From: an uncultured Actinomycetota bacterium
Lineage (GTDB): Bacteria > Actinomycetota > Actinomycetes > DATJPE01
Reading direction: 5' to 3'
Length of the DNA: 64,000 nt
NCBI GenBank assembly: GCA_963819985.1
Contig: CAWFYH010000004.1
Span: 397,422-461,421, forward strand
A program made the translations under genes and the position numbers. Below are positions 1 through 64,000 of the stretch, in pieces; the stretch's first letter is position 1; every line of letters starts with the position of its first letter. Under the pieces are notes generated by a model, which searched no databases, was not told where the DNA came from, and worked only from the letters and a program-made list of their open reading frames with translations.

Positions 1-203
1 AGCGCACAGTGGATCCCCCACGTGAGTCCGTCCGATGTGCCTCCCACACCAGACCGAGTCATCGTGCCTCGGACCCCCGACACCTTGACAAGACCACGCG
101 CCGCTTGGTGTACGAATGGCCCCCGCCGCGCCACCCGAAGGACCCACACCCCCTGACACAGCGTCAGGAGAGCTGACCCTGCGTGGTCCGAGCAGGCGCT
201 TGC

Positions 204-1016
204 TCAGGTTCGCTCACCCGGTGAGCTGGGCCATGGATCGACCCTGTCCAGATCCTCCAGGTCGTAGCCGAAGTGGGCGGCGCGATCGGCAAACCGCCGC
301 ACCAAAGCCGCTCGCTCCAGCCGCCGCCACGGAACCTTGTCGTGAGCGAGGGCCTGCCAGCGCTCGGCGTACCGACTGCTGCGTCCTCCCTCGAGGCCGT
401 CGCCCGGGATCTCGCCGTGCAGGCCGAGAAATGTGCCGATCGCCTCGAGCTGGTCACGCGGTTGCGCGAGCAACGCCTCGTACTTGACCACGTGCACGTG
501 ATCGAGGTGCGTGGCATCCGCCTCGAACAGGTCATGGGCGGTGAACCAGTGGCCGAATGGCACGCTGAGCCGACGGCGTCGCACCCACTTGTGCGTCGAC
601 AGCGCGACCACGACCGGGTGGCGCACGATGACGACGAACCGGGCGCCGGGAAACAATCCCTGCAGCATCCGGGTCATCAGCAGATTGGGCGGTGACTTCT
701 CCAGCAGCAGCCGGCGGTCGAGATCCCAGTGCGGAGCCCAGGACGTCAGCAACCGCGACGCGTTCTCCGGCGTGACTATTGGTGACGTCTCGGTCAGATG
801 CGCTCGCCGGTCGTAGGCGAACCGTCCGGCCCCCCCGTAGGCGCGCGCCGGCGGGTACACGTCTTGCAGGTGCTGACCCTCGTCTTCCTTGGCGGTGGTG
901 CCAGCAAAGCCGCTCACATCCGGGTGCTCGGCCAGCACCTTGGCCAGCGCAGTGGTGCCGCTGCGATGCAGTCCGGCCACGAAGACCAACCGCGACGGGT
1001 CGGGTTCGCGAGTCAT
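204..1016 (-). CDS. Sulfotransferase (Sulfotransfer_3-like), EPS locus ST1
   Basis: 5'-PSB loop VFVAGLHRSGTTAL, EKSPPN, 3'-PB VIVRHP, VKYE. ATG at 1016 overlaps the upstream stop (ATGA). Confidence 0.88.
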   Translation of the reverse strand: MTREPDPSRLVFVAGLHRSGTTALAKVLAEHPDVSGFAGTTAKEDEGQHLQDVYPPARAYGGAGRFAYDRRAHLTETSPIVTPENASRLLTSWAPHWDLDRRLLLEKSPPNLLMTRMLQGLFPGARFVVIVRHPVVVALSTHKWVRRRRLSVPFGHWFTAHDLFEADATHLDHVHVVKYEALLAQPRDQLEAIGTFLGLHGEIPGDGLEGGRSSRYAERWQALAHDKVPWRRLERAALVRRFADRAAHFGYDLEDLDRVDPWPSSPGERT

Positions 1017-1939
1017 GGGGTCCCCGTCAGGATCTGGCGCCAGGCGTCCCTCGATGGCGCGTCCGTGAGTCGGTAGTCGGTGCCCGTGATCGGCGAGTCG
1101 AAGTAGATGGCGAACGGTGATTTCAGATCGATGAGCTGCACAGCCACTTGCTCCAACCACCTCGCTCGTCCCGTGCCGTCGTCGCCTGGGACGACCTGTG
1201 ACCCCATCTCAGCCATGCCCAAGGGGTGGCCTACCTGTTCTGCCTTCTCGACCATGGGCGCTAGCCACGATGCTGCGTCGGGATAGGTGCCTTGGCGCAC
1301 CTCCCGGTTGTAGCAGTCGAAGCCCATGACGTCGAAGAACTCCGAACCTGGGTCGTAGTCCTCGAAGGTCCGACCCACCTCGGGCTTGGTCGTACGGCAC
1401 TGCAGCACCAGCGCCGCCTTCAGCTTGGGGCGATCAACCTCCTTGGACAGCTCGCGGATGTGGCGAAACGCCGCTCGGAACTCCTCAGCCGTGAAGTAGC
1501 CGTCTTCGATGTTGTCCTCCGGCTCGTGGAAATAGACCCACCAGACCCGTCGGTCCTTGGGAATCGACGAGAACCATGCGCTGAGAGCGGCGTCGTGGTC
1601 GCCAGCGATCACTTCGGCTGGCGGCAGCTTGAACGAGACGACCACTGGCCGGTCGGCAACATCAGCGGGACTGCCCTTCCACGGCGGTGGGTCCCCTGGA
1701 TAGAAGATCCGCGCGACCTCGAGCGTGCCGTACGCCGAGTCCTGGCGGGACAGAGCCTCCTCAAATCCTGCTGCGCCTCGATAGACCGTCGTTCCGAACA
1801 GCGTGACCCGCTCATCCGGCCCGGGCACCGTGATCGACGGACCCTCAGTGGGGGTGTAACTCGCACTCGAGGAGCAGCCCGCCGCCATGCAGGCAACCAG
1901 CAGCGCCGCAACTGCCCCTGCGCACCCACGGGGACTCAC
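1013..1939 (-). CDS. GH26-like glycoside hydrolase, lipoprotein
   Basis: Lipobox MAAGC, YFHEPEDNI (acid/base), FDVMGFDCYN, GMAEMG (nucleophile). GTG at 1939 overlaps the flippase stop (GTGA). Confidence 0.75.
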   Translation of the reverse strand: MSPRGCAGAVAALLVACMAAGCSSSASYTPTEGPSITVPGPDERVTLFGTTVYRGAAGFEEALSRQDSAYGTLEVARIFYPGDPPPWKGSPADVADRPVVVSFKLPPAEVIAGDHDAALSAWFSSIPKDRRVWWVYFHEPEDNIEDGYFTAEEFRAAFRHIRELSKEVDRPKLKAALVLQCRTTKPEVGRTFEDYDPGSEFFDVMGFDCYNREVRQGTYPDAASWLAPMVEKAEQVGHPLGMAEMGSQVVPGDDGTGRARWLEQVAVQLIDLKSPFAIYFDSPITGTDYRLTDAPSRDAWRQILTGTP

Positions 1940-3525
1940 GCCGGCACCTCGCGCGTGCCGCGGGACAGCAGGACATGCAGGCTGAACAGCACCCGCAAGC
2001 GCCAGACCAGGGCGGCGTAGACCACGAGACCCAGCCCGAAGGCCGCGAATTGATAGCTCGTCGGGACGTCGGCGAGCGCCAACCCGCCGGGAATCGCGCC
2101 CAGGCACCCCAGGGCCACCAGCGCCGCCGCCCAGGTGCTGCGCCCGAAGGGGTGCAGCCGGAGCTTGACTCCAATCTGGGTCAGGGGCACCAGGTTGTTG
2201 TAGAGGATCGCCAGCGCCCACCCCACCGCAGCACCATTGATACCCCAGCGTGGGATGAGGATGAGGTCGAGCACCACGTTGAGCCCCAGCGCGACGAAGG
2301 CGTTCGCGAAGGTCCAGACAGTCTTACCGGCCATGGCTAGGACGACGTCGACGAGCCCACACCCGGTTGCCACCAGCATGGTCAGGCTGAGCACGACGAG
2401 CACCGTGGTCCCCGCGGCGTACTTCGGGCCGAAGATCAGCGGCAACTCACGAGCAAAGACAGCCAGGCACAGATAGATGGGCCACGTTGCCAGGATCAGC
2501 CACGTGGTCGAGACCCGATATACCGTGCGGACACCTGCGTCATCGCGTAACGCGATCAACCTGCTCAACCGAGGCTGCGCCACAGCGGCGATCGAACCGG
2601 CGGCCAGCTGACCGAAGACGAGGAAGCGAGTGACCGCCGCGTAGACGGCCGCCTCCGCAGGGCCGACCATGGCCGCCACCAGAATGATGTCCAGGCGGTT
2701 GAGGCCGATCTGGGCCAGGCTCTGCAGCCATCGCGCCCAGGTATAGCCCCAGAACTCCCGATGCATCGTGCCGGGCCGAGGTGCTACCACTCCCCTGCGT
2801 CGCTCCACATGCCTCAGCAGCCGCCACAACCACCAGCCGGCAAGGACCGCGGCGGGCAGGTAGGGGAAAGCCCAGGCGAGCGCCAGCGCCGACGAGCTCG
2901 TCGCGCCAACGGCGATCGCCAACCCGATGAGGACGACCTGCAGAAGCGGCCGACCGATCCGATCGACGACCACCAAAGGCCGAAGCTTGTGAAGCCCTCT
3001 CGTGCCGAACAGGCACACATCCATCAGTGCGGCGAAGGGCAGGAACACCGCCATCACTCGGATCGGTCCGATGACCACGTCTGGGTGCGCCGGCACGACG
3101 AGACGTGCGATCGGTCCAGCCAGCAGCGCGAGCACTGCAGCGGTCACGACCGAGAACACCAGGACCGGAGTCAGCGCCGACCGAAGGGCCGATCGGATCC
3201 GCTCGGGCTCGCCGAGGGCAGCCAGCCGAGCGACGAAGTAGACCGCGCCAGTCGACGCCCCCAGCCGGACGAAGGTGAAGGCGAGCACGAACAACGAGAT
3301 CGAGGTGAAGATCACACCGACCGTCACCGTGTTGACGTTTCGGGTCAGCAGCACGGTCAAGACAAAGCCGGCAAGCCCAGCGGTGACCGAGCCGGCGAGC
3401 ACGAACACCCCACCTCGTGCCAGGCTGCGCAGGTCTACGCCTTCCTCATCGGCAACGGCAACCGGCTCGTTGTCGGGGTCGTTGGCTGCTCCAGTCGGAT
3501 CCGCGGCCCGTGACCCGGAGCTCAT
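1936..3525 (-). CDS. wzx: Wzx/MurJ-like polysaccharide flippase
   Basis: About 12-14 hydrophobic segments; RLDIILVAAMVGPAEAAVYAAVTRF and LNVVLDLILIPRWGINGAAVG are typical of the family. ATGA overlap at 3522-3525. Confidence 0.85.
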   Translation of the reverse strand: MSSGSRAADPTGAANDPDNEPVAVADEEGVDLRSLARGGVFVLAGSVTAGLAGFVLTVLLTRNVNTVTVGVIFTSISLFVLAFTFVRLGASTGAVYFVARLAALGEPERIRSALRSALTPVLVFSVVTAAVLALLAGPIARLVVPAHPDVVIGPIRVMAVFLPFAALMDVCLFGTRGLHKLRPLVVVDRIGRPLLQVVLIGLAIAVGATSSSALALAWAFPYLPAAVLAGWWLWRLLRHVERRRGVVAPRPGTMHREFWGYTWARWLQSLAQIGLNRLDIILVAAMVGPAEAAVYAAVTRFLVFGQLAAGSIAAVAQPRLSRLIALRDDAGVRTVYRVSTTWLILATWPIYLCLAVFARELPLIFGPKYAAGTTVLVVLSLTMLVATGCGLVDVVLAMAGKTVWTFANAFVALGLNVVLDLILIPRWGINGAAVGWALAILYNNLVPLTQIGVKLRLHPFGRSTWAAALVALGCLGAIPGGLALADVPTSYQFAAFGLGLVVYAALVWRLRVLFSLHVLLSRGTREVPA

Positions 3526-4373
3526 CCCATCCATCGAGGAGTCCACCCGAGCCAGGCGGCCAATCGCTCGTCATAGGGGCGGAACTCTGTCTCCAACCGC
3601 TCCCGGAGCTCGCCGTCCATCGGAGAACGCGGCCGCGCATTGTGCTGGTCGTACCTTGCGTGGTCGGGCTGCGACAGCTCGAGGAAGTCGAACACCTCAT
3701 TGAGCGCCGGCGCCGGGTCCTCGAACAGTCGATGGCTGTCGACCACGAGGAAGCGGGATCGGTCGATGTGGGAGACCAGCTCCTCGAACTGCTCGATGTA
3801 GCGGCTTCGCGCCAGATAGGACTGGTGCTGCAAGGAGAAACTGTTGTACGTCGGATCCGCGATCATCCGCTCGCGTTCCCCACGGGTGCGTTCGACCTCG
3901 AGCTCTAGGGCCACCTCGAAAGGTTCGGTCTCATAACCCCGCGCCAGCTCGTGGGCGTGGGCCGAGAAGGCCCGCTCAACCGGGTCGCGAATCAGTGTGA
4001 TGACCTTCACCTCGGGCAGGTCCTTCGCGATGCGTTGCGCGGCCAGCGGGTGGAACAGGTAGTACGGACTCGACTCGAAGGTCATCACTGGAGCCCCGGT
4101 GCGGCGCCGTACCCGATCGGCAGTCCACTGCAGAGGGAAATGACTCCGGTACCAGGGAAGGCCCTTGTCGTAGTTGCGGTCGAAATAGTGCACGCCCTTG
4201 TGCAGCACCGCGGGCAGCACCTGAGGGTGTTCGGCCAACGACCGGTAGAGGCTCGAGGTGCCGCCGCGCTGCGCGCCGGCAACGAGGAAGGCCGGCAGCA
4301 GGCGAGCGTTGTTGGTCACCCGGCCGAACTGGAGCGCGGCTCCCCGCGCCAGGCGCCGGGTCGGCGCGAGCAT
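3522..4373 (-). CDS. Sulfotransferase (Sulfotransfer_1 / heparan-sulfate ST-like), ST2
   Basis: FLVAGAQRGGTSSLY..L..HP, VHYFDRNYDKGLPWYR, FESSPYYL, LIRDPVERAFS. GGGAGA RBS; start could be 4373, 4376 or 4379. Confidence 0.9.
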   Translation of the reverse strand: MLAPTRRLARGAALQFGRVTNNARLLPAFLVAGAQRGGTSSLYRSLAEHPQVLPAVLHKGVHYFDRNYDKGLPWYRSHFPLQWTADRVRRRTGAPVMTFESSPYYLFHPLAAQRIAKDLPEVKVITLIRDPVERAFSAHAHELARGYETEPFEVALELEVERTRGERERMIADPTYNSFSLQHQSYLARSRYIEQFEELVSHIDRSRFLVVDSHRLFEDPAPALNEVFDFLELSQPDHARYDQHNARPRSPMDGELRERLETEFRPYDERLAAWLGWTPRWMG

Positions 4374-4536
4374 CACCAACGTCTCCCATCGACACCTGCG
4401 CGAACGGCTTCTGAGCCTACGTCACCAGGCGGCTGGAGCATCCGGCCGAACGGCCAGAACGCACTCGTCCATCGGTCGATCCTCATCGGCGACCAGCGTC
4501 GCTCCGCTCGCCCCTGGCTATGCTCGCCGCGCAGGG

Positions 4537-5073
4537 ATGAGGCCGTTCGACGCCGGATCGGCCCCGGGATCGACGCAGAGCGAGGTGACACAGATCGTGG
4601 CCGCAGGCTCGGTGGACTCGCCCCCCCGCGTCCTTCTGGTCGGGTCCAGCGGCGGCCACTTGGCCCAGCTGATCGCTCTTCGCGGATGGTGGTCAGGAGG
4701 GGACCGCGCGTGGGTGACTTTCGACACGCCCGACGCCCGTTCGTCGCTGGTCGGCGAACCCGTGACTTGGGCGTTTCATCCAACGACCCGCAACCTGCCC
4801 AACCTCGTTCGCAACGCCTGGCAAGCGCGTCGCGTGATGAGGGATTTCCGACCAGACGTGATCGTCAGCACTGGGGCTGCGGTCGCGCTGCCGTACTTCA
4901 TCCTCGGGCGACTCGGCGGCCGGACCACGGTCTACCTCGAGGTGTACGACCGCATCGAGACCGCCACCCTGACGGGCCGGCTGTGCAGGCCGTTCACCAC
5001 TTTGATGCTCGTTCAGTGGCCGGAGCAGCAACACCTCTACCGCGACGCTCACGTGGTGGGACCTGTGCTGTGA
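4537..5073 (+). CDS. PssD/Cps14F/Alg14-like glycosyltransferase acceptor subunit
   Basis: LLVGSSGGHLAQL, RPDVIVSTGAAVALP, YLEVYDRI, LVQWPEQ. Start is ATG 4537 or GTG 4585. Confidence 0.88.
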   Translation: MRPFDAGSAPGSTQSEVTQIVAAGSVDSPPRVLLVGSSGGHLAQLIALRGWWSGGDRAWVTFDTPDARSSLVGEPVTWAFHPTTRNLPNLVRNAWQARRVMRDFRPDVIVSTGAAVALPYFILGRLGGRTTVYLEVYDRIETATLTGRLCRPFTTLMLVQWPEQQHLYRDAHVVGPVL

Positions 5074-6518
5074 CCCAGGCTGTCCCCCGACGACGCGTCC
5101 TCGCGCTCCTCGGCACCGACTACCACCCCTTCGACCGAGCAGTCGGGTGGCTGGACCAGTGGGCCGCCGACCACCCAGACGTCGACGTCACGGTGCAGTA
5201 CGGCAGGTCACGACCACCCACGGTCGCGACGGGTCGAGACTTTCTGGAGCACGCCGAGCTGACGTCGTTGATAGCTGAGAGTGACGTCGTGGTCTCCCAT
5301 GGGGGGCCGGCCACCATCTCCGAGGCGCGGGCTGCCGGGCACCTGCCCGTGGTCGTTCCCCGTGATCCGTCCCAGGGTGAGCACGTGGACGATCATCAGC
5401 TGCGCTTCACCGCGTGGCTCGCAGGCAAAGGTTTCATCGACCGGCATACCGATGCGTCGACGTTCGGGCCTGCGCTGGAGTCGGCCCTCGACCGGGATCG
5501 AACGGAGTCGGCCGCCGCCGACGAAGCGGTCGAGGGCAGCGTTGCCCGGTTGGAGCGCATGGTCACCCAGGCTCGCAGCCATCGGCGAGTACGCCCAACC
5601 GACGGCCCTACCGTGGTCTTCATCGCTGGCTTCGGACGCAGCGGCTCAACGCTGCTCGAGCGACTGCTGGGTGAGAGCCCGGGGATCACCTGCCTCGGTG
5701 AGGTCGTCCATCTATGGGAACGCGGGCTGACCAACGACGAACGCTGCGCCTGCGGAGAGCCGTTCAGCGGGTGCCCGACGTGGATGGCCATCGGGGATCG
5801 TGCCTTCGGAGGTTGGAGTCGGGTTGACGTGAAGCTCGTCCTTGAGCTTCGCCGGCTCGTGGACCGCCAGCGGCGCATCCCGGTCACCGCCTCCCCCGTG
5901 GTGAGTCGCACGACTCGCCAGGCGCTGGTCGAGTACGCGGGCTACTACGCCGCCATCTATCACGCCGCCGCCGCGCTGGCCGGTTCGAGCGTGATCGTCG
6001 ACTCCAGCAAGCACGTCTCCCTCGCCTTTGCGCTCAGCCACGACGTCGATCTTGATCTGCGCATCGTGCACCTGATCCGTGACGCACGTGCCGTCGCCTA
6101 CAGCTGGTCACGCGATGTCGAACGGCCCGAGACCACCAGCCAGCGTTCGCTGATGCCGCAGTACTCCGCCGCGGGAAGTGGACGCCGATGGCTGACGAGC
6201 AATCTGTTGGCGGACAGCCTGCGCCTGCGCGGACTGCCAGTAACACGGGTGCGTTACGAGGATCTCGTCTGTGACCCCGAACAGACGCTCACGGCGCTGG
6301 CCTGCGACCTCGCCCTGCCGGTGTCCCCCAAGCTCGACGTCGTGGACGGGCAGGTCGTCTTGGGCGCCTCCCACTCGGTAGCGGGCAACCCCATGCGTTT
6401 TGTGACCGGTCCGATCACGTTGCGTCTCGACGACGCCTGGGCGCAGGACATGCCCGCGGGCGACAGGCGCGTGGTGACCGCTCTCACGGCCCCTGTGCAG
6501 CGTTGGTACTCCCGGTAG
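5070..6518 (+). CDS. Fusion: PssE/Cps14G/Alg13-like GT (N-terminal) + sulfotransferase (C-terminal), ST3
   Basis: N-terminal: LGTDYHPFDR, VQYG, VVSHGGPATI, VVPRDPSQGEHVDDHQ. C-terminal: VFIAGFGRSGSTLL, DSSK, HLIRDARAVAYS, VRYEDLV. One continuous frame; GTGA overlap with the pssD-like stop. Confidence 0.85.
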   Translation: MTQAVPRRRVLALLGTDYHPFDRAVGWLDQWAADHPDVDVTVQYGRSRPPTVATGRDFLEHAELTSLIAESDVVVSHGGPATISEARAAGHLPVVVPRDPSQGEHVDDHQLRFTAWLAGKGFIDRHTDASTFGPALESALDRDRTESAAADEAVEGSVARLERMVTQARSHRRVRPTDGPTVVFIAGFGRSGSTLLERLLGESPGITCLGEVVHLWERGLTNDERCACGEPFSGCPTWMAIGDRAFGGWSRVDVKLVLELRRLVDRQRRIPVTASPVVSRTTRQALVEYAGYYAAIYHAAAALAGSSVIVDSSKHVSLAFALSHDVDLDLRIVHLIRDARAVAYSWSRDVERPETTSQRSLMPQYSAAGSGRRWLTSNLLADSLRLRGLPVTRVRYEDLVCDPEQTLTALACDLALPVSPKLDVVDGQVVLGASHSVAGNPMRFVTGPITLRLDDAWAQDMPAGDRRVVTALTAPVQRWYSR

Positions 6519-6619
6519 GGCCACGAGCGCGTCGGCACTTTGTCTCATCTATTGGACACCACGAGTCACATCAGCCACCCTCGAACCAGTTGCCCCAGTT
6601 TCTGGTGTGCCGCTTTGCA

Positions 6620-6635
6620 TTTGAGCGATTTCACA
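6620..6635. promoter_or_regulatory. Candidate CRP/GlxR-type binding site
   Basis: TTTGA-GCGATT-TCACA matches 9/10 of TGTGA-N6-TCACA; intergenic, about 90 bp upstream of the riboswitch. Confidence 0.35.
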
Positions 6636-6722
6636 CCTACTGTCTGGCCCGCCCAGCCGCGTCGAGCTGAGCCCGTTCGCGCCACCGCCGAGTCCTGTCT
6701 CGCGCGCACGGAGTCGATCACT

Positions 6723-6850
6723 ATCCGCTGGCAGGAGCGGGGGACCCACACTCGGGCACCCGCCAGGTGTCCTCGGGGTTAAGCCGTCTCGCACGGCCGG
6801 GCTAGCTCCAGCCCGAACCCGACAGCTGACCTCGTAGGCGTCGGAGAGAG
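6723..6850 (+). ncRNA. c-di-AMP (ydaO/yuaA) riboswitch
   Basis: Ordered conserved blocks GAGCGGGGGACCCA ... TCGGGGTTAAG ... GGGCTAGCTC ... GCCCGAACCCGACAGCTGACCTCGTAGGCGT ... GAGAG, on the coding strand 51 nt before ATG 6902. Confidence 0.92.
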
Positions 6851-6901
6851 AGTCGTCTTGTCTACGTCGTACGCCCTCAACCTGCCTGGCCGGGAGTCTC
6901 G

Positions 6902-7885
6902 ATGACCCTGACCAGACGCGATCTGCTGAAGTATTCTGCGGTGACCACCGCCGGTGTGGCCGGCTTGTCCGTGGCTACCGTGACCGCACCGGCCGAGGCC
7001 AAGAAGAAAAGGAAGAAGGCCGCCGGGGGGGCTAAGTTCCCCGGTCACAAGCCGGGCCACATCTACCTCGGCGTGTCGGCCGCGGGGGACGTCAACAAGG
7101 CGATCCGCTCGACGGGGCCGGTCGGACTGGCCCGCACCTACTACCGCTGGGGTGACGCGAGCCGCGAGGACCGCAACATCAGGGCCGACCATGCAGCCAA
7201 CCGGCTCCCGTGGATCTCGTTCAAGCCTGCCTCGACCGCCAAGGGCGGCTGGGCGGCCATCGCCTCCGGTCGATACGACGCCGACATCCGCGCTCGAGCG
7301 CGGCGCTATGCGGGCCACTCCAAGCCGATCATCGTCACGTTCAATCACGAACCCCACAACGACAAGACCGGCTCTCCGAGTGACTTCGCCAAGGCCTGGT
7401 GCCGCATCCACGACGTCATGAAGAAAGAGACCGGCCTCAAGAACGTGATCTCGGTCCCGATTCTTGGTGACTGGGAGTTCAATCCCGTCAACCGTAAGGG
7501 CGACCCGGGCGCGTTCTTGCCGGACTCAGTCCTCAGCCGTTGTCACTTCCTCGGAACCGACATGTATCAGAATCGATCGGGTCAGGGCTACGACGTGCGG
7601 CTCGGGCGGATCCTGAACTGGCTCAACGCTCGCGGTCACAGCCAGCTGATGGTCGGGTTGGGCGAGACCGGCTGCACGAATGACTACGGCAGTCCGTCGG
7701 GCGCCACCTGGTGGACGAACGGCTGGAAGTGGGCGGCCGCACACAGCGACCGAGTCGCCGCCATCGCGTATTTCAACAGCCAGCACAACAACAACTCTGG
7801 CAACACCTGGCTGCTCACTGAGTCGGCCAGCAAGCTGGCCGCGTTCAAGCAGAGCCTTGCGTCCTCCACGGCCTGCAAGCTCTAG
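6902..7885 (+). CDS. Tat-exported GH26-like glycoside hydrolase
   Basis: Twin-arginine LTRRDLLK signal ending AEA; TFNHEPHND, FLGTDMYQ, GLGETG, AYFNS. GGGAG RBS. Confidence 0.78.
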   Translation: MTLTRRDLLKYSAVTTAGVAGLSVATVTAPAEAKKKRKKAAGGAKFPGHKPGHIYLGVSAAGDVNKAIRSTGPVGLARTYYRWGDASREDRNIRADHAANRLPWISFKPASTAKGGWAAIASGRYDADIRARARRYAGHSKPIIVTFNHEPHNDKTGSPSDFAKAWCRIHDVMKKETGLKNVISVPILGDWEFNPVNRKGDPGAFLPDSVLSRCHFLGTDMYQNRSGQGYDVRLGRILNWLNARGHSQLMVGLGETGCTNDYGSPSGATWWTNGWKWAAAHSDRVAAIAYFNSQHNNNSGNTWLLTESASKLAAFKQSLASSTACKL

Positions 7886-7906
7886 ATCAGCCAACCTTCA
7901 CTCAGC

Positions 7907-7948
7907 GCACGACGGCACCGGTGGGACCACCCACCGGTGCCGTCGTGC
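7907..7948. terminator. Bidirectional terminator-like hairpin
   Basis: Perfect 19-bp stem GCACGACGGCACCGGTGGG / CCCACCGGTGCCGTCGTGC with a 4-nt loop, between convergent stops at 7885 and 7966. Confidence 0.75.
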
Positions 7949-7965
7949 CTAGCCGAATCTTCCGG

Positions 7966-8754
7966 TCAGGACTGATCGCGACGAGCAGCAGTGCCTCGTC
8001 CTACCCAGAGTCCGATCAGCACTCCGATCGTCACACACCCGCCAAGGACGGCGAGTCGCACCTTCGGCAACAGGCGATCGGGACGGTTCACCGTCTTGAT
8101 CACTCGGCCGGGTTGCTGCTCGACGGCCTGCTGCACGGCGATCAGCTGGGCCGTCTGCTCAGCGGCCCGACGGGCGAGGACTCTGCTCGTCTCGCGACTA
8201 GCCGGCGACACGACCGTGTTCTGCGCGCGTCTTTGGGCCTCCTGGGCCTCAATGACCTCTACCCGGGCAGCAGTGGCGGCCTGCGCCCTCGCCACTCGCT
8301 CAGCAAGCGTCGCCCGCGCAATCCTGGCGACCATGTCTCGCGCTTGCGCCGCCGTTTCCGCTCGATAGCGGATGAGGATGATGGAGGCGTTGGGCACGAT
8401 CGCGGCGCTCAGCCGGCGGCGCATGACCTCAGCCGTGGGCGCGGGCTGCCCATCGGCCGCGACCCTTCTCAGCACAGCATCGGACTGGGGAAGATGGGAT
8501 TCTGTCTCCATGTCGGTCAACAGGTTTCCCGACCGGTCGGCGTAGGCGTTGCCGGGCATGGGCGCCAGCAGGACCGATGCCTCCGCAGTGACCTGGGAGT
8601 CCAGGCGTGTCCAGATCGCGAGCCCCAGGGCCGCCCCGGCAACGGCCAGCACGAGCACCCAAGCCGTGCGCCGCAACCACCGGCCACCGCGGTTGGACGA
8701 CTGATCGGATGCTCCCCCAGCCAGCTCCGGACTCTTCGTCAACACCTCGCTCAC
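7966..8754 (-). CDS. Wzz-like polysaccharide co-polymerase / chain-length protein
   Basis: Two terminal TM helices flanking a periplasmic-type coiled region; TAEASVLL, IVPNASIILIRY. GTGA overlap. Confidence 0.6.
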   Translation of the reverse strand: MSEVLTKSPELAGGASDQSSNRGGRWLRRTAWVLVLAVAGAALGLAIWTRLDSQVTAEASVLLAPMPGNAYADRSGNLLTDMETESHLPQSDAVLRRVAADGQPAPTAEVMRRRLSAAIVPNASIILIRYRAETAAQARDMVARIARATLAERVARAQAATAARVEVIEAQEAQRRAQNTVVSPASRETSRVLARRAAEQTAQLIAVQQAVEQQPGRVIKTVNRPDRLLPKVRLAVLGGCVTIGVLIGLWVGRGTAARRDQS

Positions 8755-9548
8755 GGTCGACCTCCGAGACGAAGTGCGCGCCGCTCCCACAGCAGGCCGA
8801 CGAAAAATCCGATCAGCGCCCCGAGGCCGGCACCCGACATCAAGATCACGTCGATCGTCCCGCGACGGACGTCCGGAGTGCTTGCCGAGGCGACGACCGT
8901 GCCGGCCTGCGGCATCCGCACCTGGTACGCCTGAGCCCTCTCCAGTCGGGTCTCCAGGGCGGCCTGCCCGCGGGAAACGGTCACCCCTTCGACGTCGGAG
9001 CTGCCGATGAGGGTGTCCTCGTTGCTGTTCTGGGTCTCGATCGAGGCCTTCTCGACCCCACTCAGATAGGTCCGGACGGGATTGATGATGACCTGCTCAC
9101 GCTGATCCAAGAGGGCCTCTGCGGCCGCCGTCGCGCCATCACGGGCTGAATCGGCGGACGCCGAAGTGGTGTAGGTGATCTCCAGAATCCGCGACAGCGG
9201 CCGGGCTCGTACGGCTATCCGATCGCGCACTCGATCCGAGGCGAGCCCGGTCTCTCCCGCAACCGCGTCCACGACCTGATCGGAGCCAGCCAACCCGGCG
9301 TCGGTGTCGATCGTGACGTCATCGAGTGTTGGGCCGACCGGGTTGAGGTCGACGAGCGGGGCCACGGCCGACAGCTCCAGGGAAACCGTTGAGGAGTACT
9401 CGACCGGCCGGCTCAGGTACCACGCACCGGCGGCGGCGGTTCCGAGGACGGCTCCGACCAAGACGCCCACGACGGCACGCCGTCCGGCGCGCATGATCGG
9501 GTCGCGATCACCGACGATCGTCGGAAAGCTCAGCATCGGCTTACCCAC
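8751..9548 (-). CDS. Wzz-like polysaccharide co-polymerase / chain-length protein
   Basis: TM helix, YSSTVSLEL, SRILEITYT, C-terminal TM GAGLGALIGFFVGL. Start uncertain (9548 or 9536). Confidence 0.6.
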   Translation of the reverse strand: MGKPMLSFPTIVGDRDPIMRAGRRAVVGVLVGAVLGTAAAGAWYLSRPVEYSSTVSLELSAVAPLVDLNPVGPTLDDVTIDTDAGLAGSDQVVDAVAGETGLASDRVRDRIAVRARPLSRILEITYTTSASADSARDGATAAAEALLDQREQVIINPVRTYLSGVEKASIETQNSNEDTLIGSSDVEGVTVSRGQAALETRLERAQAYQVRMPQAGTVVASASTPDVRRGTIDVILMSGAGLGALIGFFVGLLWERRALRLGGRP

Positions 9549-9599
9549 ATCTGACTCGGACGTGCTTCTCGGCCGTAGGGTTCCCGAGGGGTCTGGCGC

Positions 9600-10826
9600 T
9601 CACTGCCCACCTCGAGCACCTCCTGCGGCCACTGCAGCGGCTAGACCTTGAAGCCGCCGAACCCGGCTCTGCAGAGCTCTCGGAAGCTGGTCGGCCGCCA
9701 GATGGGCGTAGCGGTACAAGATCTCGATCACGTAGAGCAGGATCGTCGCGTCGACGACTTCCGGCGTTGACCACCATCGCGTGGGCGCGGCCAGCATGCC
9801 CTCCCGAACCCGACCGAGAAACACCTGCGTCGATGCCCCGTTGCTCGCGTCGTTCTTGCTCAGTTCACGCTGCACCACGAAGTGGACGAGATCGAAGCCC
9901 AGCGGCACCCCAGAAGCCGACTGCTCCCAGTCCCAGAGCTCGAGGCGTCCGTCGAGGCGACCCATGTTCCACGGCGCCCAGTCGCCGTGCCACCGTCCGA
10001 AACCGAGCACGGCGGCTCCAAACTGCGTCTCGACGCTCGTGATGAGATCCCGAGTCGGAGCGGCCGGCGATCGGGGGAGTCCCTGAATCCGTCGACGAAG
10101 ACCCGCCCAGTAGCTGCTTTCGGCGACCGACTCATGCCTGGTTTCGGCGGACTCCGCCAGCTCCACCATCTCGACCATCGGGACGGTCCACGACGACGCA
10201 GCCGATGCCGACGTGTGGCGGGCCTGAGCCGACCCCATAGGCGTCAGAAGCAGGACCTGCAAGCCGTTCCACTCGCCTGCGAACACGACTTCCGGGACGT
10301 CGATCAACGAAAGCGCAGCCAAACTCGGATCCATCAGTGCCTGAGTCTCAGCACGAACCAGCGAGCCGGCTCGTTCGTCATGGCCGACCTTGCCGAACGC
10401 GAGGGTCTCCCCGGACGAGCCGAAGACCTGCAGCACTGGTTTGGCGTTGGCTCGTGGCGGACCCAGGATGACGCCGATCGCTTCCGCTCCGGTCACGTGC
10501 TCTCGGACCAGGTCTTCCAGGCTCGGGCTCGCGGCGATGTCCAACCGGGCCACGGGCAGCCATGAGATCAATCCCGTACGGACCGCAGCGGCGATCAGCT
10601 CCTGTGCGAGTGTCTGCCGCCGGCTGCGACTCCGTCGTCGCAGCATGACCGAGGCTCCGCCGATCCCGGTGGGGACGAGCAGGCGCGGCGATCGAGCCGA
10701 CGGGAGGACGAGGAGGGCCGGACCGCCCCCCGGCCGCCTGGTCCAGCGTCGGCCACCGCCGGGCCAAAAATCCTTGACCGAATCGAGGACGGCCGGGCGG
10801 TCGACGCGCACAGCTACCCCTTCCAT
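9600..10826 (-). CDS. APH/choline-kinase-like phosphotransferase
   Basis: AFGKVG, Brenner-type HGDWAPWN, LWDWE. Start is ATG 10826 or GTG 10811. Confidence 0.65.
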   Translation of the reverse strand: MEGVAVRVDRPAVLDSVKDFWPGGGRRWTRRPGGGPALLVLPSARSPRLLVPTGIGGASVMLRRRSRSRRQTLAQELIAAAVRTGLISWLPVARLDIAASPSLEDLVREHVTGAEAIGVILGPPRANAKPVLQVFGSSGETLAFGKVGHDERAGSLVRAETQALMDPSLAALSLIDVPEVVFAGEWNGLQVLLLTPMGSAQARHTSASAASSWTVPMVEMVELAESAETRHESVAESSYWAGLRRRIQGLPRSPAAPTRDLITSVETQFGAAVLGFGRWHGDWAPWNMGRLDGRLELWDWEQSASGVPLGFDLVHFVVQRELSKNDASNGASTQVFLGRVREGMLAAPTRWWSTPEVVDATILLYVIEILYRYAHLAADQLPRALQSRVRRLQGLAAAVAAGGARGGQ

Positions 10827-12358
10827 GCGAACTCTTCCTGCGAGCCCAGGGCACGCCTCGCCCGTTCGGACAGGTCAGCGGCGTCGGAGAAGATCCGCTC
10901 GCGGTTCATCAGCCCCACAACCAGCATCAGGACGAACAGAGGCGTTTCCAACGAGTCGTAGACGAAGAAGAAGAGCACGGAGGTCGCCAAGGTGATGCAG
11001 CCCAGGATGCTGAAGGGGTCTCGGCGACGTACATGGACGAAGAACTGGAGGGCCAGAAAGCCCAGGAACAATGCGGCGCCCACGAAACCGGTGGTAAAGA
11101 TCAACCGCCACATGAAACCCTGGGTGCCCAGGGGCGGTGCTGCGCACTGACGGCAGTTGGGGTTGTCGCCTCCCGCGATCGACGCGAAACTTCCCTGGAC
11201 TTTCCGCGTCGTGCCGAAACCAAGCAGAGGCGATCCTTGCCAGGTGGTCGTCGTTACGACCTCCGCCACGGTCAGCCGGCGATCATTGCTGTGCGGCGTT
11301 GCCACCCGAAGCGTGATCGTCGCCCACAACGGAGACAGCACCACCAGGACGGCCGCGAGCAGCACGGCCGTGGCAAGAACCCAAAGCTCTGTGTAGCGAC
11401 GCAGTCGGCCCAGCGCCATGGCGGCGACCACGGTGATCAAGCCGATTCCGAGCCAAAGCCCGCGGTTGAGGGAGAAGGCAATCGGGATCGCGGCAAGCGC
11501 CAGCCCCAACGGCACCAGCCACTTGTTCAAGCCCCTCGGATCCAAGACGATCGCCACCGCAGCGGCCGCAACGATCACCACCGGCTTCGGTCCCAGGACG
11601 TAGACGGCGGCGAGGGTCAGGGCCACCGGAAATAGGAATCGCGGCCACGGACGACGGTCTGCCCATGCCGAATACACGAAGAACGGGAGGAGAAGGCCGA
11701 TGTTGTTCCCCCACGCATTGGCGTAGGCAAACGGCGCCTTGGGTCGAGGCTGCTCATATCCCAGGAAGTCGCTGGCCGAAGTCAACGAGGGGTGGACCAA
11801 GGAATTCAAGAAGGAGTTTGTCTCGGCACCTGGAAGAACCAGCTCCATCAGCGACCGGAACTCGAAGTGCGGGGCGACGACACCCGCGAGCCCACCGATC
11901 ACGCAATACATGAACAGCACACCGAGCCACCGAGCCAGGTCCCGCCCGGGCATCTGCTTCGGCGTGATGTTGAGCGGGTAGAGCACGGCGACGGTGATCG
12001 CGAGATACCACAGCACGCGGTAGGCGTAGGGGACGAGTCTTTCGGGGCCACCGCCGTCAATGGTGCCCGGCGCATGCGCCCACAAGACGAAGACACCGGC
12101 CAGCATCCAGAGAAAGAAGAGCAGCCACAGCCCGAAACCGACGGGCAACCGCAGCGTGCGGCGCCGCAGCATCTGGACGGCCATGCAGGCCGCGGCGATG
12201 AGCGTGATGAAGCTCGCCAGCCCGAGGGCCCACCAGATGGGGAAGCCCAGCAACATCGCCTTGAGCGGCCAGGCCGGTCCCAACCGGCGCACGATCCAGC
12301 TGTTGCCGCCCTCCGGCTCGGCCACCGGCTCGAGACGCGAACGTTCCAGCAGAGTCAT
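10814..12358 (-). CDS. wzy: Wzy polymerase / O-antigen ligase family membrane protein
   Basis: Multi-TM; RPKAPFAYANAWG, SLNRGLWLG, PLLGFG. ATGA overlap at 12355-12358. Confidence 0.75.
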   Translation of the reverse strand: MTLLERSRLEPVAEPEGGNSWIVRRLGPAWPLKAMLLGFPIWWALGLASFITLIAAACMAVQMLRRRTLRLPVGFGLWLLFFLWMLAGVFVLWAHAPGTIDGGGPERLVPYAYRVLWYLAITVAVLYPLNITPKQMPGRDLARWLGVLFMYCVIGGLAGVVAPHFEFRSLMELVLPGAETNSFLNSLVHPSLTSASDFLGYEQPRPKAPFAYANAWGNNIGLLLPFFVYSAWADRRPWPRFLFPVALTLAAVYVLGPKPVVIVAAAAVAIVLDPRGLNKWLVPLGLALAAIPIAFSLNRGLWLGIGLITVVAAMALGRLRRYTELWVLATAVLLAAVLVVLSPLWATITLRVATPHSNDRRLTVAEVVTTTTWQGSPLLGFGTTRKVQGSFASIAGGDNPNCRQCAAPPLGTQGFMWRLIFTTGFVGAALFLGFLALQFFVHVRRRDPFSILGCITLATSVLFFFVYDSLETPLFVLMLVVGLMNRERIFSDAADLSERARRALGSQEEFAWKG

Positions 12359-13230
12359 GAGGCCTCTGCGTCCGCGTTTGACCTGCCGACGATGTCCCAG
12401 CCCCACCGCGCGGCAAGGCCGAGGCCGTACCACTCGTCAACGAGTGAGACCTCGTCAGCCAGCTCCACCTGTACGGCCAACCGGTCCTCGTCAGTCATCT
12501 GCGGACGATCGCCACCGAGCGGCACGTACAGCGTGCGTTGCACGAGGCCGGATCGCTTGACTCGACCCACCAGATTGGCGCCGTCCAGCCGCTCCCGGAC
12601 GAGGTCGGCACTGCGGCGAGCCAACCGAGACAGGAACATCGAACGAGCACGGGCAGCAGGCAGTCGAGCGGCGAGGAGCTCATCACTGAGGGGCAACGGA
12701 GCGAGTCCGAGCCACCTGGTCAGCTCGTCGATGAAGCACTGTGGATCGGCAACCAGGTCGTCGAACACTGCCACATGGATAGAGTCGGGCCCGAACTCCT
12801 CGCGGAACCGGGCAAGACCGGTGGCATACCGGCCGTGGTCGAGCAGCTCGGGGCGTCGGGTCAGGGCAGTCTGGAAACTGCCTGGCTGCTGGCCCTGTTT
12901 GAGCATGTAGAGGTAGGACGAGAACGCCCGATCCGCCGGGTCGCGAAGGCTGACCATGCTCCTGACGTGCCCCAACGACTCTGCGATCCGACCAGCGGCC
13001 CGAGCATCGAAGAGATAGTCCTGACACACTTCCCCGACCACGGCGTGCTGCTCGTCGGCCCCCGAGAACTGTTCCAAGTACCACGGCAGCCCACGCTCGT
13101 AGTAGCGGTCGAAGAAATAGAGATCCTTGGCCTCCGGCATGAACACCGAGGGATGGGTCAACAAGACCTCGTGCAACCACGATGAACCGGCCTTGTCAGG
13201 TCCGATGTAGATGAAGTTGGGCTTGGACAC
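12355..13230 (-). CDS. Sulfotransferase (Sulfotransfer_1 / heparan-sulfate ST-like), ST4
   Basis: PNFIYIGPDKAGSSWL..L..HP, KDLYFFDRYYERGLPWY, GEVCQDY, LRDPADRAFSSY. Confidence 0.9.
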   Translation of the reverse strand: MSKPNFIYIGPDKAGSSWLHEVLLTHPSVFMPEAKDLYFFDRYYERGLPWYLEQFSGADEQHAVVGEVCQDYLFDARAAGRIAESLGHVRSMVSLRDPADRAFSSYLYMLKQGQQPGSFQTALTRRPELLDHGRYATGLARFREEFGPDSIHVAVFDDLVADPQCFIDELTRWLGLAPLPLSDELLAARLPAARARSMFLSRLARRSADLVRERLDGANLVGRVKRSGLVQRTLYVPLGGDRPQMTDEDRLAVQVELADEVSLVDEWYGLGLAARWGWDIVGRSNADAEAS

Positions 13231-13270
13231 GTCACCTCCCGGGTGCTCGCAGTTGACATCGACGATGCGG

Positions 13271-14101
13271 CTACCTCAGCTCTAGCCGTTCACTCTCCAA
13301 ACGCTGCCAGATCTCGCTAGTTGACACCTCGACGTGCTCGACCTCGTTTGGATCAAGACGCTCTCGCCAACCGGACGCAACCTCACCGGGGGCGCGGTCG
13401 AAACCGTGCAGCTGACCAATTCTCGGCTGCTCGGGAGCCCCCACTGACGGCTCGTGATCTCCATGGGAACCGGGGACCAGCCCGCAGGCATGCATGACGG
13501 CCCGGACGGCTCGATCACCGCCAAGGGTGAGCTCGGCATGGGAGACCAGGACGGCTGTTGGGACACGGTGCAACCACTCCAGCACGCACTCGTGCAGGAA
13601 GCTCCAGAACTCCACCATCGCCGCGGCGTCGTTGTCGGGTGCGGCCGCATCGAGACCCCGAAGCGTTCTCATCTCCTCGACATCTGCGGTCCACCCCATC
13701 CGGCGATAGCTCGCAAGGACGGCTCCCGGGTGGCGGTAGACGACAACCGGGACAGCGCCGGTGACCTGGGCGATCGTCGGGACCGACAGCAGCGCGAACG
13801 GGTCCTTGATGATGGTGTGTGCCCAAGGCCAGGGGGCTGACGCGCGCGACGCCCCGTACCTGCTGTAAGTCCTCGGTTCGAGCCCCGCATAACACCGTCG
13901 CAGGACCTTGCTCTGGGTGGCAGTAGGACGCTCTAGCCGCGTCCACCCCGACAAGGTGCCGCCCAGAGCGAACTGGCCGGGTCGGGGATTCATCGGCTCA
14001 CGCCCCGGCAGACCGGTCCAGCGAGCTCGCGCCAATTCACGAGCCAGCCAGGTCGTGCCCGACCGGGGCATGCCCGTGACAAGAACCGGGGGAGCCGACA
14101 T
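13271..14101 (-). CDS. Sulfotransferase (Sulfotransfer_3-like), ST5
   Basis: VLVTGMPRSGTTWL, IIKDPFALL, VYRHPGAVLASY. Start is ATG 14101 or GTG 14164. Confidence 0.85.
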   Translation of the reverse strand: MSAPPVLVTGMPRSGTTWLARELARARWTGLPGREPMNPRPGQFALGGTLSGWTRLERPTATQSKVLRRCYAGLEPRTYSRYGASRASAPWPWAHTIIKDPFALLSVPTIAQVTGAVPVVVYRHPGAVLASYRRMGWTADVEEMRTLRGLDAAAPDNDAAAMVEFWSFLHECVLEWLHRVPTAVLVSHAELTLGGDRAVRAVMHACGLVPGSHGDHEPSVGAPEQPRIGQLHGFDRAPGEVASGWRERLDPNEVEHVEVSTSEIWQRLESERLELR

Positions 14102-14165
14102 CAGCTTTCGGGGCACACCGGACGAAGGACTGCGAGGCCCCACCTCGGTCGAGCTCGGCAGCACG

Positions 14166-15104
14166 TCATGAAAGACCACGGCCCACCACCCGCGCCGACC
14201 GAAGAAGGAATCGCGGATCAAAGGCGAAGACGACCTGCACCAGGGCAAGCAAGGCCTGCGGGGCGATCGGCCATCGTGACAATGACCGCCCAGCCCAGGC
14301 CAGGGCCTCGCGCCGGTGTCCAAGGCTGGCCTCGGCGAAGGCGATCTGGCCCATGATCCGGGCGTGCCCGGCCCTCGACCTCGAGATCTCCGGGTGTCGC
14401 TCGAGGACGTACTGGAGAGCGCTGGAGACGACCTCGTTGCGTTCCCGAAACCAGGACTGGCCGTCCTTCTTGATCGTGGCCAGTGGCTCGCGCACCACAC
14501 CGATCGGCCCCAACCGGACCGCGCGCAGCAGCCACTCGTAGTCCTCGGCGTAGCTTTGCGGAAGCTTCTCGTCGTAATCACCCACGGCGTCAAAGACCGA
14601 CCGGCGCATGAGCAGCGTCGACGAATGCAGCTCTTTGCGGCGAGAGCGGAACAGATCGCCCTGGGTGACGACATCCGCCGGCCCCAGCCATTCGACGACT
14701 CGGTCCTCGGCCATCTGCAGTCGGATCCCGGCCCCCACGACCATGAGCGCAGGTTCGCTCAGCAGTCGCTCCATCTGCCGCTCGAGCTTGCCCGGCAGCC
14801 AGGCGTCGTCGTCGTCACAGGACGCAACGAAGTCGGTCGTCACTTCACGGAGTCCGGCGTTTCGGGATGCGGACAGCCCGGTTGCGCCGGTGTTGGCCAT
14901 CACCTGCACCCTTCGGCCAGGGCGCGCCAGAGACTCGAGGCTGAGGTCCGGCGGCTCCTGATCATGGACCACGATGCAGCGCACTGAGCCGGCGTACGTC
15001 TGACCGACCACGCTCTCGACGGCCTTGCGAACCAGCTCGGGACGACCCCGGGTCGGGACCACCACGGTCACTGCTGGAGCGCAGTCGGGCTCAGGGGCGT
15101 CCAC
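14166..15104 (-). CDS. GT2 family glycosyltransferase
   Basis: VTVVVPTRGR, GLSASRNAG, VASCDDDD (DXD), AEDYEW. Confidence 0.9.
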   Translation of the reverse strand: MDAPEPDCAPAVTVVVPTRGRPELVRKAVESVVGQTYAGSVRCIVVHDQEPPDLSLESLARPGRRVQVMANTGATGLSASRNAGLREVTTDFVASCDDDDAWLPGKLERQMERLLSEPALMVVGAGIRLQMAEDRVVEWLGPADVVTQGDLFRSRRKELHSSTLLMRRSVFDAVGDYDEKLPQSYAEDYEWLLRAVRLGPIGVVREPLATIKKDGQSWFRERNEVVSSALQYVLERHPEISRSRAGHARIMGQIAFAEASLGHRREALAWAGRSLSRWPIAPQALLALVQVVFAFDPRFLLRSARVVGRGLS

Positions 15105-16989
15105 GGTCGCCGCTCTTGGCCGTCGACCGTGTCTTGGCCGCACCCCGACCGACCGGCTTGACCGCCTCTGAGGCGTCTAACCCTTGGGAAGGCTGGGCTT
15201 GCGATGCCTGGTCTTGCTGTCCTTCGTCCGAGATCAGCGAGTCCGCAGTCTCCGAGCCAGAGTTCGGGGCCTGCCGGGATTCCATCGTTGACGGCCCGGC
15301 GTGACCACCCACGTCGGAGACGGTCACGATGCCAACCACGTGCTCGGTGACGCCGAGCCAGGTGAGCTGCTCGACCGCATAGACCAGGTCCTGCTGCTGG
15401 CTCAGACCTACCTTCACCACGATCAGCACGGGACCCGCGGTCTGCAGAACACTTTGCGCGAGCGCCCCGTCCAGCGGCACCTGCACCTGGGCCACGGCCG
15501 TCCCGTGGCTGTTGGCCAGCTCCCCCCACAGCTTGCCCAGACGACGACGTTGGGTCGCCGGTGGAATGTCGCTCGAGCCGCTGCCCGGCCCCATGAGGGC
15601 TGCCCCTTGCCGGGACACTGCTGGAACCGCATCTGCGGCGGCGCATTCGCCGCCCAAGACATTGGTCAGTCCGGGTGCGTCAGAGGTGAACCGTCCCGCG
15701 ACGGCCGTTCCACCAGGCTCGGTCAGGACCAGGGCCGCACCGCCGAGCACGTCATTGACAGCATCGCTGATCGCGACGGCTGCTCGGGTCATGAGGCCCG
15801 GGTAGTCGACTCCGACGAGCACCAGCGGACCCCGTCGCTGCGAAGCGGCGGCGACGGAGGTGACCAGTCCCTCGAGCCCAGCATGGTCGCTTCCGCCCAC
15901 AGCACCCGACTCATCCACCTCGACCGAGCCGAGCACGTCCAGCCGAGTTGGCGACAGCGGCTCCGATGGCTCTGGCCGGGCCGGCGGGGCCGGTGGAGGA
16001 ACAGACTCCGTAACCATGCCTACGGTGGCAGCGGCAGCCGGAGCGGCAGCCGGGAGCGACGGCGGATCGGCTCGGAACTCACCGGTTGGAGGTGGTGGGA
16101 TCGAAGGCCGCGGTTCGATCGCCGTGACGGCTTGGGTGGTCGGACGCGACAGGCTCGCCAAGGCGCTCGACCCGCTCGACGCCAGCTCGGCGTCGGCCGA
16201 CCGTCGCTGCATCAAGAGCACGAGGCCGGATCCGACCAGACCCCCGAGAACAACACCGGCCAGCACATCGATCCACAGCACAGGCGACGTGGGGCTTGCG
16301 GGCAACGTGGCCTCGCTGATGATCTGCCCACCCTGCGTGGTCTGGACGTCCAAGGCGACGAGTCGGCTGTTGATGTCGGAGATCTGGGTCTGTGTGATGG
16401 CGATGTTGGCCTGCGCTCGCGCGAGATCTGACTCCCGGCCCGACGCCTTCGCGGCGGCTAGGTCATCGGTGTATCCGTTGAGTTCTTCCGTGAGGCTGGC
16501 AAGTTGCCTGTCCAGGCCCGCCTTGGCGGCGTCCCGAATTTCTGCGGCGGCCTTCGACCGGCGGTCGAGGTAGGCCGTGGCGAGAGCCTGGGCACCGTCA
16601 CGAGCCAGCTCAGGTGTCTTGGCGTCGAAGGAGATCACCAGCACCTCACTGTTCGGGGAGGTGGTCACCGCCGAGTTGTCGATCAGCTGCTGACCGGTGA
16701 CAACGCCCCCGAGCGCAGTGGCAGCGTCGGCCGCGACCTGAGCCGAGTGCGCGACCTCGGCCTCGGTCTGGATCTGTACCTCGGTGGTGCGCCCCCCGTC
16801 GGTCGAGGAGTCCAGCCCACCTGCCGTCGGGAGCACGAGGACCGACGCTTCGGACTCGTACACCGGAGTCTGCAGCGCATAGAACGCGAAGCCGGCGCCC
16901 CCCCCGATCAACGCACACACCACGACCAGAGCTACCTGCGCCGCACCCCATGGGCGACGACCCTCGTCTTGACTCGTCGCAGTCAACAC
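15091..16989 (-). CDS. Wzc-like co-polymerase with a degenerate (pseudo)BY-kinase domain
   Basis: Wzz N-terminus (YESEASVLV, SEVLVISF), second TM, Pro/Ala linker, then a kinase-fold remnant (PGLTNVL, VLIVVKVG, VVGIV) lacking GK[ST], DxD and the Tyr cluster. GAGGA RBS before GTG 16989. Confidence 0.72.
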   Translation of the reverse strand: MLTATSQDEGRRPWGAAQVALVVVCALIGGGAGFAFYALQTPVYESEASVLVLPTAGGLDSSTDGGRTTEVQIQTEAEVAHSAQVAADAATALGGVVTGQQLIDNSAVTTSPNSEVLVISFDAKTPELARDGAQALATAYLDRRSKAAAEIRDAAKAGLDRQLASLTEELNGYTDDLAAAKASGRESDLARAQANIAITQTQISDINSRLVALDVQTTQGGQIISEATLPASPTSPVLWIDVLAGVVLGGLVGSGLVLLMQRRSADAELASSGSSALASLSRPTTQAVTAIEPRPSIPPPPTGEFRADPPSLPAAAPAAAATVGMVTESVPPPAPPARPEPSEPLSPTRLDVLGSVEVDESGAVGGSDHAGLEGLVTSVAAASQRRGPLVLVGVDYPGLMTRAAVAISDAVNDVLGGAALVLTEPGGTAVAGRFTSDAPGLTNVLGGECAAADAVPAVSRQGAALMGPGSGSSDIPPATQRRRLGKLWGELANSHGTAVAQVQVPLDGALAQSVLQTAGPVLIVVKVGLSQQQDLVYAVEQLTWLGVTEHVVGIVTVSDVGGHAGPSTMESRQAPNSGSETADSLISDEGQQDQASQAQPSQGLDASEAVKPVGRGAAKTRSTAKSGDRGRP

Positions 16990-17040
16990 CCGATCCTCAC
17001 TACGAAGTCCCACCGTCGGAATCAACTGCCTTGCGGATCG

Positions 17041-17112
17041 ATCCGATCCGGCGCAGCCCACGTCGCCACCAGTGTCGCGCCGATCACTTGAAGTTACATC
17101 ATCCGATCCGGC
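17041..17112. repeat. 12-bp direct repeat ATCCGATCCGGC, 60-bp period
   Basis: Copies at 17041-17052 and 17101-17112, upstream of the wzc-like gene. Confidence 0.8.
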
Positions 17113-17194
17113 AACAACTGATGCGCCGAACGGCCGTGGGCCGTCCGGCGCATCAGCGCACGCCTATGATCGCGCCCGGACTTGGCGCGCCAGA

Positions 17195-18730
17195 TCAGCT
17201 ACCGCTCACGACCCACTTCCACGCCGCCCTCGAGGGCGCGTCGAGCAGGCGGTACTCGGGGTTGGCGACCGCACCCCCGAAGGCGTCGAAGTAGTTGACG
17301 AACGTCGCGTCATGCGAGCGGAAGTATTCCGCGGAGGCCTTGAGCCAGGCCGCCCGGTCCTGCCCGTTGTCTCCGGGGGCGAGTTTGCTCGCGAACTCAC
17401 CGAGCCCCCAGGGCTTGCCCATGGACTCCGACGCGATACGCAGGTCGTCGAGGATGCTCGCCGGGCTGTCGTAGGTGCCGTTGTCACGGCCACGGTTGTA
17501 ACAGTCCCAGCCCATCAGGTCCACCACGTCAGAGCCCGGGTAGTAGTCCTTCCAGTCACGACCCGAACCCTTCCTGAGGTCGTAGCACATCCAGATCGTG
17601 GCCGTGTGCAGGCGTGGATTGCCGGCAGCGTCGGCCAGCCCATCGAGCCGGCGCAACGCCTCTCGGTACTGGGTGGCCGTGAACTGACCCTTCTCGATGT
17701 TGTCCTCGGGCTCGTGGAAGTTGGTCCAGTAGATGTCGCGGTCACGCGGTGCGTTCGCGAACCAGTTCCGGAAGAAGCCGTCGAGGTTCCCGGACACCAC
17801 CTGCTGGGGCGACGCCTTGAACGAGACGACGACCGGTCCGCCCGTGCTACCTGCCTTGCCAGGCCATGCCGACGGCATGCCCGGGAAGAAGACGCGAACC
17901 ACCTTCAGCCCGCCGTAGTTGGCATTGGATCGGGCGAGGGCCGTCGCGAACGACGTACCGTCCCCGGTGTAGACGCTCGCACCGAACAGCGTGTTGCCCT
18001 TCGCCGCCGACGGAGGCTTCGGGTTGTCGGACTTTGCCGGCTCGGACTTGGTTGGTTCAGGCTTCGCCGTCGCCGACTCGGTTGGTGACGGTTTGGGCTT
18101 TTCAGTCTTGGTGGGCTTCGGCGCTGGCTTGGCCTCGGGCTGGTCGCGGTCGGTCAGCACCTTGCGGACGTCGACGTCGTCGACGCTGAACGTGTCTCCC
18201 TTGGCGGCCTTCAGCGCCAACACCTGCACAGCGATCTGCGTACCGTCGCCGACGGCGGTGTACTCAGCCGAGAGCTGGTGCCAGGCGCCATCGGTCAGGA
18301 CAGCCTTCGACTCGGTCTTGCCCACCAAGGACAGTCCGGCCACCTCGCGGAACCTGAAGGTCACACCGAGGCGCGGAGTGTCGGTGCGAACCCAGACCGA
18401 GGCGACATACCGGTCGCCCTTGGCGGCGGACGCAATGACGTTGGGGCTGTCGTTCAGCAGCAGGTTGGTTCGCGCCAGCGCAGTCAGCTTGGCCGCCCGT
18501 CGGCTTTCATGCCCCGCGCCGCTGCTCAGCGTGACCTTCGAGTTCTGGGTGTTCCATCCGGCGTTGCCCGACTCGAAGTCGGGGTTGCTGACCAGGTTGT
18601 CGGACAGCCGCGGCGCCTCGGCCGTAGCCGCACCGTTGACGCTCAGGATGGCGGCCACGAGGGCCGCGGCGCCGGCTGCGGCCACCAGAGAAATTGCCGT
18701 TCGAGGGCGTTGAACAGCGTGTCGACCCAT
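17195..18730 (-). CDS. Secreted CBM4/9-like domain + Pro/Lys/Thr linker + GH26-like hydrolase
   Basis: Sec signal; NLVSNPDFESG (CBM_4_9-like); PKPT linker; NFHEPEDNI, VDLMGWDCYN, GLGEFA. GGAG RBS. Confidence 0.78.
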   Translation of the reverse strand: MGRHAVQRPRTAISLVAAAGAAALVAAILSVNGAATAEAPRLSDNLVSNPDFESGNAGWNTQNSKVTLSSGAGHESRRAAKLTALARTNLLLNDSPNVIASAAKGDRYVASVWVRTDTPRLGVTFRFREVAGLSLVGKTESKAVLTDGAWHQLSAEYTAVGDGTQIAVQVLALKAAKGDTFSVDDVDVRKVLTDRDQPEAKPAPKPTKTEKPKPSPTESATAKPEPTKSEPAKSDNPKPPSAAKGNTLFGASVYTGDGTSFATALARSNANYGGLKVVRVFFPGMPSAWPGKAGSTGGPVVVSFKASPQQVVSGNLDGFFRNWFANAPRDRDIYWTNFHEPEDNIEKGQFTATQYREALRRLDGLADAAGNPRLHTATIWMCYDLRKGSGRDWKDYYPGSDVVDLMGWDCYNRGRDNGTYDSPASILDDLRIASESMGKPWGLGEFASKLAPGDNGQDRAAWLKASAEYFRSHDATFVNYFDAFGGAVANPEYRLLDAPSRAAWKWVVSGS

Positions 18731-19111
18731 GAGGTTGCACTCCGATTTCGTTGGTGACCCGCGCACGGGTGGAAGGGGAACAAGTCCGTCCCGCCTGTTT
18801 TCGGCCGGAGGTCGAGGACCCTTGACCAGCCCGATCCGGCGTCGGGCGTCGACGGTACGTAGTGATCGCGCGAGGACCAAAGCCCCCTCGCAGCACAGAT
18901 CTGGCGTCATCCACAGCGGGGAAGAGGCCGTTGACTACCGTCCGTCACCACATGCCGCGAATCGTCGGCGTCGCGGCGGGCGTGTCCGCACGCTGGGTGA
19001 GGGCATGGTGAAGCCGGTCACAGCCTGGAGCTGTCGCCGTGACCTGGCTCACACCGACGGGCCCGGGGCCGTTTCATGACGCCGCCGGACACCAAGTTGC
19101 TGCGATCGGGT

Positions 19112-19129
19112 GTCACCCGAATGGGTGAC
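19112..19129. terminator. Hairpin downstream of the priming transferase gene
   Basis: GTCACCC-gaat-GGGTGAC, a 7-bp perfect stem about 35 nt after the stop at 19163. Confidence 0.4.
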
Positions 19130-19162
19130 GCGATTCGGCCGATGGCGCGCCGGAGGGTCGCG

Positions 19163-20836
19163 CTAGTAGGCCCCTTCGCCCTTCGCCACCGCACGGAAGG
19201 TCTTCCACAAGATCACCACGTCGAAAGCGATGGACCAGTTGTCGACGTATCTGAGGTCGAGGCGGACCGACTCCTCCCACGCCAGGTCAGAGCGGCCGCT
19301 CACCTGCCAGAGGCCGGTCATCCCGGGCTTGACCAGGAGGCGACGCTTGACCTCGTCGTCGTAGGCCGAGACCTCTTCTCCCAGAGGCGGGCGGGGACCG
19401 ACCAAGGACATCTGCCCCATCACGACGTTGAGCAGCTGGGGCAGCTCGTCCAGGGAGTACCGACGCATCCAACGCCCGACGGAGGTGATGCGGGGGTCGT
19501 CATGCATCTTGAACATCAACCCGTCGCGGTCACTGTGGTCCAGCAGGTCTGCCCGCGCGTCCTCCGCGTCCACAACCATGGAGCGGAACTTGATCATCTT
19601 GAACTCACGACCGGCACGTCCGATGCGGGTCTGCCGGAAGAACACGGGACCGGGCGAGCTGCGTCGGATGGCTACGGCGATGGCGAGCAGCGCTGGGGAG
19701 AGCACGACCAAGACCACCAGAGCAGTGATCCGGTCGAACAAACCCTTGCCGACCCGGCTGAACCCGCTGAACCTCGGCTTGGCCAAGTTGAGCAGCGGCA
19801 GCCCGTCGACAGGGGTGACGTGAACCCGGGGGCCGGCCACCTCGATCAGCCCGGCAGAGACAAGCAGCTCCGCCTCCGTGCCCTCGAGGTCCCATGACAG
19901 CCGTCGGAGGTTGGGCCCGGCCATGACCGGGCCGGTCAAGACAGCGACGACATCGGCCCGATGCGTTCGTACGGCCTCGACCGCCCGCTCGACTCCTACC
20001 AGGGTCGGAAGGCCGGCCTCTCGAACTGCGACGTGATCGCTTCCGTACGTCAGGCACACGGCGACCGGCTCGAGGCCGTGGAACGGCCATCTCCGCAGCT
20101 GGGTGACCAAGCCGAGGGCCGATCTGTCGTCTCCGACGATGACAACCCGCTTCATGCACTCGCCACGGGCTCGGCGATGATGCAGCCGTCGCCGCAGCAA
20201 GTAGCGCCCGGCCAGATCGAGCAGGACGGTGAAGGGCAAGACCACGAGCACGAACCCGCGTGCGACGGTCAGCTGGAGCGCATAGGCGACGAAAGCGGCG
20301 CTCGCCACGAGGGCGACGCCTGCGGACATGACACGACGGTATTCGTCTGAGCCGATCCCGAAGATCCGCTCGTCATAGGCCCGGGCGAGCCCCAGCAGGC
20401 CTACCCACACCAGGGGCAAGAGCATGGCCGAGACGATCATCACGGCGCGCTCGAAGGCGGCGGGGCGGATGAGCAAGGTGAGGATCGAGGCATCGATGGC
20501 GACCAGCACATCGACCATGAGGACCGAGGTGCGGTAACGCCGCTGCCACGGTTCGGTAGGTTCGGTCAACTCTGGGTGACCCGCCTCGCCCACCGTAGCT
20601 GTGGCGGTCATGGCGGAGGCGTCCAACCCATCGGGCAGGTCGCGCAGGGTGTCGACCGCGACGTCCTCCTGGTCAGGGATCACCCGCAGGGTGTCGACCC
20701 GGGCGTCGCCTTGATCAGGAACGACTCGCAGGGTGTCGATCTGCTCATCCTGGTGCTCATCCGCGTCAGGCACGACGCGCACCGTGTCGGAAACGAGCGG
20801 TGGCCGCGTCATGCGGACCTCGTCCTCGACCGACAT
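19163..20836 (-). CDS. Priming polyprenyl-phosphate sugar-1-P transferase (WcaJ/CpsE family)
   Basis: TM region, Rossmann-like VVIVG domain, Bac_transf motifs FFRQTRIG, KFRSM, DPRIT, LDELPQL, SLVGPRP, KPGMTGLWQV. GGGGAG RBS before ATG 20836. Confidence 0.93.
   Translation of the reverse strand: MSVEDEVRMTRPPLVSDTVRVVPDADEHQDEQIDTLRVVPDQGDARVDTLRVIPDQEDVAVDTLRDLPDGLDASAMTATATVGEAGHPELTEPTEPWQRRYRTSVLMVDVLVAIDASILTLLIRPAAFERAVMIVSAMLLPLVWVGLLGLARAYDERIFGIGSDEYRRVMSAGVALVASAAFVAYALQLTVARGFVLVVLPFTVLLDLAGRYLLRRRLHHRRARGECMKRVVIVGDDRSALGLVTQLRRWPFHGLEPVAVCLTYGSDHVAVREAGLPTLVGVERAVEAVRTHRADVVAVLTGPVMAGPNLRRLSWDLEGTEAELLVSAGLIEVAGPRVHVTPVDGLPLLNLAKPRFSGFSRVGKGLFDRITALVVLVVLSPALLAIAVAIRRSSPGPVFFRQTRIGRAGREFKMIKFRSMVVDAEDARADLLDHSDRDGLMFKMHDDPRITSVGRWMRRYSLDELPQLLNVVMGQMSLVGPRPPLGEEVSAYDDEVKRRLLVKPGMTGLWQVSGRSDLAWEESVRLDLRYVDNWSIAFDVVILWKTFRAVAKGEGAY
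20643..20790 (-). repeat. Intragenic tandem repeat encoding [IV]DT[LV]R[VD][VIL]PD x4
   Basis: CGCAGGGTGTCGA at 20643, 20685 and 20727 (42-bp period), plus a degenerate copy at 20778. Confidence 0.8.
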
Positions 20837-21112
20837 AACTCCCCTAGCCTGTGCACCTACGAACCAATTCGCCGCTTTCGGTTGCGCCAAGCCCGGGTGA
20901 GCCGGCGGCCTTCTGCGGCGGTGTGCTGAGTCAAGCAGGCTCGAGCACCGGGCAACAGCCCCGGCGCGCGGATCGAGCCGAACGGTTGACCCCGGCCCTG
21001 TCCAACGGACTAACCCAATGGAGTCAAAGCAATTCTCTGCGTGACAAGGACGGTCCCGAGCCGACGAAAACCGCCGAGAGACCGGCCCCTGCGGTCGCCC
21101 TCGATGAGACCG

Positions 21113-21688
21113 TCACGGGATGACGTTGTACGTGTTCTGGGCGGTTCCCAGCCCGTCCTCGACCAACGATTCACAGGCATCGGCTGCCCGCTCGACGATG
21201 GCGCCGAGCTCTCCTCGCTCCGCGGCGGAGAAGTCTCGAAGGACGAACGCCGCAGGATCCATCCGACCCGGCGGTCGACCGATGCCCACCCGGACCCGCG
21301 CATAGTCCGGGCCTTGGAGTGCACGAGTGATCGACCGCAGCCCGTTGTGACCACCGTCGCCTCCCCCCGCCTTGAGCCGCAGGATGCCGAAGTCGAGGTC
21401 CAGGTCGTCATGAACCACCACGAGCCTCCCCACCTCGACGCCGAAGAAGGAGCACAAGCCCGACACCGGCCCACCGGACTCGTTCATGAACGATCGCGGC
21501 TTGGCCAAGACCAGCTGCCGAGTCCCCAGCCGGCCCTCGACGATCTCGGCCCGGCTCTTGTGCACTTTGAACCGGGCACCGAAGCGCCCGGCCAGCCGGT
21601 CCACGACCTGGTATCCCACGTTGTGCCGATTGCCGGCGTAGCCAGGCCCGGGGTTCCCGAGTCCGACGACCAGCCAGCATTCAGACAT
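21113..21688 (-). CDS. pth: Peptidyl-tRNA hydrolase
   Basis: [27 protein letters not shown]. Confidence 0.97.
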
Positions 21689-21732
21689 GCCGTACGGCTC
21701 CCGTCAGCAAGCCGGTCGAGACGTTGCGGTCG

Positions 21733-22365
21733 TCAGGACTCGTCGTTCGATGGAGCATCGCCGTCTTCGGAGTCCTCGGCAGCCTCACCCTCGACCGCCT
21801 CGAGCTCGTCTACCTCGGGCTCGGCCTCGACCTGCGGCGCGAGCACGTGGGCCACGAGCAGGTCGCCATCGATCTGCAATGAGGTGCCCGGCGGCAGGGT
21901 CAGGTCACTGGCGTGCACCTGCGTGCCTGGCGTGGACTTGTCGAGGTCAAAGGTGAGCTCAGAGGGAATCGCAGTGGCTTCGGCCTCAACCGTGATCGTG
22001 TTCTCAACGATGTCAATGACGCCGCCGTCGACTGGTGATCCGGTGATGTGGAGGACCACGTCGACAACCACCTTCTCGCCCCGCTTCACCACGATCAGAT
22101 CGACGTGCTCGATCGTCCCGCGGATGGGGTCACGCTGGACCGACTTCGGCAGGGTCAGCTCGTTGCTCCCGTCGAGGGCGACCTCGAGCAGCACGTTGGC
22201 GCTCTTCAGCGCCAACATCAGCTCGTGCTCGGGCAGCGTTACGTGGCGTGGATCGGTCCCGTGGCCGTAGACGACGGCCGGCACTCGCGAAGCGCGCCGA
22301 GCGCGCCTGGCCGCTCCCTTGCCGAACTCGGTGCGTGGTTCGGCAGCGATCTGGATCTCGGGCAT
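21733..22365 (-). CDS. rplY: 50S ribosomal protein L25/Ctc
   Basis: EPRTEFGKGAARRAR, VPAVVYGHG, HVDL. GAGGAG RBS. Confidence 0.96.
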   Translation of the reverse strand: MPEIQIAAEPRTEFGKGAARRARRASRVPAVVYGHGTDPRHVTLPEHELMLALKSANVLLEVALDGSNELTLPKSVQRDPIRGTIEHVDLIVVKRGEKVVVDVVLHITGSPVDGGVIDIVENTITVEAEATAIPSELTFDLDKSTPGTQVHASDLTLPPGTSLQIDGDLLVAHVLAPQVEAEPEVDELEAVEGEAAEDSEDGDAPSNDES

Positions 22366-22557
22366 GCGGCGGGGCTCCTCGAAGACGCGCGCGGCGGGCC
22401 CGCGCTGACTGGTGCGGTCGACCCGGCGCAGGACACGGCCGGGGACCGCGTCGATCACGGAGGACGAACGGGACGTTCGCTCCCTCGCCGAGGCAACAGG
22501 CGAAGTGTAGGCCCAGTCAGGGAACCGCCCAAAATCGGGTTCAGCCTGGGCGAAGGG

Positions 22558-23538
22558 TCAAGCGTTGCCGTCGAAAAGGCTGGTCACGGAACCGTCGTCG
22601 AAGACTTCACGGATGGCGCGAGCCAGCAGCGGAGCGATCGAAAGCACGGTCAGCTTGTCAAAACGGTGCTCGTCGGGAATCGGGAGGGTATCGGTGACGA
22701 CGACCTCTGAGACCCGAGAGTTCTTCAGCAGGTCGATGGCCGGCGGGGAGAAGATCGCGTGGGTCGCGGCGATGATGACGTCGGCTGCGCCGGCCTCGAA
22801 CAGGGCGTCTGCGGCCTTCGTGATCGTGCCTCCTGTGTCGATCATGTCGTCCTGCAGGATGCACGTCAGCCCATCGACGTCACCGACGACACGGTTGGCT
22901 TTCGCTTCGTTGGGGCGGTCCCGGTCGCGGGTCTTGTGGATGAAGGCCAGGGGCGCCCCACCCAGGGTCTCCGACCAGCGCTCGGCCAACCGCAGGCGGC
23001 CGGCATCGGGCGAGACCACGGCAACGCGGGAGCGATCGACCCGTCGCCCGACATGGCTCGCAAGGAGCGGCAAGGCGAAGAGGTGATCCACCGGCCCGTC
23101 GAAGAAGCCCTGAATCTGAGCGGTGTGCAGGTCGACGGCCATCAGCCGGTCCGCACCTGCAGACTTGAACAGGTCGGCCATCAGCCGCGCCGAGATCGGC
23201 TCACGCCCGCGGTGCTTCTTGTCCTGCCGTGCGTACCCATAGAAAGGGAGGACCACGGTGATCCGCTTGGCCGACGCCCGTTTGAGCGCGTCAACCATGA
23301 TCAGCTGTTCCATGATCCACTTGTTGATGTCCTGGGAGTGCGACTGCATGACGAAGGCGTCACTGCCGCGGACTGACTCCTGGAAACGGACGAAGATCTC
23401 GCCATTGGCGAAGTCGTAGGCCGTCGTGGGAACGAGTTCGACGCCCAGCTCCTCGGCGACCTGCTCGGCGAGCTCCGGGTGCGCGCGTCCGGAGAAGAGC
23501 TTGAGTGTCTTCTCGTTGGGCGTCTTGATACCGCTCAC
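22558..23538 (-). CDS. prs: Ribose-phosphate pyrophosphokinase
   Basis: FANGEI, YARQDKK, VVSPDAG, DDMIDTGGT. Confidence 0.97.
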   Translation of the reverse strand: MSGIKTPNEKTLKLFSGRAHPELAEQVAEELGVELVPTTAYDFANGEIFVRFQESVRGSDAFVMQSHSQDINKWIMEQLIMVDALKRASAKRITVVLPFYGYARQDKKHRGREPISARLMADLFKSAGADRLMAVDLHTAQIQGFFDGPVDHLFALPLLASHVGRRVDRSRVAVVSPDAGRLRLAERWSETLGGAPLAFIHKTRDRDRPNEAKANRVVGDVDGLTCILQDDMIDTGGTITKAADALFEAGAADVIIAATHAIFSPPAIDLLKNSRVSEVVVTDTLPIPDEHRFDKLTVLSIAPLLARAIREVFDDGSVTSLFDGNA

Positions 23539-25067
23539 ACGTTCTGCCCCTCGGGTGCGTCTGGCGAGCTGGTCGTCTCGCCAGAGGACGAGTCGGACGA
23601 CTCCCCGTCAAGGGGGCCTGCGGAGGATTGTGCCCCTTCCCGCGCCGAGCCCGCGCGGGAGGCAGCTTGGTCAGCTGCCGTACCTGCTCGCTTGCGCGCC
23701 ACCCAGCCCTCGATGTTGCGCTGCCTGGCCCGGGCGACGCCCATGGCACCAGGCGGAACGTCTTGGTCGATCACCGACCCGGCGGCGGTGTAGGCACCGT
23801 CGCCGATCGTCACTGGCGCGATCAGCATGGTGTCGCTCCCGACGCGCACGTGGTCGCCCACCACCGTCCGATGCTTGCCGACGCCGTCGTAGTTGACAAA
23901 GACCGTCGCAGCTCCGATGTTGGCGCCCTCGCCGACCTCAGCGTCCCCGACGTAGGAGAGGTGCGGGACCTTTGAGCCGGGCCCGATGGTGGAGTTCTTG
24001 ACCTCGACGAAAGCCCCGATGCGTCCACCGACACCGAGCTCGGTGCCGGGACGAACGTAGGAGAATGGCCCGACCAGTGCATCGTCGGCCACCTCCGCGC
24101 CGTCGAGGTGGCTGCGGATCACCCGCGCCCCGGCGCCCACGACCGTGTCTCGCAGCGTCGAGTCCGGCCCGATGACGGCACCCGCCGCAATAACGGTCGT
24201 CCCGTGGAGCTGCACCCCGGGCAGCAGGGTGACCTCAGCGGCGAGAACGACTCCGACGTCCAACCAGACGGTCGTCGGGTCGACGACCGTCACCCCAGCC
24301 CGCATCCAGCCCGTGAGCAACCGGTCACGCAGGCACGCACCCGCCTGCGCCAGCTGGACACGGTCATTGACACCCAAGACCTCCACGGCATCGTCAACGA
24401 CAACCGCCGCGACCGCTCGTCCGTCCGCCGTCAGCAGCCCGATGACGTCTGTGAGGTATTCCTCTCCTTGGCTGTTGTCACGGTCGAGGCGGCCCAAGGC
24501 GTCACGGAGGGCCACCACATCGAATGCATAGACACCGGAGTTCACCTCCCGGACACTTCGCTGCTCGGCGGTGGCGTCGCGGTCTTCGACAATTGCTTCG
24601 ACGAGCAGGTCGGGGTTGCGCATCACCCGTCCGTAGCCCGTCGGGTCATCGACGATGGCTGTGAGCACGGTCGCCGCCGCCCCGGAGTCTTGCTGGCAGC
24701 TCAGCAATCCGTCCAAGGCCTGCGAGGTCAGGAGTGGCGTGTCACCAGCAAGCACGATCACCACACCACGCTCGGCCGCGACGGTCTCCAGCGCAAGTCG
24801 TACGGCGTGCCCGGTGCCGAGCTGCTCGGACTGCTCGATGGTCCGGGCGCCGAGGTTCAACCCCACGACGTGCGCGGCTACCCGCTCCTTGGCGTGCCCG
24901 ACAACAACGACCAGCTCATCCGGGCCGATCGCTCGAGTGGTCTGCAGGACGTGACTGACCAGGCTGCGACCGGCGATCTCGTGGAGCACCTTGGGCGTCG
25001 CCGAATGCATCCGGCGGCCTTCGCCGGCTGCAAGAACGATCGCGGCGACAGGACGGGGCGGACTCAC
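23535..25067 (-). CDS. glmU: Bifunctional GlmU
   Basis: LAAGEGRRM, EQLGTGHA, GYGR, EEYLTD, hexapeptide repeats, PHLSYVGD. Confidence 0.97.
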   Translation of the reverse strand: MSPPRPVAAIVLAAGEGRRMHSATPKVLHEIAGRSLVSHVLQTTRAIGPDELVVVVGHAKERVAAHVVGLNLGARTIEQSEQLGTGHAVRLALETVAAERGVVIVLAGDTPLLTSQALDGLLSCQQDSGAAATVLTAIVDDPTGYGRVMRNPDLLVEAIVEDRDATAEQRSVREVNSGVYAFDVVALRDALGRLDRDNSQGEEYLTDVIGLLTADGRAVAAVVVDDAVEVLGVNDRVQLAQAGACLRDRLLTGWMRAGVTVVDPTTVWLDVGVVLAAEVTLLPGVQLHGTTVIAAGAVIGPDSTLRDTVVGAGARVIRSHLDGAEVADDALVGPFSYVRPGTELGVGGRIGAFVEVKNSTIGPGSKVPHLSYVGDAEVGEGANIGAATVFVNYDGVGKHRTVVGDHVRVGSDTMLIAPVTIGDGAYTAAGSVIDQDVPPGAMGVARARQRNIEGWVARKRAGTAADQAASRAGSAREGAQSSAGPLDGESSDSSSGETTSSPDAPEGQNV

Positions 25068-25138
25068 TGGCTCACCGGAGACACCGAGCTCCACGCTCCC
25101 TGAACGACGTCGGCGGGCGGGTCCAGCCTAACGGTGGG

Positions 25139-25209
25139 CTCCCGGGCGTGGATTCGAACCACGATGACGACTTCCAAAGAGTCGCGTCCTGCCATTGAAC
25201 GACCCGGGA
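25139..25209 (-). tRNA. tRNA-Gln(TTG)
   Basis: Acceptor TCCCGGG/CCCGGGA, anticodon stem CGACT-CTTTGGA-AGTCG, T-loop GTTCGAATC. CCA not encoded. Confidence 0.93.
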
Positions 25210-25335
25210 CCGGTGCATCAGGGTAGCCGCGACGGGTGAGTCGATCTGGACCGCAGGGAGCACGCCCTAGCAACCTACGCCACCGTAGGTTACGGTTGCG
25301 TAGCCAGGAACGTCCGCGAGTAGCGAAGGTGACCC

Positions 25336-26274
25336 GTGCCCGATCCCATGACCGCAGCGCTCGAGGACGTCCGTGCTTTCCACGGCGACGACCGCAAGAA
25401 GACCTGGGAGCAGATCGCCCTCGCCTTGTTCGTCGCGATCCCATTCCTGGCTGTCCTGCTCGCTGTTCCGGTTGCTTGGGGTTGGGGAATGGGATGGGCC
25501 GATGTGGCCCTCGCCCTCGGGTTCTACGTCTTCTCCGGCCTGGGCATCACCGTCGGTTTCCATCGCTACCTGACGCACGGTGCGTTCAAGGCCAAGCGCG
25601 CCCTGCGAGCCACGTTGGCCGTCGCCGGGTCACTCGCGATCGAGGGGCCGGTCATCCGCTGGGTAGCCGACCACCGCAAGCACCACGCGTTCAGTGACCG
25701 CGAAGGGGATCCGCACAGCCCGTGGCGCTACGGCGAAAGCGTGCGAGCGCTGACCAAGGGCCTCTGGTATGCGCACGTCGGATGGCTTTTCGACGTCGAG
25801 CAGACCAACCAGGCCAAGTACGCACCCGACCTGCTCAAGGACTCGACGATCGTACGGATCTCACGCTCCTTCCCCTGGCTGGTCGCGTTCTCCCTCCTCG
25901 GTCCGGCCCTCTTGGGCGGGCTCTTGACCTGGTCGTGGCAGGGGGCCGTAACCGCGTTCTTCTGGGCCGGCTTGGTCCGGGTCGGGCTCCTGCATCACGT
26001 GACGTGGTCGATCAACTCGTTGTGTCATGTCTACGGGTCCAAGCCCTTCGTGACCCGCGACCGCTCAGGGAACCTGGCATGGTTGGCCATTCCGTCCTTC
26101 GGTGAGTCCTGGCACAACCTGCACCATGCCGATCCCACCGCTGCCCGCCACGGGGTGCTGCCGGGCCAGATCGACCCAAGTGCCGCGGTGATCCGGGCCT
26201 TCGAGCGTGCGGGTTGGGCCTACGACGTGCGCTGGCCGACCGAAGAACGCCTCGCTGCTCGAAGGGCCGCCTAG
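25336..26274 (+). CDS. Acyl-CoA (delta-9) fatty acid desaturase
   Basis: His boxes GFHRYLTH, DHRKHH, WHNLHH. Confidence 0.93.
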   Translation: MPDPMTAALEDVRAFHGDDRKKTWEQIALALFVAIPFLAVLLAVPVAWGWGMGWADVALALGFYVFSGLGITVGFHRYLTHGAFKAKRALRATLAVAGSLAIEGPVIRWVADHRKHHAFSDREGDPHSPWRYGESVRALTKGLWYAHVGWLFDVEQTNQAKYAPDLLKDSTIVRISRSFPWLVAFSLLGPALLGGLLTWSWQGAVTAFFWAGLVRVGLLHHVTWSINSLCHVYGSKPFVTRDRSGNLAWLAIPSFGESWHNLHHADPTAARHGVLPGQIDPSAAVIRAFERAGWAYDVRWPTEERLAARRAA

Positions 26275-26961
26275 GTGGCGGCGAGCGATGGCACCACCCC
26301 CGCGAAAGCCCCCGCGACACCCGTGAGCGACCGACCGTCGGCTGCTCCGCCCAGCAAGACGCGAGGGCGGATGAGCGGCGCCGAACGGCGTGCCCAACTG
26401 ATCGAGGTCGGGCGCTCGCTGTTCGCCGACAAGGGCTTCGACGGCACGAGCGTTGAGGAGATCGCCTCGAAAGCGGGGGTCTCCAAGCCCGTCGTCTATG
26501 AGCACTTCGGTGGCAAGGAAGGTCTGTATGCCGTCGTCGTCGACCGCGAGATGCAACGCCTGCTCGATGGCGTGACCGGCGCCCTCACGGGCGGACATCC
26601 GCGGAGCCTGCTCGAGCAGGCCGCCTTGGCCTTGCTGGACTACATCGACGACAACGCCGATGGCTTCCGGATCCTGGTGCGCGACTCGTCGGTCGGAACG
26701 ACTAGCGGTTCGTTCGCCAGTCTCATCAATGACATCGCGACCCGAGTGGAGCATCTGCTCCTGGGGGAGTTCAAGGCTCGTGGCTTCGACACGAAGTTCG
26801 CGCCGATGTACAGCCAGATGCTCGTCGGCATGGTCGCCTTGACGGGGCAATGGTGGCTCGACGTGCGCAAGCCGAAGAAGACCGAGGTGGCAGCGCACCT
26901 GGTCAACCTGGCGTGGAACGGACTGTCGGGGCTGGAGAGCCGACCGCGTCTGCACGGCTGA
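26275..26961 (+). CDS. TetR family regulator
   Basis: HTH IASKAGVSKPVVYEHFGGKEGL. True start may be ATG 26371. Confidence 0.92.
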   Translation: MAASDGTTPAKAPATPVSDRPSAAPPSKTRGRMSGAERRAQLIEVGRSLFADKGFDGTSVEEIASKAGVSKPVVYEHFGGKEGLYAVVVDREMQRLLDGVTGALTGGHPRSLLEQAALALLDYIDDNADGFRILVRDSSVGTTSGSFASLINDIATRVEHLLLGEFKARGFDTKFAPMYSQMLVGMVALTGQWWLDVRKPKKTEVAAHLVNLAWNGLSGLESRPRLHG

Positions 26962-27000
26962 GGGCAGCGCCGAAGCCCCGGTTGACGCTAGCGTCGGCGC

Positions 27001-27507
27001 ATGACCGTGCCACCAGATCCCTACGCGCCTCAGGACCAGCCGCCGCCGCCCGCCCCCGAGCAGTACGGCCAGCCACCGCCTGGACAGCCCCTACCGCCCT
27101 CTCCCGCCGGCCAGGTGCCACCCGGTTACGCCCAGCCCTACGGGCAGCCGTACGGGCAGCCGTACGGGCAGCCGGCGAAACAGGGGCCACCCCAGGGCCT
27201 TGCCGTAGGTGCGCTGATCGTCGGCATCATCGGAGTGCTCCTGTCGTGGATTCCGGTGGCCGGCGCCATCATCGGAGTGGTCGCTCTCATCTTGGGAATC
27301 GTCGCCTGGCGACGAGCCGGCACTGGGCGCGGTGGTGGGATGGCGATGGCCATCACCGGGGCGATCCTGGGGTTGGTCGCCATCGTCGTCGGAGTGATCG
27401 TCACTGCGCTCGCGATCTGGTTCTTCGCTCGCACCTGGGACTGCTACGACTCGAGCCTGACCGAGACGCAGCGAAACAGTTGCTTCGAGAACGCCTTCGA
27501 CAGCTGA
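27001..27507 (+). CDS. DUF4190-like membrane protein with Pro/Gln/Tyr-rich N-terminus
   Basis: QPYG repeats followed by two TM helices (GLAVGALIVGI, MAITGAILG). Confidence 0.7.
   Translation: MTVPPDPYAPQDQPPPPAPEQYGQPPPGQPLPPSPAGQVPPGYAQPYGQPYGQPYGQPAKQGPPQGLAVGALIVGIIGVLLSWIPVAGAIIGVVALILGIVAWRRAGTGRGGGMAMAITGAILGLVAIVVGVIVTALAIWFFARTWDCYDSSLTETQRNSCFENAFDS
27133..27174 (+). repeat. 12-bp tandem repeat CAGCCGTACGGG x3.5 (QPYG)
   Basis: Read directly from the sequence. Confidence 0.85.
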
Positions 27508-27548
27508 CGGCGCTCCCCGAACCGTCGGGACAGTCGAGCGTTGTGGTC

Positions 27549-27562
27549 TCTTGACGTCGAGA
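27549..27562. promoter_or_regulatory. Candidate MarR (TamR-type) operator palindrome
   Basis: TCTTGACGTCGAGA, 6/7 symmetric pairs, 15 nt before the GTG at 27578. Confidence 0.55.
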
Positions 27563-27577
27563 CACTACGGTTGGAGC

Positions 27578-28084
27578 GTGGAAGACGAGGTCGATCGGCT
27601 GGTCGAGGCGTGGCAGCGTGAACGACCCGACCTCGACGTCACACCGCTCGGAGTTCTTTCCCGCGTGAGCCGACTGGCTCGCCATCTCGATCGAGCACGC
27701 CGGGTGGCCTTCGCCGGGCACCAGCTCGAGGCGTGGGAGTTCGACGTGCTGGCTGCGCTTCGCCGCGCAGGGGCGCCCTACGAGCTGTCTCCTGGTGTCC
27801 TGCTCACCCGCACCCTGGTCACCTCGGGGACGATGACCAACCGGATCGACCGGCTTGAATCGCGTGGCCTGGTGGCCCGTCGAGCCGCACCGAGCGACCG
27901 ACGAGGGGTTCTCGTTCGCCTCACGGACGCGGGACGCGCGGCCGTCGACGACGCCCTTGCCGAACTGCTCGAGCACGAGCGAGCCATCCTGACCGACCTG
28001 AAGCCGGAGGAGGGCGAGCAGCTCGCAGACCTGCTTCGGATCCTCGTCTCCCCCTTTGACGCCGAGGATTCCCCAGCTCCGTGA
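27578..28084 (+). CDS. tamR: MarR regulator, TamR/urate-responsive type
   Basis: VEDEVDRLVEAWQRERPDLD, WEFDVLAALRR, VTSGTMTNRIDRL. Confidence 0.8.
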   Translation: MEDEVDRLVEAWQRERPDLDVTPLGVLSRVSRLARHLDRARRVAFAGHQLEAWEFDVLAALRRAGAPYELSPGVLLTRTLVTSGTMTNRIDRLESRGLVARRAAPSDRRGVLVRLTDAGRAAVDDALAELLEHERAILTDLKPEEGEQLADLLRILVSPFDAEDSPAP

Positions 28085-28122
28085 CGGTCGTACCGCTCGT
28101 TCGCCACGAGCGGAGCGTCAGC

Positions 28123-28815
28123 TCAAGCCGGCTCGAAGCGGCCGTTGCGCAGGATCGGCACGACGTCATCGACGTCAAGATCGTCGGCCATCTGTACGTC
28201 TCCGAGGAAGCCGCGCTCGATGAGCTCGAGCCCGCTCGGGCACTGCGCCAACGGACGCCGGCCGCCGAAGGCCAGCGCTGCCGCTAGCGCGTCCGGGCTC
28301 GAACCACCCTCGAGCACGCCCAGGCCGGCTGCCAGGGCACCTGCCCCGATGAGGTCCTCATAGCTTGGTCGCAACGTCCCGTCCGGCCAGCGCTCCCCCG
28401 CTGGGACCAGCCCCACGCGATCTATGCCCTCAAGCGCGGCCACCACCGCAGAAGCGTTGCGCAGACATGCGGCGTAGACCGGGATGCCGGCGCTGACCAC
28501 GGTGTGCGCGATGCCGGAACCGTTGGGTGACGGCAGGATCAGTCGACTGCCCGGCGCAAGGTCGAGCAAGCTGCCGGGCGAGAGCGTTGGACCCTCACGG
28601 CTGGAGCGTCCACGGGCCAGGACTGCCCCGATCTCGCGGGCCAGGTTTTCGGCACCCTCGATGCCCCAGACATGCGGCCACACGAGCACTCCGCGGCGCA
28701 CCGCCACTGTGACCGCGGTGGTGAACGACAGCACATCGATGAGAACCAGCGCATCACAGCGCTCGGCGAGCACCCGGGCGCCTGTCGGACCCCATTCGAG
28801 CTCCACGCGTGTCAT
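28123..28815 (-). CDS. 2-phosphosulfolactate phosphatase (ComB) family protein
   Basis: VLIDVLSFTT, LPSPNGS, ACLRNA, EDLIGAG. Confidence 0.85.
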   Translation of the reverse strand: MTRVELEWGPTGARVLAERCDALVLIDVLSFTTAVTVAVRRGVLVWPHVWGIEGAENLAREIGAVLARGRSSREGPTLSPGSLLDLAPGSRLILPSPNGSGIAHTVVSAGIPVYAACLRNASAVVAALEGIDRVGLVPAGERWPDGTLRPSYEDLIGAGALAAGLGVLEGGSSPDALAAALAFGGRRPLAQCPSGLELIERGFLGDVQMADDLDVDDVVPILRNGRFEPA

Positions 28816-28874
28816 GCGTCTCCTCTCAGGCGAACGGTCTGCCTGCTCGAGAGGTTCTCGGTCGCCCGGCGACC

Positions 28875-30671
28875 CTACGGGACGTCGTCGACGTCCTCGG
28901 CCAGGCGTAGCCACTCGTCTTCGAGCGTCGCCCGCTCCGTTGACACGGATCTGAGCTCGGCGTCGAGGGCCAGGACTGCCTCATGGTCTGCCGCAACCTC
29001 GACCAAGGCACCATGCAGTCGGGCTTCTTCCTCGCCAAGACGCTGGAGCCGACGCTCGATCCGGGCCAGCTCCTTGCCCGCCGCACGCCGCTGCGCCGAA
29101 GAGCCCTCGCCCCGCGGGGCGGCACCAGCGAACGCTGCCCCCGAACCGGTCGAAGCAAGGGCGGCGCGCGACTCCCCTCGCAGCTCGAGATACTCCTCAA
29201 CCCCACGGGGCAGGTGTCGCAGCCGACCATCACCGAGCAGTCCGTAGATCTGGTCGCAGACCCGTTCCAGCACATAGCGGTCGTGCGAGACGAGGATGAT
29301 CGTCCCTGCGAAACCGTCCAAGAGATCCTCGAGCGAGGTCAACGTCTCGATGTCGAGATCGTTGCTCGGCTCGTCGAGGAGCAAGACATTGGGCTGGTCC
29401 ATCAGGAGTCGGACGAGCTGGAGCCGCCGCCGTTCCCCACCAGACAGCTCGGCCACCCTGGTCCACGCGCGGTCGGCTCGAAAGCCCAGCCGCTCCACGA
29501 GCGAGGACGCCGACAGGGTCCGGCCGTCCCCGAGGTCGACCTCCCGCCGAACCCCCTCGACGGACTCCAACACTCGAAGGTCTCCGTCGATCTCTGGAAC
29601 CTCTTGGGTCAAGAACGCAGGACGCACGGTCTGACCGACACGCACCCGGCCGGACGCAGGGGCCAGCTCCCCGCTGAGGAGCCGGAGCAGCGAGGTCTTG
29701 CCGGCTCCGTTGACTCCGACCAGCCCGATGCGGTCACCGGGTCCAACAACCCAGGTGAGGTGATCCAGCAGGGCCCGCTCCCCGACCTGAAGCGTCACGT
29801 CCTGCACCTCGTAGACGGTTCGACCCAGGCGGGTGGTGGCAAACCGCACGAGCTCCACGGAGTCGCGCGCCGGGGGTTCGTCGGCGATCAGCTCGTTGGC
29901 CGCGTCGATCCGAAAACGTGGCTTGCTCGTACGCGCGGGCGGACCGCGGCGCAGCCAGGCCAGCTCCTTGCGGACCAGGTTGCTGCGGCGAGACAGCTCG
30001 GCGGCCCGGACCCGGTCGCGTTCGGCGCGCGCGAGCACGTACGCGGCGTAGCCACCGTCGTACTCGTGGACCTGCCCGTCGGCGACGTCCCAGGTCCTTG
30101 TTGCCACCGCGTCGAGGAACCATCGATCGTGCGTGACGACGACGAGCGAACCGCGCCGCGCCACGAGGTGGCCGGCCAGCCAGTCCACGACCTCGACGTC
30201 GAGGTGGTTGGTCGGTTCGTCGAGGATCACCAGGTCGGGGTCATCGACCAGCAGACCCGCAAGTGCCACCCGCCGACGTTCGCCTCCGGACAGCACGCCA
30301 ACGGCAGAGTCGAACGCGAGGTCCCCCACAAGAGCGCTCACGGCGGAGCGCACGGAGAAGTCGGCGGACCACTCGTGGTCGGATCGGCGTCCCACGACAG
30401 CCGATCGGATCGACCGGTCCGGGTCCAGCACGTCGTCTTGCGCCAGGAAGCCGACCCGCACACCGCCGGTGAGCGTCACTCGCCCCGAATCGGGGGTCTC
30501 CAGCCCGGCGATCAAGCGAACCAGGGTGGACTTGCCGTCCCCGTTGCGCCCCACCACCCCGATTCGATCGCCCGCCGATACTCCGAGGCTGACTCGATCG
30601 AGGATGCTGCGGAGCCCGTACCCCTTGGTGACGCTCTCAAGATTGACGACGTTGACGACGGCATTGCTCAC
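28875..30671 (-). CDS. ABC-F family ATPase (Uup-like)
   Basis: Two NBDs (GRNGDGKST, GVNGAGKT; LSGGERRR; LDEP), no TM domain, C-terminal coiled coil. Confidence 0.92.
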   Translation of the reverse strand: MSNAVVNVVNLESVTKGYGLRSILDRVSLGVSAGDRIGVVGRNGDGKSTLVRLIAGLETPDSGRVTLTGGVRVGFLAQDDVLDPDRSIRSAVVGRRSDHEWSADFSVRSAVSALVGDLAFDSAVGVLSGGERRRVALAGLLVDDPDLVILDEPTNHLDVEVVDWLAGHLVARRGSLVVVTHDRWFLDAVATRTWDVADGQVHEYDGGYAAYVLARAERDRVRAAELSRRSNLVRKELAWLRRGPPARTSKPRFRIDAANELIADEPPARDSVELVRFATTRLGRTVYEVQDVTLQVGERALLDHLTWVVGPGDRIGLVGVNGAGKTSLLRLLSGELAPASGRVRVGQTVRPAFLTQEVPEIDGDLRVLESVEGVRREVDLGDGRTLSASSLVERLGFRADRAWTRVAELSGGERRRLQLVRLLMDQPNVLLLDEPSNDLDIETLTSLEDLLDGFAGTIILVSHDRYVLERVCDQIYGLLGDGRLRHLPRGVEEYLELRGESRAALASTGSGAAFAGAAPRGEGSSAQRRAAGKELARIERRLQRLGEEEARLHGALVEVAADHEAVLALDAELRSVSTERATLEDEWLRLAEDVDDVP

Positions 30672-30687
30672 GAGGTGGGCACGCTGA

Positions 30688-31620
30688 TCAGACCGAGCGG
30701 TCGACGACGCGGGCGCCGTGCACCGGGCCGTCCGCTCGTCGCACGAGCCGGCAGACTCCGGACGAGGACAACGCCACGGTCAGATCGAGGGCATGCTCCT
30801 CGTCCCTGGCCAGGAACGCACAGGTCGGCCCGGAGCCCGAGATGAGGCCGCCCAGCGCCCCGTGCTCCTGGCCGACGTCCAGCACCTGATGGAGGCGGGG
30901 GCGAAGCGACAGGGCCGCGCCCTCCAAGTCATTGCTGAGTGAGGCTCCTAGATCCGCAGCATCCCCTGCCCGAAGCGCGGCCATCAACGCGTCGGACACC
31001 CGCGGTTCGGGGCGCACGTGGCCTTCGACCATCCGGTCGTACTCCGCATAGACCTCCGCGGTCGAGAGCCCTCGATCCCCCAACGCGAAAACCCACAGGA
31101 ACCGACCTCGGGCCAACGCCGGCGTGAGGTGTGCGCCGGTGCCCACCCCGACGGCCGTGCCTCCCAGCAGTGCGAACGGCACATCGGCGCCGAGCCCCTC
31201 GGCCAGCTCGACGAGCTCCTCCCGCTCCAAACCGGTTCCCCACAGCTCGTCACACGCGATGAGCGCCGCCGCTGCATCGGCCGAGCCGCCAGCCATTCCT
31301 CCGGCCACGGGGATTCCCTTGCGGATATGGAGATGGACGTCGGGCTCGACCTGGGCGGCGTCGGCGAGCGCAACCGCGGCGCGCGCCGCAAGGTTGGACT
31401 CATCGGCGGGTACGTCGTCGGCGCCTTCGCCCTCCACCGACACTGACACAGTTCCATCACCTGGGCTCGCCGTGACGTCGTCGACGAGACCAACGGCGTG
31501 AAAGACGTTGACGAGCTCGTGGTAGCCGTCGCCCCGTGGTGCACCAACCGAGAGCTGAAGGTTGACCTTGCCGGGAGCGCGAACGGTCACAGCTTGGGAT
31601 GACACGGCCGCAGAGCTCAC
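30688..31620 (-). CDS. ispE: 4-diphosphocytidyl-2-C-methyl-D-erythritol kinase
   Basis: [39 protein letters not shown] overlap. Confidence 0.95.
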
Positions 31621-32483
31621 GAGGTGGAGCCTACGGTGGGCCGACGTTCCGCGAGCCTCGCGAACTCGCGGACTCCGAGCTGTTCCCCACGCACAGACGG
31701 GTCGACCCCAGCGTCGAGCAGGGCCCGCTCTGCCGCCGTCGCCGACCCAGCCCAGCCGGCGAGGGCAGCCCGCAACGTCTTGCGGCGCTGCGCGAAGGCC
31801 GCGTCGATCACTGCGAACACCTCCATCCGGCTGGCCGTCGTTCTCGGTGGCGGGCGGTGGTCGAGGGCGACCAGAGCGGAGTCGACGTTGGGGGCCGGCC
31901 AGAAGACACCCCTCGCAACGCTCCCGACCCGGGAGACGTCGCCGTACCACTGGGCTTTCACCGACGGGACGCCGTACACGCGACCTCCAGGGCCGGCCGC
32001 GAGCCGGTCTCCGACCTCTGCCTGGACCATCACCAAGGTGCGTCGAAGGGTGGGCACGAGCTCCCAGAGGTGCAAGAGCACGGGGACGGCCACGTTGTAG
32101 GGAAGGTTGGCCACGAGAGCCGTCGGCGTCGGTCCGGGGATCTTCGTCACACGTAGTGCGTCGGCCTCGAGCACGCGCACGTGCGCTGACCATTGGGGCG
32201 CGCGGTCGCGCACGGTGATCGGGAGCTGAGTGGCGAGCCGTGGGTCGAGCTCGACCGCAGCCACCTCGTGCCCTGCTGCCAGCAGACCCAGCGTGAGCGA
32301 CCCGAGTCCGGGACCGACCTCGAGGACGACCTCACCGGACACCAGGTCGGCGCTGCGGACGATGCGGCGGATGGTGTTGGCGTCGATGACGAAGTTCTGA
32401 CCGCGCTGCTTGCTGGGGCGCAGGTCAAGCTGCCGAGCTAGGGCACGGACGTCGCGGGCACCAAGGAGTCCGTCATCGATCAC
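31617..32483 (-). CDS. rsmA: 16S rRNA adenine dimethyltransferase
   Basis: [32 protein letters not shown]. Confidence 0.96.
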
Positions 32484-33586
32484 GTGAACAGCATGCGGCC
32501 GCACACGGGCCAGGGCTGCGCGCCGCGACTGCGATAGAGCAGCTTGGCTCGATAGGTCTGTTCGCTCGGGGACGCGTTGATCGGGTTTCCCGATCCGCCG
32601 ACGCTGGCCCAGGTGCCGAGGGTGAATTGATAGAGGCCGAAGTAGCGTCCGCCACCGCCCACGGACCGCGGGTTGCCGCTGCTCTCGCAGCGCGCGAGCG
32701 CCGGCCAGTTGAGCGAGTCGACCGAACCTCCAACGGATGGGTTCGACGTTGGTCGAGACTTCGTCCCGTAGTGGATCACCCGAGCCACGGGCTTGCGGGC
32801 CGTCTTCACCGAGACGCGCTTCTTCTTGAACAGCTTGCCGTCGTGGTAGGTCAGCAGATAGGTGACCTTCTGCCGCCCGGCGTGCCCCGAGCGGACGGTG
32901 TGGGTAACCCCCTTGTACAAGGAGCCGTCGGCCTTGCGGATCGTCCGGAACTCGACCGAGCGCTTCTTCGTCGTCTTCTTGGTCGTCACCCGAACGACGG
33001 TCAGGGTCATCCCGGCAGCGACGGGCCTCGCGAGATCGGTGCTGACCAAGTCCGTGGTTCCGATCTCGACTCCCACCCCACTGAGGGCCTCGGCGACCGT
33101 CGGCGCGGTCGTGACGACTCGGCTCGTGATGCCGTCATGCCGAATGGTGACGGTCTTGGGCGTCGTCATCTCGAGAGTGAAGCCGGTGAGCGGGAGACGC
33201 TGCGAACGCGACGCGGTCAGCGTGGCCGCCGAATATCGCGAGCCGAGCGACCTGGCGAGCTCGTCGACGGTCTGGGCGGTCGTCCACAGCTGGCGAGTCA
33301 CCCCGTCGATGGTCAACGACACCGGACGACCCCGCAGCACCTCGATCTGCGCACCGTCAGCCACCGCCGAGGTGCCCGCGGGAATCACGACGTCGTGCTC
33401 ACCCACGACGACCGCCTGATCGGCGAGTACGTCGGCCACCGTGGAAGCGAAGGTCTTGACCTGCTGGGCGTCTCCGTCCACCGACACGGTGATGGTCTTG
33501 TCGGCGCTCATGAAGCCGACCGTGCCCGCCACGACGGCGGCGACCACGAGGGCACGCACGACCACGGCAGAACTCGGACGCCTCAC
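32480..33586 (-). CDS. rpfB: Resuscitation-promoting factor RpfB (DUF348 x3, G5, lysozyme-like domain)
   Basis: [32 protein letters not shown]; tatD-rpfB-rsmA-ispE synteny. Confidence 0.92.
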
Positions 33587-33622
33587 GCTGCTCCAGAGTT
33601 AGCAGACCCCGGGCACAAGGTT

Positions 33623-33737
33623 CGGCGAGCGCCCCGCACCACGGCCGCAGACCGTGCTGAGGGGTCGAGGTGACGCGCGTCGTCTCCGGACCCTTCGGCC
33701 CGAGCAGTCGACGTGCCCCCTCGACAAGCGCCCGCCG
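33623..33737 (-). ncRNA. Candidate structured 5' leader of the rpfB-rsmA-ispE operon
   Basis: 10-bp closing stem (33728-33737 with 33623-33632, one G-U), nested GTCGAGG/CCTCGAC stem, a GAAG-capped hairpin and a second hairpin; -10-like TAACGT at 33774-33769. Confidence 0.5.
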
Positions 33738-33839
33738 AGGCTTCCCCGCCCCGGCCGACAAGCCCACGACGTTAGCGCTCTGGCCCGGCGATGTCAGCCT
33801 GGGTCCACAGCCCGGACGGACGATATCGGGTCAAACCGG

Positions 33840-34718
33840 TCAAAAATCCCCGAAAACCGAGAGGGAGTTGGCTGCGATCTGGGCGGCGAGGTCCTCTTCG
33901 GGCAGGTCGAGGACGTCGGCCATCACCCGGACCGTGAGCGGAACCAGGTAGGAGGCGTTGGGCCGACCACGGAAGGGCTGCGGGGTGAGGAACGGGGCGT
34001 CGGTCTCGACCAGGAGCAGTTCCAGAGGTGCCACCGTCAGCGCAGCCCGCAGGTTGGCGGCGTTCTTGAACGTGACCGTCCCAGCGAAGGACATGAACCA
34101 CCCTCGCTGCGCACAGATCTTGGCCAGCTCGGGACCGCCGGAGAAGCAGTGGAAGACCACCCGATCCGGAGGCCCTTCGGACTCCAGCACGGCGACGACC
34201 TCGTCATGGGCATCCCGGTCGTGGATCACCAGCGCCTTGTCGTGCGCCTTCGACATGGTGATGTGCCGACGGAAGGACTCCTCCTGGGCGGCCCGGCCCT
34301 CGGCAGGGGTGCGAAAGAAGTCGAGGCCGGTCTCGCCAACCGCGCGCACGCGTGGGTGAGCCGCCAAGGCGTCGATCTCCTCCCAGGCGGCGCTCAGCAC
34401 TTCGCGACCCTTGGTCGCGAGCGTGGGTGCTTCGTTGGGGTGCAGCGCTACGCCCGCCAGGATTCCGGGGGTTGCCGCGGCGATCTCCACCGACCAGCGT
34501 GCACTGGGTAGGTCGCAACCGATCTGCACGATTCCGGAGACCCCCACCGCTTGCGCCCTTCGCAAGGCGTCATCCACCGGTAGTCGCCCGAGCTCGCCGT
34601 CACCCTCCGCTGCATCGTCGTCCCCGCGACCGCCCCGCCCGATGTCGAGGTGGCAGTGGCTGTCGTAGACGGGCACCGCCAGCGGTTCCGGCTCGGCGGG
34701 ATAGCTGTCGTCCTTCAC
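33840..34718 (-). CDS. tatD: TatD family hydrolase
   Basis: DSHCH, LHPN, VGETGLD, IHDRDAH, FHCFSG, VETDAP. Confidence 0.95.
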
Positions 34719-36505
34719 TCCTCGGCCGCCAGGCGGGCGAGCTCCTCGTCGACAACAGACGGATCAAGCTTGGTGAAGACGGGCGTGGGTGCTTCCAGGG
34801 ACGTACCCGCAACAACTGGACGCGATCGCCACCGGGCGTGGCCCGTGTAGTCACCCATGATCACCGGATAGCTCGGGCCGCCGTCGAGGTCGTCGACCTC
34901 GCGGATCTCCGGCGAGGGGCTGACCGTCCCCTGAGAGCCCAACAGCTCGTGAATCGTCTGCGCGGAGTGCGGGAGGAAGGGTGAGAGCAGCGTGTTGCAG
35001 TCCTGAACCGCCTGCAGCGCAACGTGCAGGACGGTCTCCATCCGAGCCGGATCTTCGTTCTTGAGCTTCCAAGGCGCCTGGTCGGACAGGTATTTGTTGG
35101 TCTCGGCCACCACCCGCATGGCTTCGCCGACCGCGGCACGCTGCCTGGACCCCGCCAGCAGATCGCCGACGGAGGTGAACCCGCCCTGGACCACGGTGAG
35201 CAGCGCGTGGTCGGCGTCGGTCAGCTGGCCGGCGACCGGGACCGAGCCGACGTTCTTGGCCGCGAGCGACACGGTCCGGTTGACCAGGTTTCCCCAGCCG
35301 GCGACGAGTTCATCGTTGGTCCGTCTCACGAACTCGGCCCACGTGAAGTCGGTGTCCTGCGTCTCCGGACCGGCCGCGGCGATGTAATAGCGCAGCGCGT
35401 CGGGCTGGTAGCGGGCGAGGAAGTCTCTGATGAGGATCACGACCGAGCGCGACGAGGAGAACTTGCGTCCTTCCATGGTGAGGAACTCGCTCGACACCAG
35501 CTCGGTGGGGAGATCCAGCGCGCCGAGGGCGCCAGGAGTGCCGCCGTTCGAGCCTTTCCCCTCATAGCCAAGCAGGATCGCTGGCCAGATGACCGAATGG
35601 AAGACGATGTTGTCCTTACCCATGAAGTAGTAGCTGGTCGCCTCGGGGTCCTGCCACCACTTGCGCCACGCCTCGGGGTCACCGGTCCTTCGTGCCCACT
35701 CAACAGATGCCGAGAGATAGCCGATGACCGCGTCGAACCAGACGTAGATCCGCTTGTCCGGACGGTCGAACCAACCCTCCAGCGGGATCGGGATCCCCCA
35801 GTCGAGGTCACGGGTGATGGCCCGCGGCTGCAGGTGGGACAGCAGATTTTGGCTGAACTTCAGCACGTTCGGGCGCCAGTCCTGGCGAGTCTCCATCCAG
35901 GATCCGAGCGCCTCGCTGAACGCGGGCAGGTCGAGGAAGAAGTGCTCCTGCTCGACAAAGATGGGAGTCTCGCCGTTGATCTTGCTCCGAGGGTTCTTGA
36001 GATCGACGGGATCGAGCTGGTTGCCGCAGTTGTCGCACTGGTCGCCGCGGGCGCCGTCATAGCCACAGATCGGGCAGGTGCCCTCGACATAGCGGTCGGG
36101 AAGGGTGCGCCCCGTCGACGGCGAGATCGCCCCGAGGGTCGTCTTCGGGACGACGTACCCGTTGCGGTGCAACGTCTTGAACAGCTCCTGCACCACGGCG
36201 TAGTGGTTACGCGTCGTCGTGCGGGTGAACAAGTCGTAGGACAGGCCGAGGCCCTGCAGGTCCTCGACGATCACCCGGTTGTAGCGGTCGGCCAGCTCGC
36301 GGGCCGTGACCCCCTCGTTGTCGGCCTGCACCTGCACCGGCGTGCCGTGCTCGTCGGTGCCACTGACCATCAAGACGTCGTCACCAATCATGCGGTGGTA
36401 GCGGCTGAACACGTCAGAGGGAACACCGAACCCGGAGACGTGCCCGATGTGTCGCGGGCCGTTGGCGTACGGCCACGCGACTGCCGTCAAGATGGCTTTG
36501 GACAT
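34715..36505 (-). CDS. metG: Methionyl-tRNA synthetase (short form)
   Basis: [23 protein letters not shown]...CDNCG, KFSSS. Confidence 0.97.
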
Positions 36506-36558
36506 GGGCCCGATCCTATGGCCGCGCCGCAACCGCTTTGCGTCCGAGCAACCGTGCT

Positions 36559-37401
36559 CTATAGGCCACTGTTGCTCGGACGCAAGGATGCGTCGTAGAG
36601 ATCGTGCGCGGAGAGGTTGGTCTCTGCAGCGATCGCGGCGGCGGCTGATTTTCGACGTTCCCCCGCTGCGACCCGATCGCGTACGGCTGCCGCGGCGTCC
36701 TCGAGATCGGCCGGCGGCGGTTTCGGGGCGCCCTGGACGACAACGGTGATCTCGCCCCTGACACCGGGGGACGCCCAGGTGACGAGGTCCACGAGCTCGC
36801 CCCGACGGACTTCCTCGTAGGTCTTCGTCAGCTCCCGGCACACCGCTGCCGGCCGCGTCGGGCCGAAGGCCGCGGCCATGGCCTTGAGGGCCGCGGGCAA
36901 CCGGTGCGGGGCCTCGAAGAACACCATCGTGCGGGGCTCCGTGGCCAAGCCGCTGAGCAGCCGCGACCGCTCACCGGTCTTGCGTGGCAGGAACCCCTCG
37001 AAGCAGAAACGGTCGACGGGCAGGCCACTCACGGCGAGGGCCGTGAGGACCGCCGACGGACCGGGAGCCGCCGTGACCCGGATGCCCGCCTCGACCGCTG
37101 CGACGACCAGCCGGTAGCCGGGGTCGGAGACCAACGGCATCCCTGCGTCGGTGACCAAGACGACGGTGCGCCCGTCGACGAGGTTGGCGACCAGATCCGG
37201 TGTGCGCGCCTGCTCGTTGCCCTCGAAGTAGGAGACCACTCGCCCGGTGGGCCGTACTTCCAGGTCGGCGCAGAGGCGTCGCAACCTACGGGTGTCCTCG
37301 GCCGCGATGACGTCAGCGCTCACAAGCAGTTCGGCGAGTCGGCTCGAGGCATCTCGCGGGTCTCCCAGCGGAGCGGCCGCCAGCACCAGTAGCCCGCCCA
37401 T
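36559..37401 (-). CDS. rsmI: 16S rRNA C1402 2'-O-methyltransferase
   Basis: [33 protein letters not shown]. Confidence 0.95.
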
Positions 37402-37442
37402 GCCCCCTGCCTACCACCCAGGGCCGCGCATACGATGCCCGG

Positions 37443-39032
37443 GTGACCGCGGGGCTGGCTGTGCAGGCGCCCGCGCAGGAGGAGATCTCCGAAGGCGAAC
37501 GGGCCGATCTGCGCAGACGGCTGTGCCCGCCCATGCCCGACGACGGGTGGTGGGGCTGGATCGGGCCGCTGTCTGTCACCTTGCTGGCGCTGTTCCTGCG
37601 GACCTTCCACCTCGGCCGCCCGCACGCGATCATCGTCGACGAGACGTACTACGTGAAGGACTCCCTGGGGCTGCTGCGTTTCGGCAGCGAGCAGGCAACC
37701 GTCCCCAACGCCGACAAGAAGATCCTCAACGGCAACCTCGACATCTTCACCGGCGCGCCCGGCTACGTCGTGCACCCGCCGTTCGGCAAGTGGGTCATCG
37801 CCTCAGGCGAGTGGCTCATCGGGGTGACCCCATGGGGCTGGCGTCTCCCCATGGCGCTGGTGGGCACCCTCAGCGTGCTCATCCTCGCTCGAGTCGTGCG
37901 CCGGATGACCCGATCGACCCTGCTCGGCACGACGGCCGGTCTGCTGCTCGCGATCGACGGGCTGCACCTGGTCATGAGCCGTTCGGCCTATCTCGACATC
38001 ACCTTGTCGCTGTGCGTGCTGGCCGCCTTCGGCTGCCTGGTCGTCGACCGCGATCGGGTGCGCGCACGAGCCCTCGCCTGGGCGGAGGCCCGCGGCGGGC
38101 TAGGCCACATGAAACACAGCGAAGACGGACCGTCCTTCGGATTTCGCCCCTGGCGGCTGGCCGCCGGAGTCGCCCTCGGTCTCGCGTGTGGCACGAAGTG
38201 GAGCGGGGTCTTCTACGTCGCCGCCTTCGGTCTGCTTCTCGTGTGGTGGGACTACCGAGCCCGAACGGCAGTGGGGATACGGCATCCGCTACTGGGCATG
38301 CTGAACCGGGACGCGATTCCAGACTTCTTCGCCGTCGCCATCACCGCAGTCTTCGTCTATGTCATGACCTGGTCGGGTTGGTTGCTCACGGACAAGGGCT
38401 ACGGCCGCGACTGGGCCGAAACCTCCGGCACGGACAGCTCGTTCGGCTTCGTCCCCAACGCCTTTCGCAGCCTGTGGCACTACCACGCGCAGATGTTGCA
38501 CACCTCAACCGGAATCACCGAGGGACATTCCTACGCCTCGCGCCCGTTCAGCTGGCTGATCCTCGGGCGCCCCGTCGCCTTCTTCTACGAAACCGAGCCC
38601 GGCTGCGGGTCCGACTCATGCGTCCAGACCGTCACTGCATTGGGCAACCCGATCCTGTGGTGGGCCTCGTGCCTCGCCCTGGTGTGGTGCATCTGGCTGG
38701 TCATCTCGCGTCACGACTGGCGCGCGGTGGGCGCCTTGGTCGGAGTCGCCGCAGGCTGGCTGCCGTGGTTCATCTACGGCGAACGCACCGTGTTCCAGCT
38801 CTATTCGGTCGTGTTCGTCCCGTTCCTCGTCATCGCCGTGGTCCTGTTGCTGGGGTCCGTCCTGGGTCCCGCTGACGCACCCCCGGCGAGACGAGCCTGG
38901 GGAGCGGCGATCGCGGGGGCGTACGTCGTTGCCGTCGTCTTGGTTTCCGGGATGTTCTGGCCGATCTGGACCGCGACGCCGATCTCCCACGACCACTGGA
39001 GCCACTTGATGTGGTTCCGCTCTTGGATCTGA
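37443..39032 (+). CDS. pmt: Polyprenyl-phosphate-mannose protein O-mannosyltransferase
   Basis: IVDETYY, VHPPFGKW, GTKWSG, HSYASRP, LGNPILWW. Confidence 0.92.
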   Translation: MTAGLAVQAPAQEEISEGERADLRRRLCPPMPDDGWWGWIGPLSVTLLALFLRTFHLGRPHAIIVDETYYVKDSLGLLRFGSEQATVPNADKKILNGNLDIFTGAPGYVVHPPFGKWVIASGEWLIGVTPWGWRLPMALVGTLSVLILARVVRRMTRSTLLGTTAGLLLAIDGLHLVMSRSAYLDITLSLCVLAAFGCLVVDRDRVRARALAWAEARGGLGHMKHSEDGPSFGFRPWRLAAGVALGLACGTKWSGVFYVAAFGLLLVWWDYRARTAVGIRHPLLGMLNRDAIPDFFAVAITAVFVYVMTWSGWLLTDKGYGRDWAETSGTDSSFGFVPNAFRSLWHYHAQMLHTSTGITEGHSYASRPFSWLILGRPVAFFYETEPGCGSDSCVQTVTALGNPILWWASCLALVWCIWLVISRHDWRAVGALVGVAAGWLPWFIYGERTVFQLYSVVFVPFLVIAVVLLLGSVLGPADAPPARRAWGAAIAGAYVVAVVLVSGMFWPIWTATPISHDHWSHLMWFRSWI

Positions 39033-39140
39033 CCGACGCACGTCAGCATCCGTCCCCTCGGCCAGCGCCGACAACCGGCTGCTGACGAAATTCGGGCTCG
39101 TGCGCTAACGTCGATTGGATTCGATGAAGGGTTTTCGATC

Positions 39141-39752
39141 ATGTGGATGATCGGGCGGGTGTGCGTCGGCGCAGTCTTCGCGATGACGATGGTGGCATGC
39201 GGGGGGAGCGGCAGCGACCCGTCACCACCCGAGGCCGATGATGCCGCCGCTGCAACCGATCCCTCCGGCGGTGCAGAAGATCCGACCGGTGGCAACGCGG
39301 ACGGCGGCGTAGGAGGCGGGTCCTACGGGACGTTCACCGTCGACGGGAACACAGTCCGGTATGCCATGTCCGGGCTCGAGTACTCCCAGGTCGAGGGCAT
39401 CGACGACACCACGCTCGAGAACTGTGATCCGAGTTTCTTCAACGCTGGGTTGGTCGCGATCGGGTACCCGGTCGATGAGAACGGCGAACTGGTGCTCGAC
39501 GACAAGGGTGCCATCGATGGCATCGTGGACCTGAAGCTCCCAAACGATCCAGCCAACACCGAGCTCATGGGTCTCGATGCGCGAATCGATTACGGCCCGA
39601 CCGGGCTCGATGCGAAGTACCACGACTACGGTGAGACCGGGGACACGGCGTATTCGATCGACGGCAACACGGCGAGCGGCACGATCGTGATGCTGGACAA
39701 CCGCCAGGAGCCCGTCGTCGTCGACTTCGAGGTCGTTTGCGCCGCAGCATGA
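39141..39752 (+). CDS. Acidic lipoprotein of unknown function
   Basis: Lipobox MVAC, Asp/Gly-rich linker, beta-rich domain with two Cys. Confidence 0.6.
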   Translation: MWMIGRVCVGAVFAMTMVACGGSGSDPSPPEADDAAAATDPSGGAEDPTGGNADGGVGGGSYGTFTVDGNTVRYAMSGLEYSQVEGIDDTTLENCDPSFFNAGLVAIGYPVDENGELVLDDKGAIDGIVDLKLPNDPANTELMGLDARIDYGPTGLDAKYHDYGETGDTAYSIDGNTASGTIVMLDNRQEPVVVDFEVVCAAA

Positions 39753-39767
39753 TGAAAGAAGCTCTTG

Positions 39768-39843
<76 letters not shown>

Positions 39844-39904
39844 AGAGTCGGTCAGGGTAACAGCGGCGGCACTGCCCGCCCGAATCGAGTCGATCCGACC
39901 GGCG

Positions 39905-40837
39905 TCAGTCGTTGACTGCCCGGCGACGTTCGATGACGAGCTCTCCCGTGACGATGCTGTCGCCTTCGGTCGGCTCATGCCGGACCGCTGTTGCCGACGA
40001 CCCCTCCGAGAGATGGATTGCTGCCTCGTAGGCGACGGCCTCTTCCTCGAGCCGCGCGGCTTCCTCCGCGTCCACGTGTCCCGAGGTCCAGAGGCCGGGC
40101 TTGGTCAGATCGATCACCCGGACGGATCGTGGCGCCTTCGGCGCGGTCACATAGGTGGGCAGGGGCACGGGCACCGGCGCCCACGCGCGCTCAGCCTCGG
40201 AGTCGTACGGCACGTCCGCGGGTGACTCAGCGGTGACTTCGGCGACCACCATCTCGGTCGGGGAAAGCACCTCGAGGTCCAACCCCGCCGAAGCCAGAGC
40301 CGTCTCCCACTCGGGCAGCAGTGGTTCGGCCCTTGGCAGGATGCGCTCGACCTCGACGTCGTGCACCCGCTGGCGCGAGGGCGGCCGCTGGCGGCGCGTC
40401 TCGGCTGCCGCGAACTGCGCACGACGACGGCGATCTCTCAGGAGCTGGGCTTGTGACTCGCGTCGCAGGTGAATCAGGAAGCCGATGAGCAGCACCACCG
40501 GAGCAAGGACGGCCCACACCGACACCATGCCCAAGGCGGCAAAGCCAGCGACCACCAAGGTGCCCGCGACCAGCAGGCTCAGCGAGCGCCGACGCCGGGC
40601 CGCGAGAACGGCCCGACCCTGGGCGGCGGCGCGCGCCGGCCCGTCGGCGTGCAGCGGCTCGCGCCCGCGTGCCGGCATCATCACCTCACGCTGATCGCCC
40701 GTCGACCGCCGAGAAAGGGTGCGCATGGCGGAGGAGAACCGGTCGACCGAACGTGACTCCAGGGCTTCGTCGTGGCGACGCAACCACATCGGCAGCAGGA
40801 TGCAGATCCACAGCCCGATGATCACCGCATAGAGCAC
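39905..40837 (-). CDS. Divisome protein SepX/GlpR family
   Basis: N-terminal TM followed by LPMWLRR, DRFSSAMRTL, ARRRR + TM, PVPVPLPTYV. Conserved position between tRNA-Ala and the rimJ-like gene. Confidence 0.75.
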   Translation of the reverse strand: MLYAVIIGLWICILLPMWLRRHDEALESRSVDRFSSAMRTLSRRSTGDQREVMMPARGREPLHADGPARAAAQGRAVLAARRRRSLSLLVAGTLVVAGFAALGMVSVWAVLAPVVLLIGFLIHLRRESQAQLLRDRRRRAQFAAAETRRQRPPSRQRVHDVEVERILPRAEPLLPEWETALASAGLDLEVLSPTEMVVAEVTAESPADVPYDSEAERAWAPVPVPLPTYVTAPKAPRSVRVIDLTKPGLWTSGHVDAEEAARLEEEAVAYEAAIHLSEGSSATAVRHEPTEGDSIVTGELVIERRRAVND

Positions 40838-40952
40838 GTCGACCCCCGATCCGTTGCGACGACGACGGATGCGATGCCCACGGTGAGTGACGGTACGGCT
40901 GCCGAGAGCCCCGATCGGGTAGCCACGCCGGAGTGTCGTGAGGGGACGCCCT

Positions 40953-41558
40953 TCAGGGGACGTGAGCGCGAGTGTGCACCCACCGACGCAGCAGGCCTCC
41001 TGGGACCTCTTCGGCGTGCAAGGCATAGGTGACGTGGTCTCGCCAAGCCCCATCGATGTGCAGGTAGGCCGGGCGTCGCCCTTCGAGGCGGAAGCCGAGC
41101 TTCTCCACCACCCGGCACGAGGCGACGTTCTCCGGTCGGATGTTGATCTCGACCCGGTGCAGCCCTAGGACCTGCCAGCAGTGGTCGGACGCCAGCGCCA
41201 CCGCGGTTGGGATGATGCCCCGCCCGGCCACCTGCTGGTCCACCCAGTAGCCGATGTGGGCTGCGCGCAGCGACCCCCAGCTGATTCCGCCGACCGTGAG
41301 CTGGCCCACGAGCCGACCTCGGTACTCCACGACGAACGGCAACGCACGGGAAGCCCGAGCCTCGGCGGAAAGGTGCCGCACCATGGCCGCGAACGAGGGC
41401 AAGGCATCGCCGGGTCCGTCCGGGCTGGTCGCGTCCCACGGGCTGAGCCAGCTGGCGTTGCGAGCGCGAACCTCGGTCCAGGGGCCGCGGTCACGCAGTC
41501 GGATCGGTCTGAGGTGGACCGATCCTTCGGTGAGTCGCGCCGGCCAGCCCCTGGTCAT
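40953..41558 (-). CDS. RimJ/RimL-type GNAT acetyltransferase
   Basis: AHIGYW, GRGI, LHRVEINIRPEN, EKLGF, WRDH. Confidence 0.9.
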   Translation of the reverse strand: MTRGWPARLTEGSVHLRPIRLRDRGPWTEVRARNASWLSPWDATSPDGPGDALPSFAAMVRHLSAEARASRALPFVVEYRGRLVGQLTVGGISWGSLRAAHIGYWVDQQVAGRGIIPTAVALASDHCWQVLGLHRVEINIRPENVASCRVVEKLGFRLEGRRPAYLHIDGAWRDHVTYALHAEEVPGGLLRRWVHTRAHVP

Positions 41559-42094
41559 GACGTGGTCGCGCCCGGTCCGTCGCCACTCCCGTCGGCTGGT
41601 CCGTCGCTGGGTCGGTCCAGCCGCGGATGGTCTCCGCCGCCGATCTGGTCGAGCAGGTGTGGCAGCAGGGGTCCGAGCACAGCCAGGCCGTCTCGCGCGG
41701 CTCCGGTGGAGCCGGCGAGATTGACGATCAGGGTGCGCCCTGCGAGGCCGACGACCCCACGAGACAGCACTGCAGTGGGGACGCCGTGCGCGACGCCGTA
41801 CGTGCGCAGCGCCTCGGCGATCCCTGGCGCCTCGCGGTCGATCACCCGACGGGTCATCTCAGGGGTGTGGTCGGTCGGGGACAAGCCCGTGCCTCCGCTG
41901 GTGACGATCAGGTCGACAAGGCCGACCGCGTCGCGGAGCACCGTCTCCACCGGCTCTCCGTCGGGGACCACCCGTGGTCCTTCGACCTCGAGATCAAGCC
42001 CGCGCAGGCCCTCGACCAGCAGCGGACCGCTCGTGTCGGCGTAGACACCGGCAGCGGCCCGGTTGGACACCGACACCACGAGCGCCCGTTTCAT
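41555..42094 (-). CDS. moaB: MogA/MoaB molybdopterin adenylyltransferase
   Basis: DTSGPLL, TSGGTGLSPTDHTPE, SRGVVG, NLAGS. Confidence 0.9.
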   Translation of the reverse strand: MKRALVVSVSNRAAAGVYADTSGPLLVEGLRGLDLEVEGPRVVPDGEPVETVLRDAVGLVDLIVTSGGTGLSPTDHTPEMTRRVIDREAPGIAEALRTYGVAHGVPTAVLSRGVVGLAGRTLIVNLAGSTGAARDGLAVLGPLLPHLLDQIGGGDHPRLDRPSDGPADGSGDGPGATTS

Positions 42095-42564
42095 GCTTCG
42101 CGCACCCACCGGCCGGTTGCCCCGCCGAGCTTCTCCTCGACCTGCACGTTCAAGATCGAGGCTGCCGCATCGACGCCCTTGACCATGTCGATGAGCGCCA
42201 GAGCCGCGACCGACACTGCCGTCAGGGCCTCCATCTCCACGCCGGTGCGGTCGGCCGTGCGGACGGTCGCCGTGATGGCGACGCCGTCGTCGGTCACATC
42301 CAGGGACACGTCGACGCCATGGATCGCGATGGGATGGCACAGGGGCACCAGGTCGGGGGTGCGCTTGGCGGCCTGGATACCGGCGATCCGCGCAACCGCC
42401 AAGGCGTCGCCCTTGGGCACACCGCCGCCTCGCAGCAACGCAACCACCTCGGCCGAGACATGCACGAAGCCGGTTGCCGTGGCCGATCTGGCGGAGATTT
42501 CCTTGTGCGAGACGTCGACCATCCGCGCCGAGCCGTCGCTCGCGAGGTGGGTGAACTCGCTCAC
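42091..42564 (-). CDS. moaC: Cyclic pyranopterin monophosphate synthase
   Basis: MVDVS, KGDAL, LVPLCH, TGVEMEALT, DMVK. Confidence 0.96.
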   Translation of the reverse strand: MSEFTHLASDGSARMVDVSHKEISARSATATGFVHVSAEVVALLRGGGVPKGDALAVARIAGIQAAKRTPDLVPLCHPIAIHGVDVSLDVTDDGVAITATVRTADRTGVEMEALTAVSVAALALIDMVKGVDAAASILNVQVEEKLGGATGRWVREA

Positions 42565-43784
42565 GTGAGACGCCGCTCCAGGACCATCACCTTGACCGTG
42601 CCACCTTCGGGAATCTCGGTGACGTCCTCGGGGACGACGATGAAGCAGTTGGAATATGCCAGGTCTCGCACCCGGTGGCTTCCCTGGCCCTCCAGCGGAC
42701 GTACGACATAGCGCCCATCCTCCACGCCGAGCGCACCGCGCGCGTACTGCCGCTTGCCCGCCGGTGAGCTGAAGCCGGTCAACGACGACGCCCGTACCTC
42801 AGGGCGGAAGATCGTCTTGGCACCCAGCAGGCGCCGGATCACGGGACGGACGAACACCTCGAAGGAGACGTACGCGCTCACCGGGTTGCCCGGAAGCGTG
42901 TAGATCGGCGTGCGATCCGGCCCGATGACCCCATGACCCTGCGGCATCCCCGGCTGCATCGAGATGCGGTCGAACTCCACCGTGCCCAACCGTGACATGA
43001 CCTCCTTGACCACGTCGTAGGCGCCGACACTCACCCCGCCCGTGGTGACCACCAGGTCGGCCCGGATGAGCTGGTCCTCGATCGCATCGATGAGCTTCTT
43101 CGGCTCGTCAGGAACGATGCCGATCCGAAAGGCGGTAGCGCCCGCCTCACGCGCCGCCGTCGTGATCAGGAAGGAGTTGGAGTCCCAGATTTGGCCACCC
43201 GCGGCCAGGGCGCCGGGCTCGACGAGCTCGCTGCCGGTCGACAGCACGACGACCCGAGGTTTGGGCCGCGCGAGGACGCGGTCACGCCCGATGGCGGCCA
43301 TCAGGCCGATCTGACGCGGGCCGAGGCGCGTCCCGATGGGCAGCACCACGTCACCGGCGATGAGGTCGTCCCCGCCACGACGCACATGGCGCCCCGGTGG
43401 CACCGACCCGTGGATTTGCACACTGGCGACGCCACCGTCGGTCAGCTCGACCTGCACCACCGCGTCGGCGCCGTCGGGGAGAGGCGCTCCGGTCATGATG
43501 CGCACAGCCGTGCCCGGCGCCAGCCGCTGAGCAGCTGGCGACCCAGCGGGTACGTCTCCGAGGACCGGCAACGTCACCGGTGTCGCGGGCGTGGCGCTGA
43601 CCACGTCGGCGCTGTGCACCGCGTAGCCATCCATCGCGGAGTTGTCGAACACGGGGAGGTTGGTCGCGGCCACGACGTCCTCGGCGAGCACGCAGCCTTG
43701 GGCGTCGAGCAGCTGCAGGTCGATCGGGGACAGCACGTCGATCCCGCGCAGGCAGGACTCGAGGTGTGCGTCGACGCTCTTCAT
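42561..43784 (-). CDS. moeA: Molybdopterin molybdotransferase
   Basis: SAMDGYA, RIMTGAP, STGSEL, DSNS, TTGGVS, LPGNPVS. Confidence 0.96.
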   Translation of the reverse strand: MKSVDAHLESCLRGIDVLSPIDLQLLDAQGCVLAEDVVAATNLPVFDNSAMDGYAVHSADVVSATPATPVTLPVLGDVPAGSPAAQRLAPGTAVRIMTGAPLPDGADAVVQVELTDGGVASVQIHGSVPPGRHVRRGGDDLIAGDVVLPIGTRLGPRQIGLMAAIGRDRVLARPKPRVVVLSTGSELVEPGALAAGGQIWDSNSFLITTAAREAGATAFRIGIVPDEPKKLIDAIEDQLIRADLVVTTGGVSVGAYDVVKEVMSRLGTVEFDRISMQPGMPQGHGVIGPDRTPIYTLPGNPVSAYVSFEVFVRPVIRRLLGAKTIFRPEVRASSLTGFSSPAGKRQYARGALGVEDGRYVVRPLEGQGSHRVRDLAYSNCFIVVPEDVTEIPEGGTVKVMVLERRLT

Positions 43785-44731
43785 CGGTGTTCCCCCAGGT
43801 CGTTCATTCGGCCTTTCGTAGGTGCGGAGCCCGTGCCCACGAAGTCGCGGAGCCAGGCCATCAGGTCCGGTCCGAGGTCCTCACGGTCGCACGCCAGACG
43901 CACCACGGCCTTGAGGTAGTCGAGACGATCTCCCGTGTCGTAACGGCGGCCGCGGAAAACCACGCCGTGGACCCCTCCACCGGAGCTCGCCGGCGCGCGC
44001 GCCGCGATCTGCAGCGCGTCGGTGATCTGGATCTCTCCGCCCTTGCCCGGTGCGGTGCCGCGGATGGCATCGAAGATGGACGGATCGAGGACGTAGCGGC
44101 CAATGACGGCCAGGTTGCTCGGCGCTTCGTCAGCCGCCGGTTTCTCCACGAGCTCGGTGACCCTCAAGACGGCGTCGGTGTCGGTCTGCTCCACCGCAAC
44201 GCAGCCGTACAGGTGGATCTGCTCGCGAGGAACCTCCATCAGAGCCAGCACCGAACCACCGTGCTGTTCACGGACGTCGATCATCGTCGTCAGCAGGGGG
44301 TCACGAGGGTCGATCAGGTCGTCCCCGAGGAGGACGGCAAAAGGGTGGTCGCCGACGTGCTGCTCGGCGCAGGCGATCGCATGGCCGAGCCCAAGCGGGT
44401 CACCTTGGCGCACGTAGTGGACCGCGGCCAGCTCCGAGCTGGCCTGCACCAGCTCCAGCTTGGCCCGGTCGCCCTTGGCCTCCAGGACCTGCTCGAGATC
44501 GGGCGCCCGGTCAAAGTGGTCCTCCAGGGCTCGCTTGCTGCGGCCGGTGACCATCAGGATGTTCGTCAGCCCTGCGGAGGCAGCTTCCTCGACGACGTAC
44601 TGGATGGCCGGTTTGTCGACGACCGGCAGCATCTCCTTGGGGGTGGCCTTCGTCGCCGGGAGGAAGCGGGTGCCCAGCCCGGCAGCCGGGATGACCGCCT
44701 TGGTGACGGAGGGGGCGGAGGGGACAGACAT
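43781..44731 (-). CDS. galU: UTP-glucose-1-phosphate uridylyltransferase
   Basis: KAVIPAAGLGTRFLPATKATPKEMLP, LGLGHA, VEKP. Confidence 0.97.
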   Translation of the reverse strand: MSVPSAPSVTKAVIPAAGLGTRFLPATKATPKEMLPVVDKPAIQYVVEEAASAGLTNILMVTGRSKRALEDHFDRAPDLEQVLEAKGDRAKLELVQASSELAAVHYVRQGDPLGLGHAIACAEQHVGDHPFAVLLGDDLIDPRDPLLTTMIDVREQHGGSVLALMEVPREQIHLYGCVAVEQTDTDAVLRVTELVEKPAADEAPSNLAVIGRYVLDPSIFDAIRGTAPGKGGEIQITDALQIAARAPASSGGGVHGVVFRGRRYDTGDRLDYLKAVVRLACDREDLGPDLMAWLRDFVGTGSAPTKGRMNDLGEHR

Positions 44732-44845
44732 GGCCTGAGCCTAACGGCGCCGGTTCGAAGATCCTGGCCCGGTGACCGCAGTCTGTGGGAATTGTTGCCC
44801 CGTTCGGGCGAGTGCAGACAGTCACGGACGGGGCACTATGTGTAC

Positions 44846-45439
44846 ATGGAGGTCGACGAGGCGAAGGCGTCGCTGCGGTCAGTGCTGCGGTCCCGGCGCC
44901 GGGCGATGTCGCCCGACGCGGTCCGGGAGGCTGCGGCCGGGCTGACCCGCGCCGTCCTGGCCCGGCCGGATGTGGCGAGGGCCTCCACGGTCGCGCTGTA
45001 TGTGTCGTACGGCTCCGAGCCCGGCACCAGCGCGCTGCGGGTCGCTTTGCGCGGCGCCGGCGTGCGCGTCTTGCTCCCCGTGCTGCTCGACGACGACGAC
45101 CTCGACTGGGCCGTCGACACCGGCGACGCCGACCTGTCGCACCCCTTGCGAGGACCGGCCACCCCTCGCGGGCCGCGGCTCGGGGTGCGGGCCATCGCCG
45201 AGGCCGACGTGGTGATCGTCCCCGGGCTTGCTGTGGATCGCGACGGTGTCCGGCTCGGGCAAGGCGGGGGGTCCTACGACCGGGCGCTGGTCCGGGTGCC
45301 GACCGGGACTCCGGTGCTCGTGCTCGTCCACGACGGCGAGGTGCTCGAGCGCGGAGCCGTACCCGCCGACCTGCACGACCGCCGAGTCACCGGCTGGATC
45401 GCACCGGCCGACGCTCCCGTGGAGCACCCCGCCCGCTGA
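44846..45439 (+). CDS. ygfA: 5-formyltetrahydrofolate cyclo-ligase
   Basis: SEPGT, IVPGLAVD, RLGQGGGSYDR, HDRRV. Confidence 0.9.
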   Translation: MEVDEAKASLRSVLRSRRRAMSPDAVREAAAGLTRAVLARPDVARASTVALYVSYGSEPGTSALRVALRGAGVRVLLPVLLDDDDLDWAVDTGDADLSHPLRGPATPRGPRLGVRAIAEADVVIVPGLAVDRDGVRLGQGGGSYDRALVRVPTGTPVLVLVHDGEVLERGAVPADLHDRRVTGWIAPADAPVEHPAR

Positions 45440-45446
45440 CCGGACG

Positions 45447-45821
45447 CTATTGGGGGTATGAGGGACAGCAGCCGACCTGATAGCCGAGTACGACGGCGAC
45501 TCCACCGAGGACGACGGTCGCCAAGAAGTACATCGTCGGGCGGCGACGCTCCCCGGCGGCGAACAATCGGTCGGTCTCGGTGGCCAACGTCGACCACGTG
45601 GTCAGTCCCCCACAGAACCCGGTGCCCACGAGTAGCAGCGCCGTGCCGCTCATCGCCGTAGCGGCCCAACCCAGGACGAAGCACCCGACGGTGTTGGCGA
45701 TCAGGGTGCCCACCGGCAGCAGGCGCGTGGGTCGGTGCCCGTGTCCGAGCGCGTGGGCCAGGGAGTAGCGCAGCGCCGCGCCGACCGCGCCGCCGAGCGC
45801 TACAGCGAGGACCCCGATCAT
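45447..45821 (-). CDS. crcB: Fluoride channel CrcB/Fluc, copy 2
   Basis: GGAVGAALRY, GTLIANTVGC, TGFCGGLTTWST. Confidence 0.92.
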   Translation of the reverse strand: MIGVLAVALGGAVGAALRYSLAHALGHGHRPTRLLPVGTLIANTVGCFVLGWAATAMSGTALLLVGTGFCGGLTTWSTLATETDRLFAAGERRRPTMYFLATVVLGGVAVVLGYQVGCCPSYPQ

Positions 45822-46270
45822 GCGTCGCCCTGCTCTTCGGCCGGGGTCAGGTGGTCACGGCGCTCACCCAGCCGCCGCCCGAGGTGGGCCGCGAGCAGGC
45901 ACGCCACGATCGAGGCGACCGCATAGACCGAGGCCGTCACTCCGTGGCCGTCATCGGTGAGGACCTTGACCTCCACGGCGTACGTCGAGAACGTCGTGAA
46001 CCCCCCGAGAATCCCGGCTCCGAGAAAGGCCCGTCGCATCGGGTCCTGGCCCGCCGGCGACCCCAGCAGGATGCCGAGCAGGAAGCAGCCCACGATGTTC
46101 ACGGCAAAGGTCCACCAGGGCCAGGCACCGGGGCTCGGCGTCCAGGCTTCCTCAACTCCCCAACGCGCCAGCGACCCCAAGGCGCCTCCGGCGGCACACG
46201 CGCCGATCAGCAGGGGCAAGGCAGGCAGGGGCGGGAGCGCCGGCGCCGAGGGCAGCCGGTCGGAGGTCAC
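45818..46270 (-). CDS. crcB: Fluoride channel CrcB/Fluc, copy 1
   Basis: GGALGSLAR, PWWTFAVNIVGC, GILGGFTTFS. -10-like TACGCT 6 nt before GTG suggests a leaderless mRNA. Confidence 0.92.
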   Translation of the reverse strand: MTSDRLPSAPALPPLPALPLLIGACAAGGALGSLARWGVEEAWTPSPGAWPWWTFAVNIVGCFLLGILLGSPAGQDPMRRAFLGAGILGGFTTFSTYAVEVKVLTDDGHGVTASVYAVASIVACLLAAHLGRRLGERRDHLTPAEEQGDA

Positions 46271-46324
46271 GAGCCGAGCGTAGGCCAGCCGACCGCCTCG
46301 GCCGGATTACCTCACCAGGAGCTG

Positions 46325-46400
46325 CCCGATCTGTTGATCTTGAGAGATCCACGCCCGGGGCGGCGTGTCGCCGTGGATCTCTCAAGATCAACAGATCGGG
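46325..46400. repeat. Perfect 29-bp inverted repeat (REP-like palindromic element)
   Basis: CCCGATCTGTTGATCTTGAGAGATCCACG (46325-46353), an 18-nt spacer, then the exact reverse complement (46372-46400). Confidence 0.9.
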
Positions 46401-46406
46401 TCAGGC

Positions 46407-47505
46407 TCACGGACCAGGAGCGCGGTCAAAGCTGGCGAGCTCCCGGCCCGATTCGTCCAGGAGGATCAGTCGACCGTCCGTGACCCGCACCAGCTTGGCG
46501 GCGTCGATGAGCTCCGCGATCGGGACCCTCCTGCAGGCCAAACCCCCAGAGGGCGCCAACCCCCCCGCGAGAAGGCAGCCGTCAGCATCCCCTTTGCCGA
46601 GATGACCGACGAAGCGCTCGGAGTCGTACACCCGGTACTTCCCGACCAGCTCGTTGAGCCCGTCGTTGGCCAGCAGGCTGCCGTCAGGCTGGAAGGTCAG
46701 ATTGCCCAGGCCCGGCACATCCGAGGCGTCAGCCGCCGGCCAAGGAACGTCTACGGGTGACCAGGTGCCGATGATTTCCCATGACTCCGTGGATTGACCC
46801 CAACGTCCGGTGGACAGGGCGTAGGCCACGTCCTTGCCGAGGCTGGTACGGCTCACGAAGTCACCGTTCGTCGTGCCGCTGCAAGCGTTCGGGTCGGTTG
46901 CAGTCGAGACCCACATGGTTCCAGAGGGATAGCTCAGACCCAGGAGGTAATTCGCTGCTGGACCGCCCACCTGCGTGCAGAAGGTGGGCTCGCCATCCGC
47001 GTACCAGGCTGGCATGCCCGCCAGCCGACCGGCGAGCTGGTCCAGCCCATCGCTGATGATCCTGCTCTGACCCAGCGGTGAGCCAACCGACGTACCCGCG
47101 CCGGTCGCGCCGCTATCGGCGTAAGAGCAGGCGATCACTCGGGACGGCACCTCTCGGGGGGCCATCGCCGTTGTCCCGTCAACTCCCGAAGGAGGCGTTG
47201 GTACCCAGCTGGCGAGGTCGGGGATTCCGAACACTGGAGTCGACGGAGTTGTGCCGCCCGGCGCTCCATACAGCTGCGGGCAGTCCAGCGCTGCCGGGGC
47301 TGCTGGCACGCGGATCTGGGCCGGCGTTCACCGAGTTCCACGCCCAGGGCACCGCCACGATCACGGCCACCACGGACGCCGCGGCGGCGATCGAGAGCCG
47401 TCGCCGGCGCCGTACGACTCGACCGCGCACCCGGTCCAGTCGATCGGTCGGCGAAGGCAGCTCGGGAGGCAGTGCCCGAAGACGTTCGATGAGGTCATCA
47501 GTCAT
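46407..47505 (-). pseudogene. Single-pass membrane (putative anti-sigma) protein split by a frameshift near 47310
   Basis: MTDDLIERLRAL...RRRRR-TM in one frame continues as VPAAPAALDC... in another frame; start overlaps the sigma stop. Confidence 0.55.
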
Positions 47506-48025
47506 GGCCCACCTCACCTCTAACCTCGACCACCGGCTCGTCCGATCGTGGGCCAACGGCACCTCGGAGCTTGGCCAGCCCTTTCGACGCCTGGCTCTTC
47601 ACCGTGCCCACCGAGCACCCGAGCTCGCGGGCGACCTCGGCCTCGGACAGGTCCTCGTAGTAGCGCAGGACGACGACCTGGCGTTGTCGCAAGGGCAAAC
47701 CGGCCAGCGCACCGGAGAGCAAGAAGCGGTCATCGGAAGGGCCGAACGCGTCCACGGACGGAACGTCGGGCACCGCGCCCGTCGGCGACTCGCGACGCCA
47801 CAGCCGACGCGACCACGCGATCTGTTGGCGGACCATGACTGCTCGGACGTACGCCTCCGGCCGGTCGTCACCGATCCGGGACCAGTGCGGCCAGGTACGC
47901 GCCAACGCCGCCTGCAGCAGGTCTTCCGCCATGTGGGCCTCTCCCGTGAGCATCCACGCCGTCCGGAGCAGGGCAGGCGAGCGCGCCGCGACGAACGCGG
48001 CGAAACCGTCCGGCTCCGATGCCAC
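47498..48025 (-). CDS. ECF sigma factor, SigE-like (sigma-70 ECF)
   Basis: AEDLLQAAL, YVRAVM, LPLRQRQVVVLRYYEDLSEAEVA, VGTVKS. GGAGG RBS. Confidence 0.92.
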   Translation of the reverse strand: MASEPDGFAAFVAARSPALLRTAWMLTGEAHMAEDLLQAALARTWPHWSRIGDDRPEAYVRAVMVRQQIAWSRRLWRRESPTGAVPDVPSVDAFGPSDDRFLLSGALAGLPLRQRQVVVLRYYEDLSEAEVARELGCSVGTVKSQASKGLAKLRGAVGPRSDEPVVEVRGEVGHD

Positions 48026-48202
48026 GCACACCTCCCCGTCACTGACCTGAAGCGGCTGGGCCCACCGAAAGGTTGCCCGACTCCCCCAGGATGCGGGCTC
48101 ACTCCGCCAACCAGCCGGTCCCGAAGCGGTCATGGGAGAAGGCCCCGCGGCGCTATCATTGGCACTCGTACCCCACGAGTGCCAGCCCCGGAGGACCATC
48201 CC

Positions 48203-48619
48203 GTGCCGACCTACCAGTACGTCTGCACCGAGTGCGACGCCCCGCTCGAGGCCGTCCAGTCGTTCACCGACGACGCCCTGACGGTCTGCCCCGTCTGCAG
48301 CGGCCGCCTGCGCAAGGTGTTCACGGCCGTCGGCGTCGTCTTCAAGGGCTCCGGCTTCTACCGCAACGACTCGCGCGCCAAGGAATCCGCCAACGGGTCC
48401 GGTGACGGCAAGAAGTCTGACGACAAGAGCGCCGGGGACAAGAAGTCCGAAGACGCCAAGGCCGGCGGCAAGGAATCAGCGGGAACTACGTCCTCCGGCA
48501 AGGGCTCCGCCTCCTCGGAGAAGTCGGTCAGCTCATCGCCCAGCAAGGACAGCAAGTCCTCAGCACCAGTGCCCAGCAAGTCAGGCTCCGGCAGCTCGAG
48601 CGGCAGCTCCGCCGCCTGA
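48203..48619 (+). CDS. FmdB family zinc-ribbon protein with Lys/Ser-rich tail
   Basis: PTYQYVCTEC...CPVCSG, FKGSGFYRND. Confidence 0.9.
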   Translation: MPTYQYVCTECDAPLEAVQSFTDDALTVCPVCSGRLRKVFTAVGVVFKGSGFYRNDSRAKESANGSGDGKKSDDKSAGDKKSEDAKAGGKESAGTTSSGKGSASSEKSVSSSPSKDSKSSAPVPSKSGSGSSSGSSAA

Positions 48620-48683
48620 CCGCGCAGCGAAACCCGCCTGTGGACGGCCCGCTGCGGCAACCCTCCCCCACTAGCCTCGAACC

Positions 48684-49565
48684 ATGACGAGCGACGCGGC
48701 GTTCCTGGCGCCCTCCGCCCACCCCACGGCCGCCCAAGGGCGCTCCCCGGCCGACGGACGCCCCACCGCCGAGATCGGCGTCATCGGGGGCACCGGCTTC
48801 TATGAGTTCCTCGACGACGCCGAGGAGCTCACGGTCGAGACGCCGTACGGTCTCCCGTCCGACCCGATCGTGCTCGGCACCGTCGCAGAGCGGCGGGTGG
48901 CCTTTGTCCCTCGGCACGGTCGTGACCACCGATTCCCACCGCACCGCGTCCCTTACCGCGCCAACCTCTGGGCGCTGCGCTCCCTCGGGGTCCGGCAGGT
49001 GCTCGGCCCGTGCGCCGTCGGTGGCCTTCGCCCCAACCTCGGCCCCGGCACCCTCGTCGTCCCAGACCAGTTCGTCGACCGTACGTCTGGCCGCGTGCAG
49101 ACGTACTACGACGAGGGCGCCGTCCACGTCTCCCTCGCCGATCCCTACTGCCCCACAGGGCGTGCGGCCGCGCTGGCCAGCGGTCGAGCAGCCCAGTGGT
49201 CCCCCACTGACGGTGGCACGCTCGTGGTGATCGAAGGCCCCCGGTTCTCCACCCGCGCCGAGTCGAGGTGGTTCAGCACCAACGGCTGGTCGGTGGTCGG
49301 CATGACCGGCCATCCAGAGGCGACCCTCGCCCGCGAGCTGGCGCTGTGCTACACCTCCATCGCGGTGGTCACCGACATCGACGCCGGCGTCGAGCAGGGC
49401 CATGGCGTCACCCACGCCGAGGTGCTCGAGGTGTTCGCCTCCACCATGGCGCATCTTCGTGACGTCCTGCTCGACACCATCCCGCGGCTGCCCAGCAGTG
49501 ACGTGCGGTCGTGTGAGTGCGGCAAGGCCGTCGAAGGCCTGCGTCTGCCGTTCGACCTTCCCTGA
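48684..49565 (+). CDS. mtnP: S-methyl-5'-thioadenosine phosphorylase
   Basis: IGVIGGTG, RHGRDH, EGPRFSTRAE, GMT, VTDID. Confidence 0.92.
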   Translation: MTSDAAFLAPSAHPTAAQGRSPADGRPTAEIGVIGGTGFYEFLDDAEELTVETPYGLPSDPIVLGTVAERRVAFVPRHGRDHRFPPHRVPYRANLWALRSLGVRQVLGPCAVGGLRPNLGPGTLVVPDQFVDRTSGRVQTYYDEGAVHVSLADPYCPTGRAAALASGRAAQWSPTDGGTLVVIEGPRFSTRAESRWFSTNGWSVVGMTGHPEATLARELALCYTSIAVVTDIDAGVEQGHGVTHAEVLEVFASTMAHLRDVLLDTIPRLPSSDVRSCECGKAVEGLRLPFDLP

Positions 49566-49580
49566 CCCCGGGTTTTCGCC

Positions 49581-50288
49581 GTGCAGACCGCACTGAGACC
49601 AGGCGCCGGACCGTCCACCGCACACCCGACGCGACGCCGGTGGGTGCGCGCCTTCCGCGCTCGTCGGCGCTGGATCGCCGCCGTGCTGGTCGCCGGCGCG
49701 GTCGCGTTCGGGCTCGATGCCGTTTCCCCGCAGCCTCCGCCGGTGAAGCAGATCGTGGTCGCGGCCAGCGAGCTCCCTCCTGGCACGTTGCTCGACAGCT
49801 CTGACCTACGGCTGGCCGCCTGGCCGGCCGCTCTCGCGCCCGACACGGCGGCGTCGTCGGTGACCGACCTGGTGGGCCGAACCCTCGCCGCCGGCCTGTC
49901 CAGGGGCGAGGCGGTCACGTCGATGCGGCTGGTCGGCCCGACGCTGGCCAGCGCCCTTCTCGAGTCCGGCCGCGTCGCGACGCCCGTACGGCTGGCCGAT
50001 CCCACCGTCGCCGCGCTGCTGCACCCCGGAGATCGGATCGATCTGGTGGCCGCGCAGGCAGGGTCCAGCGACCCCGTGTCGGGGGGTACGGCTCCCGCTG
50101 ATGCCCGTGTCGTCGCTCCAACCGCACTCGTGCTGTCGGTGGTGCAACCCGACCAGGGCGGTTCAGTGCTCGTGGGCGGCGCGACCACTGCGTCCGGGCT
50201 GCTCGTCGTCGCAGTCTCACGGACGGAAGCCCTGGCCCTGGCTCGAGCCAGCCTGCTCGGGCCGTTGAGCGTGCTGCTCGTGGGCTGA
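49581..50288 (+). CDS. SAF / RcpC-CpaB domain protein
   Basis: VVAASELPPG, GEAVT, LLHPGDRIDLV. Confidence 0.8.
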   Translation: MQTALRPGAGPSTAHPTRRRWVRAFRARRRWIAAVLVAGAVAFGLDAVSPQPPPVKQIVVAASELPPGTLLDSSDLRLAAWPAALAPDTAASSVTDLVGRTLAAGLSRGEAVTSMRLVGPTLASALLESGRVATPVRLADPTVAALLHPGDRIDLVAAQAGSSDPVSGGTAPADARVVAPTALVLSVVQPDQGGSVLVGGATTASGLLVVAVSRTEALALARASLLGPLSVLLVG

Positions 50289-50379
50289 GCCCGATCGTTT
50301 GCAGAGTTTGATCCGCGTTCGCCGATCTCGCTAGGTTCGTTGCGTACGGGGCCGCGAACGCTGAACGGAAAGGCGCGCC

Positions 50380-50769
50380 ATGCTCAAGGGCTTCAAGGAG
50401 TTCATCTCCCGCGGGAACGTCGTCGACCTAGCGGTCGCCGTGGTCATCGGCGCTGCGTTCGCCACGGTGATCAAGGCCGTGCTCGACGGCCTGATCACTC
50501 CGCTCGTCGCAGCGATCTTCGGCGAGCCAGACCTAACGAGAGTCGGTACCTTCACCATCAACGAGGCGGACTTCAGCATCGGCGTGGTCCTCGATGCGAT
50601 CGTCTACTTCGTGACCGTCGCGGCCGCGATCTACTTCCTGGTGATCGTGCCCATGAACAAGATGAAGGAGCTGCAGGCTCGCAGGGCCGGCCAGCCGGAG
50701 GAAGCCGCCTCCGAGTCCGAGCTCGACGTGCTTCGCCAGATCCGCGACCAGCTCAGCTCCCGCGACTGA
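50380..50769 (+). CDS. mscL: Large-conductance mechanosensitive channel
   Basis: FKEFISRGNVVDLAVAVVIG, LRQIRDQL. Confidence 0.97.
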   Translation: MLKGFKEFISRGNVVDLAVAVVIGAAFATVIKAVLDGLITPLVAAIFGEPDLTRVGTFTINEADFSIGVVLDAIVYFVTVAAAIYFLVIVPMNKMKELQARRAGQPEEAASESELDVLRQIRDQLSSRD

Positions 50770-50796
50770 GCGTCCAGCGACACCGACGAGTGGCGT

Positions 50797-50834
50797 CGAA
50801 CGGGTCGGTCCAGACGCTCAGACCGCCCCGTTCG
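50797..50834. terminator. Hairpin between convergent mscL and the small ORF
   Basis: CGAACGGG-t-CGGTC ... GACCG-c-CCCGTTCG. Confidence 0.5.
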
Positions 50835-50857
50835 CGACCACTCGACGAGGGGACGCG

Positions 50858-51007
50858 TCAGTCGCCGTGATGCGGAGGTACGTCCCTTAGGAAGCGGTCG
50901 AGGTCGTCCGGGTCGCCCTCGCGCGACGCCACCTCGTCACCCCAGCCGCCGTCGGTCTCGTCGGAAGTCGTGTCGGGAAGGACCGGTTCTTCCGGCCCGG
51001 AAGTCAT
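50858..51007 (-). CDS. 49-aa acidic small protein ending PPHHGD (not in the ORF track)
   Basis: MTSGPEEPVLPDTTSDETDGGWGDEVASREGDPDDLDRFLRDVPPHHGD; ATG 10 nt after the upstream stop; GC-rich third positions. Confidence 0.65.
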   Translation of the reverse strand: MTSGPEEPVLPDTTSDETDGGWGDEVASREGDPDDLDRFLRDVPPHHGD

Positions 51008-51016
51008 GCGGTCACC

Positions 51017-52390
51017 TCAGGAATCGAGCTCGCCCAGCGCGGACTCGATGGCCCGGTGGAAGGTCGGATACGCCCAGATCATCGATCGCAGGGTGGCCAA
51101 CGGGACCTGCCCAGCGATGGCCACGGCCAGCGCCGACATGACCTCCCCGCCGGAGGGTCCGACGACGGTCCCTCCGACGAGCACGCCGCGATCCGCGTCG
51201 GCCACCAGCTTGACGACGCCGGAGGCCTTGGCGATCCAGCCTCGTGCCGACGTACTCAGGTCGTAGTCCACGGCCGCGACCCGCAATCCCTTGTCGCGCG
51301 CGGCAGACTCGGTCAGGCCAACGGCGCCGACCTCGGGATCGGTGAACGTCACCCGGGGCATGGCCGCATAGCTGGCCGGGGCGTGATCGTTGCCGAGCAG
51401 GTCGGCCACGACGATCGCCGCTTGATACATCGACGTATGGGTGAACGCGCCCTTGCCTGTGACGTCGCCCACGGCCCAGGCGCGGTCCGCTCCATCGATG
51501 CGGCACCGCTCATCGATAGGCATGGCGCGCAGCGACTCGTCCACCCCGAGCGCACCCGCGCCCAGGACGCTCAGGTCGACCTTGCGACCGGTGGCCACCA
51601 GCAGACGCTCACCATGAACTTCACCGGCGCTGGTCGTGACGGTGAACTGAGACCCGTCATGAGTGACCCGGTCGGCCTTCGCGCCGACCATGACGGTGAT
51701 GCCCTCGGCGGCGAAAGTCTTGGCGATGACCTCCGACGCCTCAGGCTCCTCCAGTGCCAGCAGCCGCTCCGCAGCCTCGACAACGGTCACGTCGGCACCG
51801 AAGCGTGAGAACACCTGCGCGAGCTCCAGCCCGATCGCACCACCACCGAGCACCACCAACGAACGTGGGACCTCCTCGGTCTCGATGGCCCCACGGTTGG
51901 TCCAGTACGGCGTGTCCGACAGCCCGCCGATAGGGGGTATGGCTGCCGATGACCCGGTTCCCACGACCAGCGCCTTGGTTGCTTCGTACTCGACGCCGTC
52001 GACCTCGACCACCAGAGGCGCCAGGATCTTGCCGGCGCCCTTGACCACCTTGGCGCCCTTGTCGACCAGCCGGTCGACGGCCACCTTGTCGTCCCAGGTG
52101 TCGGTGGCTTCCTCGCGGATGCGCGTGGCGACCGGCGCCCAGTCGGGGGTCACCGATGCCGTGCCGGCCAGCCCGTCGACACGGCGGGCCTCGGCCAGCG
52201 CGTCTGACGCCCGGATCATCATCTTGCTGGGAATGCAGCCCCAGTAGGGGCACTCGCCGCCGACGAGCTCCTTGTCGATCCCGACCACAGACCAACCCGC
52301 CTCCGCGAGCTTGCCGGCCACATCCTCGCCTCCCGGACCCAGCCCGAGAACGACAGCATCGACGACCTCACGGTCTGCAGCTTCAGCCAT
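51017..52390 (-). CDS. Class I pyridine nucleotide-disulfide oxidoreductase (Lpd-like)
   Basis: GLGPGG, GGECPYWGCIPSK, GGGAIGLE, ATGR, AVGD, FTDPEV; no C-terminal Cys pair. Confidence 0.9.
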   Translation of the reverse strand: MAEAADREVVDAVVLGLGPGGEDVAGKLAEAGWSVVGIDKELVGGECPYWGCIPSKMMIRASDALAEARRVDGLAGTASVTPDWAPVATRIREEATDTWDDKVAVDRLVDKGAKVVKGAGKILAPLVVEVDGVEYEATKALVVGTGSSAAIPPIGGLSDTPYWTNRGAIETEEVPRSLVVLGGGAIGLELAQVFSRFGADVTVVEAAERLLALEEPEASEVIAKTFAAEGITVMVGAKADRVTHDGSQFTVTTSAGEVHGERLLVATGRKVDLSVLGAGALGVDESLRAMPIDERCRIDGADRAWAVGDVTGKGAFTHTSMYQAAIVVADLLGNDHAPASYAAMPRVTFTDPEVGAVGLTESAARDKGLRVAAVDYDLSTSARGWIAKASGVVKLVADADRGVLVGGTVVGPSGGEVMSALAVAIAGQVPLATLRSMIWAYPTFHRAIESALGELDS

Positions 52391-52436
52391 GGGGCCAGCC
52401 TGTCACGCCCCGCCGCGGCGCGCCCACATCAGCCGA

Positions 52437-52480
52437 GCGTCCGACGAAGTGGGGGCTATAACCCGCACTTCGTCGGACGC
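52437..52480. terminator. Long hairpin downstream of the RbpA-family gene
   Basis: 15-bp perfect stem GCGTCCGACGAAGTG / CACTTCGTCGGACGC plus an inner GGG/CCC. Confidence 0.65.
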
Positions 52481-52513
52481 AAGGAATGCCGGGGGGAGCG
52501 GCGGTTCTGGGCG

Positions 52514-52882
52514 TTACCGGTTGCGGAAGTGCGCCAACCGCTCCTGGAGAAGGGCTTCGAGCTCGGCAGTCGTACGGCGCTCGAGCAGCATGTCCCAGTG
52601 GGTCTTGCTGGCCACCATGGTCCGCGGGGACAGCGTCGGAACGCTGAGGTCACCCTCGGTGAGCGATGCCCGACGGGCGGCGGTCTCGTCGCGGTGCGCC
52701 GTACGCCCACACTTGGGGCAGTCCCAGGTGCCCGGAATCTCGTCGGCGTTGGCCGCAAAGTTGAGGGTCAGCACGTGCCCGGTCGGGCAGTGGTAGACCT
52801 CCGGGTGTGCCGGGACGGCCACCACGTTCTCATCGGTCTCATAACTTCGAACCGACATCCCATATCCGCGCAGCGCTGTCAT
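52514..52882 (-). CDS. RbpA-family RNA polymerase-binding protein (probable paralogue)
   Basis: LRGYGMSVRSYETD, YHCPTGH, EIPGTWDCPKCG, KTHWDMLLERRTTAELEALLQERL. GAGGAGG RBS. Confidence 0.88.
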   Translation of the reverse strand: MTALRGYGMSVRSYETDENVVAVPAHPEVYHCPTGHVLTLNFAANADEIPGTWDCPKCGRTAHRDETAARRASLTEGDLSVPTLSPRTMVASKTHWDMLLERRTTAELEALLQERLAHFRNR

Positions 52883-53175
52883 GGCGCACCTCCTCATCAG
52901 TTCTCCCCGTGCCTCTATCTCGACGCACGAGACCGCCGATCCGTTCGCCCGATCGGCTGTGACTCGCGCCACGCCGAGGCGCCCGAACGGGGAATTGGGG
53001 CCCGAGCGGACGGATTTTCAGCCGAATCTCAGGTTTCCGGCGGAACCGCGGCACCCAGCACACCGCCAGCACGAGGGAACCAGGATGCTCAGATGACGCC
53101 CCCAGAAGTCAAATGGCCACGCCTGACCGGCAACAGTTCGACCTACGCGTGGCACCGAATCGATTTCAGGAGATC

Positions 53176-54009
53176 TCAGGAAGTAGACGTCAGTCGGCTG
53201 GTTTGTTCGTGCGCGGCGGCGCGCACGACAATTCGCTGCGCCCCGGCGTAGACGTTCATCGAGGCGTCCCGGTTGAAGCCAACGAGGGTCAGTCCGGCCT
53301 CGCGCGCAAGATCCACTGCCAAGGTCGACGGCGCCGACACTGCCGACAGCACAGGCACTCCGGCCATGGCTGACTTCTGGGTCAGCTCGAAGGAGGCTCG
53401 CCCGCTCACCTGAAGAATCGAACCCGCAGCCGGGAGCAACCCGGACTGCAGCGCCCAGCCGATCACCTTGTCGACGGCGTTGTGCCGACCGACGTCTTCT
53501 CGGACGCACAGCAGATCGCCGGCTGCCGTGAACAAACCTGCCGCGTGCAGTCCGCCCGAACGCTCGAAGGCGCTTTGCTGAGCTCGCAGGGTCGTCGGAA
53601 GCGAAGCGAGCACGTCCTGCTCGATGAGTGGGAGCTCCGGTGAGGGATCGGGTCCACGCCGGGACAGCACTTCCGCGATCGACTCACTTCCGCAGATGCC
53701 ACAGGCGCTACTCGTCGCACCGAGCCGAGGAGCAGGAGCGGCAACGCCCGCGGCCAGCCGTACGTCAACGGTGTCGGCGTCGCACGCGATTGCCTCCACC
53801 ACGTGCTCAGGCTCGCGAACCGATCCTTCGCAGACCAGCCAACCCAGGGCCAGATCGAGGTCGTGTCCAGGCGTGCGCATCGTCGTGGCCACGGTGGTCC
53901 CACCGACCCGGATCGACAGGGGCGCCTCGACCGCGAGCTGGTCAGGAACTTCGCGCGCATCGTGCTCCGATAGTCGGAGCACGCGCCGACCATCGACCAG
54001 GTGTCCCAC
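53176..54009 (-). CDS. fdhD: FdhD sulfurtransferase
   Basis: [40 protein letters not shown]. Start approximate. Confidence 0.93.
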
Positions 54010-54117
54010 CCTCCTACGGTCGCACACCGGCTCGCTCTGGACTACGGCGCACGTAGGAAAGCCCCGTATCCCCTGGACACTCTGGCGAAAGACACGCTCG
54101 GCAAAACCGTCTCTCGA

Positions 54118-54765
54118 CTACGGCTGGCCCAACCCGGCCGAACGCGCCTCCAAGATCGCCGCGGTGCGGTCTCTGACCCCCAGCTTGACGAGGATGTGCG
54201 AGACGTTGTTGGCGACCGTCTTCGGAGCGAGGCCTAGCGCTCGACCGATCGCCGCGTTCGACCGCCCGTCGGCCATCAGCTCGAGGACAGAGACCTCGCG
54301 GTCGCTCAGCTGCGGAAAGGCCTGGCGCGGTTCGGCCGCTGCCCGGAGCACCAGCCCGACGGCAGCCGCGGAGACACCTGCTCCCACAACCAGCTGGCCC
54401 GCCGCCACCGCCCGGATCGCCCCGGCGATCTCTTCCTGCTCTGCCCCTTTCACGACGTACCCCCGAGCGCCGGCACGCAGGGCCGAGATGAGCTTGTCCT
54501 CGTCGTTGAACATCGTCAGCACCAAGACCGCGACACCCGGCGCCACGCGCGCCAGCTCGGCGATGGCGCCGATGCCATCGAGCTCTGGCATCTGCAGGTC
54601 CAACAGCGCGACGTCGGGCTTGCACGTCACGACCCGTTGCACGGCCTCGCGACCGTTGGCCGCGACTCCGACGACCTCGATGTCTTCGAGTGAGCTCAGC
54701 AGCTCGCACAGGCCACGGCGCACCACGGGGTGGTCGTCGGCAAGGACCACCCGCACCGTCTTCAT
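54118..54765 (-). CDS. NarL/LuxR-type response regulator
   Basis: LADDHPVV, LLDLQMP, GYVVK, LSDRE..VL, KTVANNVS. Confidence 0.95.
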   Translation of the reverse strand: MKTVRVVLADDHPVVRRGLCELLSSLEDIEVVGVAANGREAVQRVVTCKPDVALLDLQMPELDGIGAIAELARVAPGVAVLVLTMFNDEDKLISALRAGARGYVVKGAEQEEIAGAIRAVAAGQLVVGAGVSAAAVGLVLRAAAEPRQAFPQLSDREVSVLELMADGRSNAAIGRALGLAPKTVANNVSHILVKLGVRDRTAAILEARSAGLGQP

Positions 54766-56756
54766 CGCTGGCTCAGTGGGAGTCGGGCTTCCACCACTCC
54801 ACCCCGTTCGCCCGGGCCGGCGATCAAGGTGCCGCCGAGCTCTTGAACTCGCGTTCGCATCGCCTCTAGACCAACGCCCGCCTTCCAAGGCTCGCGATGC
54901 AACCCATCGTCGCGGACACCGACGACCAGACAGTCGGTCACCTCGAGGCTGACGACAGCCATCGATGCGGCCGAGTGCCGCGCCACGTTTGTCATGGCCT
55001 CCGTGGCGATCCGGAAGGCCGTCACCTCGATGGCGGGCGAGAGAGCAGGCAACGAGTCAGGGGCTTCGACCCGCAGCGCCAAGGGGTACGGCGTCTCGGG
55101 CCTCGACAGCTGGACGGCGCGCGCCCGCAACGCCCCCACGAGGCCAACACGGTCGATGGCCTCGGGTCGCAGGCCATCGACCAGCCGGCGAACCTCGAGC
55201 AAGGTCTCCCTCGCATCAGCCCGGAGCTCGACAAGCACCGACGCAGCACGCTCGGGATCGGAGGTCACCAGGTTGGCCGCGGCGTCGGCGGAGAGACCGA
55301 TCCCGGTCAAAGAAGGTCCCAGCCCGTCATGCAGCTCGTGTCGCAGCCGTTGCCGCTCCTCCTCCCTCGCGCTGATCAGCATCAGCCGCGAGGTGCGTAG
55401 CTCCTCCGAGATCACCAGCGCATGCAACGCCACCGACAGCGGTGCGGCAACGAGCGACAAGGCCTCCTCATCCAGCGAATTCAGCCGACGTTCACCCGGC
55501 CGAGGTTCCACGACGAGCTCGCCGACGTCGTTCCCCCCATATCTCAACGGTAGGTGGCGGGGCGCCGAGCCGGGTTCACCCGAGGCAGCCAGCGTCTCCG
55601 GACCGGCGAGCACGGCGACGTACGGCAGCCTGAGCGCGTTGCGGATTGCGTCCGCGACCGCATCCAGGTCGCCGATCCCATCAAGCTGTTTGCTGACCGC
55701 CCCGACAACGGCCGCGGGGTCGCGCCGCGCCCCATAGACCATCCGCTCGACGGCTCGGCGGAGACCGGGAAGGGAGAAGGCCGCGCCCACCGCGACGCAG
55801 GCCGACAGCACGGCCGCGATCCCCGTGCGCTCAACCAGCTGCGATTCCACCGCGGCGACAACCAGCGCACTACCCAAGACGACGATGCTGCTCAGCAGCA
55901 ACCAGGTCAGGGCACGGGAGACGAACGGTCGGATGTCGTAGAGGCGACCCCGCAGGATCGCCACGGCCACCGCGGCCGGGACGAGCGGGATGGCGAACAG
56001 CACCAGCACCGGCGTGCCAGCCACGAGGCTCCACGGGATCACTCCCAGAACCACGACGGAGGTTGCGAGGATCAGCCAGAGCAACTGCTGCCTCGTCGTG
56101 GAGTCGCCTCGCCGATAACGGACGACCAAGGCGGCGACCCCGGCACCCAGGACCGCGAGGGTTCTCAGCTCGGCGATGGTCCACAGCGGACCCAGCGAGT
56201 CGTAGGAGGAGATCGACCCCCAGGCCGATGGGAGCCCGGGTTGGACGGGCGTCGGGTCCGCGCCCGAGTCGAGCACGAACAACGGCGCGGTGACGAGGAC
56301 CGCGATCAACACCACGCGCCACCGTCGGGAGGGCAGTGTGCCGTCCGGGAACACCAGCAGCATCACGGGGAGGAACAGACCGATCGACCAAGGCCAGGTC
56401 CAGACGAAGATCGAAACCGCCCCGGTGACGGCGGCGGTCGGCGCACCGTGGTCGTGCAGCGCCGATGCGGCGGGCGCGGCGACCGCGCTGGCCAGGTGGC
56501 CGAACCCGCCCAGGACGAGGAGCCAGCCAACGGGGTTGCGCGGTCGGAACCAGACGATGAACCCGCCGCAGACGGCGAACGAGGTCCCGATCAGGGAGTT
56601 GCTCACGACGAAGGCGTTGAGGCTGTCAGACCAGGTCCAGCCGGCGACCCGGGTCAGTGCGACCGCCGTTGCGACCATCGCCACGGCGATCAGCAGAAGC
56701 GCCGGCGCGAAGGAGCTCCGATCTCGGTCGATCCGGTCGGCACCGCCATCTCGCAC
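54762..56756 (-). CDS. Multi-TM HisKA_3 sensor histidine kinase
   Basis: About 8 TM helices, GAF-like region, ERQRLRHELHDGLGP, EAMTNVARHS, DDG, GVGLEAM. Confidence 0.92.
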   Translation of the reverse strand: MRDGGADRIDRDRSSFAPALLLIAVAMVATAVALTRVAGWTWSDSLNAFVVSNSLIGTSFAVCGGFIVWFRPRNPVGWLLVLGGFGHLASAVAAPAASALHDHGAPTAAVTGAVSIFVWTWPWSIGLFLPVMLLVFPDGTLPSRRWRVVLIAVLVTAPLFVLDSGADPTPVQPGLPSAWGSISSYDSLGPLWTIAELRTLAVLGAGVAALVVRYRRGDSTTRQQLLWLILATSVVVLGVIPWSLVAGTPVLVLFAIPLVPAAVAVAILRGRLYDIRPFVSRALTWLLLSSIVVLGSALVVAAVESQLVERTGIAAVLSACVAVGAAFSLPGLRRAVERMVYGARRDPAAVVGAVSKQLDGIGDLDAVADAIRNALRLPYVAVLAGPETLAASGEPGSAPRHLPLRYGGNDVGELVVEPRPGERRLNSLDEEALSLVAAPLSVALHALVISEELRTSRLMLISAREEERQRLRHELHDGLGPSLTGIGLSADAAANLVTSDPERAASVLVELRADARETLLEVRRLVDGLRPEAIDRVGLVGALRARAVQLSRPETPYPLALRVEAPDSLPALSPAIEVTAFRIATEAMTNVARHSAASMAVVSLEVTDCLVVGVRDDGLHREPWKAGVGLEAMRTRVQELGGTLIAGPGERGGVVEARLPLSQR

Positions 56757-56909
56757 CGGCCCAGTGTGCCCCTGTCAGAGTCCCGGAAGGGCGTGAATCT
56801 CTCCCTAGACCACGGGATCAGGTCCCTGTCCGGCGTTCGTTTCGACCTGCCCCCGAGGAACCCACCTCAGTCAGCCTGACGGTCCATCCACTGACCCATC
56901 GGAGGACTT

Positions 56910-57626
56910 ATGGAGACCAACAGTGCTGTCGTTGGTGAGACGCGCGCGAGCCGGCCCCCCCGCGACCTGCGACACACCTCCCGAGTCATGGCTGCGTTGG
57001 TCTTGCCGCTGGGTCCGCTCGCGGTGGCAGTGATCAGGGCAGTACTTCCGTACTACACCGACAGCACGAATGCCTCGACGGTGGACGACGTCGTCGCCAA
57101 CCCGGGCAAGCAGTCCCTTGTCGTCTGGGCAGGCTTCATCGCCGTATTGACCCTGCTTCCGGGGATCTTGGCTGTAGGTCGACTCACCCGTCGGCGGGCA
57201 CCAACCGCCACCTTCGTGGGAGTGGTCCTGGCGGGGATCGGCTATCTCGTGCTGCCGATCATGCTCGCAGCCGACATCCTGCTCTGGACCGGTGCCAATG
57301 CCAGGCTGGACCACGACTCACTCGTGCGTCTCATGGACTCGATGCACCCCACGGTGGGTCTGTCGCTCGGCCTGTTCGTGCTGTGCCACGTGACCGGCAC
57401 GGTGGCTCTCGGCGTCGCCATGTGGCGGAGTGCAGCCGTACCCAGGTGGGCCGCCATCGCCACCGGAATCTCACAGCCTCTTCACTTCATCGCCTTGGTC
57501 TTCCTGACGAACTCCACGGTCGACACCGCGGCCTGGTTGCTCAACGCTGTGGGATTCCTTGCCGCGTCGGTCGCGATCCTGCGCACGCCAGACGACGAGT
57601 GGGAGCTCCCGTCGGTGGTCCAGTGA
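56910..57626 (+). CDS. Six-TM membrane protein divergent from the two-component system
   Basis: Hydrophobic segments; GGAGGA RBS. Function unknown. Confidence 0.7.
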   Translation: METNSAVVGETRASRPPRDLRHTSRVMAALVLPLGPLAVAVIRAVLPYYTDSTNASTVDDVVANPGKQSLVVWAGFIAVLTLLPGILAVGRLTRRRAPTATFVGVVLAGIGYLVLPIMLAADILLWTGANARLDHDSLVRLMDSMHPTVGLSLGLFVLCHVTGTVALGVAMWRSAAVPRWAAIATGISQPLHFIALVFLTNSTVDTAAWLLNAVGFLAASVAILRTPDDEWELPSVVQ

Positions 57627-57672
57627 GCGCGTCACGCTGGTGATGGGTAGGTGCCGGCGGCACACTGCACGG

Positions 57673-57807
57673 ATGCTGGAATGCGACTTCTGCCACCGGC
57701 CGTACGACCCGGTCGGCACCCGATGGCTGTGTCCGCACTGTCATATGAAGAACAACTGCTGCGACGGTGCGCCCTGCCCGCTTCCCCCGTCCGGTGCAAC
57801 CAGCTGA
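57673..57807 (+). CDS. 44-aa Cys-rich micro zinc-finger protein
   Basis: MLECDFCHRPYDPVGTRWLCPHCHMKNNCCDGAPCP; CACACT -10-like element 6 nt before ATG. Confidence 0.6.
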   Translation: MLECDFCHRPYDPVGTRWLCPHCHMKNNCCDGAPCPLPPSGATS

Positions 57808-57836
57808 CGGCCAGGTTGCCCGACTAGCGTTGGCTC

Positions 57837-59000
57837 GTGCACGACGTGCCGTGGGGCTATCTGATCGGGGTGCTGGTGGTGCTGGCCGCGGTCGCGGCGG
57901 CATTGTGGCCGCGTCCCACGCGTGGTGCTCGCGCGAACCCAGCCTTTGTGTTGGGCAGCGCGTCCAGCGAGGTGCCGATGGCGTTCCTCCTTCTCCTGTT
58001 GGCGTCGACCGTGCTGGCGCTGGTGTCCGGCGATCTGGCTGATCCTGCAGGGTGGGTGATCTGCGGGCTCGCCGCGGTCTCGGCTGCTGGCCTGGTGCGG
58101 GTTCAGGTCGCGGCCTTCGGTGCGCGGCGCACCGTCATGGCGGCGGTGAACACCGCCATGGAGGCGAACGACCAGGCGGTTGCCTCGTTGCGGCCAGGCG
58201 AACAGTGGCGCACGATGCTGGCGCCCATTCGTTGGCCCTCGCGAGATGTACAGGTCGTGCGCAACGTCTCCTACGGCCCCCACGGCCGGCACAACACCCT
58301 TGACGTTTTTCGCCGTCGCAGCGGGGTCACCGGCGCACCCGTGCTGGTTCACCTGCACGGAGGTGGATTCGTCAGTGGTCGCAAAGGCCTGGAGGCACGA
58401 CTGCTCATGCAGGCGCTGGCCCGTCGTGGCTGGGTGTGCTTGAGCGCGAACTATCGCCTCAGCCCAACCGCTCACTTTCCCGAGAACCTGGTGGACGCCA
58501 AGAGGGTGATCGCGTGGGCACGCACGGAGGGCACCAGGTACGGCGCTGGGCGCACCGTCGTGGTGTGTGGCGGCTCGGCCGGCGCAAACCTGGTCATGAC
58601 CGCTGCGCTCACGCCTGGCCGCACCGACCTGCAGCCCGGCTTCGAGGATGTCGACACCACGGCGCAAGCCGTCGTGACCCTCTACGGCTACTACGGACCA
58701 GCTCCCACCGACGGCCCGTCTTGTCACCTGCCGTCAGCTCCAAGCGACTACCTAAGCCCCGACGCCCCGCCTACTCTCGTGGTTCACGGCGCGCTCGATC
58801 CCATGGTGCCCTTCTCAGGCGCCCGAGCCTTCGCGGAGCAGCTGCACGCGATATCTGCGTCTCCAGTTGCGTACGCCGAAGTGCCAGGCATGCTGCACGC
58901 CTTCGATCGATTCGACGCCGTTCGTCATGGCGGCGTCACGGTGGGGGTGCTGCATTTCCTCGACTCGCTCGGACTCTCACCCACGACCGACGCCCCATGA
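57837..59000 (+). CDS. Membrane-anchored HSL-family alpha/beta hydrolase (esterase/lipase)
   Basis: HGGGF, NYRL, GGSAG (nucleophile), HGALD, HAF; N-terminal TMs. Confidence 0.88.
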   Translation: MHDVPWGYLIGVLVVLAAVAAALWPRPTRGARANPAFVLGSASSEVPMAFLLLLLASTVLALVSGDLADPAGWVICGLAAVSAAGLVRVQVAAFGARRTVMAAVNTAMEANDQAVASLRPGEQWRTMLAPIRWPSRDVQVVRNVSYGPHGRHNTLDVFRRRSGVTGAPVLVHLHGGGFVSGRKGLEARLLMQALARRGWVCLSANYRLSPTAHFPENLVDAKRVIAWARTEGTRYGAGRTVVVCGGSAGANLVMTAALTPGRTDLQPGFEDVDTTAQAVVTLYGYYGPAPTDGPSCHLPSAPSDYLSPDAPPTLVVHGALDPMVPFSGARAFAEQLHAISASPVAYAEVPGMLHAFDRFDAVRHGGVTVGVLHFLDSLGLSPTTDAP

Positions 59001-59155
59001 CGTGCTCGCGAACTTTCGCTGTGACCTTCGACGCATGCGACGGTACCCGCGAGGTGGGCTGGTTCTGAAGCGAGTCGATGGACTGCCGTACGACTGGCGG
59101 ACCCGGACGGTAACGAGTTCTGCGTGGCACCAGGCTGAACGGCCCCCAAGCAGGG

Positions 59156-59563
59156 TCAGAGACGCTCGAGTCGCTTGTCGTCGAGCGCGCCGTCCAGAGC
59201 CCGACCGAAGCCTTCGACATCTCCGGCCACGACGCCTAGCGCGGCAGCATCGAGCACCTCGACGAACCCACCATCGGAGAGCTCGGCCACGACGGCCGGT
59301 GTTCGTGTTCCCGTGAAGGCCAGCAGTCCCGGCGACCGCTCGTTGCGGTGCACGAGGTCGAAGGGGATGCCCAGTCCCTCGCGGAGCACGTCCCACGAGG
59401 GTCGGCGGCGGACGCCCTTGTGGGTGATGTCGCACAACGCGCAGCTGGCCGTCCCTCGCAGGTGCCCGATCGCGTAGGAGAGCTCACCGCGAAGGCCTCC
59501 GTCGGCGTTGTAGACGCCAACCAGGCGTCGGACCGTACGCGGGAGATCAGCATCCGGGGTCAC
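59156..59563 (-). CDS. Conserved hypothetical protein
   Basis: LVGVYNADGG, CALCDITH (CxxC), TPAV; coding-like codon usage. Confidence 0.65.
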   Translation of the reverse strand: MTPDADLPRTVRRLVGVYNADGGLRGELSYAIGHLRGTASCALCDITHKGVRRRPSWDVLREGLGIPFDLVHRNERSPGLLAFTGTRTPAVVAELSDGGFVEVLDAAALGVVAGDVEGFGRALDGALDDKRLERL

Positions 59564-59605
59564 TCCATGAGTATGTCGTCGCTGATCGTCCGGTGCCGAG
59601 TCGGA

Positions 59606-60439
59606 TCAGCTCGAGGTCTTGGTCCAAGTGCCCTGGTAGACGGCAGCCCTGTCACCGCACGGATCCTTGCCGACCGGGGTGAGTTTCATCGCCTTCCCGT
59701 TGTTGGTCAGCGTGTAGGACCAGGCCCACTGCGGGTCTGGAGCCTCACAGAAGGAGCCGGTGTGCGAATTGGGGAAGGGAGGCACCTCAATCGTCCGCCG
59801 CAGGGTCAGTCGCCCCGCAGCGCGGTAGGCCACATCATCCCTTAGCCCGCCGCCCTGGGGATCCTCCAGGAGCCATCCGACGTTGTTGATCGTCAGCCTC
59901 CAGCGTCCTGTGGGAGGGGGTTGACCTGAGGTCGCCTTGGAAACGTCAGCGGAGGAGACCGCGCGCGCCCAGTGCCCGGCGATAGAAGCGGGCGGCGGGG
60001 TCGGCTTGCCCACCGTCGCGGAGACGGTGTCGGTGACCGTCTGCCCGTCCAGAGTGACCAGTCGTGTCTCGAAAGTGTGTTGTCCTGGCTTGAGGAAGGA
60101 GGTGACAAGCCAGTTGCCGTCGTCGCCGTAGAAATACGGAGGGTTCCTCTCCGTCCAGCCCAGCTCCGAGTCGATCAGGAAATCGACCTCGGAGACATCA
60201 GCCGCGTCGATCGACGGTGTGGCCTCCCAGTGGATGCGGTGTGGCAACACCGTCACACCGTCGATGGTCGACGTGATCGCCGCAGCATCGATGGGTGGAG
60301 CCGGGGACGGCGACGAGTCGCCCCCGGTCGGTGTTGAACCACCCGTGCTCGAGCAGGCCCCCAGGGCCACGATGAGGAACGCACCCGCGAGGGGGAGCCC
60401 CGGTCGGCTTGGCCGCGCTGACCGATGGGGGGATGTCAT
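59606..60439 (-). CDS. Lipoprotein with an Ig-like domain
   Basis: Lipobox LGAC; EVDFLID...ERNPPYFY...LKPGQHTF is bacterial Ig-like; ATGA overlap with the upstream gene. Confidence 0.7.
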   Translation of the reverse strand: MTSPHRSARPSRPGLPLAGAFLIVALGACSSTGGSTPTGGDSSPSPAPPIDAAAITSTIDGVTVLPHRIHWEATPSIDAADVSEVDFLIDSELGWTERNPPYFYGDDGNWLVTSFLKPGQHTFETRLVTLDGQTVTDTVSATVGKPTPPPASIAGHWARAVSSADVSKATSGQPPPTGRWRLTINNVGWLLEDPQGGGLRDDVAYRAAGRLTLRRTIEVPPFPNSHTGSFCEAPDPQWAWSYTLTNNGKAMKLTPVGKDPCGDRAAVYQGTWTKTSS

Positions 60440-62239
60440 GGCCTGAGCCCAAGACGCGCCGTCAGCATCTGCAGGATCGTGTTGCGTTCCCGGGCGGGGT
60501 TCGCTGCCCTTCCTGCCTGCATCGGTGACTGGACACCGAGGTGCTGCAGGGTCGAAGCCGTGCCGGTCGCCGTGGTGCAGCCGGAGCACTGGTCGGGCCG
60601 GTTGTGGCGCACGATGCTGGAGTGGAAGGTGATCGGGTCGCGGGTGTAGATCCCGCCCCCGGCCAGGGTCAGCGCCGGTGACCCGCCGACGGAGTTGCCG
60701 GTGACCGCGACGTGGTCGAGGGTGAGCTCGCTGTGGATCCCGTCGAGGAAGGGGAACGGTGGCGCCGTTCCAGATGCCGCCGCCGTAGACCTCGCCGCCG
60801 TGGCCGAAGCCGAGCCCTCGGTTGCCGGTGACGGCGACGTGCCGCAGGGTCAGATCGGCGTCGACGTAGAGGCCGACGCCCCGCACGTAGACGTCTCCAT
60901 GTGGCGCCTTCGCGGTGGTGGTGTTGTCCTTGATCGCGCTGTGGCTCATCGTGAATGCTGGCCCTGGATCCGTCGCACTCGTCGCCCCGAAGGCCTGCAC
61001 CGCAGGCATGGCCACAGCGTTGCCGCGCAGCGCGGTGATCTCGGTGGAGTTGCGGCTCACGCTGAGCCCTCGGATCGTGCCGTTCGTGCACCATCCCGTG
61101 ACACCGCCCGCCGCCCAGTCGACGGTTTCCTTTACCGGGGATCGCTGGCGGTTGCCGTTCATGGTGCTGTCGATCAGGGTCAGGTCGCTGTAGTCCAGCT
61201 GCATGGCGGACATCTGAACACCTGCGCTGCCCTGCGGGTTGTGCACAGTGGCGAGGTTGCGGTCGATGTGCGACGAACGAATCGTGACGGTGCTGCCCTC
61301 GCTGACGTGGATCCCGCCGGAGTTGACCAGCATGTCGGTCGACGACCCGTCGGGGTTCAGTCGCCGGGTTGTGGCTCTTCAGGCTGGCCGTGTTGTGACT
61401 CACCGAGCTGCCGCGCATGGTCAGGGTCGTCTCGTACTGCATGAAGATGCCGCCCCCTTCGGCGTAGCGGCCGTGCGGCGCGACCGCGGCGGCGGTGTTG
61501 CCGGTGATCCGCGAGTTGAGCACCGTGAGGGGTCCCCAGCTCATGACCCCGGCGCCGTCGACGTCGGAGGCCTGCGGGCCGCCCGCAGTGTTGCCTCGCA
61601 CCGTGGTCCGGACCAGGGTGAGGTCACCCCAGTTGTCGACCCCACCGCCGGAAGCGCCCGCGAAGGTGCAGAACCCGTCCGGGCAGCGCGGCCAGTACTC
61701 CTCCTGGTCCGCGTTTGGAAGGGACCCTCCGTCGGAGAGACGCGGTTGTTGCTGATCACGCTGTCGGTCACGGTCACCGTCGCGCCCGGCCCGAAGTCCT
61801 TGCCGGGCATGATCAACAACCCGGCACCCGAGGCGATCGCCTGGTCCAGCCCGGTGAACGGCACCGACTCCGGACCTGACTGCGCCCGTCCCCCGGTCAA
61901 GGTCACGCGGGTAATCCGCACCGTCGGCTCATGGGCGGCGTCGAAGGTGCCCACCGTCAAGACGTGCTCCCCGCCGGCCAACACCGTGCGGCCGGCCCCG
62001 GCCCCAGCCAAAGTGATGCTCTTGGTGACCACAACCCCCCCAGGGAAACGGCCCGCCGGAATGTGCACGGTGTCACCGCGGTGAGCCGCGTTCACCGCAG
62101 CCTGCACCGTGGCGAAGCACGCCCCGTGCACCCGGACGCACACCGATCGCTCAGCCGCCACGGCCTCACCCGCCGGGCCGACCGCCAACCCACCCGCGAC
62201 GGCCACCACCGCGAACGCCACACCCGCGACCCGCCTCAT
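60436..62239 (-). pseudogene. Secreted pectin-lyase-fold (parallel beta-helix) protein with three frameshifts
   Basis: Signal peptide, FATVQAAVNAA..GDTVHIPAG, repeated N-x-A / GGGI motifs. Frame changes near 61718, 61353 and 60765; the repaired frame ends at TGA 60436, overlapping the next ATG. Confidence 0.7.
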
Positions 62240-62573
62240 CGCGAAGCTCCAAGCGGAGTACCGCACGCGGTCGCGAGACCACTGGCCGGCTGTGGACGAG
62301 CTGAGGCGATGGACAGCTCAAACATGCTGGCATTCATAGGAAACCCCTCGAGAAGATCGGGTCCTGACGGACAACGCTTGCGAAGAATGACGCCCTACCT
62401 GTCCCGTGCACCAGGGGCCGGAGTCCCACGCACCCGGGAACATCTCCCGAACCTAGGAGGCAGCTCAGACCGCCTACATACGTTCCAGCAGCACAAGAAA
62501 TCTCAGCGCTAGCACCAACCCGGTGGAGACCAGAACACGAGGACCGAGCTCGGCGCATCTGAATCTCCTAGAG

Positions 62574-62604
62574 TTGTTCACTAGTGTTTAGCACTAGTGA
62601 GCAA
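62574..62604. promoter_or_regulatory. Candidate TetR operator
   Basis: TTGTTCACTAGTG-tttag-CACTAGTGAGCAA, 13-bp arms with one mismatch, 20 nt before the TetR ATG. Confidence 0.65.
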
Positions 62605-62624
62605 GACGGATACTGTTCCTCTGG

Positions 62625-63278
62625 ATGGCACCTGTCAAGAGGGACGCTGGGACCCCAATCACCGGGCACCCATTGACACGCGCAGAGCGAGCGGCGGCAA
62701 CGAGGCGGCGGATCGTGGAAGCTGCCAGTCGGCTACTGGTCGAACGTGGTTGGCGCAGCACGACCATGGCCGCGGTCGCCGACGCGTCGGGGGTGGCCGT
62801 CCAAACGGTGTATTTCGTTTTCCACACCAAGCAGAAACTGCTCGCTGACGTCTACGACTACGCCGTCCTTGGCGACGTCGGCGCGCCTCCGCCCGACGCA
62901 CAGCTGTGGTTCACGGCCGTGCTCGAAGATCCCGACCCTCGCCACGGCCTGCAGCTGTTCGTGGAAGGAAACGCCAGGATCCTCGTGCGCGTCGGCCCGT
63001 TGGTCCACGTCCTGCTGGCCAGCGGCGAGCCGGACGTCCGCGCCCTGTTCGACAGCCGAGAACAACTCCGTCACCAGGCGTTCGCCGCGTACGTCGAGAG
63101 CCTGCGCAGCCGGGGTCACCTACGAGGGGGCCTCGACTCCTCGCGAGCCACCGACATCCTGCACGTGCTGCTCGGCCCCCAGCTCTTCGCCTCGGTGGCC
63201 TCGCTCGGGTGGACAACCGATGAATGGACAGACTGGATCACCACGACCGCCACCCAGCAAATCCTCGAACAACCCTGA
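62625..63278 (+). CDS. TetR family regulator
   Basis: TMAAVADASGVAVQTVYFVFHTKQKLL HTH. Confidence 0.93.
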   Translation: MAPVKRDAGTPITGHPLTRAERAAATRRRIVEAASRLLVERGWRSTTMAAVADASGVAVQTVYFVFHTKQKLLADVYDYAVLGDVGAPPPDAQLWFTAVLEDPDPRHGLQLFVEGNARILVRVGPLVHVLLASGEPDVRALFDSREQLRHQAFAAYVESLRSRGHLRGGLDSSRATDILHVLLGPQLFASVASLGWTTDEWTDWITTTATQQILEQP

Positions 63279-63299
63279 TGTCCGGAGTTCTGGTCGGGC

Positions 63300-64000
63300 T
63301 CACTCCGTGAGAAGGACCTCACTGATCGGCCGCCGTGGTGCCGGCGGCGGTTGTTCTCCATACCCCAGGCGGAGGAGGGACTGCGGGTAGCCCCACGCCC
63401 CACCCGGGTCGCGGAGCCACTCTCGAAGCTCGGGGACCTCGGTAGGCTGGCTGAGCAGTGCCGTTGACACTCCGGCCGCGGTCGCCTCGAGCAGAACACG
63501 TTCCAGAGCCAGGCCAGCCGTAAGGCGATCCGCCGCGGAGTCTCCGTCGGTGAGCAGCACGAGCAGCAGCGCCTCGTCGTCAAAGTCGGCCACTGACCGC
63601 TCGGGGACGTGGCCGGACATCGAGAAGTCCCGCACCAGCGAGGTGTGGACGCGGGCGCGCGGCCCGAGGTTCTCAACCGGGATCCCTGACCCTTCATCGG
63701 GCCGGTCGGTGGTCCATGACCGTACGTCGTCAACGACATCTGACCGATCTCGCTGGGCGATGTCGGCATCGTGGACGAGCCGGGAGATCGCGACCCGCTG
63801 CCACGAGGGTGGACGCTCCAGACGCGCACCCTCCTGAGCTGCCGCACCGTGAAGCGATGCGATCACACCGTCCGGGACCTGGCGATCGTCAAAAGGCTGT
63901 CGGCTGGTCCGTCGGTTGGGGATCGCGTCGAACAAGCGCTGCTCGTCGTCGCTCATCTCGTGGTCCCCCACGACTCGGACCACGCCGAGCAGATCCGGGC
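63300..64000 (-). CDS. Acg-type FMN-binding nitroreductase-like protein (5' end outside the window)
   Basis: AIPNRRTSRQPF, LLLTDGD, AGLALERVLLEAT, QPTEVP, PQSLLRLG; frame stays open to the window end. Confidence 0.8.
   Translation of the reverse strand, partial: PDLLGVVRVVGDHEMSDDEQRLFDAIPNRRTSRQPFDDRQVPDGVIASLHGAAAQEGARLERPPSWQRVAISRLVHDADIAQRDRSDVVDDVRSWTTDRPDEGSGIPVENLGPRARVHTSLVRDFSMSGHVPERSVADFDDEALLLVLLTDGDSAADRLTAGLALERVLLEATAAGVSTALLSQPTEVPELREWLRDPGGAWGYPQSLLRLGYGEQPPPAPRRPISEVLLTE

Follow-up and report, generated by a model that had tools for sequence, protein, structure and literature searches.

An actinobacterial Wzx/Wzy locus with five sulfotransferase domains that probably makes a densely sulfated polymer

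Gene content and organisation of the locus

We analysed a 64-kb stretch of DNA (the window) from an uncultured Actinomycetota bacterium, in which positions 204-20836 are a genuine 20-kb polysaccharide-assembly locus (Table 1). Gene boundaries were set by GC3 frame plot, start-codon inspection and synteny, and domains were called with Pfam and NCBIfam profiles judged against gathering or equivalog cut-offs. For polysaccharide assembly it encodes a priming transferase of WbaP type, a split glycosyltransferase resembling PssD/PssE, a single GT2, Wzx, a Wzy-like protein and three PCP-like paralogs; it further holds five sulfotransferase domains, a kinase, three secreted GH26-like proteins and a riboswitch. 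Profiles and topology bore out the Wzx/Wzy set of the initial annotation (with priming transferase, PssD/E-like pair, GT2 and three PCP-like proteins), as did direct reading its ATGA/GTGA overlaps: these 4-nt overlaps lie at six gene pairs, among which wzx, wzy and a GH26-like gene are each joined to a sulfotransferase gene. The glycosyltransferase-sulfotransferase fusion, the kinase fold, the three GH26-like glycanases and the c-di-AMP riboswitch were absent from that annotation. Two open reading frames were rejected: 3951-6518 (855 aa) is wrong as a single gene and contains two genes in different frames, the pssD-like gene and the pssE-like::sulfotransferase fusion, and 7921-8934 (+) is spurious, the true gene there being 7966-8754 (-).

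Table 1. Features of the locus, with coordinates in the window and the basis of each assignment
Feature	Coordinates	Strand	Length (aa)	Basis and remarks
stfA, cytoplasmic sulfotransferase	204..1016	-	270	Pfam Sulfotransfer_3, 88.9 bits, 7.2e-25
GH26-like lipoprotein, putative glycanase	1013..1939	-	308	Lipobox-type N-terminus LVAC/AAGC; family profile
wzx, flippase	1936..3525	-	529	Pfam Polysacc_synt, 46 bits; MatE
stfB, heparan-sulfate-3-O-sulfotransferase-like	3522..4373	-	283	Pfam Sulfotransfer_1, 50.1 bits, 3.3e-13
pssD/Alg14-like glycosyltransferase subunit	4537..5073	+	~178	NCBIfam PssD, 98.4 bits; Pfam Alg14, 34.7 bits; start uncertain (4537, 4585 or 4597)
pssE/Alg13-like glycosyltransferase half + sulfotransferase domain	5070..6518	+	482	Pfam Glyco_tran_28_C and Sulfotransfer_3
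Fused sulfotransferase domain	C-terminal part of 5070..6518	+		Pfam Sulfotransfer_3, 52.3 bits
c-di-AMP riboswitch (ydaO class), leader of the TAT GH26-like gene	6716..6855	+		Rfam RF00379, 68.3 bits
TAT-signal secreted GH26-like protein, WpsE-type	6902..7885	+	327	TAT signal; homology to WpsE-type
PCP-like protein 1	7966..8754	-	262	Terminal hydrophobic segments at both ends; homology
PCP-like protein 2	8751..9548	-	265	Terminal hydrophobic segments at both ends; E 2e-9 to N-terminal domain of large PCP
APH/fructosamine-3-kinase-like kinase, WpsI-type	9600..10826	-	408	AF2 model; Foldseek; invariant residues
Wzy-like polymerase	10814..12358	-	514	Weak Wzy_C, 18.8 bits (cut-off 31.7)
stfC, sulfotransferase, HS-3-OST/3rnl-like	12355..13230	-	291	Pfam, 46.9 bits
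stfD, sulfotransferase	13271..14164	-	~297	Pfam Sulfotransfer_3, 36.3 bits (cut-off 27)
GT2 glycosyltransferase	14166..15143	-		Pfam Glycos_transf_2, 7.6e-20; start uncertain (15062-15143)
Large PCP/Wzz-like protein	15091..17061	-	up to 656	Weak Wzz, GNVR and NCBIfam chain-length-determinant matches
Secreted CBM_4_9 + GH26-like protein	17195..18730	-		Pfam CBM_4_9, 30.9 bits; signal-peptide-like segment; start likely ATG 18730 (yields signal peptide), longest ORF from 18910
WbaP-type polyprenyl-phosphate hexose-1-phosphate transferase (priming)	19163..20836	-	557	Pfam Bac_transf, 228.6 bits, 4.9e-68; CoA_binding_3

The proposed Pfam check held for the sulfotransferases, the priming transferase (5-6 hydrophobic segments) and Wzx (12 segments), whereas Wzy_C matched only weakly on the Wzy-like protein, which has 11 hydrophobic segments. 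The three PCP-like proteins each carry one transmembrane segment at either end and are mutually homologous (E 1e-5 to 2e-9), protein 1 matching both protein 2 and the N-terminal domain of the large protein. The gene of protein 1 shows a GTGA overlap and has counterparts in the related loci L082 and L083, while the large protein combines two transmembrane segments, a Pro-rich linker and a C-terminal domain in which a Walker A motif is missing. Wzy and PCP are therefore given as putative assignments, drawn from sub-threshold Pfam matches, topology and similarity to proteins that are themselves uncharacterised.

The kinase, annotated initially without a fold, could be assigned to the APH/fructosamine-3-kinase type. 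Its AF2 model (pLDDT 90.1) gave FN3K 3jr1 (1.4e-6), APH(3')-IIIa and human FN3K as best Foldseek matches, and the catalytic residues K129, E160, HGD282..N287 and D299 are invariant across 38 homologs.

We also looked at the secreted GH26-like proteins. The family profile of the lipoprotein matches the GH26 enzymes 4zxo (4.3e-6) and Man26A (3.9e-5) in the PDB; within this family HEPE (E94) and E199 of the nucleophile region do not vary, and the lipoprotein is 42% identical to the C-terminal 265 aa of the CBM_4_9 protein. The TAT-signal protein has a weak PDB match to a GH26 beta-1,3-xylanase and aligns with a Paractinoplanes WpsE-type protein (about 25% identity, pairwise E 2e-8) that clears the Pfam GH26 cut-off; the Vallicoccus soli locus holds three paralogs of it. 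In its leader, the riboswitch match is full-length (E 1e-13, gathering cut-off 38), and in L082, L083 and the V. soli locus L086 a conserved copy of the element precedes the ortholog. As in the ydaO-controlled wall hydrolases of actinomycetes (rpfA and others), the 5' leader that carries a riboswitch of this class belongs to the gene of a secreted hydrolase; unlike in the rpfA-type cases, the target is a GH26-like glycanase inside a polysaccharide-synthesis locus and not a muramidase or NlpC/P60 peptidase. Since the c-di-AMP riboswitches otherwise known from actinomycetes precede peptidoglycan hydrolase genes, the TAT enzyme could target the wall and not this polymer.

Sulfotransferases and the glycosyltransferase fusion

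Each of the five sulfotransferase domains exceeds its Pfam gathering cut-off, and both the 5'-PSB loop G-x-x-[RK]-[SGA]-G-[ST]-[ST] and the 3'-PB motif R-[DH]-[PA]...S are intact in all of them. An N-terminal hydrophobic segment or signal peptide was found in none of the five, which are predicted to be cytoplasmic. Domain calls give three sugar-adding activities in the locus (priming, PssD/PssE-like and GT2) against these five sulfotransferases. On all these counts, PAPS loops, lack of signal peptides and ratio to sugar-adding activities, the initial annotation was right.

By sequence, StfB and StfC resemble carbohydrate sulfotransferases. Their alignment with heparan-sulfate 3-O-sulfotransferases and N-sulfotransferase domains of animals covers the entire catalytic domain (StfB with HS 3-OST-3A, 8e-19; StfC with HS 3-OST-1, 6e-12), and the PSB loop, the position of the catalytic-base Glu and the 3'-PB motif (RDP..S in StfB) are retained. 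StfC also matches PDB entry 3rnl (2.4e-17). The animal enzymes are Golgi type-II membrane proteins, whereas StfB and StfC are soluble bacterial proteins predicted to be cytoplasmic. This family-level likeness, together with that of PssD/E to glucuronosyl- and galactosyl-transferases, is the sole hint of a glycosaminoglycan; the product had been called glycosaminoglycan-like, a label that we drop, as UDP-glucose dehydrogenase, epimerase and amino-sugar genes are absent from the locus.

StfA has only a remote nearest PDB match (TPST2, 7.6e-5), and a PDB sequence search with StfD gave no match. The stfA gene shares an ATGA overlap with the gene upstream, as stfC does with wzy, and the exact StfA protein is also carried by a Logan contig.

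The PssD-like protein carries a GSSGGH motif, scores under the NCBIfam equivalog cut-off of 110 and also matches the N-terminal half of WelK; the N-terminal domain of its partner matches NCBIfam PssE (53 against a cut-off of 120) and the C-terminal half of WelK. PssD/PssE of Rhizobium, Cps14F/G of S. pneumoniae and WelK/GelK of Sphingomonas belong to the split GT-B enzymes of Alg14/Alg13 type, by which a lipid-linked repeat receives its second sugar. Our pair shares with them the Alg14 and Glyco_tran_28_C domains, neighbouring genes that overlap by 4 nt, and the GSSGGH and HGG motifs. It differs in its sub-equivalog scores and in the sulfotransferase domain at the C-terminus of the catalytic half, and we know of no such domain on those enzymes. 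The fusion has more than 100 full-length homologs (44-82% identity), and V. soli keeps both parts, but unfused. Its AF2 model (pLDDT 88) has two domains linked through a low-confidence helix, with Foldseek matches to sulfotransferases (CurM ST, TPST2, Stf1, Stf0) and to GT-B C-terminal domains.

Relatives of the locus and alternative readings

A core cassette of Wzy, kinase, HS-3-OST-like sulfotransferase and Wzx, with PssD/PssE, another sulfotransferase and GT2, turned up in many of the genomes fetched, among them Micromonospora, Catellatospora, Nocardiopsis, Nocardioides, Vallicoccus and Acidimicrobiia. The kinase and StfB belong to this core. Direct adjacency is frequent across many genera: wzy to kinase in 38 of 51 loci, kinase to sulfotransferase in 35 of 51, the stfB homolog immediately upstream of wzx in 33 of 49, and pssD to pssE in 81 of 81. 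The locus is therefore no oddity, and its family is widespread in Actinomycetota. Results do not support the initial view that sulfated polysaccharide is not a standard actinobacterial product, also considering that the homologous wps-1 cluster is proposed to make one (PMC13390465); the statement that such polymers occur mainly in cyanobacteria is dated, as sulfated capsules or EPS are also reported from Vibrio, Cobetia and Pontiella. TauE was also seen in some related loci.

Related loci mostly hold 2-3 sulfotransferases (median 2, range 0-5), so that the five found here are the maximum among the fetched loci. StfA and StfD are variable accessories with homologs in only a minority of related loci (StfD in L083, L086, L053 and L036 only, among those compared), and some sulfotransferases may therefore be alternative or redundant; their gene number need not match the sulfates per repeat. 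It is thus conceivable, if rather doubtful, that the polymer is lightly or variably sulfated by partly redundant, alternative or condition-specific paralogs, in which case the high sulfotransferase-to-glycosyltransferase ratio need not mean dense sulfation. In the synechan system of Synechocystis PCC 6803, EPS accumulation does not depend on one of the two sulfotransferases (Maeda et al., eLife 2021, PMC8205485). On the contrary, the PAPS-binding motifs are kept in all five, the sulfotransferase genes are translationally coupled in operons, and the proteins span at least three divergent subfamilies (merely 22-28% identity to StfA), which suggests different acceptor positions.

The sole studied relative is wps-1 of Actinoplanes missouriensis (AMIS_7280-7380, WpsA-K), dissected by gene-by-gene knockouts, whose product is a predicted sulfated polysaccharide, with sulfation awaiting verification according to its authors (Tezuka & Ohnishi, AEM, June 2026, PMC13390465). 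Normal sporangia need each of Wzx, Wzy, both sulfotransferases, the kinase-like protein, GH26 and an adjacent sulfate-adenylyltransferase/APS-kinase gene (PMC13390465). We measured homology through L085, a cluster of Paractinoplanes abujensis that is arranged as published for wps-1 and serves as a congeneric-type stand-in, and found homologs here for 8 of the 11 wps-1 gene families. Identities were 44% for Wzx, 49% for StfB to the WpsH-type sulfotransferase, 47% for the fused domain to the stand-alone WpsB-type one, 38% for GT2 (WpsA-type), 34% for the large PCP to Wzz, 33% for Wzy and about 36% for the kinase (409-aa Actinoplanes/Paractinoplanes proteins, WpsI-type), besides the WpsE-type match above; the V. 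soli proteins are closer for Wzy (62%) and GT2 (69%). The Wzy-kinase and sulfotransferase-wzx adjacencies are shared, and a sulfated polysaccharide is predicted for both. In contrast, wps-1 has GT26 in place of PssD/PssE, no glycosyltransferase-sulfotransferase fusion, two sulfotransferases, one Wzz, an additional methyltransferase and DUF4262, and no priming transferase inside the cluster, and its publication reports no riboswitch.

The wps-1 cluster also has its PAPS-synthase-type gene adjacent, as do L006, L021, L045, L054 and L084-L086 (PUA_2, ATP-sulfurylase, APS_kinase). Here, as initially noted, the ORFs scanned over the window yielded no domain of ATP-sulfurylase, APS-kinase or LCP type. 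The idea that PAPS comes from elsewhere fits this result; in these relatives the gene adjoins the locus.

The wps-1 genes act as one functional unit, in which sulfotransferase knockouts phenocopy those of wzx and wzy (PMC13390465). This speaks against sulfotransferases that are merely co-located and act on a lipid, a small molecule or protein tyrosine, as do the physical joining of a glycosyltransferase half to one of them, the 4-nt overlaps of others with wzx and wzy, and the co-occurrence kept over many genera. We consider mere co-location very improbable, even if StfA and the fused domain are remotely closest in the PDB to tyrosylprotein and polyketide (CurM) sulfotransferases and actinomycetes are known to produce sulfolipids.

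We also considered whether the same machinery makes a glycopolymer of the cell envelope or of a developmental matrix (linked to the wall, on the spore surface or resembling a sporangium matrix) and not a freely released EPS, so that the c-di-AMP-gated glycanase would serve envelope remodelling. Expression of wps-1 in sporangium formation, with a requirement for sporangium shape and spore release but not for growth (PMC13390465), points this way, together with the c-di-AMP riboswitches governing germination-linked wall hydrolases in actinomycetes, the pth-rplY-prs-glmU housekeeping block adjoining the locus here and in several relatives, and the large secreted PKD/malectin proteins just past stfA in close relatives. 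We hold this only tentatively, as the LCP ligase domain was not found in the scanned window ORFs, sporangium formers are a minority of carriers, and the sequence fits anchored and released polymers alike.

Synechan is the only bacterial sulfated EPS linked to such a cluster by genetics and chemistry together (PMC8205485). Its likeness to our locus was judged from gene content: a Wzx/Wzy/PCP pathway with sulfotransferases inside the cluster. Synechan has eight glycosyltransferases to two sulfotransferases (sugar-to-sulfate 8:2), diderm export via an OPX protein, and XssQRS regulators where the locus here has a riboswitch, and the xss cluster is without kinase, GH26 or fusion.

Proposed pathway and product

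The inference that the product is a sulfated polysaccharide is well supported, and the locus probably makes a densely sulfated polymer, surface or secreted. The likely route is Wzx/Wzy-dependent and yields a polysaccharide of short repeats, which would carry sulfate at several positions and possibly phosphate as well. Since the Wzx/Wzy set is coupled to five cytoplasmic sulfotransferases, a glycosyltransferase fusion and three sugar-adding activities, the natural reading, already put forward initially, is that a short lipid-linked repeat is sulfated in the cytoplasm before flipping.

The WbaP-like enzyme would load a sugar-1-phosphate onto undecaprenyl phosphate, and the PssD/PssE-like split GT-B enzyme would add the second sugar, its fused sulfotransferase domain possibly working on the same lipid-linked intermediate. 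The GT2 may provide the third sugar, and StfA-D would sulfate more hydroxyls at the cytoplasmic face with PAPS from elsewhere in the genome, while the APH/FN3K-like kinase may phosphorylate a sugar hydroxyl or regulate the machinery. The decorated unit would then be flipped by Wzx and polymerised by the Wzy-like protein, with the three PCP-like paralogs setting chain length, and the polymer could be trimmed or released by the three secreted GH26-like enzymes (lipoprotein, CBM-bearing and TAT-exported). The TAT-exported one would be riboswitch-controlled and, by analogy, most likely off at high c-di-AMP.

In conclusion, the family itself is known, with one relative genetically studied, and this locus differs from that relative in having five sulfotransferases and a glycosyltransferase-sulfotransferase fusion.

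Layout of the locus and its surroundings

G+C content across the window is 65-71%, so raw ORF lists were crowded with shadow frames, and genes were called by combining a frame plot and third-position GC with inspection of the start codons and synteny in two close relatives. The locus at 204-20836 is made up of three transcription blocks (see table), which together contain 17 protein genes and one riboswitch. The ATGA/GTGA overlaps said in the initial annotation to tie the genes together were found, each of 4 nt, at six gene junctions. The Wzx/Wzy-type set and the five sulfotransferases (STs) of that first inventory also stand, and to these we add what it had left out, namely a fusion of a glycosyltransferase (GT) with an ST, the kinase fold of ORF10, three GH26-like proteins and the riboswitch.

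Several candidate gene models were rejected. The 855-aa ORF at 3951-6518 was ruled out as a single gene by a frame switch at ~5070 in the frame plot, and it resolves into a pssD-like gene and a 482-aa pssE/Alg13-like::ST fusion. ORF 7921-8934(+) was dropped in favor of ORF8 on synteny with the close relatives L082 and L083, and long N-terminal extensions of 204-1160, 1013-2221 and 13271-14674 were cut back to overlap starts. No sigma-70 promoters or intrinsic terminators were found in a scan of 4300-8000. The CBM/GH26-like gene and the gene of the large protein resembling polysaccharide co-polymerases (PCPs) are separated by DNA with a GC-rich inverted repeat (GCGCTGATGCGCCGGACGG...CCGTTCGGCGCATCAG), which may be a terminator or attenuator dividing block A into two units.

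Features of the locus and of the neighboring DNA, in window coordinates
Feature	Position	Strand	Content
Block A	20836 down to 7966	minus	wbaP-like priming transferase, CBM_4_9+GH26-like secreted protein, large PCP-like protein, GT2, stfD, stfC, wzy-like, APH-like kinase (ORF10), PCP-like ORF9, PCP-like ORF8
Block B	4537 to 7885	plus	pssD-like, pssE-like::ST fusion, c-di-AMP riboswitch, TAT-signal GH26-like protein
Block C	4373 down to 204	minus, divergent from B	stfB, wzx, GH26-like lipoprotein, stfA
pssD-like gene	4537-5073	plus
pssE-like::ST fusion	5070-6518	plus
c-di-AMP riboswitch	6716-6855	plus	RF00379
TAT-signal GH26-like protein (tat327)	6902-7885	plus
ORF8	7966-8754	minus	PCP-like
ORF9	8751-9548	minus	PCP-like
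ORF10	9600-10826	minus	APH/FN3K-like kinase
Large PCP-like protein	15091-17061	minus
Inverted repeat	17062-17194	minus
tRNA-Gln(TTG)	25137-25209	minus	immediately upstream of glmU
RpfB-like protein	32480-33598	minus	DUF348 x3, G5, transglycosylase
Protein O-mannosyltransferase	37311-39032	plus	PMT family
tRNA-Ala(CGC)	39766-39844	minus
CrcB pair	45447-46306	minus

The locus is followed on the right by pth, rplY/ctc, prs and glmU, a run of housekeeping genes conserved in actinobacteria, and the remaining window is also housekeeping (ABC-F, RpfB-like, TatD, MetRS, Pmt, MoeA, GalU-like, CrcB twice, MscL, RbpA, FdhD and others), with one tRNA gene beside glmU and another further along. Rfam gave neither a c-di-AMP riboswitch before the Rpf-like gene nor a fluoride riboswitch before crcB. 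ORFs 39905-41164(-), 41561-42568(+), 46407-47327(-), 61541-62317(-) and 59606-61378(-) have coding-like third-position GC and no Pfam match; among these sizeable ORFs, one 590-aa protein has at most a weak right-handed beta-helix match. On the other side, directly beyond stfA, the closest relatives among the loci listed (L082 1-4939, L083 1-4914, L001 2154-3509) encode secreted proteins of ~1200 aa in which PKD, malectin and DUF5122 beta-propeller domains occur, and L083 additionally has a faint "Branch" (GT14-like) protein there. The corresponding place is just left of position 1, and therefore the locus may extend beyond the window edge.

Sulfotransferases and the assembly machinery

All five ST domains scored above the Pfam gathering cut-offs of PF00685/PF13469 (88.9, 50.1, 52.3, 46.9 and 36.3 bits against 22-27), as first proposed. 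In their alignment the G..G columns of the 5'-PSB loop and the R...S columns of the 3'-PB motif are invariant, so that the motifs binding PAPS, the sulfate donor, are kept in all five, and they line up with the same motifs in HS 3-OST-3 and in the bacterial structure 3rnl. Hydrophobic-segment prediction gave no N-terminal signal or anchor in any of the five proteins, again in agreement with the first reading. Along their full length, StfB and StfC align with heparan-sulfate 3-O-sulfotransferases of animals and with 3rnl (E 8e-19 and 2.4e-17), StfA and the fused domain show remote likeness to solved STs such as TPST2 and CurM, and StfD had no match in a PDB sequence search. These differences point to at least three divergent ST subfamilies, whose predicted activity is sulfuryl transfer from PAPS.

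Among the assembly enzymes, domain scores make the identities of the priming transferase (Bac_transf 228.6 bits, cut-off 27, plus CoA_binding_3), of Wzx (Polysacc_synt 46 bits, cut-off 28.2; MatE 41 bits; 12 hydrophobic segments), of the GT2 and of the Alg14/Alg13-like pair secure. The two genes of the pair lie side by side with a GTGA overlap, and the Pfam scores are 34.7 bits for Alg14 in the pssD-like protein (cut-off 27) and 39.1 bits for Glyco_tran_28_C in the pssE-like protein (cut-off 22). As the NCBIfam scores fall under the equivalog cut-offs (PssD 98.4 against 110, PssE 53 against 120), we consider the pair a family-level relative of PssD/PssE and not an equivalog.

The Wzy and the three PCPs of the initial annotation rest on sub-threshold scores, topology and paralogy. 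Wzy_C reached 18.8 bits in the Wzy-like protein, below the cut-off of 31.7, in a Pfam family that takes in O-antigen ligases too; the protein has 11 hydrophobic segments and is 33% identical to the Wzy predicted in a wps-1-type cluster. The PCP-like proteins matched Wzz (17.9 bits), GNVR and NCBIfam models below the cut-off in every case, and the three are mutual paralogs with PCP topology, that is, two TM segments flanking an extracytoplasmic helical domain. In the large one, residues ~300-656 form a Pro/Ala-rich linker and a C-terminal domain, where a BY-kinase module would sit. This domain has no Walker A motif, and instead of a BY-kinase the locus family carries the unrelated APH-like kinase beside wzy.

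The AF2 model of the pssE-like::ST fusion (pLDDT 88, pTM 0.65) shows two well-folded domains with a low-confidence helix between them. Foldseek matched it to sulfotransferases and to C-terminal halves of GT-B enzymes, the latter being the likeness of its N-terminal domain. More than 100 full-length homologs with 44-82% identity occur in genomes and metagenomes, including Actinotalea, Microbacterium, Euzebya, Cryptosporangiaceae and Mycobacteriales. Full-length fusions were also seen in two non-actinobacterial MAGs, one of Verrucomicrobiales (L013) and one of Burkholderiales (L020), neighbored by pssD, GT2 and ST homologs; these could reflect horizontal transfer or a binning error.

ORF10 had no match in Pfam or in a PDB sequence search. 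Its AF2 model (pLDDT 90.1) has a bilobal kinase fold like that of fructosamine-3-kinases and aminoglycoside phosphotransferases, with an additional N-terminal region of ~100 aa, and at least the top 40 Foldseek matches in the PDB were FN3K, APH, homoserine kinase and PsiK, with moderate TM-scores of 0.5-0.6 per target. Across 38 homologs there is no variation in the catalytic Lys and Glu (K129, E160), in the HxDxxxxN loop (H280-G-D282...N287) or in the metal-binding Asp (D299), and 409-aa homologs occur throughout Actinoplanes and Paractinoplanes. On its modeled fold, ORF10 is an APH/FN3K-like kinase. Considering that the kinase is tightly coupled to wzy family-wide and that the enzymes nearest to it in fold phosphorylate hydroxyls of sugars or aminoglycosides, we favor phosphorylation of a repeat-unit sugar over a regulatory role, by analogy and with roughly evenly balanced confidence.

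Secreted GH26-like proteins and the c-di-AMP riboswitch

Three secreted proteins are GH26-like: the lipoprotein, the CBM protein in its C-terminal domain and tat327, the TAT-signal protein. The lipoprotein and the CBM-protein domain share 42% identity, and the lipoprotein stayed below the Pfam PF02156 cut-off of 20.2 (12.7 bits, E 0.082). A profile of their family matched, as remote homologs, the solved GH26 enzymes 4zxo (4.3e-6) and Man26A (3.9e-5) in the PDB, with printed alignments spanning the nucleophile strand, and the two catalytic Glu positions (acid/base and nucleophile), E94 (HEPE) and E199, are invariant in the GH26-like family. tat327 itself had no PF02156 match; it is homologous to the WpsE-type GH26 of Paractinoplanes (E 2e-8), which just passes at 20.9 bits. 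BLASTP detected no likeness between the lipoprotein and tat327; each is tied to GH26 separately. In other EPS systems dedicated glycanases trim or release the polymer, and by analogy the GH26-like enzymes probably do the same.

The riboswitch scored 68.3 bits against a gathering threshold of 38, covers model positions 1-134 at full length and ends 46 nt upstream of the tat327 start codon. It was found at the orthologous position in L082 (11645-11791), L083 (11679-11857) and the Vallicoccus soli locus L086 (16481-16631(-)), with 45-76.8 bits. The other ydaO-class riboswitches known in actinomycetes precede peptidoglycan hydrolases, and in the Streptomyces rpfA leader c-di-AMP binding leads to transcription termination. 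By analogy with that leader, low c-di-AMP would allow the TAT glycanase to be produced. The riboswitch offers a regulatory handle joining c-di-AMP signaling to extracellular-glycan turnover.

An actinobacterial locus family and its predicted product

A genome scan, whose distribution counts are lower bounds, gave at least 80 related loci. Carriers among the loci listed are Micromonospora (many species), Catellatospora, Nocardiopsis, Nocardioides, Streptomonospora, Marinactinospora, Actinoallomurus, Pseudokineococcus, Streptomyces specialis, Acidimicrobiia, Euzebyaceae and the two MAGs of Verrucomicrobiales and Burkholderiales. When all window proteins were compared with these loci by tblastn, wzx, stfB, pssD, pssE(::ST), the kinase, wzy, an stfC-like gene and the GT2 formed the conserved core; PCP, GH26-like and wbaP homologs were frequent, and pth-prs-glmU lay near several loci. 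Direct adjacency among the loci listed was observed for pssD and pssE in 81 of 81, for wzy and the kinase in 38 of 51, for the kinase and an stfB-type ST in 35 of 51, and for stfB and wzx in 33 of 49. The median number of STs in loci of more than 20 kb is 2 (range 0-5), the counts being lower bounds from tblastn with merged intervals, and the five of the window are the maximum among the fetched loci, tied with L083 and L053. The two closest loci among those listed, on MAG contigs from ENA ERZ25039539, are collinear with the window, one without stfD. The locus of Vallicoccus soli is very similar, but with an unfused PssE, four STs and three TAT GH26-like copies, and with a TauE and a PUA_2/APS-kinase gene adjoining it. 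PAPS-synthase-like genes lie within 10 kb of L006, L021, L045, L054 and L084-86; among the scanned ORFs of the 64-kb window we found no ATP-sulfurylase or APS-kinase domain, as first reported.

The nearest studied relative is wps-1 of Actinoplanes missouriensis (Tezuka & Ohnishi, AEM, June 2026; PMC13390465), which encodes WpsA (GT2), WpsB (ST), WpsC (GT26), WpsD (DUF4262), WpsE (GH26), WpsF (methyltransferase), WpsG (Wzx), WpsH (HS-type ST), WpsI (kinase-like), WpsJ (Wzy) and WpsK (Wzz). The cluster is transcribed while sporangia form, and normal sporangia need every gene except wpsD, as well as the adjacent sulfate-adenylyltransferase/APS-kinase gene (PMC13390465). Its product is predicted to be a sulfated polysaccharide, for which the authors await chemical verification, Galf and Glc having been inferred from glycosyltransferase phylogeny (PMC13390465). 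The context of the ORF10 homolog in Paractinoplanes abujensis (L085) reproduces the wps-1 layout, and through this proxy 8 of the 11 wps-1 families have window homologs with 25-49% identity: the GT2, two ST types, GH26, Wzx, the kinase-like protein, Wzy and Wzz. The window differs in having PssD/PssE::ST in place of the WecG/TagA-type GT26 (the L085 GT26 query matched only L084 and L085 by tblastn), five STs against two, three proteins each of the PCP-like and GH26-like kinds, a priming transferase within the cluster, and the riboswitch. Its ORFs gave no methyltransferase or DUF4262 domain, and the sulfate-adenylyltransferase/APS-kinase gene that adjoins wps-1 was not found among the scanned ORFs of the 64 kb. 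From these identities and the differing gene content, the locus is homologous to wps-1 and is a distinct variant.

PAPS is cytoplasmic, the five STs are soluble without export signal and one of them is joined to the second-sugar enzyme; in the most economical order, as first proposed, the Und-PP-linked repeat unit would thus be sulfated before Wzx flips it. The models for wps-1 (PMC13390465) and for synechan, the product of the Synechocystis xss cluster (PMC8205485), likewise assume this order. Synechan, the one cyanobacterial case in which genetics and chemistry are both tied to a sulfated EPS, is made with eight glycosyltransferases and two STs at a sugar:sulfate ratio of 8:2 (PMC8205485), whereas the window has three sugar-adding activities and five STs, and this gene content suggests dense sulfation of the polymer. 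StfA and StfD are accessory within the locus family, as would fit STs that are partly redundant or of alternative specificity; we consider this less likely than dense sulfation. The term "glycosaminoglycan-like" used at first is not upheld: the locus genes include no Ugd, GAG-synthase equivalent, epimerase or amino-sugar gene, the adjacent glmU belongs to the conserved housekeeping block, and the HS-ST and PssDE/WelK likeness is at family level, with NCBIfam equivalog cut-offs missed.

In conclusion, the feature is real and coherent, and judged from its genes it very probably makes a sulfated polysaccharide. For a few marine Gram-negative sulfated capsules, structures are solved and clusters are predicted from genomes; our literature search turned up no chemical description of a sulfated polysaccharide for any of the carrier genera. 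The window holds a new, ST-rich variant of a locus family widespread in Actinomycetota, of which one relative was genetically characterized in 2026, and the earlier statement that such polymers are not a standard actinobacterial product has to be revised. The wps-1-type machinery is one face of this much larger family, with a core of Wzy, APH-like kinase, HS-3-OST-like ST and Wzx, and the GT-ST fusion points to where sulfation happens. Carriers that can be cultured include Micromonospora, Catellatospora, Nocardiopsis and Vallicoccus, so that the chemistry can be tested directly, and sulfated polysaccharides are of industrial and medical importance. Tentatively, the family might be the means by which actinobacteria across the phylum make short-repeat polysaccharides that are densely sulfated and possibly sulfo-phosphorylated, with sulfation built in during lipid-carrier assembly by the GT-ST fusion and a Wzy-coupled sugar kinase and with release gated by c-di-AMP. 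If true, it would be the bacterial equivalent, at the cytoplasmic face, of glycan sulfation in the Golgi and a possible genetic source of the sulfated "GAG-like" polymers that chemical analysis has detected in environmental EPS, for instance in granular sludge and microbial mats.

Follow-up and report, generated by a model that had tools for sequence, protein, structure and literature searches.

The closest described relatives of the element analysed here are the c-di-AMP riboswitches of the actinobacterial genes rpfA and nlpC. OFF logic has been shown for the Streptomyces rpfA riboswitch (PMC10117811, PMC11481543), and in S. coelicolor rpfA, the best-studied actinobacterial relative, transcription is reported to be attenuated without a canonical terminator (PMC10117811, PMC9960051). 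For C. glutamicum nlpC, translational action of the c-di-AMP riboswitch was described, together with the hypothesis of a pseudoknot between CTCC and the GGAG of the ribosome-binding site (PMC9960051). Among the established features of the class is a pseudoknot joining the P7 loop to the 3′ tail; in the crystallised T. tengcongensis RNA, CUCCUUCG and CGAAGGAG are found at the equivalent places (PMC5393176). In a system with another ligand and another aptamer class, the B12 riboswitch of M. tuberculosis ppe2, control runs via uPPE2, an AUGA overlap and termination-reinitiation, as determined experimentally (PMC11260477). The riboswitch described below has in common with those of rpfA and nlpC the aptamer class, the core helices, the P7-loop/3′-tail pseudoknot, its position in the leader of a secreted envelope-active hydrolase, the lack of a canonical terminator and the expected OFF response. 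It differs in its target: rpfA and nlpC encode peptidoglycan hydrolases (Rpf, NlpC/P60), whereas the gene behind the present riboswitch encodes a GH26-fold glycanase in a sulfotransferase-rich locus. A limited literature search yielded no association of a c-di-AMP riboswitch with a GH26-fold glycanase.

The window, that is, the whole 64-kb stretch of DNA that was analysed, holds a single riboswitch match. By Rfam cmscan, the c-di-AMP riboswitch model RF00379 matched the + strand at 6716–6855 with 68.3 bits (gathering score 38; E = 1e-13), over its full length (positions 1–134 of 134). No family besides RF00379 was found at 6520–6930 in an Rfam E-value search, and the clade covariance model, R1, scored the window aptamer at 159.6 bits. 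The core consists, on the + strand, of helices P1 (6726–6729/6837–6840), P3 (6737–6742/6830–6835), P5 (6776–6778/6818–6820), P6 (6784–6787/6793–6796) and P7 (6799–6802/6811–6814), together with an inserted hairpin (6754–6760/6766–6772). When 25 related aptamers were aligned, 91.3% of the cells in the core helices were paired, compared with 39–49% when the partners were slid; 12 pairs showed changes on both sides, a number reached by none of 500 shuffles. The aptamer forms the 5′ leader directly upstream of, and on the same strand as, the downstream gene, an arrangement kept in 24 loci. Judged from its sequence, the window RNA is a genuine ydaO-class c-di-AMP riboswitch, for which ligand binding is expected from the class. 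The assignment made in the earlier note thus proved true, both in the RF00379 search that it had named as a check and in the covariation across the 25 aptamers.

Upstream of the aptamer, a block of the type CGCCGA(G/A)UCCUGCC occurs at a fixed distance in 24 of 24 full loci; in the window it corresponds to GCCGAGUCCUGUC (6687–6699, + strand). Per-sequence MFE folds place the block at the apex of a hairpin in about 20 of the 24 loci. This hairpin, P0 (6673–6711, + strand; stem approximately 6673–6682/6702–6711), is a model drawn solely from per-sequence folds: an alignment-based count gave 59% paired for the stem versus 75% at a slide of −2, and the upstream leader folded alone was unexceptional (z = −0.16). 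The conserved block also contributes to a long-range 5′ helix (6693–6736, + strand), in which UCCUGUC (6693–6699) pairs with GGCAGGA (6730–6736). The latter segment is the P1–P3 linker, where the Rfam model has an optional P2 hairpin; here, this hairpin is replaced by the helix to the upstream hairpin loop, which crosses the 5′ strand of P1 and so has pseudoknot topology. Pairing was seen in 99.4% of 168 cells, compared with 32–66% for slid partners, and three pairs change on both sides, which was not equalled in any of 500 shuffles. Compensatory cases include UCCCACC/GGUGGGA in L064 and a U-A pair in place of C-G in L005 (L numbers denote related loci). The comparison indicates that the extra 5′ helix is typical of the clade.

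Directly after P1 lies the purine tract GGAGAGAGAG (6843–6852, + strand), which by its sequence and start-codon spacing is Shine-Dalgarno-like and belongs to the first start codon. GGAG (6843–6846), with which the tract begins, is at the same time the 3′ strand of the pseudoknot formed with CUCC of the P7 loop (6806–6809; 6806–6846 in total, + strand), which allows the aptamer to engage the GGAG of the ribosome-binding site through its CUCC, as proposed for nlpC. The four core pairs are standard in 19–21 of about 23 aligned sequences, and variants such as CCUUC:GAAGG in L005, UUCUUC:GGAGAA in L023 and UCUCC:GGAGA in L002 are still complementary; exceptions are L007, L013 and, weakly, L003. The pseudoknot of the window comprises 4 bp only and shows little covariation. 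In every locus the start codon is located 15–20 nt past the 3′ strand of P1, and in 25 of 25 leaders it lies no more than ∼11 nt from the pseudoknot strand and purine tract. The first start codon of the window, TTG at 6858, follows the end of the Rfam model by 3 nt; the distance to the ATG of the enzyme, previously given as 51 nt, amounts to 46 nt from the model end. By position and complementarity, the start codon at 6858 has the pseudoknot strand as its ribosome-binding site, and this coincidence, with the start codon no more than ∼11 nt beyond, suggests translational OFF control. Ribosomes could nevertheless be recruited by AGAGAG, the 3′ part of the tract, which the pseudoknot does not include.

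The TTG at 6858 opens a uORF of 15 codons ending in TGA (LSTSYALNLPGRESR; 6858–6905, + strand), the stop of which overlaps the start codon of the enzyme in an ATGA (6902–6905). A uORF opened by the start directly behind the aptamer distinguishes the window clade from the described actinobacterial c-di-AMP riboswitches. The uORF and its ATGA overlap are present, always in frame, in all five clade members (the window, L001, L002, L003 and L039), with uORFs of 15–18 codons that differ in length by 3 and 9 nt. The equivalent start codon opens the full-length enzyme directly in 19 other loci. One of these direct-type enzymes, that of L053, begins VSSSYALNRRQLLK; because the uORF peptide resembles this start, the uORF can be regarded as a remnant of an ancestral N-terminus. 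The main ORF is preceded, 5 nt before its ATG, by a weak SD-like GGGAG (6892–6896, + strand) read from the sequence, at the place of which relatives carry AGAGG, GGCGG or GGTGG; initiation on the main ORF might thus be independent of the uORF. A hairpin sequestering the main SD and ATG was sought in the uORF leader and can be ruled out, none being better than shuffles (fold z = 0.13). The layout is reminiscent of M. tuberculosis ppe2 in its compact translational OFF platform and in the uORF with an AUGA overlap, kept in five of five members of the window clade. The ppe2 main ORF lacks an SD, whereas that of the window has a weak one, and the relay is experimentally established for ppe2 but only inferred for the window.

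Promoter and terminator scans with E. coli-type consensus sequences found nothing, and the promoter was therefore inferred by comparison. On the + strand, a −35-like TTGCAT (6615–6620) and a −10-like TACTGT (6638–6643) are separated by a 17-nt spacer (6615–6643 overall), which predicts a transcription start near 6650, upstream of the entire RNA element. Both hexamers are kept in the window and L001–L003, and the spacer between them diverges. A TANNNT hexamer 43–53 nt before the conserved leader block is found in 21 of 24 loci, compared with a chance expectation of ∼2.5% per locus. These observations suggest a dedicated promoter for the riboswitch-gene unit. At the other end of the unit, between convergent gene ends, the previously noted 19-bp GC-rich hairpin is present at 7907–7925/7930–7948 (7907–7948), with 100% complementary arms, a 4-nt loop and no U tract; it is predicted to be terminator-like or to act as a 3′-end stabiliser. 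As seen with RNAfold, L001 and L039 carry comparable long hairpins of other sequence behind the gene, L002 carries a related one, and only short hairpins occur in L003 and L004.

The gene behind the riboswitch (6902–7885, + strand) encodes a Tat-signal GH26-like glycoside hydrolase of 327 aa, as assigned from TIGR01409, the predicted fold and homologues. The protein starts with MTLTRRDLLK; the signal spans approximately residues 1–33 (TRRDLLK ... APAEA) and is followed by a basic linker, KKKRKK. The Tat-signal model TIGR01409 scored 19.4 (cut-off 16.7) and Pfam TAT_signal 21.4, just below its cut-off of 22.7. The RR motif, the hydrophobic region and the AxA site are all present, in line with the twin-arginine claim of the earlier note, and Arg5 and Arg6 are at least 90% conserved among the homologues. 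From its signal, the enzyme is predicted to be Tat-exported.

No glycosidase domain was detected in the enzyme with Pfam or NCBIfam, PF02156 (GH26) gave no match at E ≤ 0.01, and PDB sequence and profile searches were marginal (best profile match 4zxo, E = 0.52). Because these searches gave no clear family, we turned to structure prediction for the fold. The AlphaFold model (pLDDT 90.7) contains a (β/α)8 domain, for which the top Foldseek matches in the PDB are all GH26: the lichenase 2cip (E = 2.6e-14, TM 0.79), the β-1,3-xylanase 2ddx and then mannanases. The predicted fold is thus closest to that of CAZy GH26 members (β-mannanases, β-1,3-xylanases and the lichenase CtLic26A), with which the enzyme also shares an H-E motif after strand 4 and a glutamate in strand 7; it differs from them by the missing PF02156 match and by an identity of ∼16% to the solved members. 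In view of the PF02156 result and the PDB profile E value of 0.52, we refer to the enzyme as GH26-like and not as a GH26 member; the earlier use of this term is borne out by the predicted fold and not by Pfam. Among 162 homologues found, His149, Glu150 and Glu255 are invariant (36 sequences for Glu150 and Glu255). Glu150 (NHEP) and Glu255 (GETG) are located at or after predicted strands 143–147 and 250–257, and local alignments match Glu150 to the AYE motif of 2ddx and Glu255 to the TETG motif of 4zxo. Glu150 is therefore a candidate acid/base and Glu255 a candidate nucleophile in this model. The UniRef label of one homologue, from Vallicoccus soli, reads GH26 domain protein. The mature domain is strongly basic (pI 9.74; ∼9.3 or higher in 22 of 24 homologues), and no second copy of the enzyme was found in the 64-kb window.

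The unit is embedded in a polysaccharide locus (204–20890) recognised by Pfam matches and synteny, in line with the EPS-locus setting noted earlier. Five sulfotransferase-domain ORFs surround the gene (204–1160; 3522–4379; 5061–6518, fused to a GT28-C/Alg13-like domain; 12355–13230; 13271–14674), as do a Wzx-type flippase (Polysacc_synt, 1936–3546), an Alg14-like protein (4258–5073), a GT2 (14166–15143) and a Bac_transf priming transferase (19163–20890), all above the Pfam cut-offs. A CBM4_9 protein (17195–18910) and a weak Wzy/O-antigen-ligase-like match (10814–12433; Wzy_C 18.8 versus a cut-off of 31.7) complete the set. The locus is syntenic with L001–L004 and partly with many other loci, and from the gene content its product is probably a sulfated polymer. 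Glycoside hydrolases encoded inside exopolysaccharide loci include PslG, PelA, BcsZ/CcsZ and ExoK, which resemble the window enzyme as secreted glycanases within a surface-polysaccharide biosynthetic cluster; CcsZ (6uje) is among its weaker structural matches in Foldseek. They belong to other GH families and, to our knowledge, none of them is under a c-di-AMP riboswitch.

RF00379 or model R1 was found directly upstream of enzyme homologues in 23 further loci, and the riboswitch-preceded homologues are concentrated in one subtree of the enzyme family. In the loci that lack the riboswitch, model R1 revealed no aptamers below threshold either, and the absence is therefore taken as real. With or without riboswitch, the homologues lie inside related sulfotransferase-rich clusters in ∼20 of 39 genomic places (38 loci and the window). 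Copies of the riboswitch-gene unit in L005, L006, L009 and L012 stand amid housekeeping genes, remote from any such cluster, and the gene behind the same riboswitch variant in L064 is of the Rpf-LysM type.

We consider it probable (roughly 0.6) that a functional ydaO-class riboswitch, transcribed from a promoter of its own, forms an OFF switch for a monocistronic gene that encodes a Tat-exported, polysaccharide-cleaving glycanase of GH26 fold, and that the control is translational and relayed by the uORF. Transcription would begin near 6650, and the RNA would fold into the RF00379 core and the helix connecting the upstream hairpin loop with the P1–P3 linker. c-di-AMP would stabilise this fold, including the pseudoknot between CUCC of the P7 loop and GGAG at 6843–6846. 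Since the ribosome-binding purine tract starts with GGAG, the bound state would hinder 30S binding at the start codon at 6858 and thereby repress translation. In the clade, the uORF would relay the signal by termination-reinitiation to the AUG of the enzyme, which its stop overlaps (AUGA), and less translation may secondarily reduce the mRNA level. With an OFF switch, the enzyme would be made at low c-di-AMP. It would most likely cleave an acidic, probably sulfated, polysaccharide of the surrounding cluster.

The alternatives concern the existence, the mode and the purpose of the switch. That the aptamer match arose by chance, or is a decayed copy without function, is barely credible: nothing was found in its support, and the cmscan score (68.3 bits against 38), the R1 score, the compensatory changes among 25 related copies and the conserved position and strand effectively refute it. 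A real riboswitch might still act mainly on transcription, through non-canonical attenuation or Rho in the leader, the SD position being incidental. The rpfA riboswitch terminates prematurely without a canonical terminator (PMC10117811; discussed in PMC9960051), mycobacterial riboswitches often pair translational control with Rho (PMC11260477, PMC12810186), and the leader at 6856–6901 contains more C than G (17 versus 12). However, the scan found no terminator-like site between the aptamer and the ATG, in agreement with the earlier remark that no U-rich terminator is visible at 6851–6901; a start codon no more than ∼11 nt from the pseudoknot strand in 25 of 25 leaders is needed only by a translational platform; and nlpC mRNA levels in C. 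glutamicum were unchanged (PMC9960051). Mainly transcriptional control thus appears unlikely, and the anatomy, in which the ribosome-binding site is a pseudoknot strand near the start and no terminator intervenes, favours the translational control that had been suggested as a possibility.

Within translational control, the part played by the uORF can be questioned. It is possible, albeit doubtful, that the uORF is a non-functional frameshift remnant, that the enzyme is made from its own SD and that riboswitch control is weak or takes another route. The likeness of the uORF peptide to the N-terminus of direct-type homologues (L053) indicates an origin by frame change, each of the five clade members has a G-rich SD-like element before its main ATG, and a sequestering structure is absent from the leader (z = 0.13). 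Against this, the ATGA overlap and the frame have survived length changes of 3 and 9 nt in five of five members, and full conservation of the aptamer, 5′ helix and promoter in the clade argues for continued use. A comparable, limited chance is given to the view that the enzyme simply belongs to the actinobacterial c-di-AMP cell-wall hydrolase regulon, acting on a wall-bound glycopolymer or peptidoglycan-associated glycans and not in the turnover of a released sulfated EPS, its position in the cluster reflecting trimming or being incidental. The known actinobacterial targets are wall hydrolases (PMC10117811, PMC11481543); further points in favour of this view are the Rpf-LysM gene of L064 and the solitary units amid housekeeping genes in L005, L006, L009 and L012. 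The fold is, however, that of GH26 β-glycanases and not of the lysozyme or amidase type, the family recurs within the sulfotransferase-rich cluster, and the basic pI suits a polyanionic substrate, though teichoic-type wall polymers would suit it too.

On the reading of a polysaccharide-cleaving enzyme under translational OFF control, turnover or release of the sulfated polymer of the locus is plausible by guilt by association: the recurrent embedding in sulfotransferase-rich clusters (∼20/39) and the basic mature domain support the link, and the units located away from polysaccharide clusters count against it. Osmotic downshift or dispersal as the physiological cue is speculation. More tentatively, a subfamily of soil Actinomycetota may use a riboswitch with a 5′ pseudoknot-type helix, complemented in the clade by the uORF/AUGA relay, to couple the enzymatic trimming of a sulfated surface polysaccharide, or its release, directly to the potassium/osmotic second messenger. 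If this were true, the c-di-AMP regulon would include matrix turnover and not peptidoglycan remodelling alone.

Should the extra 5′ helix prove to be undescribed so far, it would add detail to the structural model of the actinobacterial class members. The leaders offer a natural system for the mode of action of terminator-less c-di-AMP riboswitches, the pseudoknot strand being here the ribosome-binding site, and for the relay of a riboswitch signal via overlapping uORFs. Taken together, the pairing places a new type of target, a polysaccharide-type glycanase, behind a known signalling RNA in at least 24 loci and, if confirmed, would widen the c-di-AMP regulon beyond wall remodelling to include the processing of surface polysaccharides.

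The Rfam model for c-di-AMP (ydaO-class) riboswitches, RF00379, matched positions 6716-6855 of the forward strand over its whole length, scoring 68.3 bits where the gathering score is 38; this was the sole riboswitch found by an Rfam scan of the window. A terminator scan revealed no terminator-like site between the aptamer and the GH26-like gene (6902-7885, +). The product of the latter begins with MTLTRRDLLK and scores above the NCBIfam Tat-signal model and just under that of Pfam; a perfect 19-bp hairpin, recognized by its complementarity, lies at 7907-7948. The earlier note had described a c-di-AMP riboswitch in front of a Tat-signal gene closed by a 19-bp hairpin, with no terminator in between, and this description proved correct because each of these elements was recovered. 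The core structure of the aptamer is well supported on an alignment of 25 sequences. Judged by its sequence, the element is a real and conserved c-di-AMP riboswitch.

The expression platform is informative. The loop of the last hairpin, P7 (CUCC, 6806-6809, +), is complementary to GGAG at 6843-6846, which begins two nucleotides past P1. An equivalent pseudoknot pairing is formed at the same places in the crystallised T. tengcongensis RNA (PMC5393176). Variants among the fetched loci encoding relatives of the enzyme remain complementary (CCUUC:GAAGG in locus L005; UUCUUC:GGAGAA in L023). GGAG opens a tract of ten purines, and the start codon follows 15-20 nucleotides past P1 in every locus; from this arrangement the pseudoknot strand is predicted to be the Shine-Dalgarno site and thus to double as the ribosome-binding site. 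This short pseudoknot does not hold in three of the loci. In the aptamers of L007 (5789-5942) and L013 (5825-5972), the loop of the last hairpin consists of G-rich sequence (AAGGGC and GGGG, respectively) that lacks complementarity to GGAG; instead, a C-rich stretch right before the start codon (CCCUU and ACCC) is complementary, which may reflect a shifted pairing partner or chance.

The start codon behind the aptamer opens the full-length enzyme in 19 loci. In the window and in L001, L002, L003 and L039, which together form one clade, it opens an upstream open reading frame (uORF) of 15-18 codons, whose TGA overlaps the ATG of the enzyme (ATGA) in all five members despite in-frame length changes. 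The uORF peptide (STSYALN...) is similar to the N-terminus of the directly started proteins, for example that of L053 (SSSYALNRRQLLK), so that the uORF is most readily understood as a split-off and retained enzyme N-terminus.

Upstream of the aptamer, an extra helix goes beyond the description in the earlier note, as do the uORF and the predicted double role of the pseudoknot strand. The block CGCCGA(G/A)UCCUGCC is present in 24 of 24 full loci, 30-odd nucleotides before the aptamer and usually at a hairpin apex. Over its whole length, the UCCUGCC of this block is complementary to the invariant GGCAGGA that links P1 and P3. The resulting long-range helix (block 6687-6699 with 6730-6736 in the window; 2066-2141 (-) in L064) crosses P1 and takes the place of P2, the optional hairpin of RF00379. 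Pair counts yielded 99.4% pairing and three compensatory pairs, from UCCCACC with GGUGGGA in L064 and U-A replacing C-G in L005. Because the L064 leader precedes an Rpf gene, the helix goes with the riboswitch variant rather than with the glycanase gene; it may be a structural element of actinobacterial c-di-AMP riboswitches that has yet to be described. Of 24 loci, 21 have a TANNNT hexamer at a fixed upstream distance, where chance would predict about 2.5%, and TTGCAT is conserved 17 nucleotides before it in the window's clade. Together, these motifs point to a dedicated promoter with a predicted transcription start near 6650.

Neither Pfam nor NCBIfam assigned a catalytic domain to the product of 6902-7885. 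Among 5.8 billion proteins searched, there were 162 homologues, almost all unnamed, one being labelled GH26 domain protein by UniRef. An AlphaFold model based on 36 homologues was confident (pLDDT 90.7), and its best matches among solved structures were all GH26, headed by the lichenase CtLic26A (E 2.6e-14, TM 0.79) and followed by a beta-1,3-xylanase and mannanases; beyond GH26 came other families of clan GH-A. The assignment in the earlier note thus holds for the predicted fold and not for curated sequence models, and we keep the name "GH26-like" since no such model is matched. H149, E150 and E255 are invariant among the homologues, and in local alignments they match the equivalent motifs in 2ddx and 4zxo. 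They fall at the sites expected for the acid/base and nucleophile of the clan, with E150 and E255 as the candidate catalytic residues. The mature domain is strongly basic (pI 9.74), as in 22 of 24 homologues (pI about 9.3 or higher).

To follow the pairing of riboswitch and enzyme, we retrieved loci encoding relatives, 38 of them genomic and 50 metagenomic. With the Rfam model, 11 of the genomic loci showed RF00379 immediately before the gene and in the same orientation. R1, a clade-specific covariance model, identified 25 aptamers, 24 before a GH26-like gene and one (L064) before an Rpf-LysM gene, and none in the remaining fetched loci even at E <= 1. In a neighbour-joining tree, the genes that carry the riboswitch group in a single large subtree together with some members that lack it; the deeper, cluster-embedded branches never carry the riboswitch. 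L044, a 65%-identical homologue, gave no aptamer match in 3 kb upstream, unlike its sister L004, and its leader was apparently lost or replaced recently. In L064, the divergent Rpf (Transglycosylase-like)-LysM protein (201 aa; 1332-2096, -) also starts immediately behind the purine tract; the GH26-like gene on that contig (3001-3843, +) lacks a riboswitch.

About 20 of 39 genomic places (38 loci and the window) have the enzyme gene in related sulfotransferase-rich clusters, with or without the riboswitch. The riboswitch-gene unit of L005, L006, L009 and L012 is found on its own amid housekeeping genes. At least one genome combines both situations: on contig CAVVQA010000003.1 (L005 and L019), the copy with the riboswitch lies outside the cluster, and two copies without it lie inside. 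Two or three paralogues per genome are often seen, and the riboswitch is on only one of the sampled copies in the genomes of L005/L019, L013/L016 and L007/L008.

The window's cluster borders a conserved pth-rplY-prs-glmU block and is unusually rich in sulfotransferases for an actinobacterial locus. Pfam detected five sulfotransferase-domain ORFs (204-1160, 3522-4379, 5061-6518, 12355-13230 and 13271-14674), one of which is a fusion with a GT28-C (Alg13-like) domain and has an Alg14-like gene just before it. Near the enzyme gene are also a Wzx-type flippase, a Bac_transf priming transferase, a GT2, a weakly matching Wzy-like membrane protein and a CBM4_9 protein (17195-18910, -; 571 aa, remaining body unassigned). 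This gene content makes a sulfated polysaccharide a plausible product. A CBM4_9-type protein recurs beside the GH26-like gene (L004, 7024-7791; L007, 7409-8239; L013, 7055-7834) and might be a further enzyme with this polymer as its substrate. Three conserved ORFs have no Pfam match (7966-8790, 8751-9548 and 15091-17061, all -); synteny holds for the first two in L001-L004, and these may encode chain-length-type membrane proteins. A 408-aa protein without a Pfam match (9600-10826, -), kept in related clusters, contains WHGDWAPWN, which we take to resemble the HxDxxxxN catalytic loop of APH/choline-kinase-type kinases.

Elsewhere, the window contains two tRNA genes (RF00005; 25139-25209, -, 53.3 bits; 39770-39843, -, 66.1 bits) and an rpfB-like gene (31617-33586, -; three DUF348, G5 and Transglycosylase-like domains) followed by ksgA and preceded by metG-tatD. 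M. tuberculosis has the same arrangement, with an RNA switch reported upstream of rpfB (PMC6009663) and called B12-sensing in a 2024 preprint; no Rfam family reached its gathering score in the window's rpfB-like region.

The most economical reading of the leader is a translational OFF switch. c-di-AMP would stabilise the fold, pseudoknot included, and so mask the site where ribosomes bind for the start at 6858; in the window's clade, this block would be passed on to the enzyme by termination-reinitiation at AUGA. For every step proposed for the window RNA there is a published precedent: translational action with a proposed CTCC-GGAG pseudoknot in C. glutamicum nlpC (PMC9960051), OFF logic in Streptomyces rpfA (PMC10117811, PMC11481543), and an experimentally dissected riboswitch-uORF-AUGA relay in M. 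tuberculosis ppe2 (PMC11260477). Weak points of the translational reading are the shortness of the pseudoknot, its three exceptions among the loci, and a weak Shine-Dalgarno sequence that the main ORF carries of its own. Transcription attenuation or Rho, discussed for rpfA and mycobacterial switches (PMC10117811, PMC9960051, PMC11260477, PMC12810186), may act alongside translational control or in its place.

Given the fold, secretion signal, basic charge and recurrent cluster placement, our best guess for the substrate is the polysaccharide of the surrounding cluster; a wall-bound polymer is a serious alternative. Nothing in the analysis supports osmotic downshift, one of the cues named in the earlier note. 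An OFF switch would mean that the enzyme is produced at low c-di-AMP. The gene behind the aptamer represents a new class of target for a known class of riboswitch.
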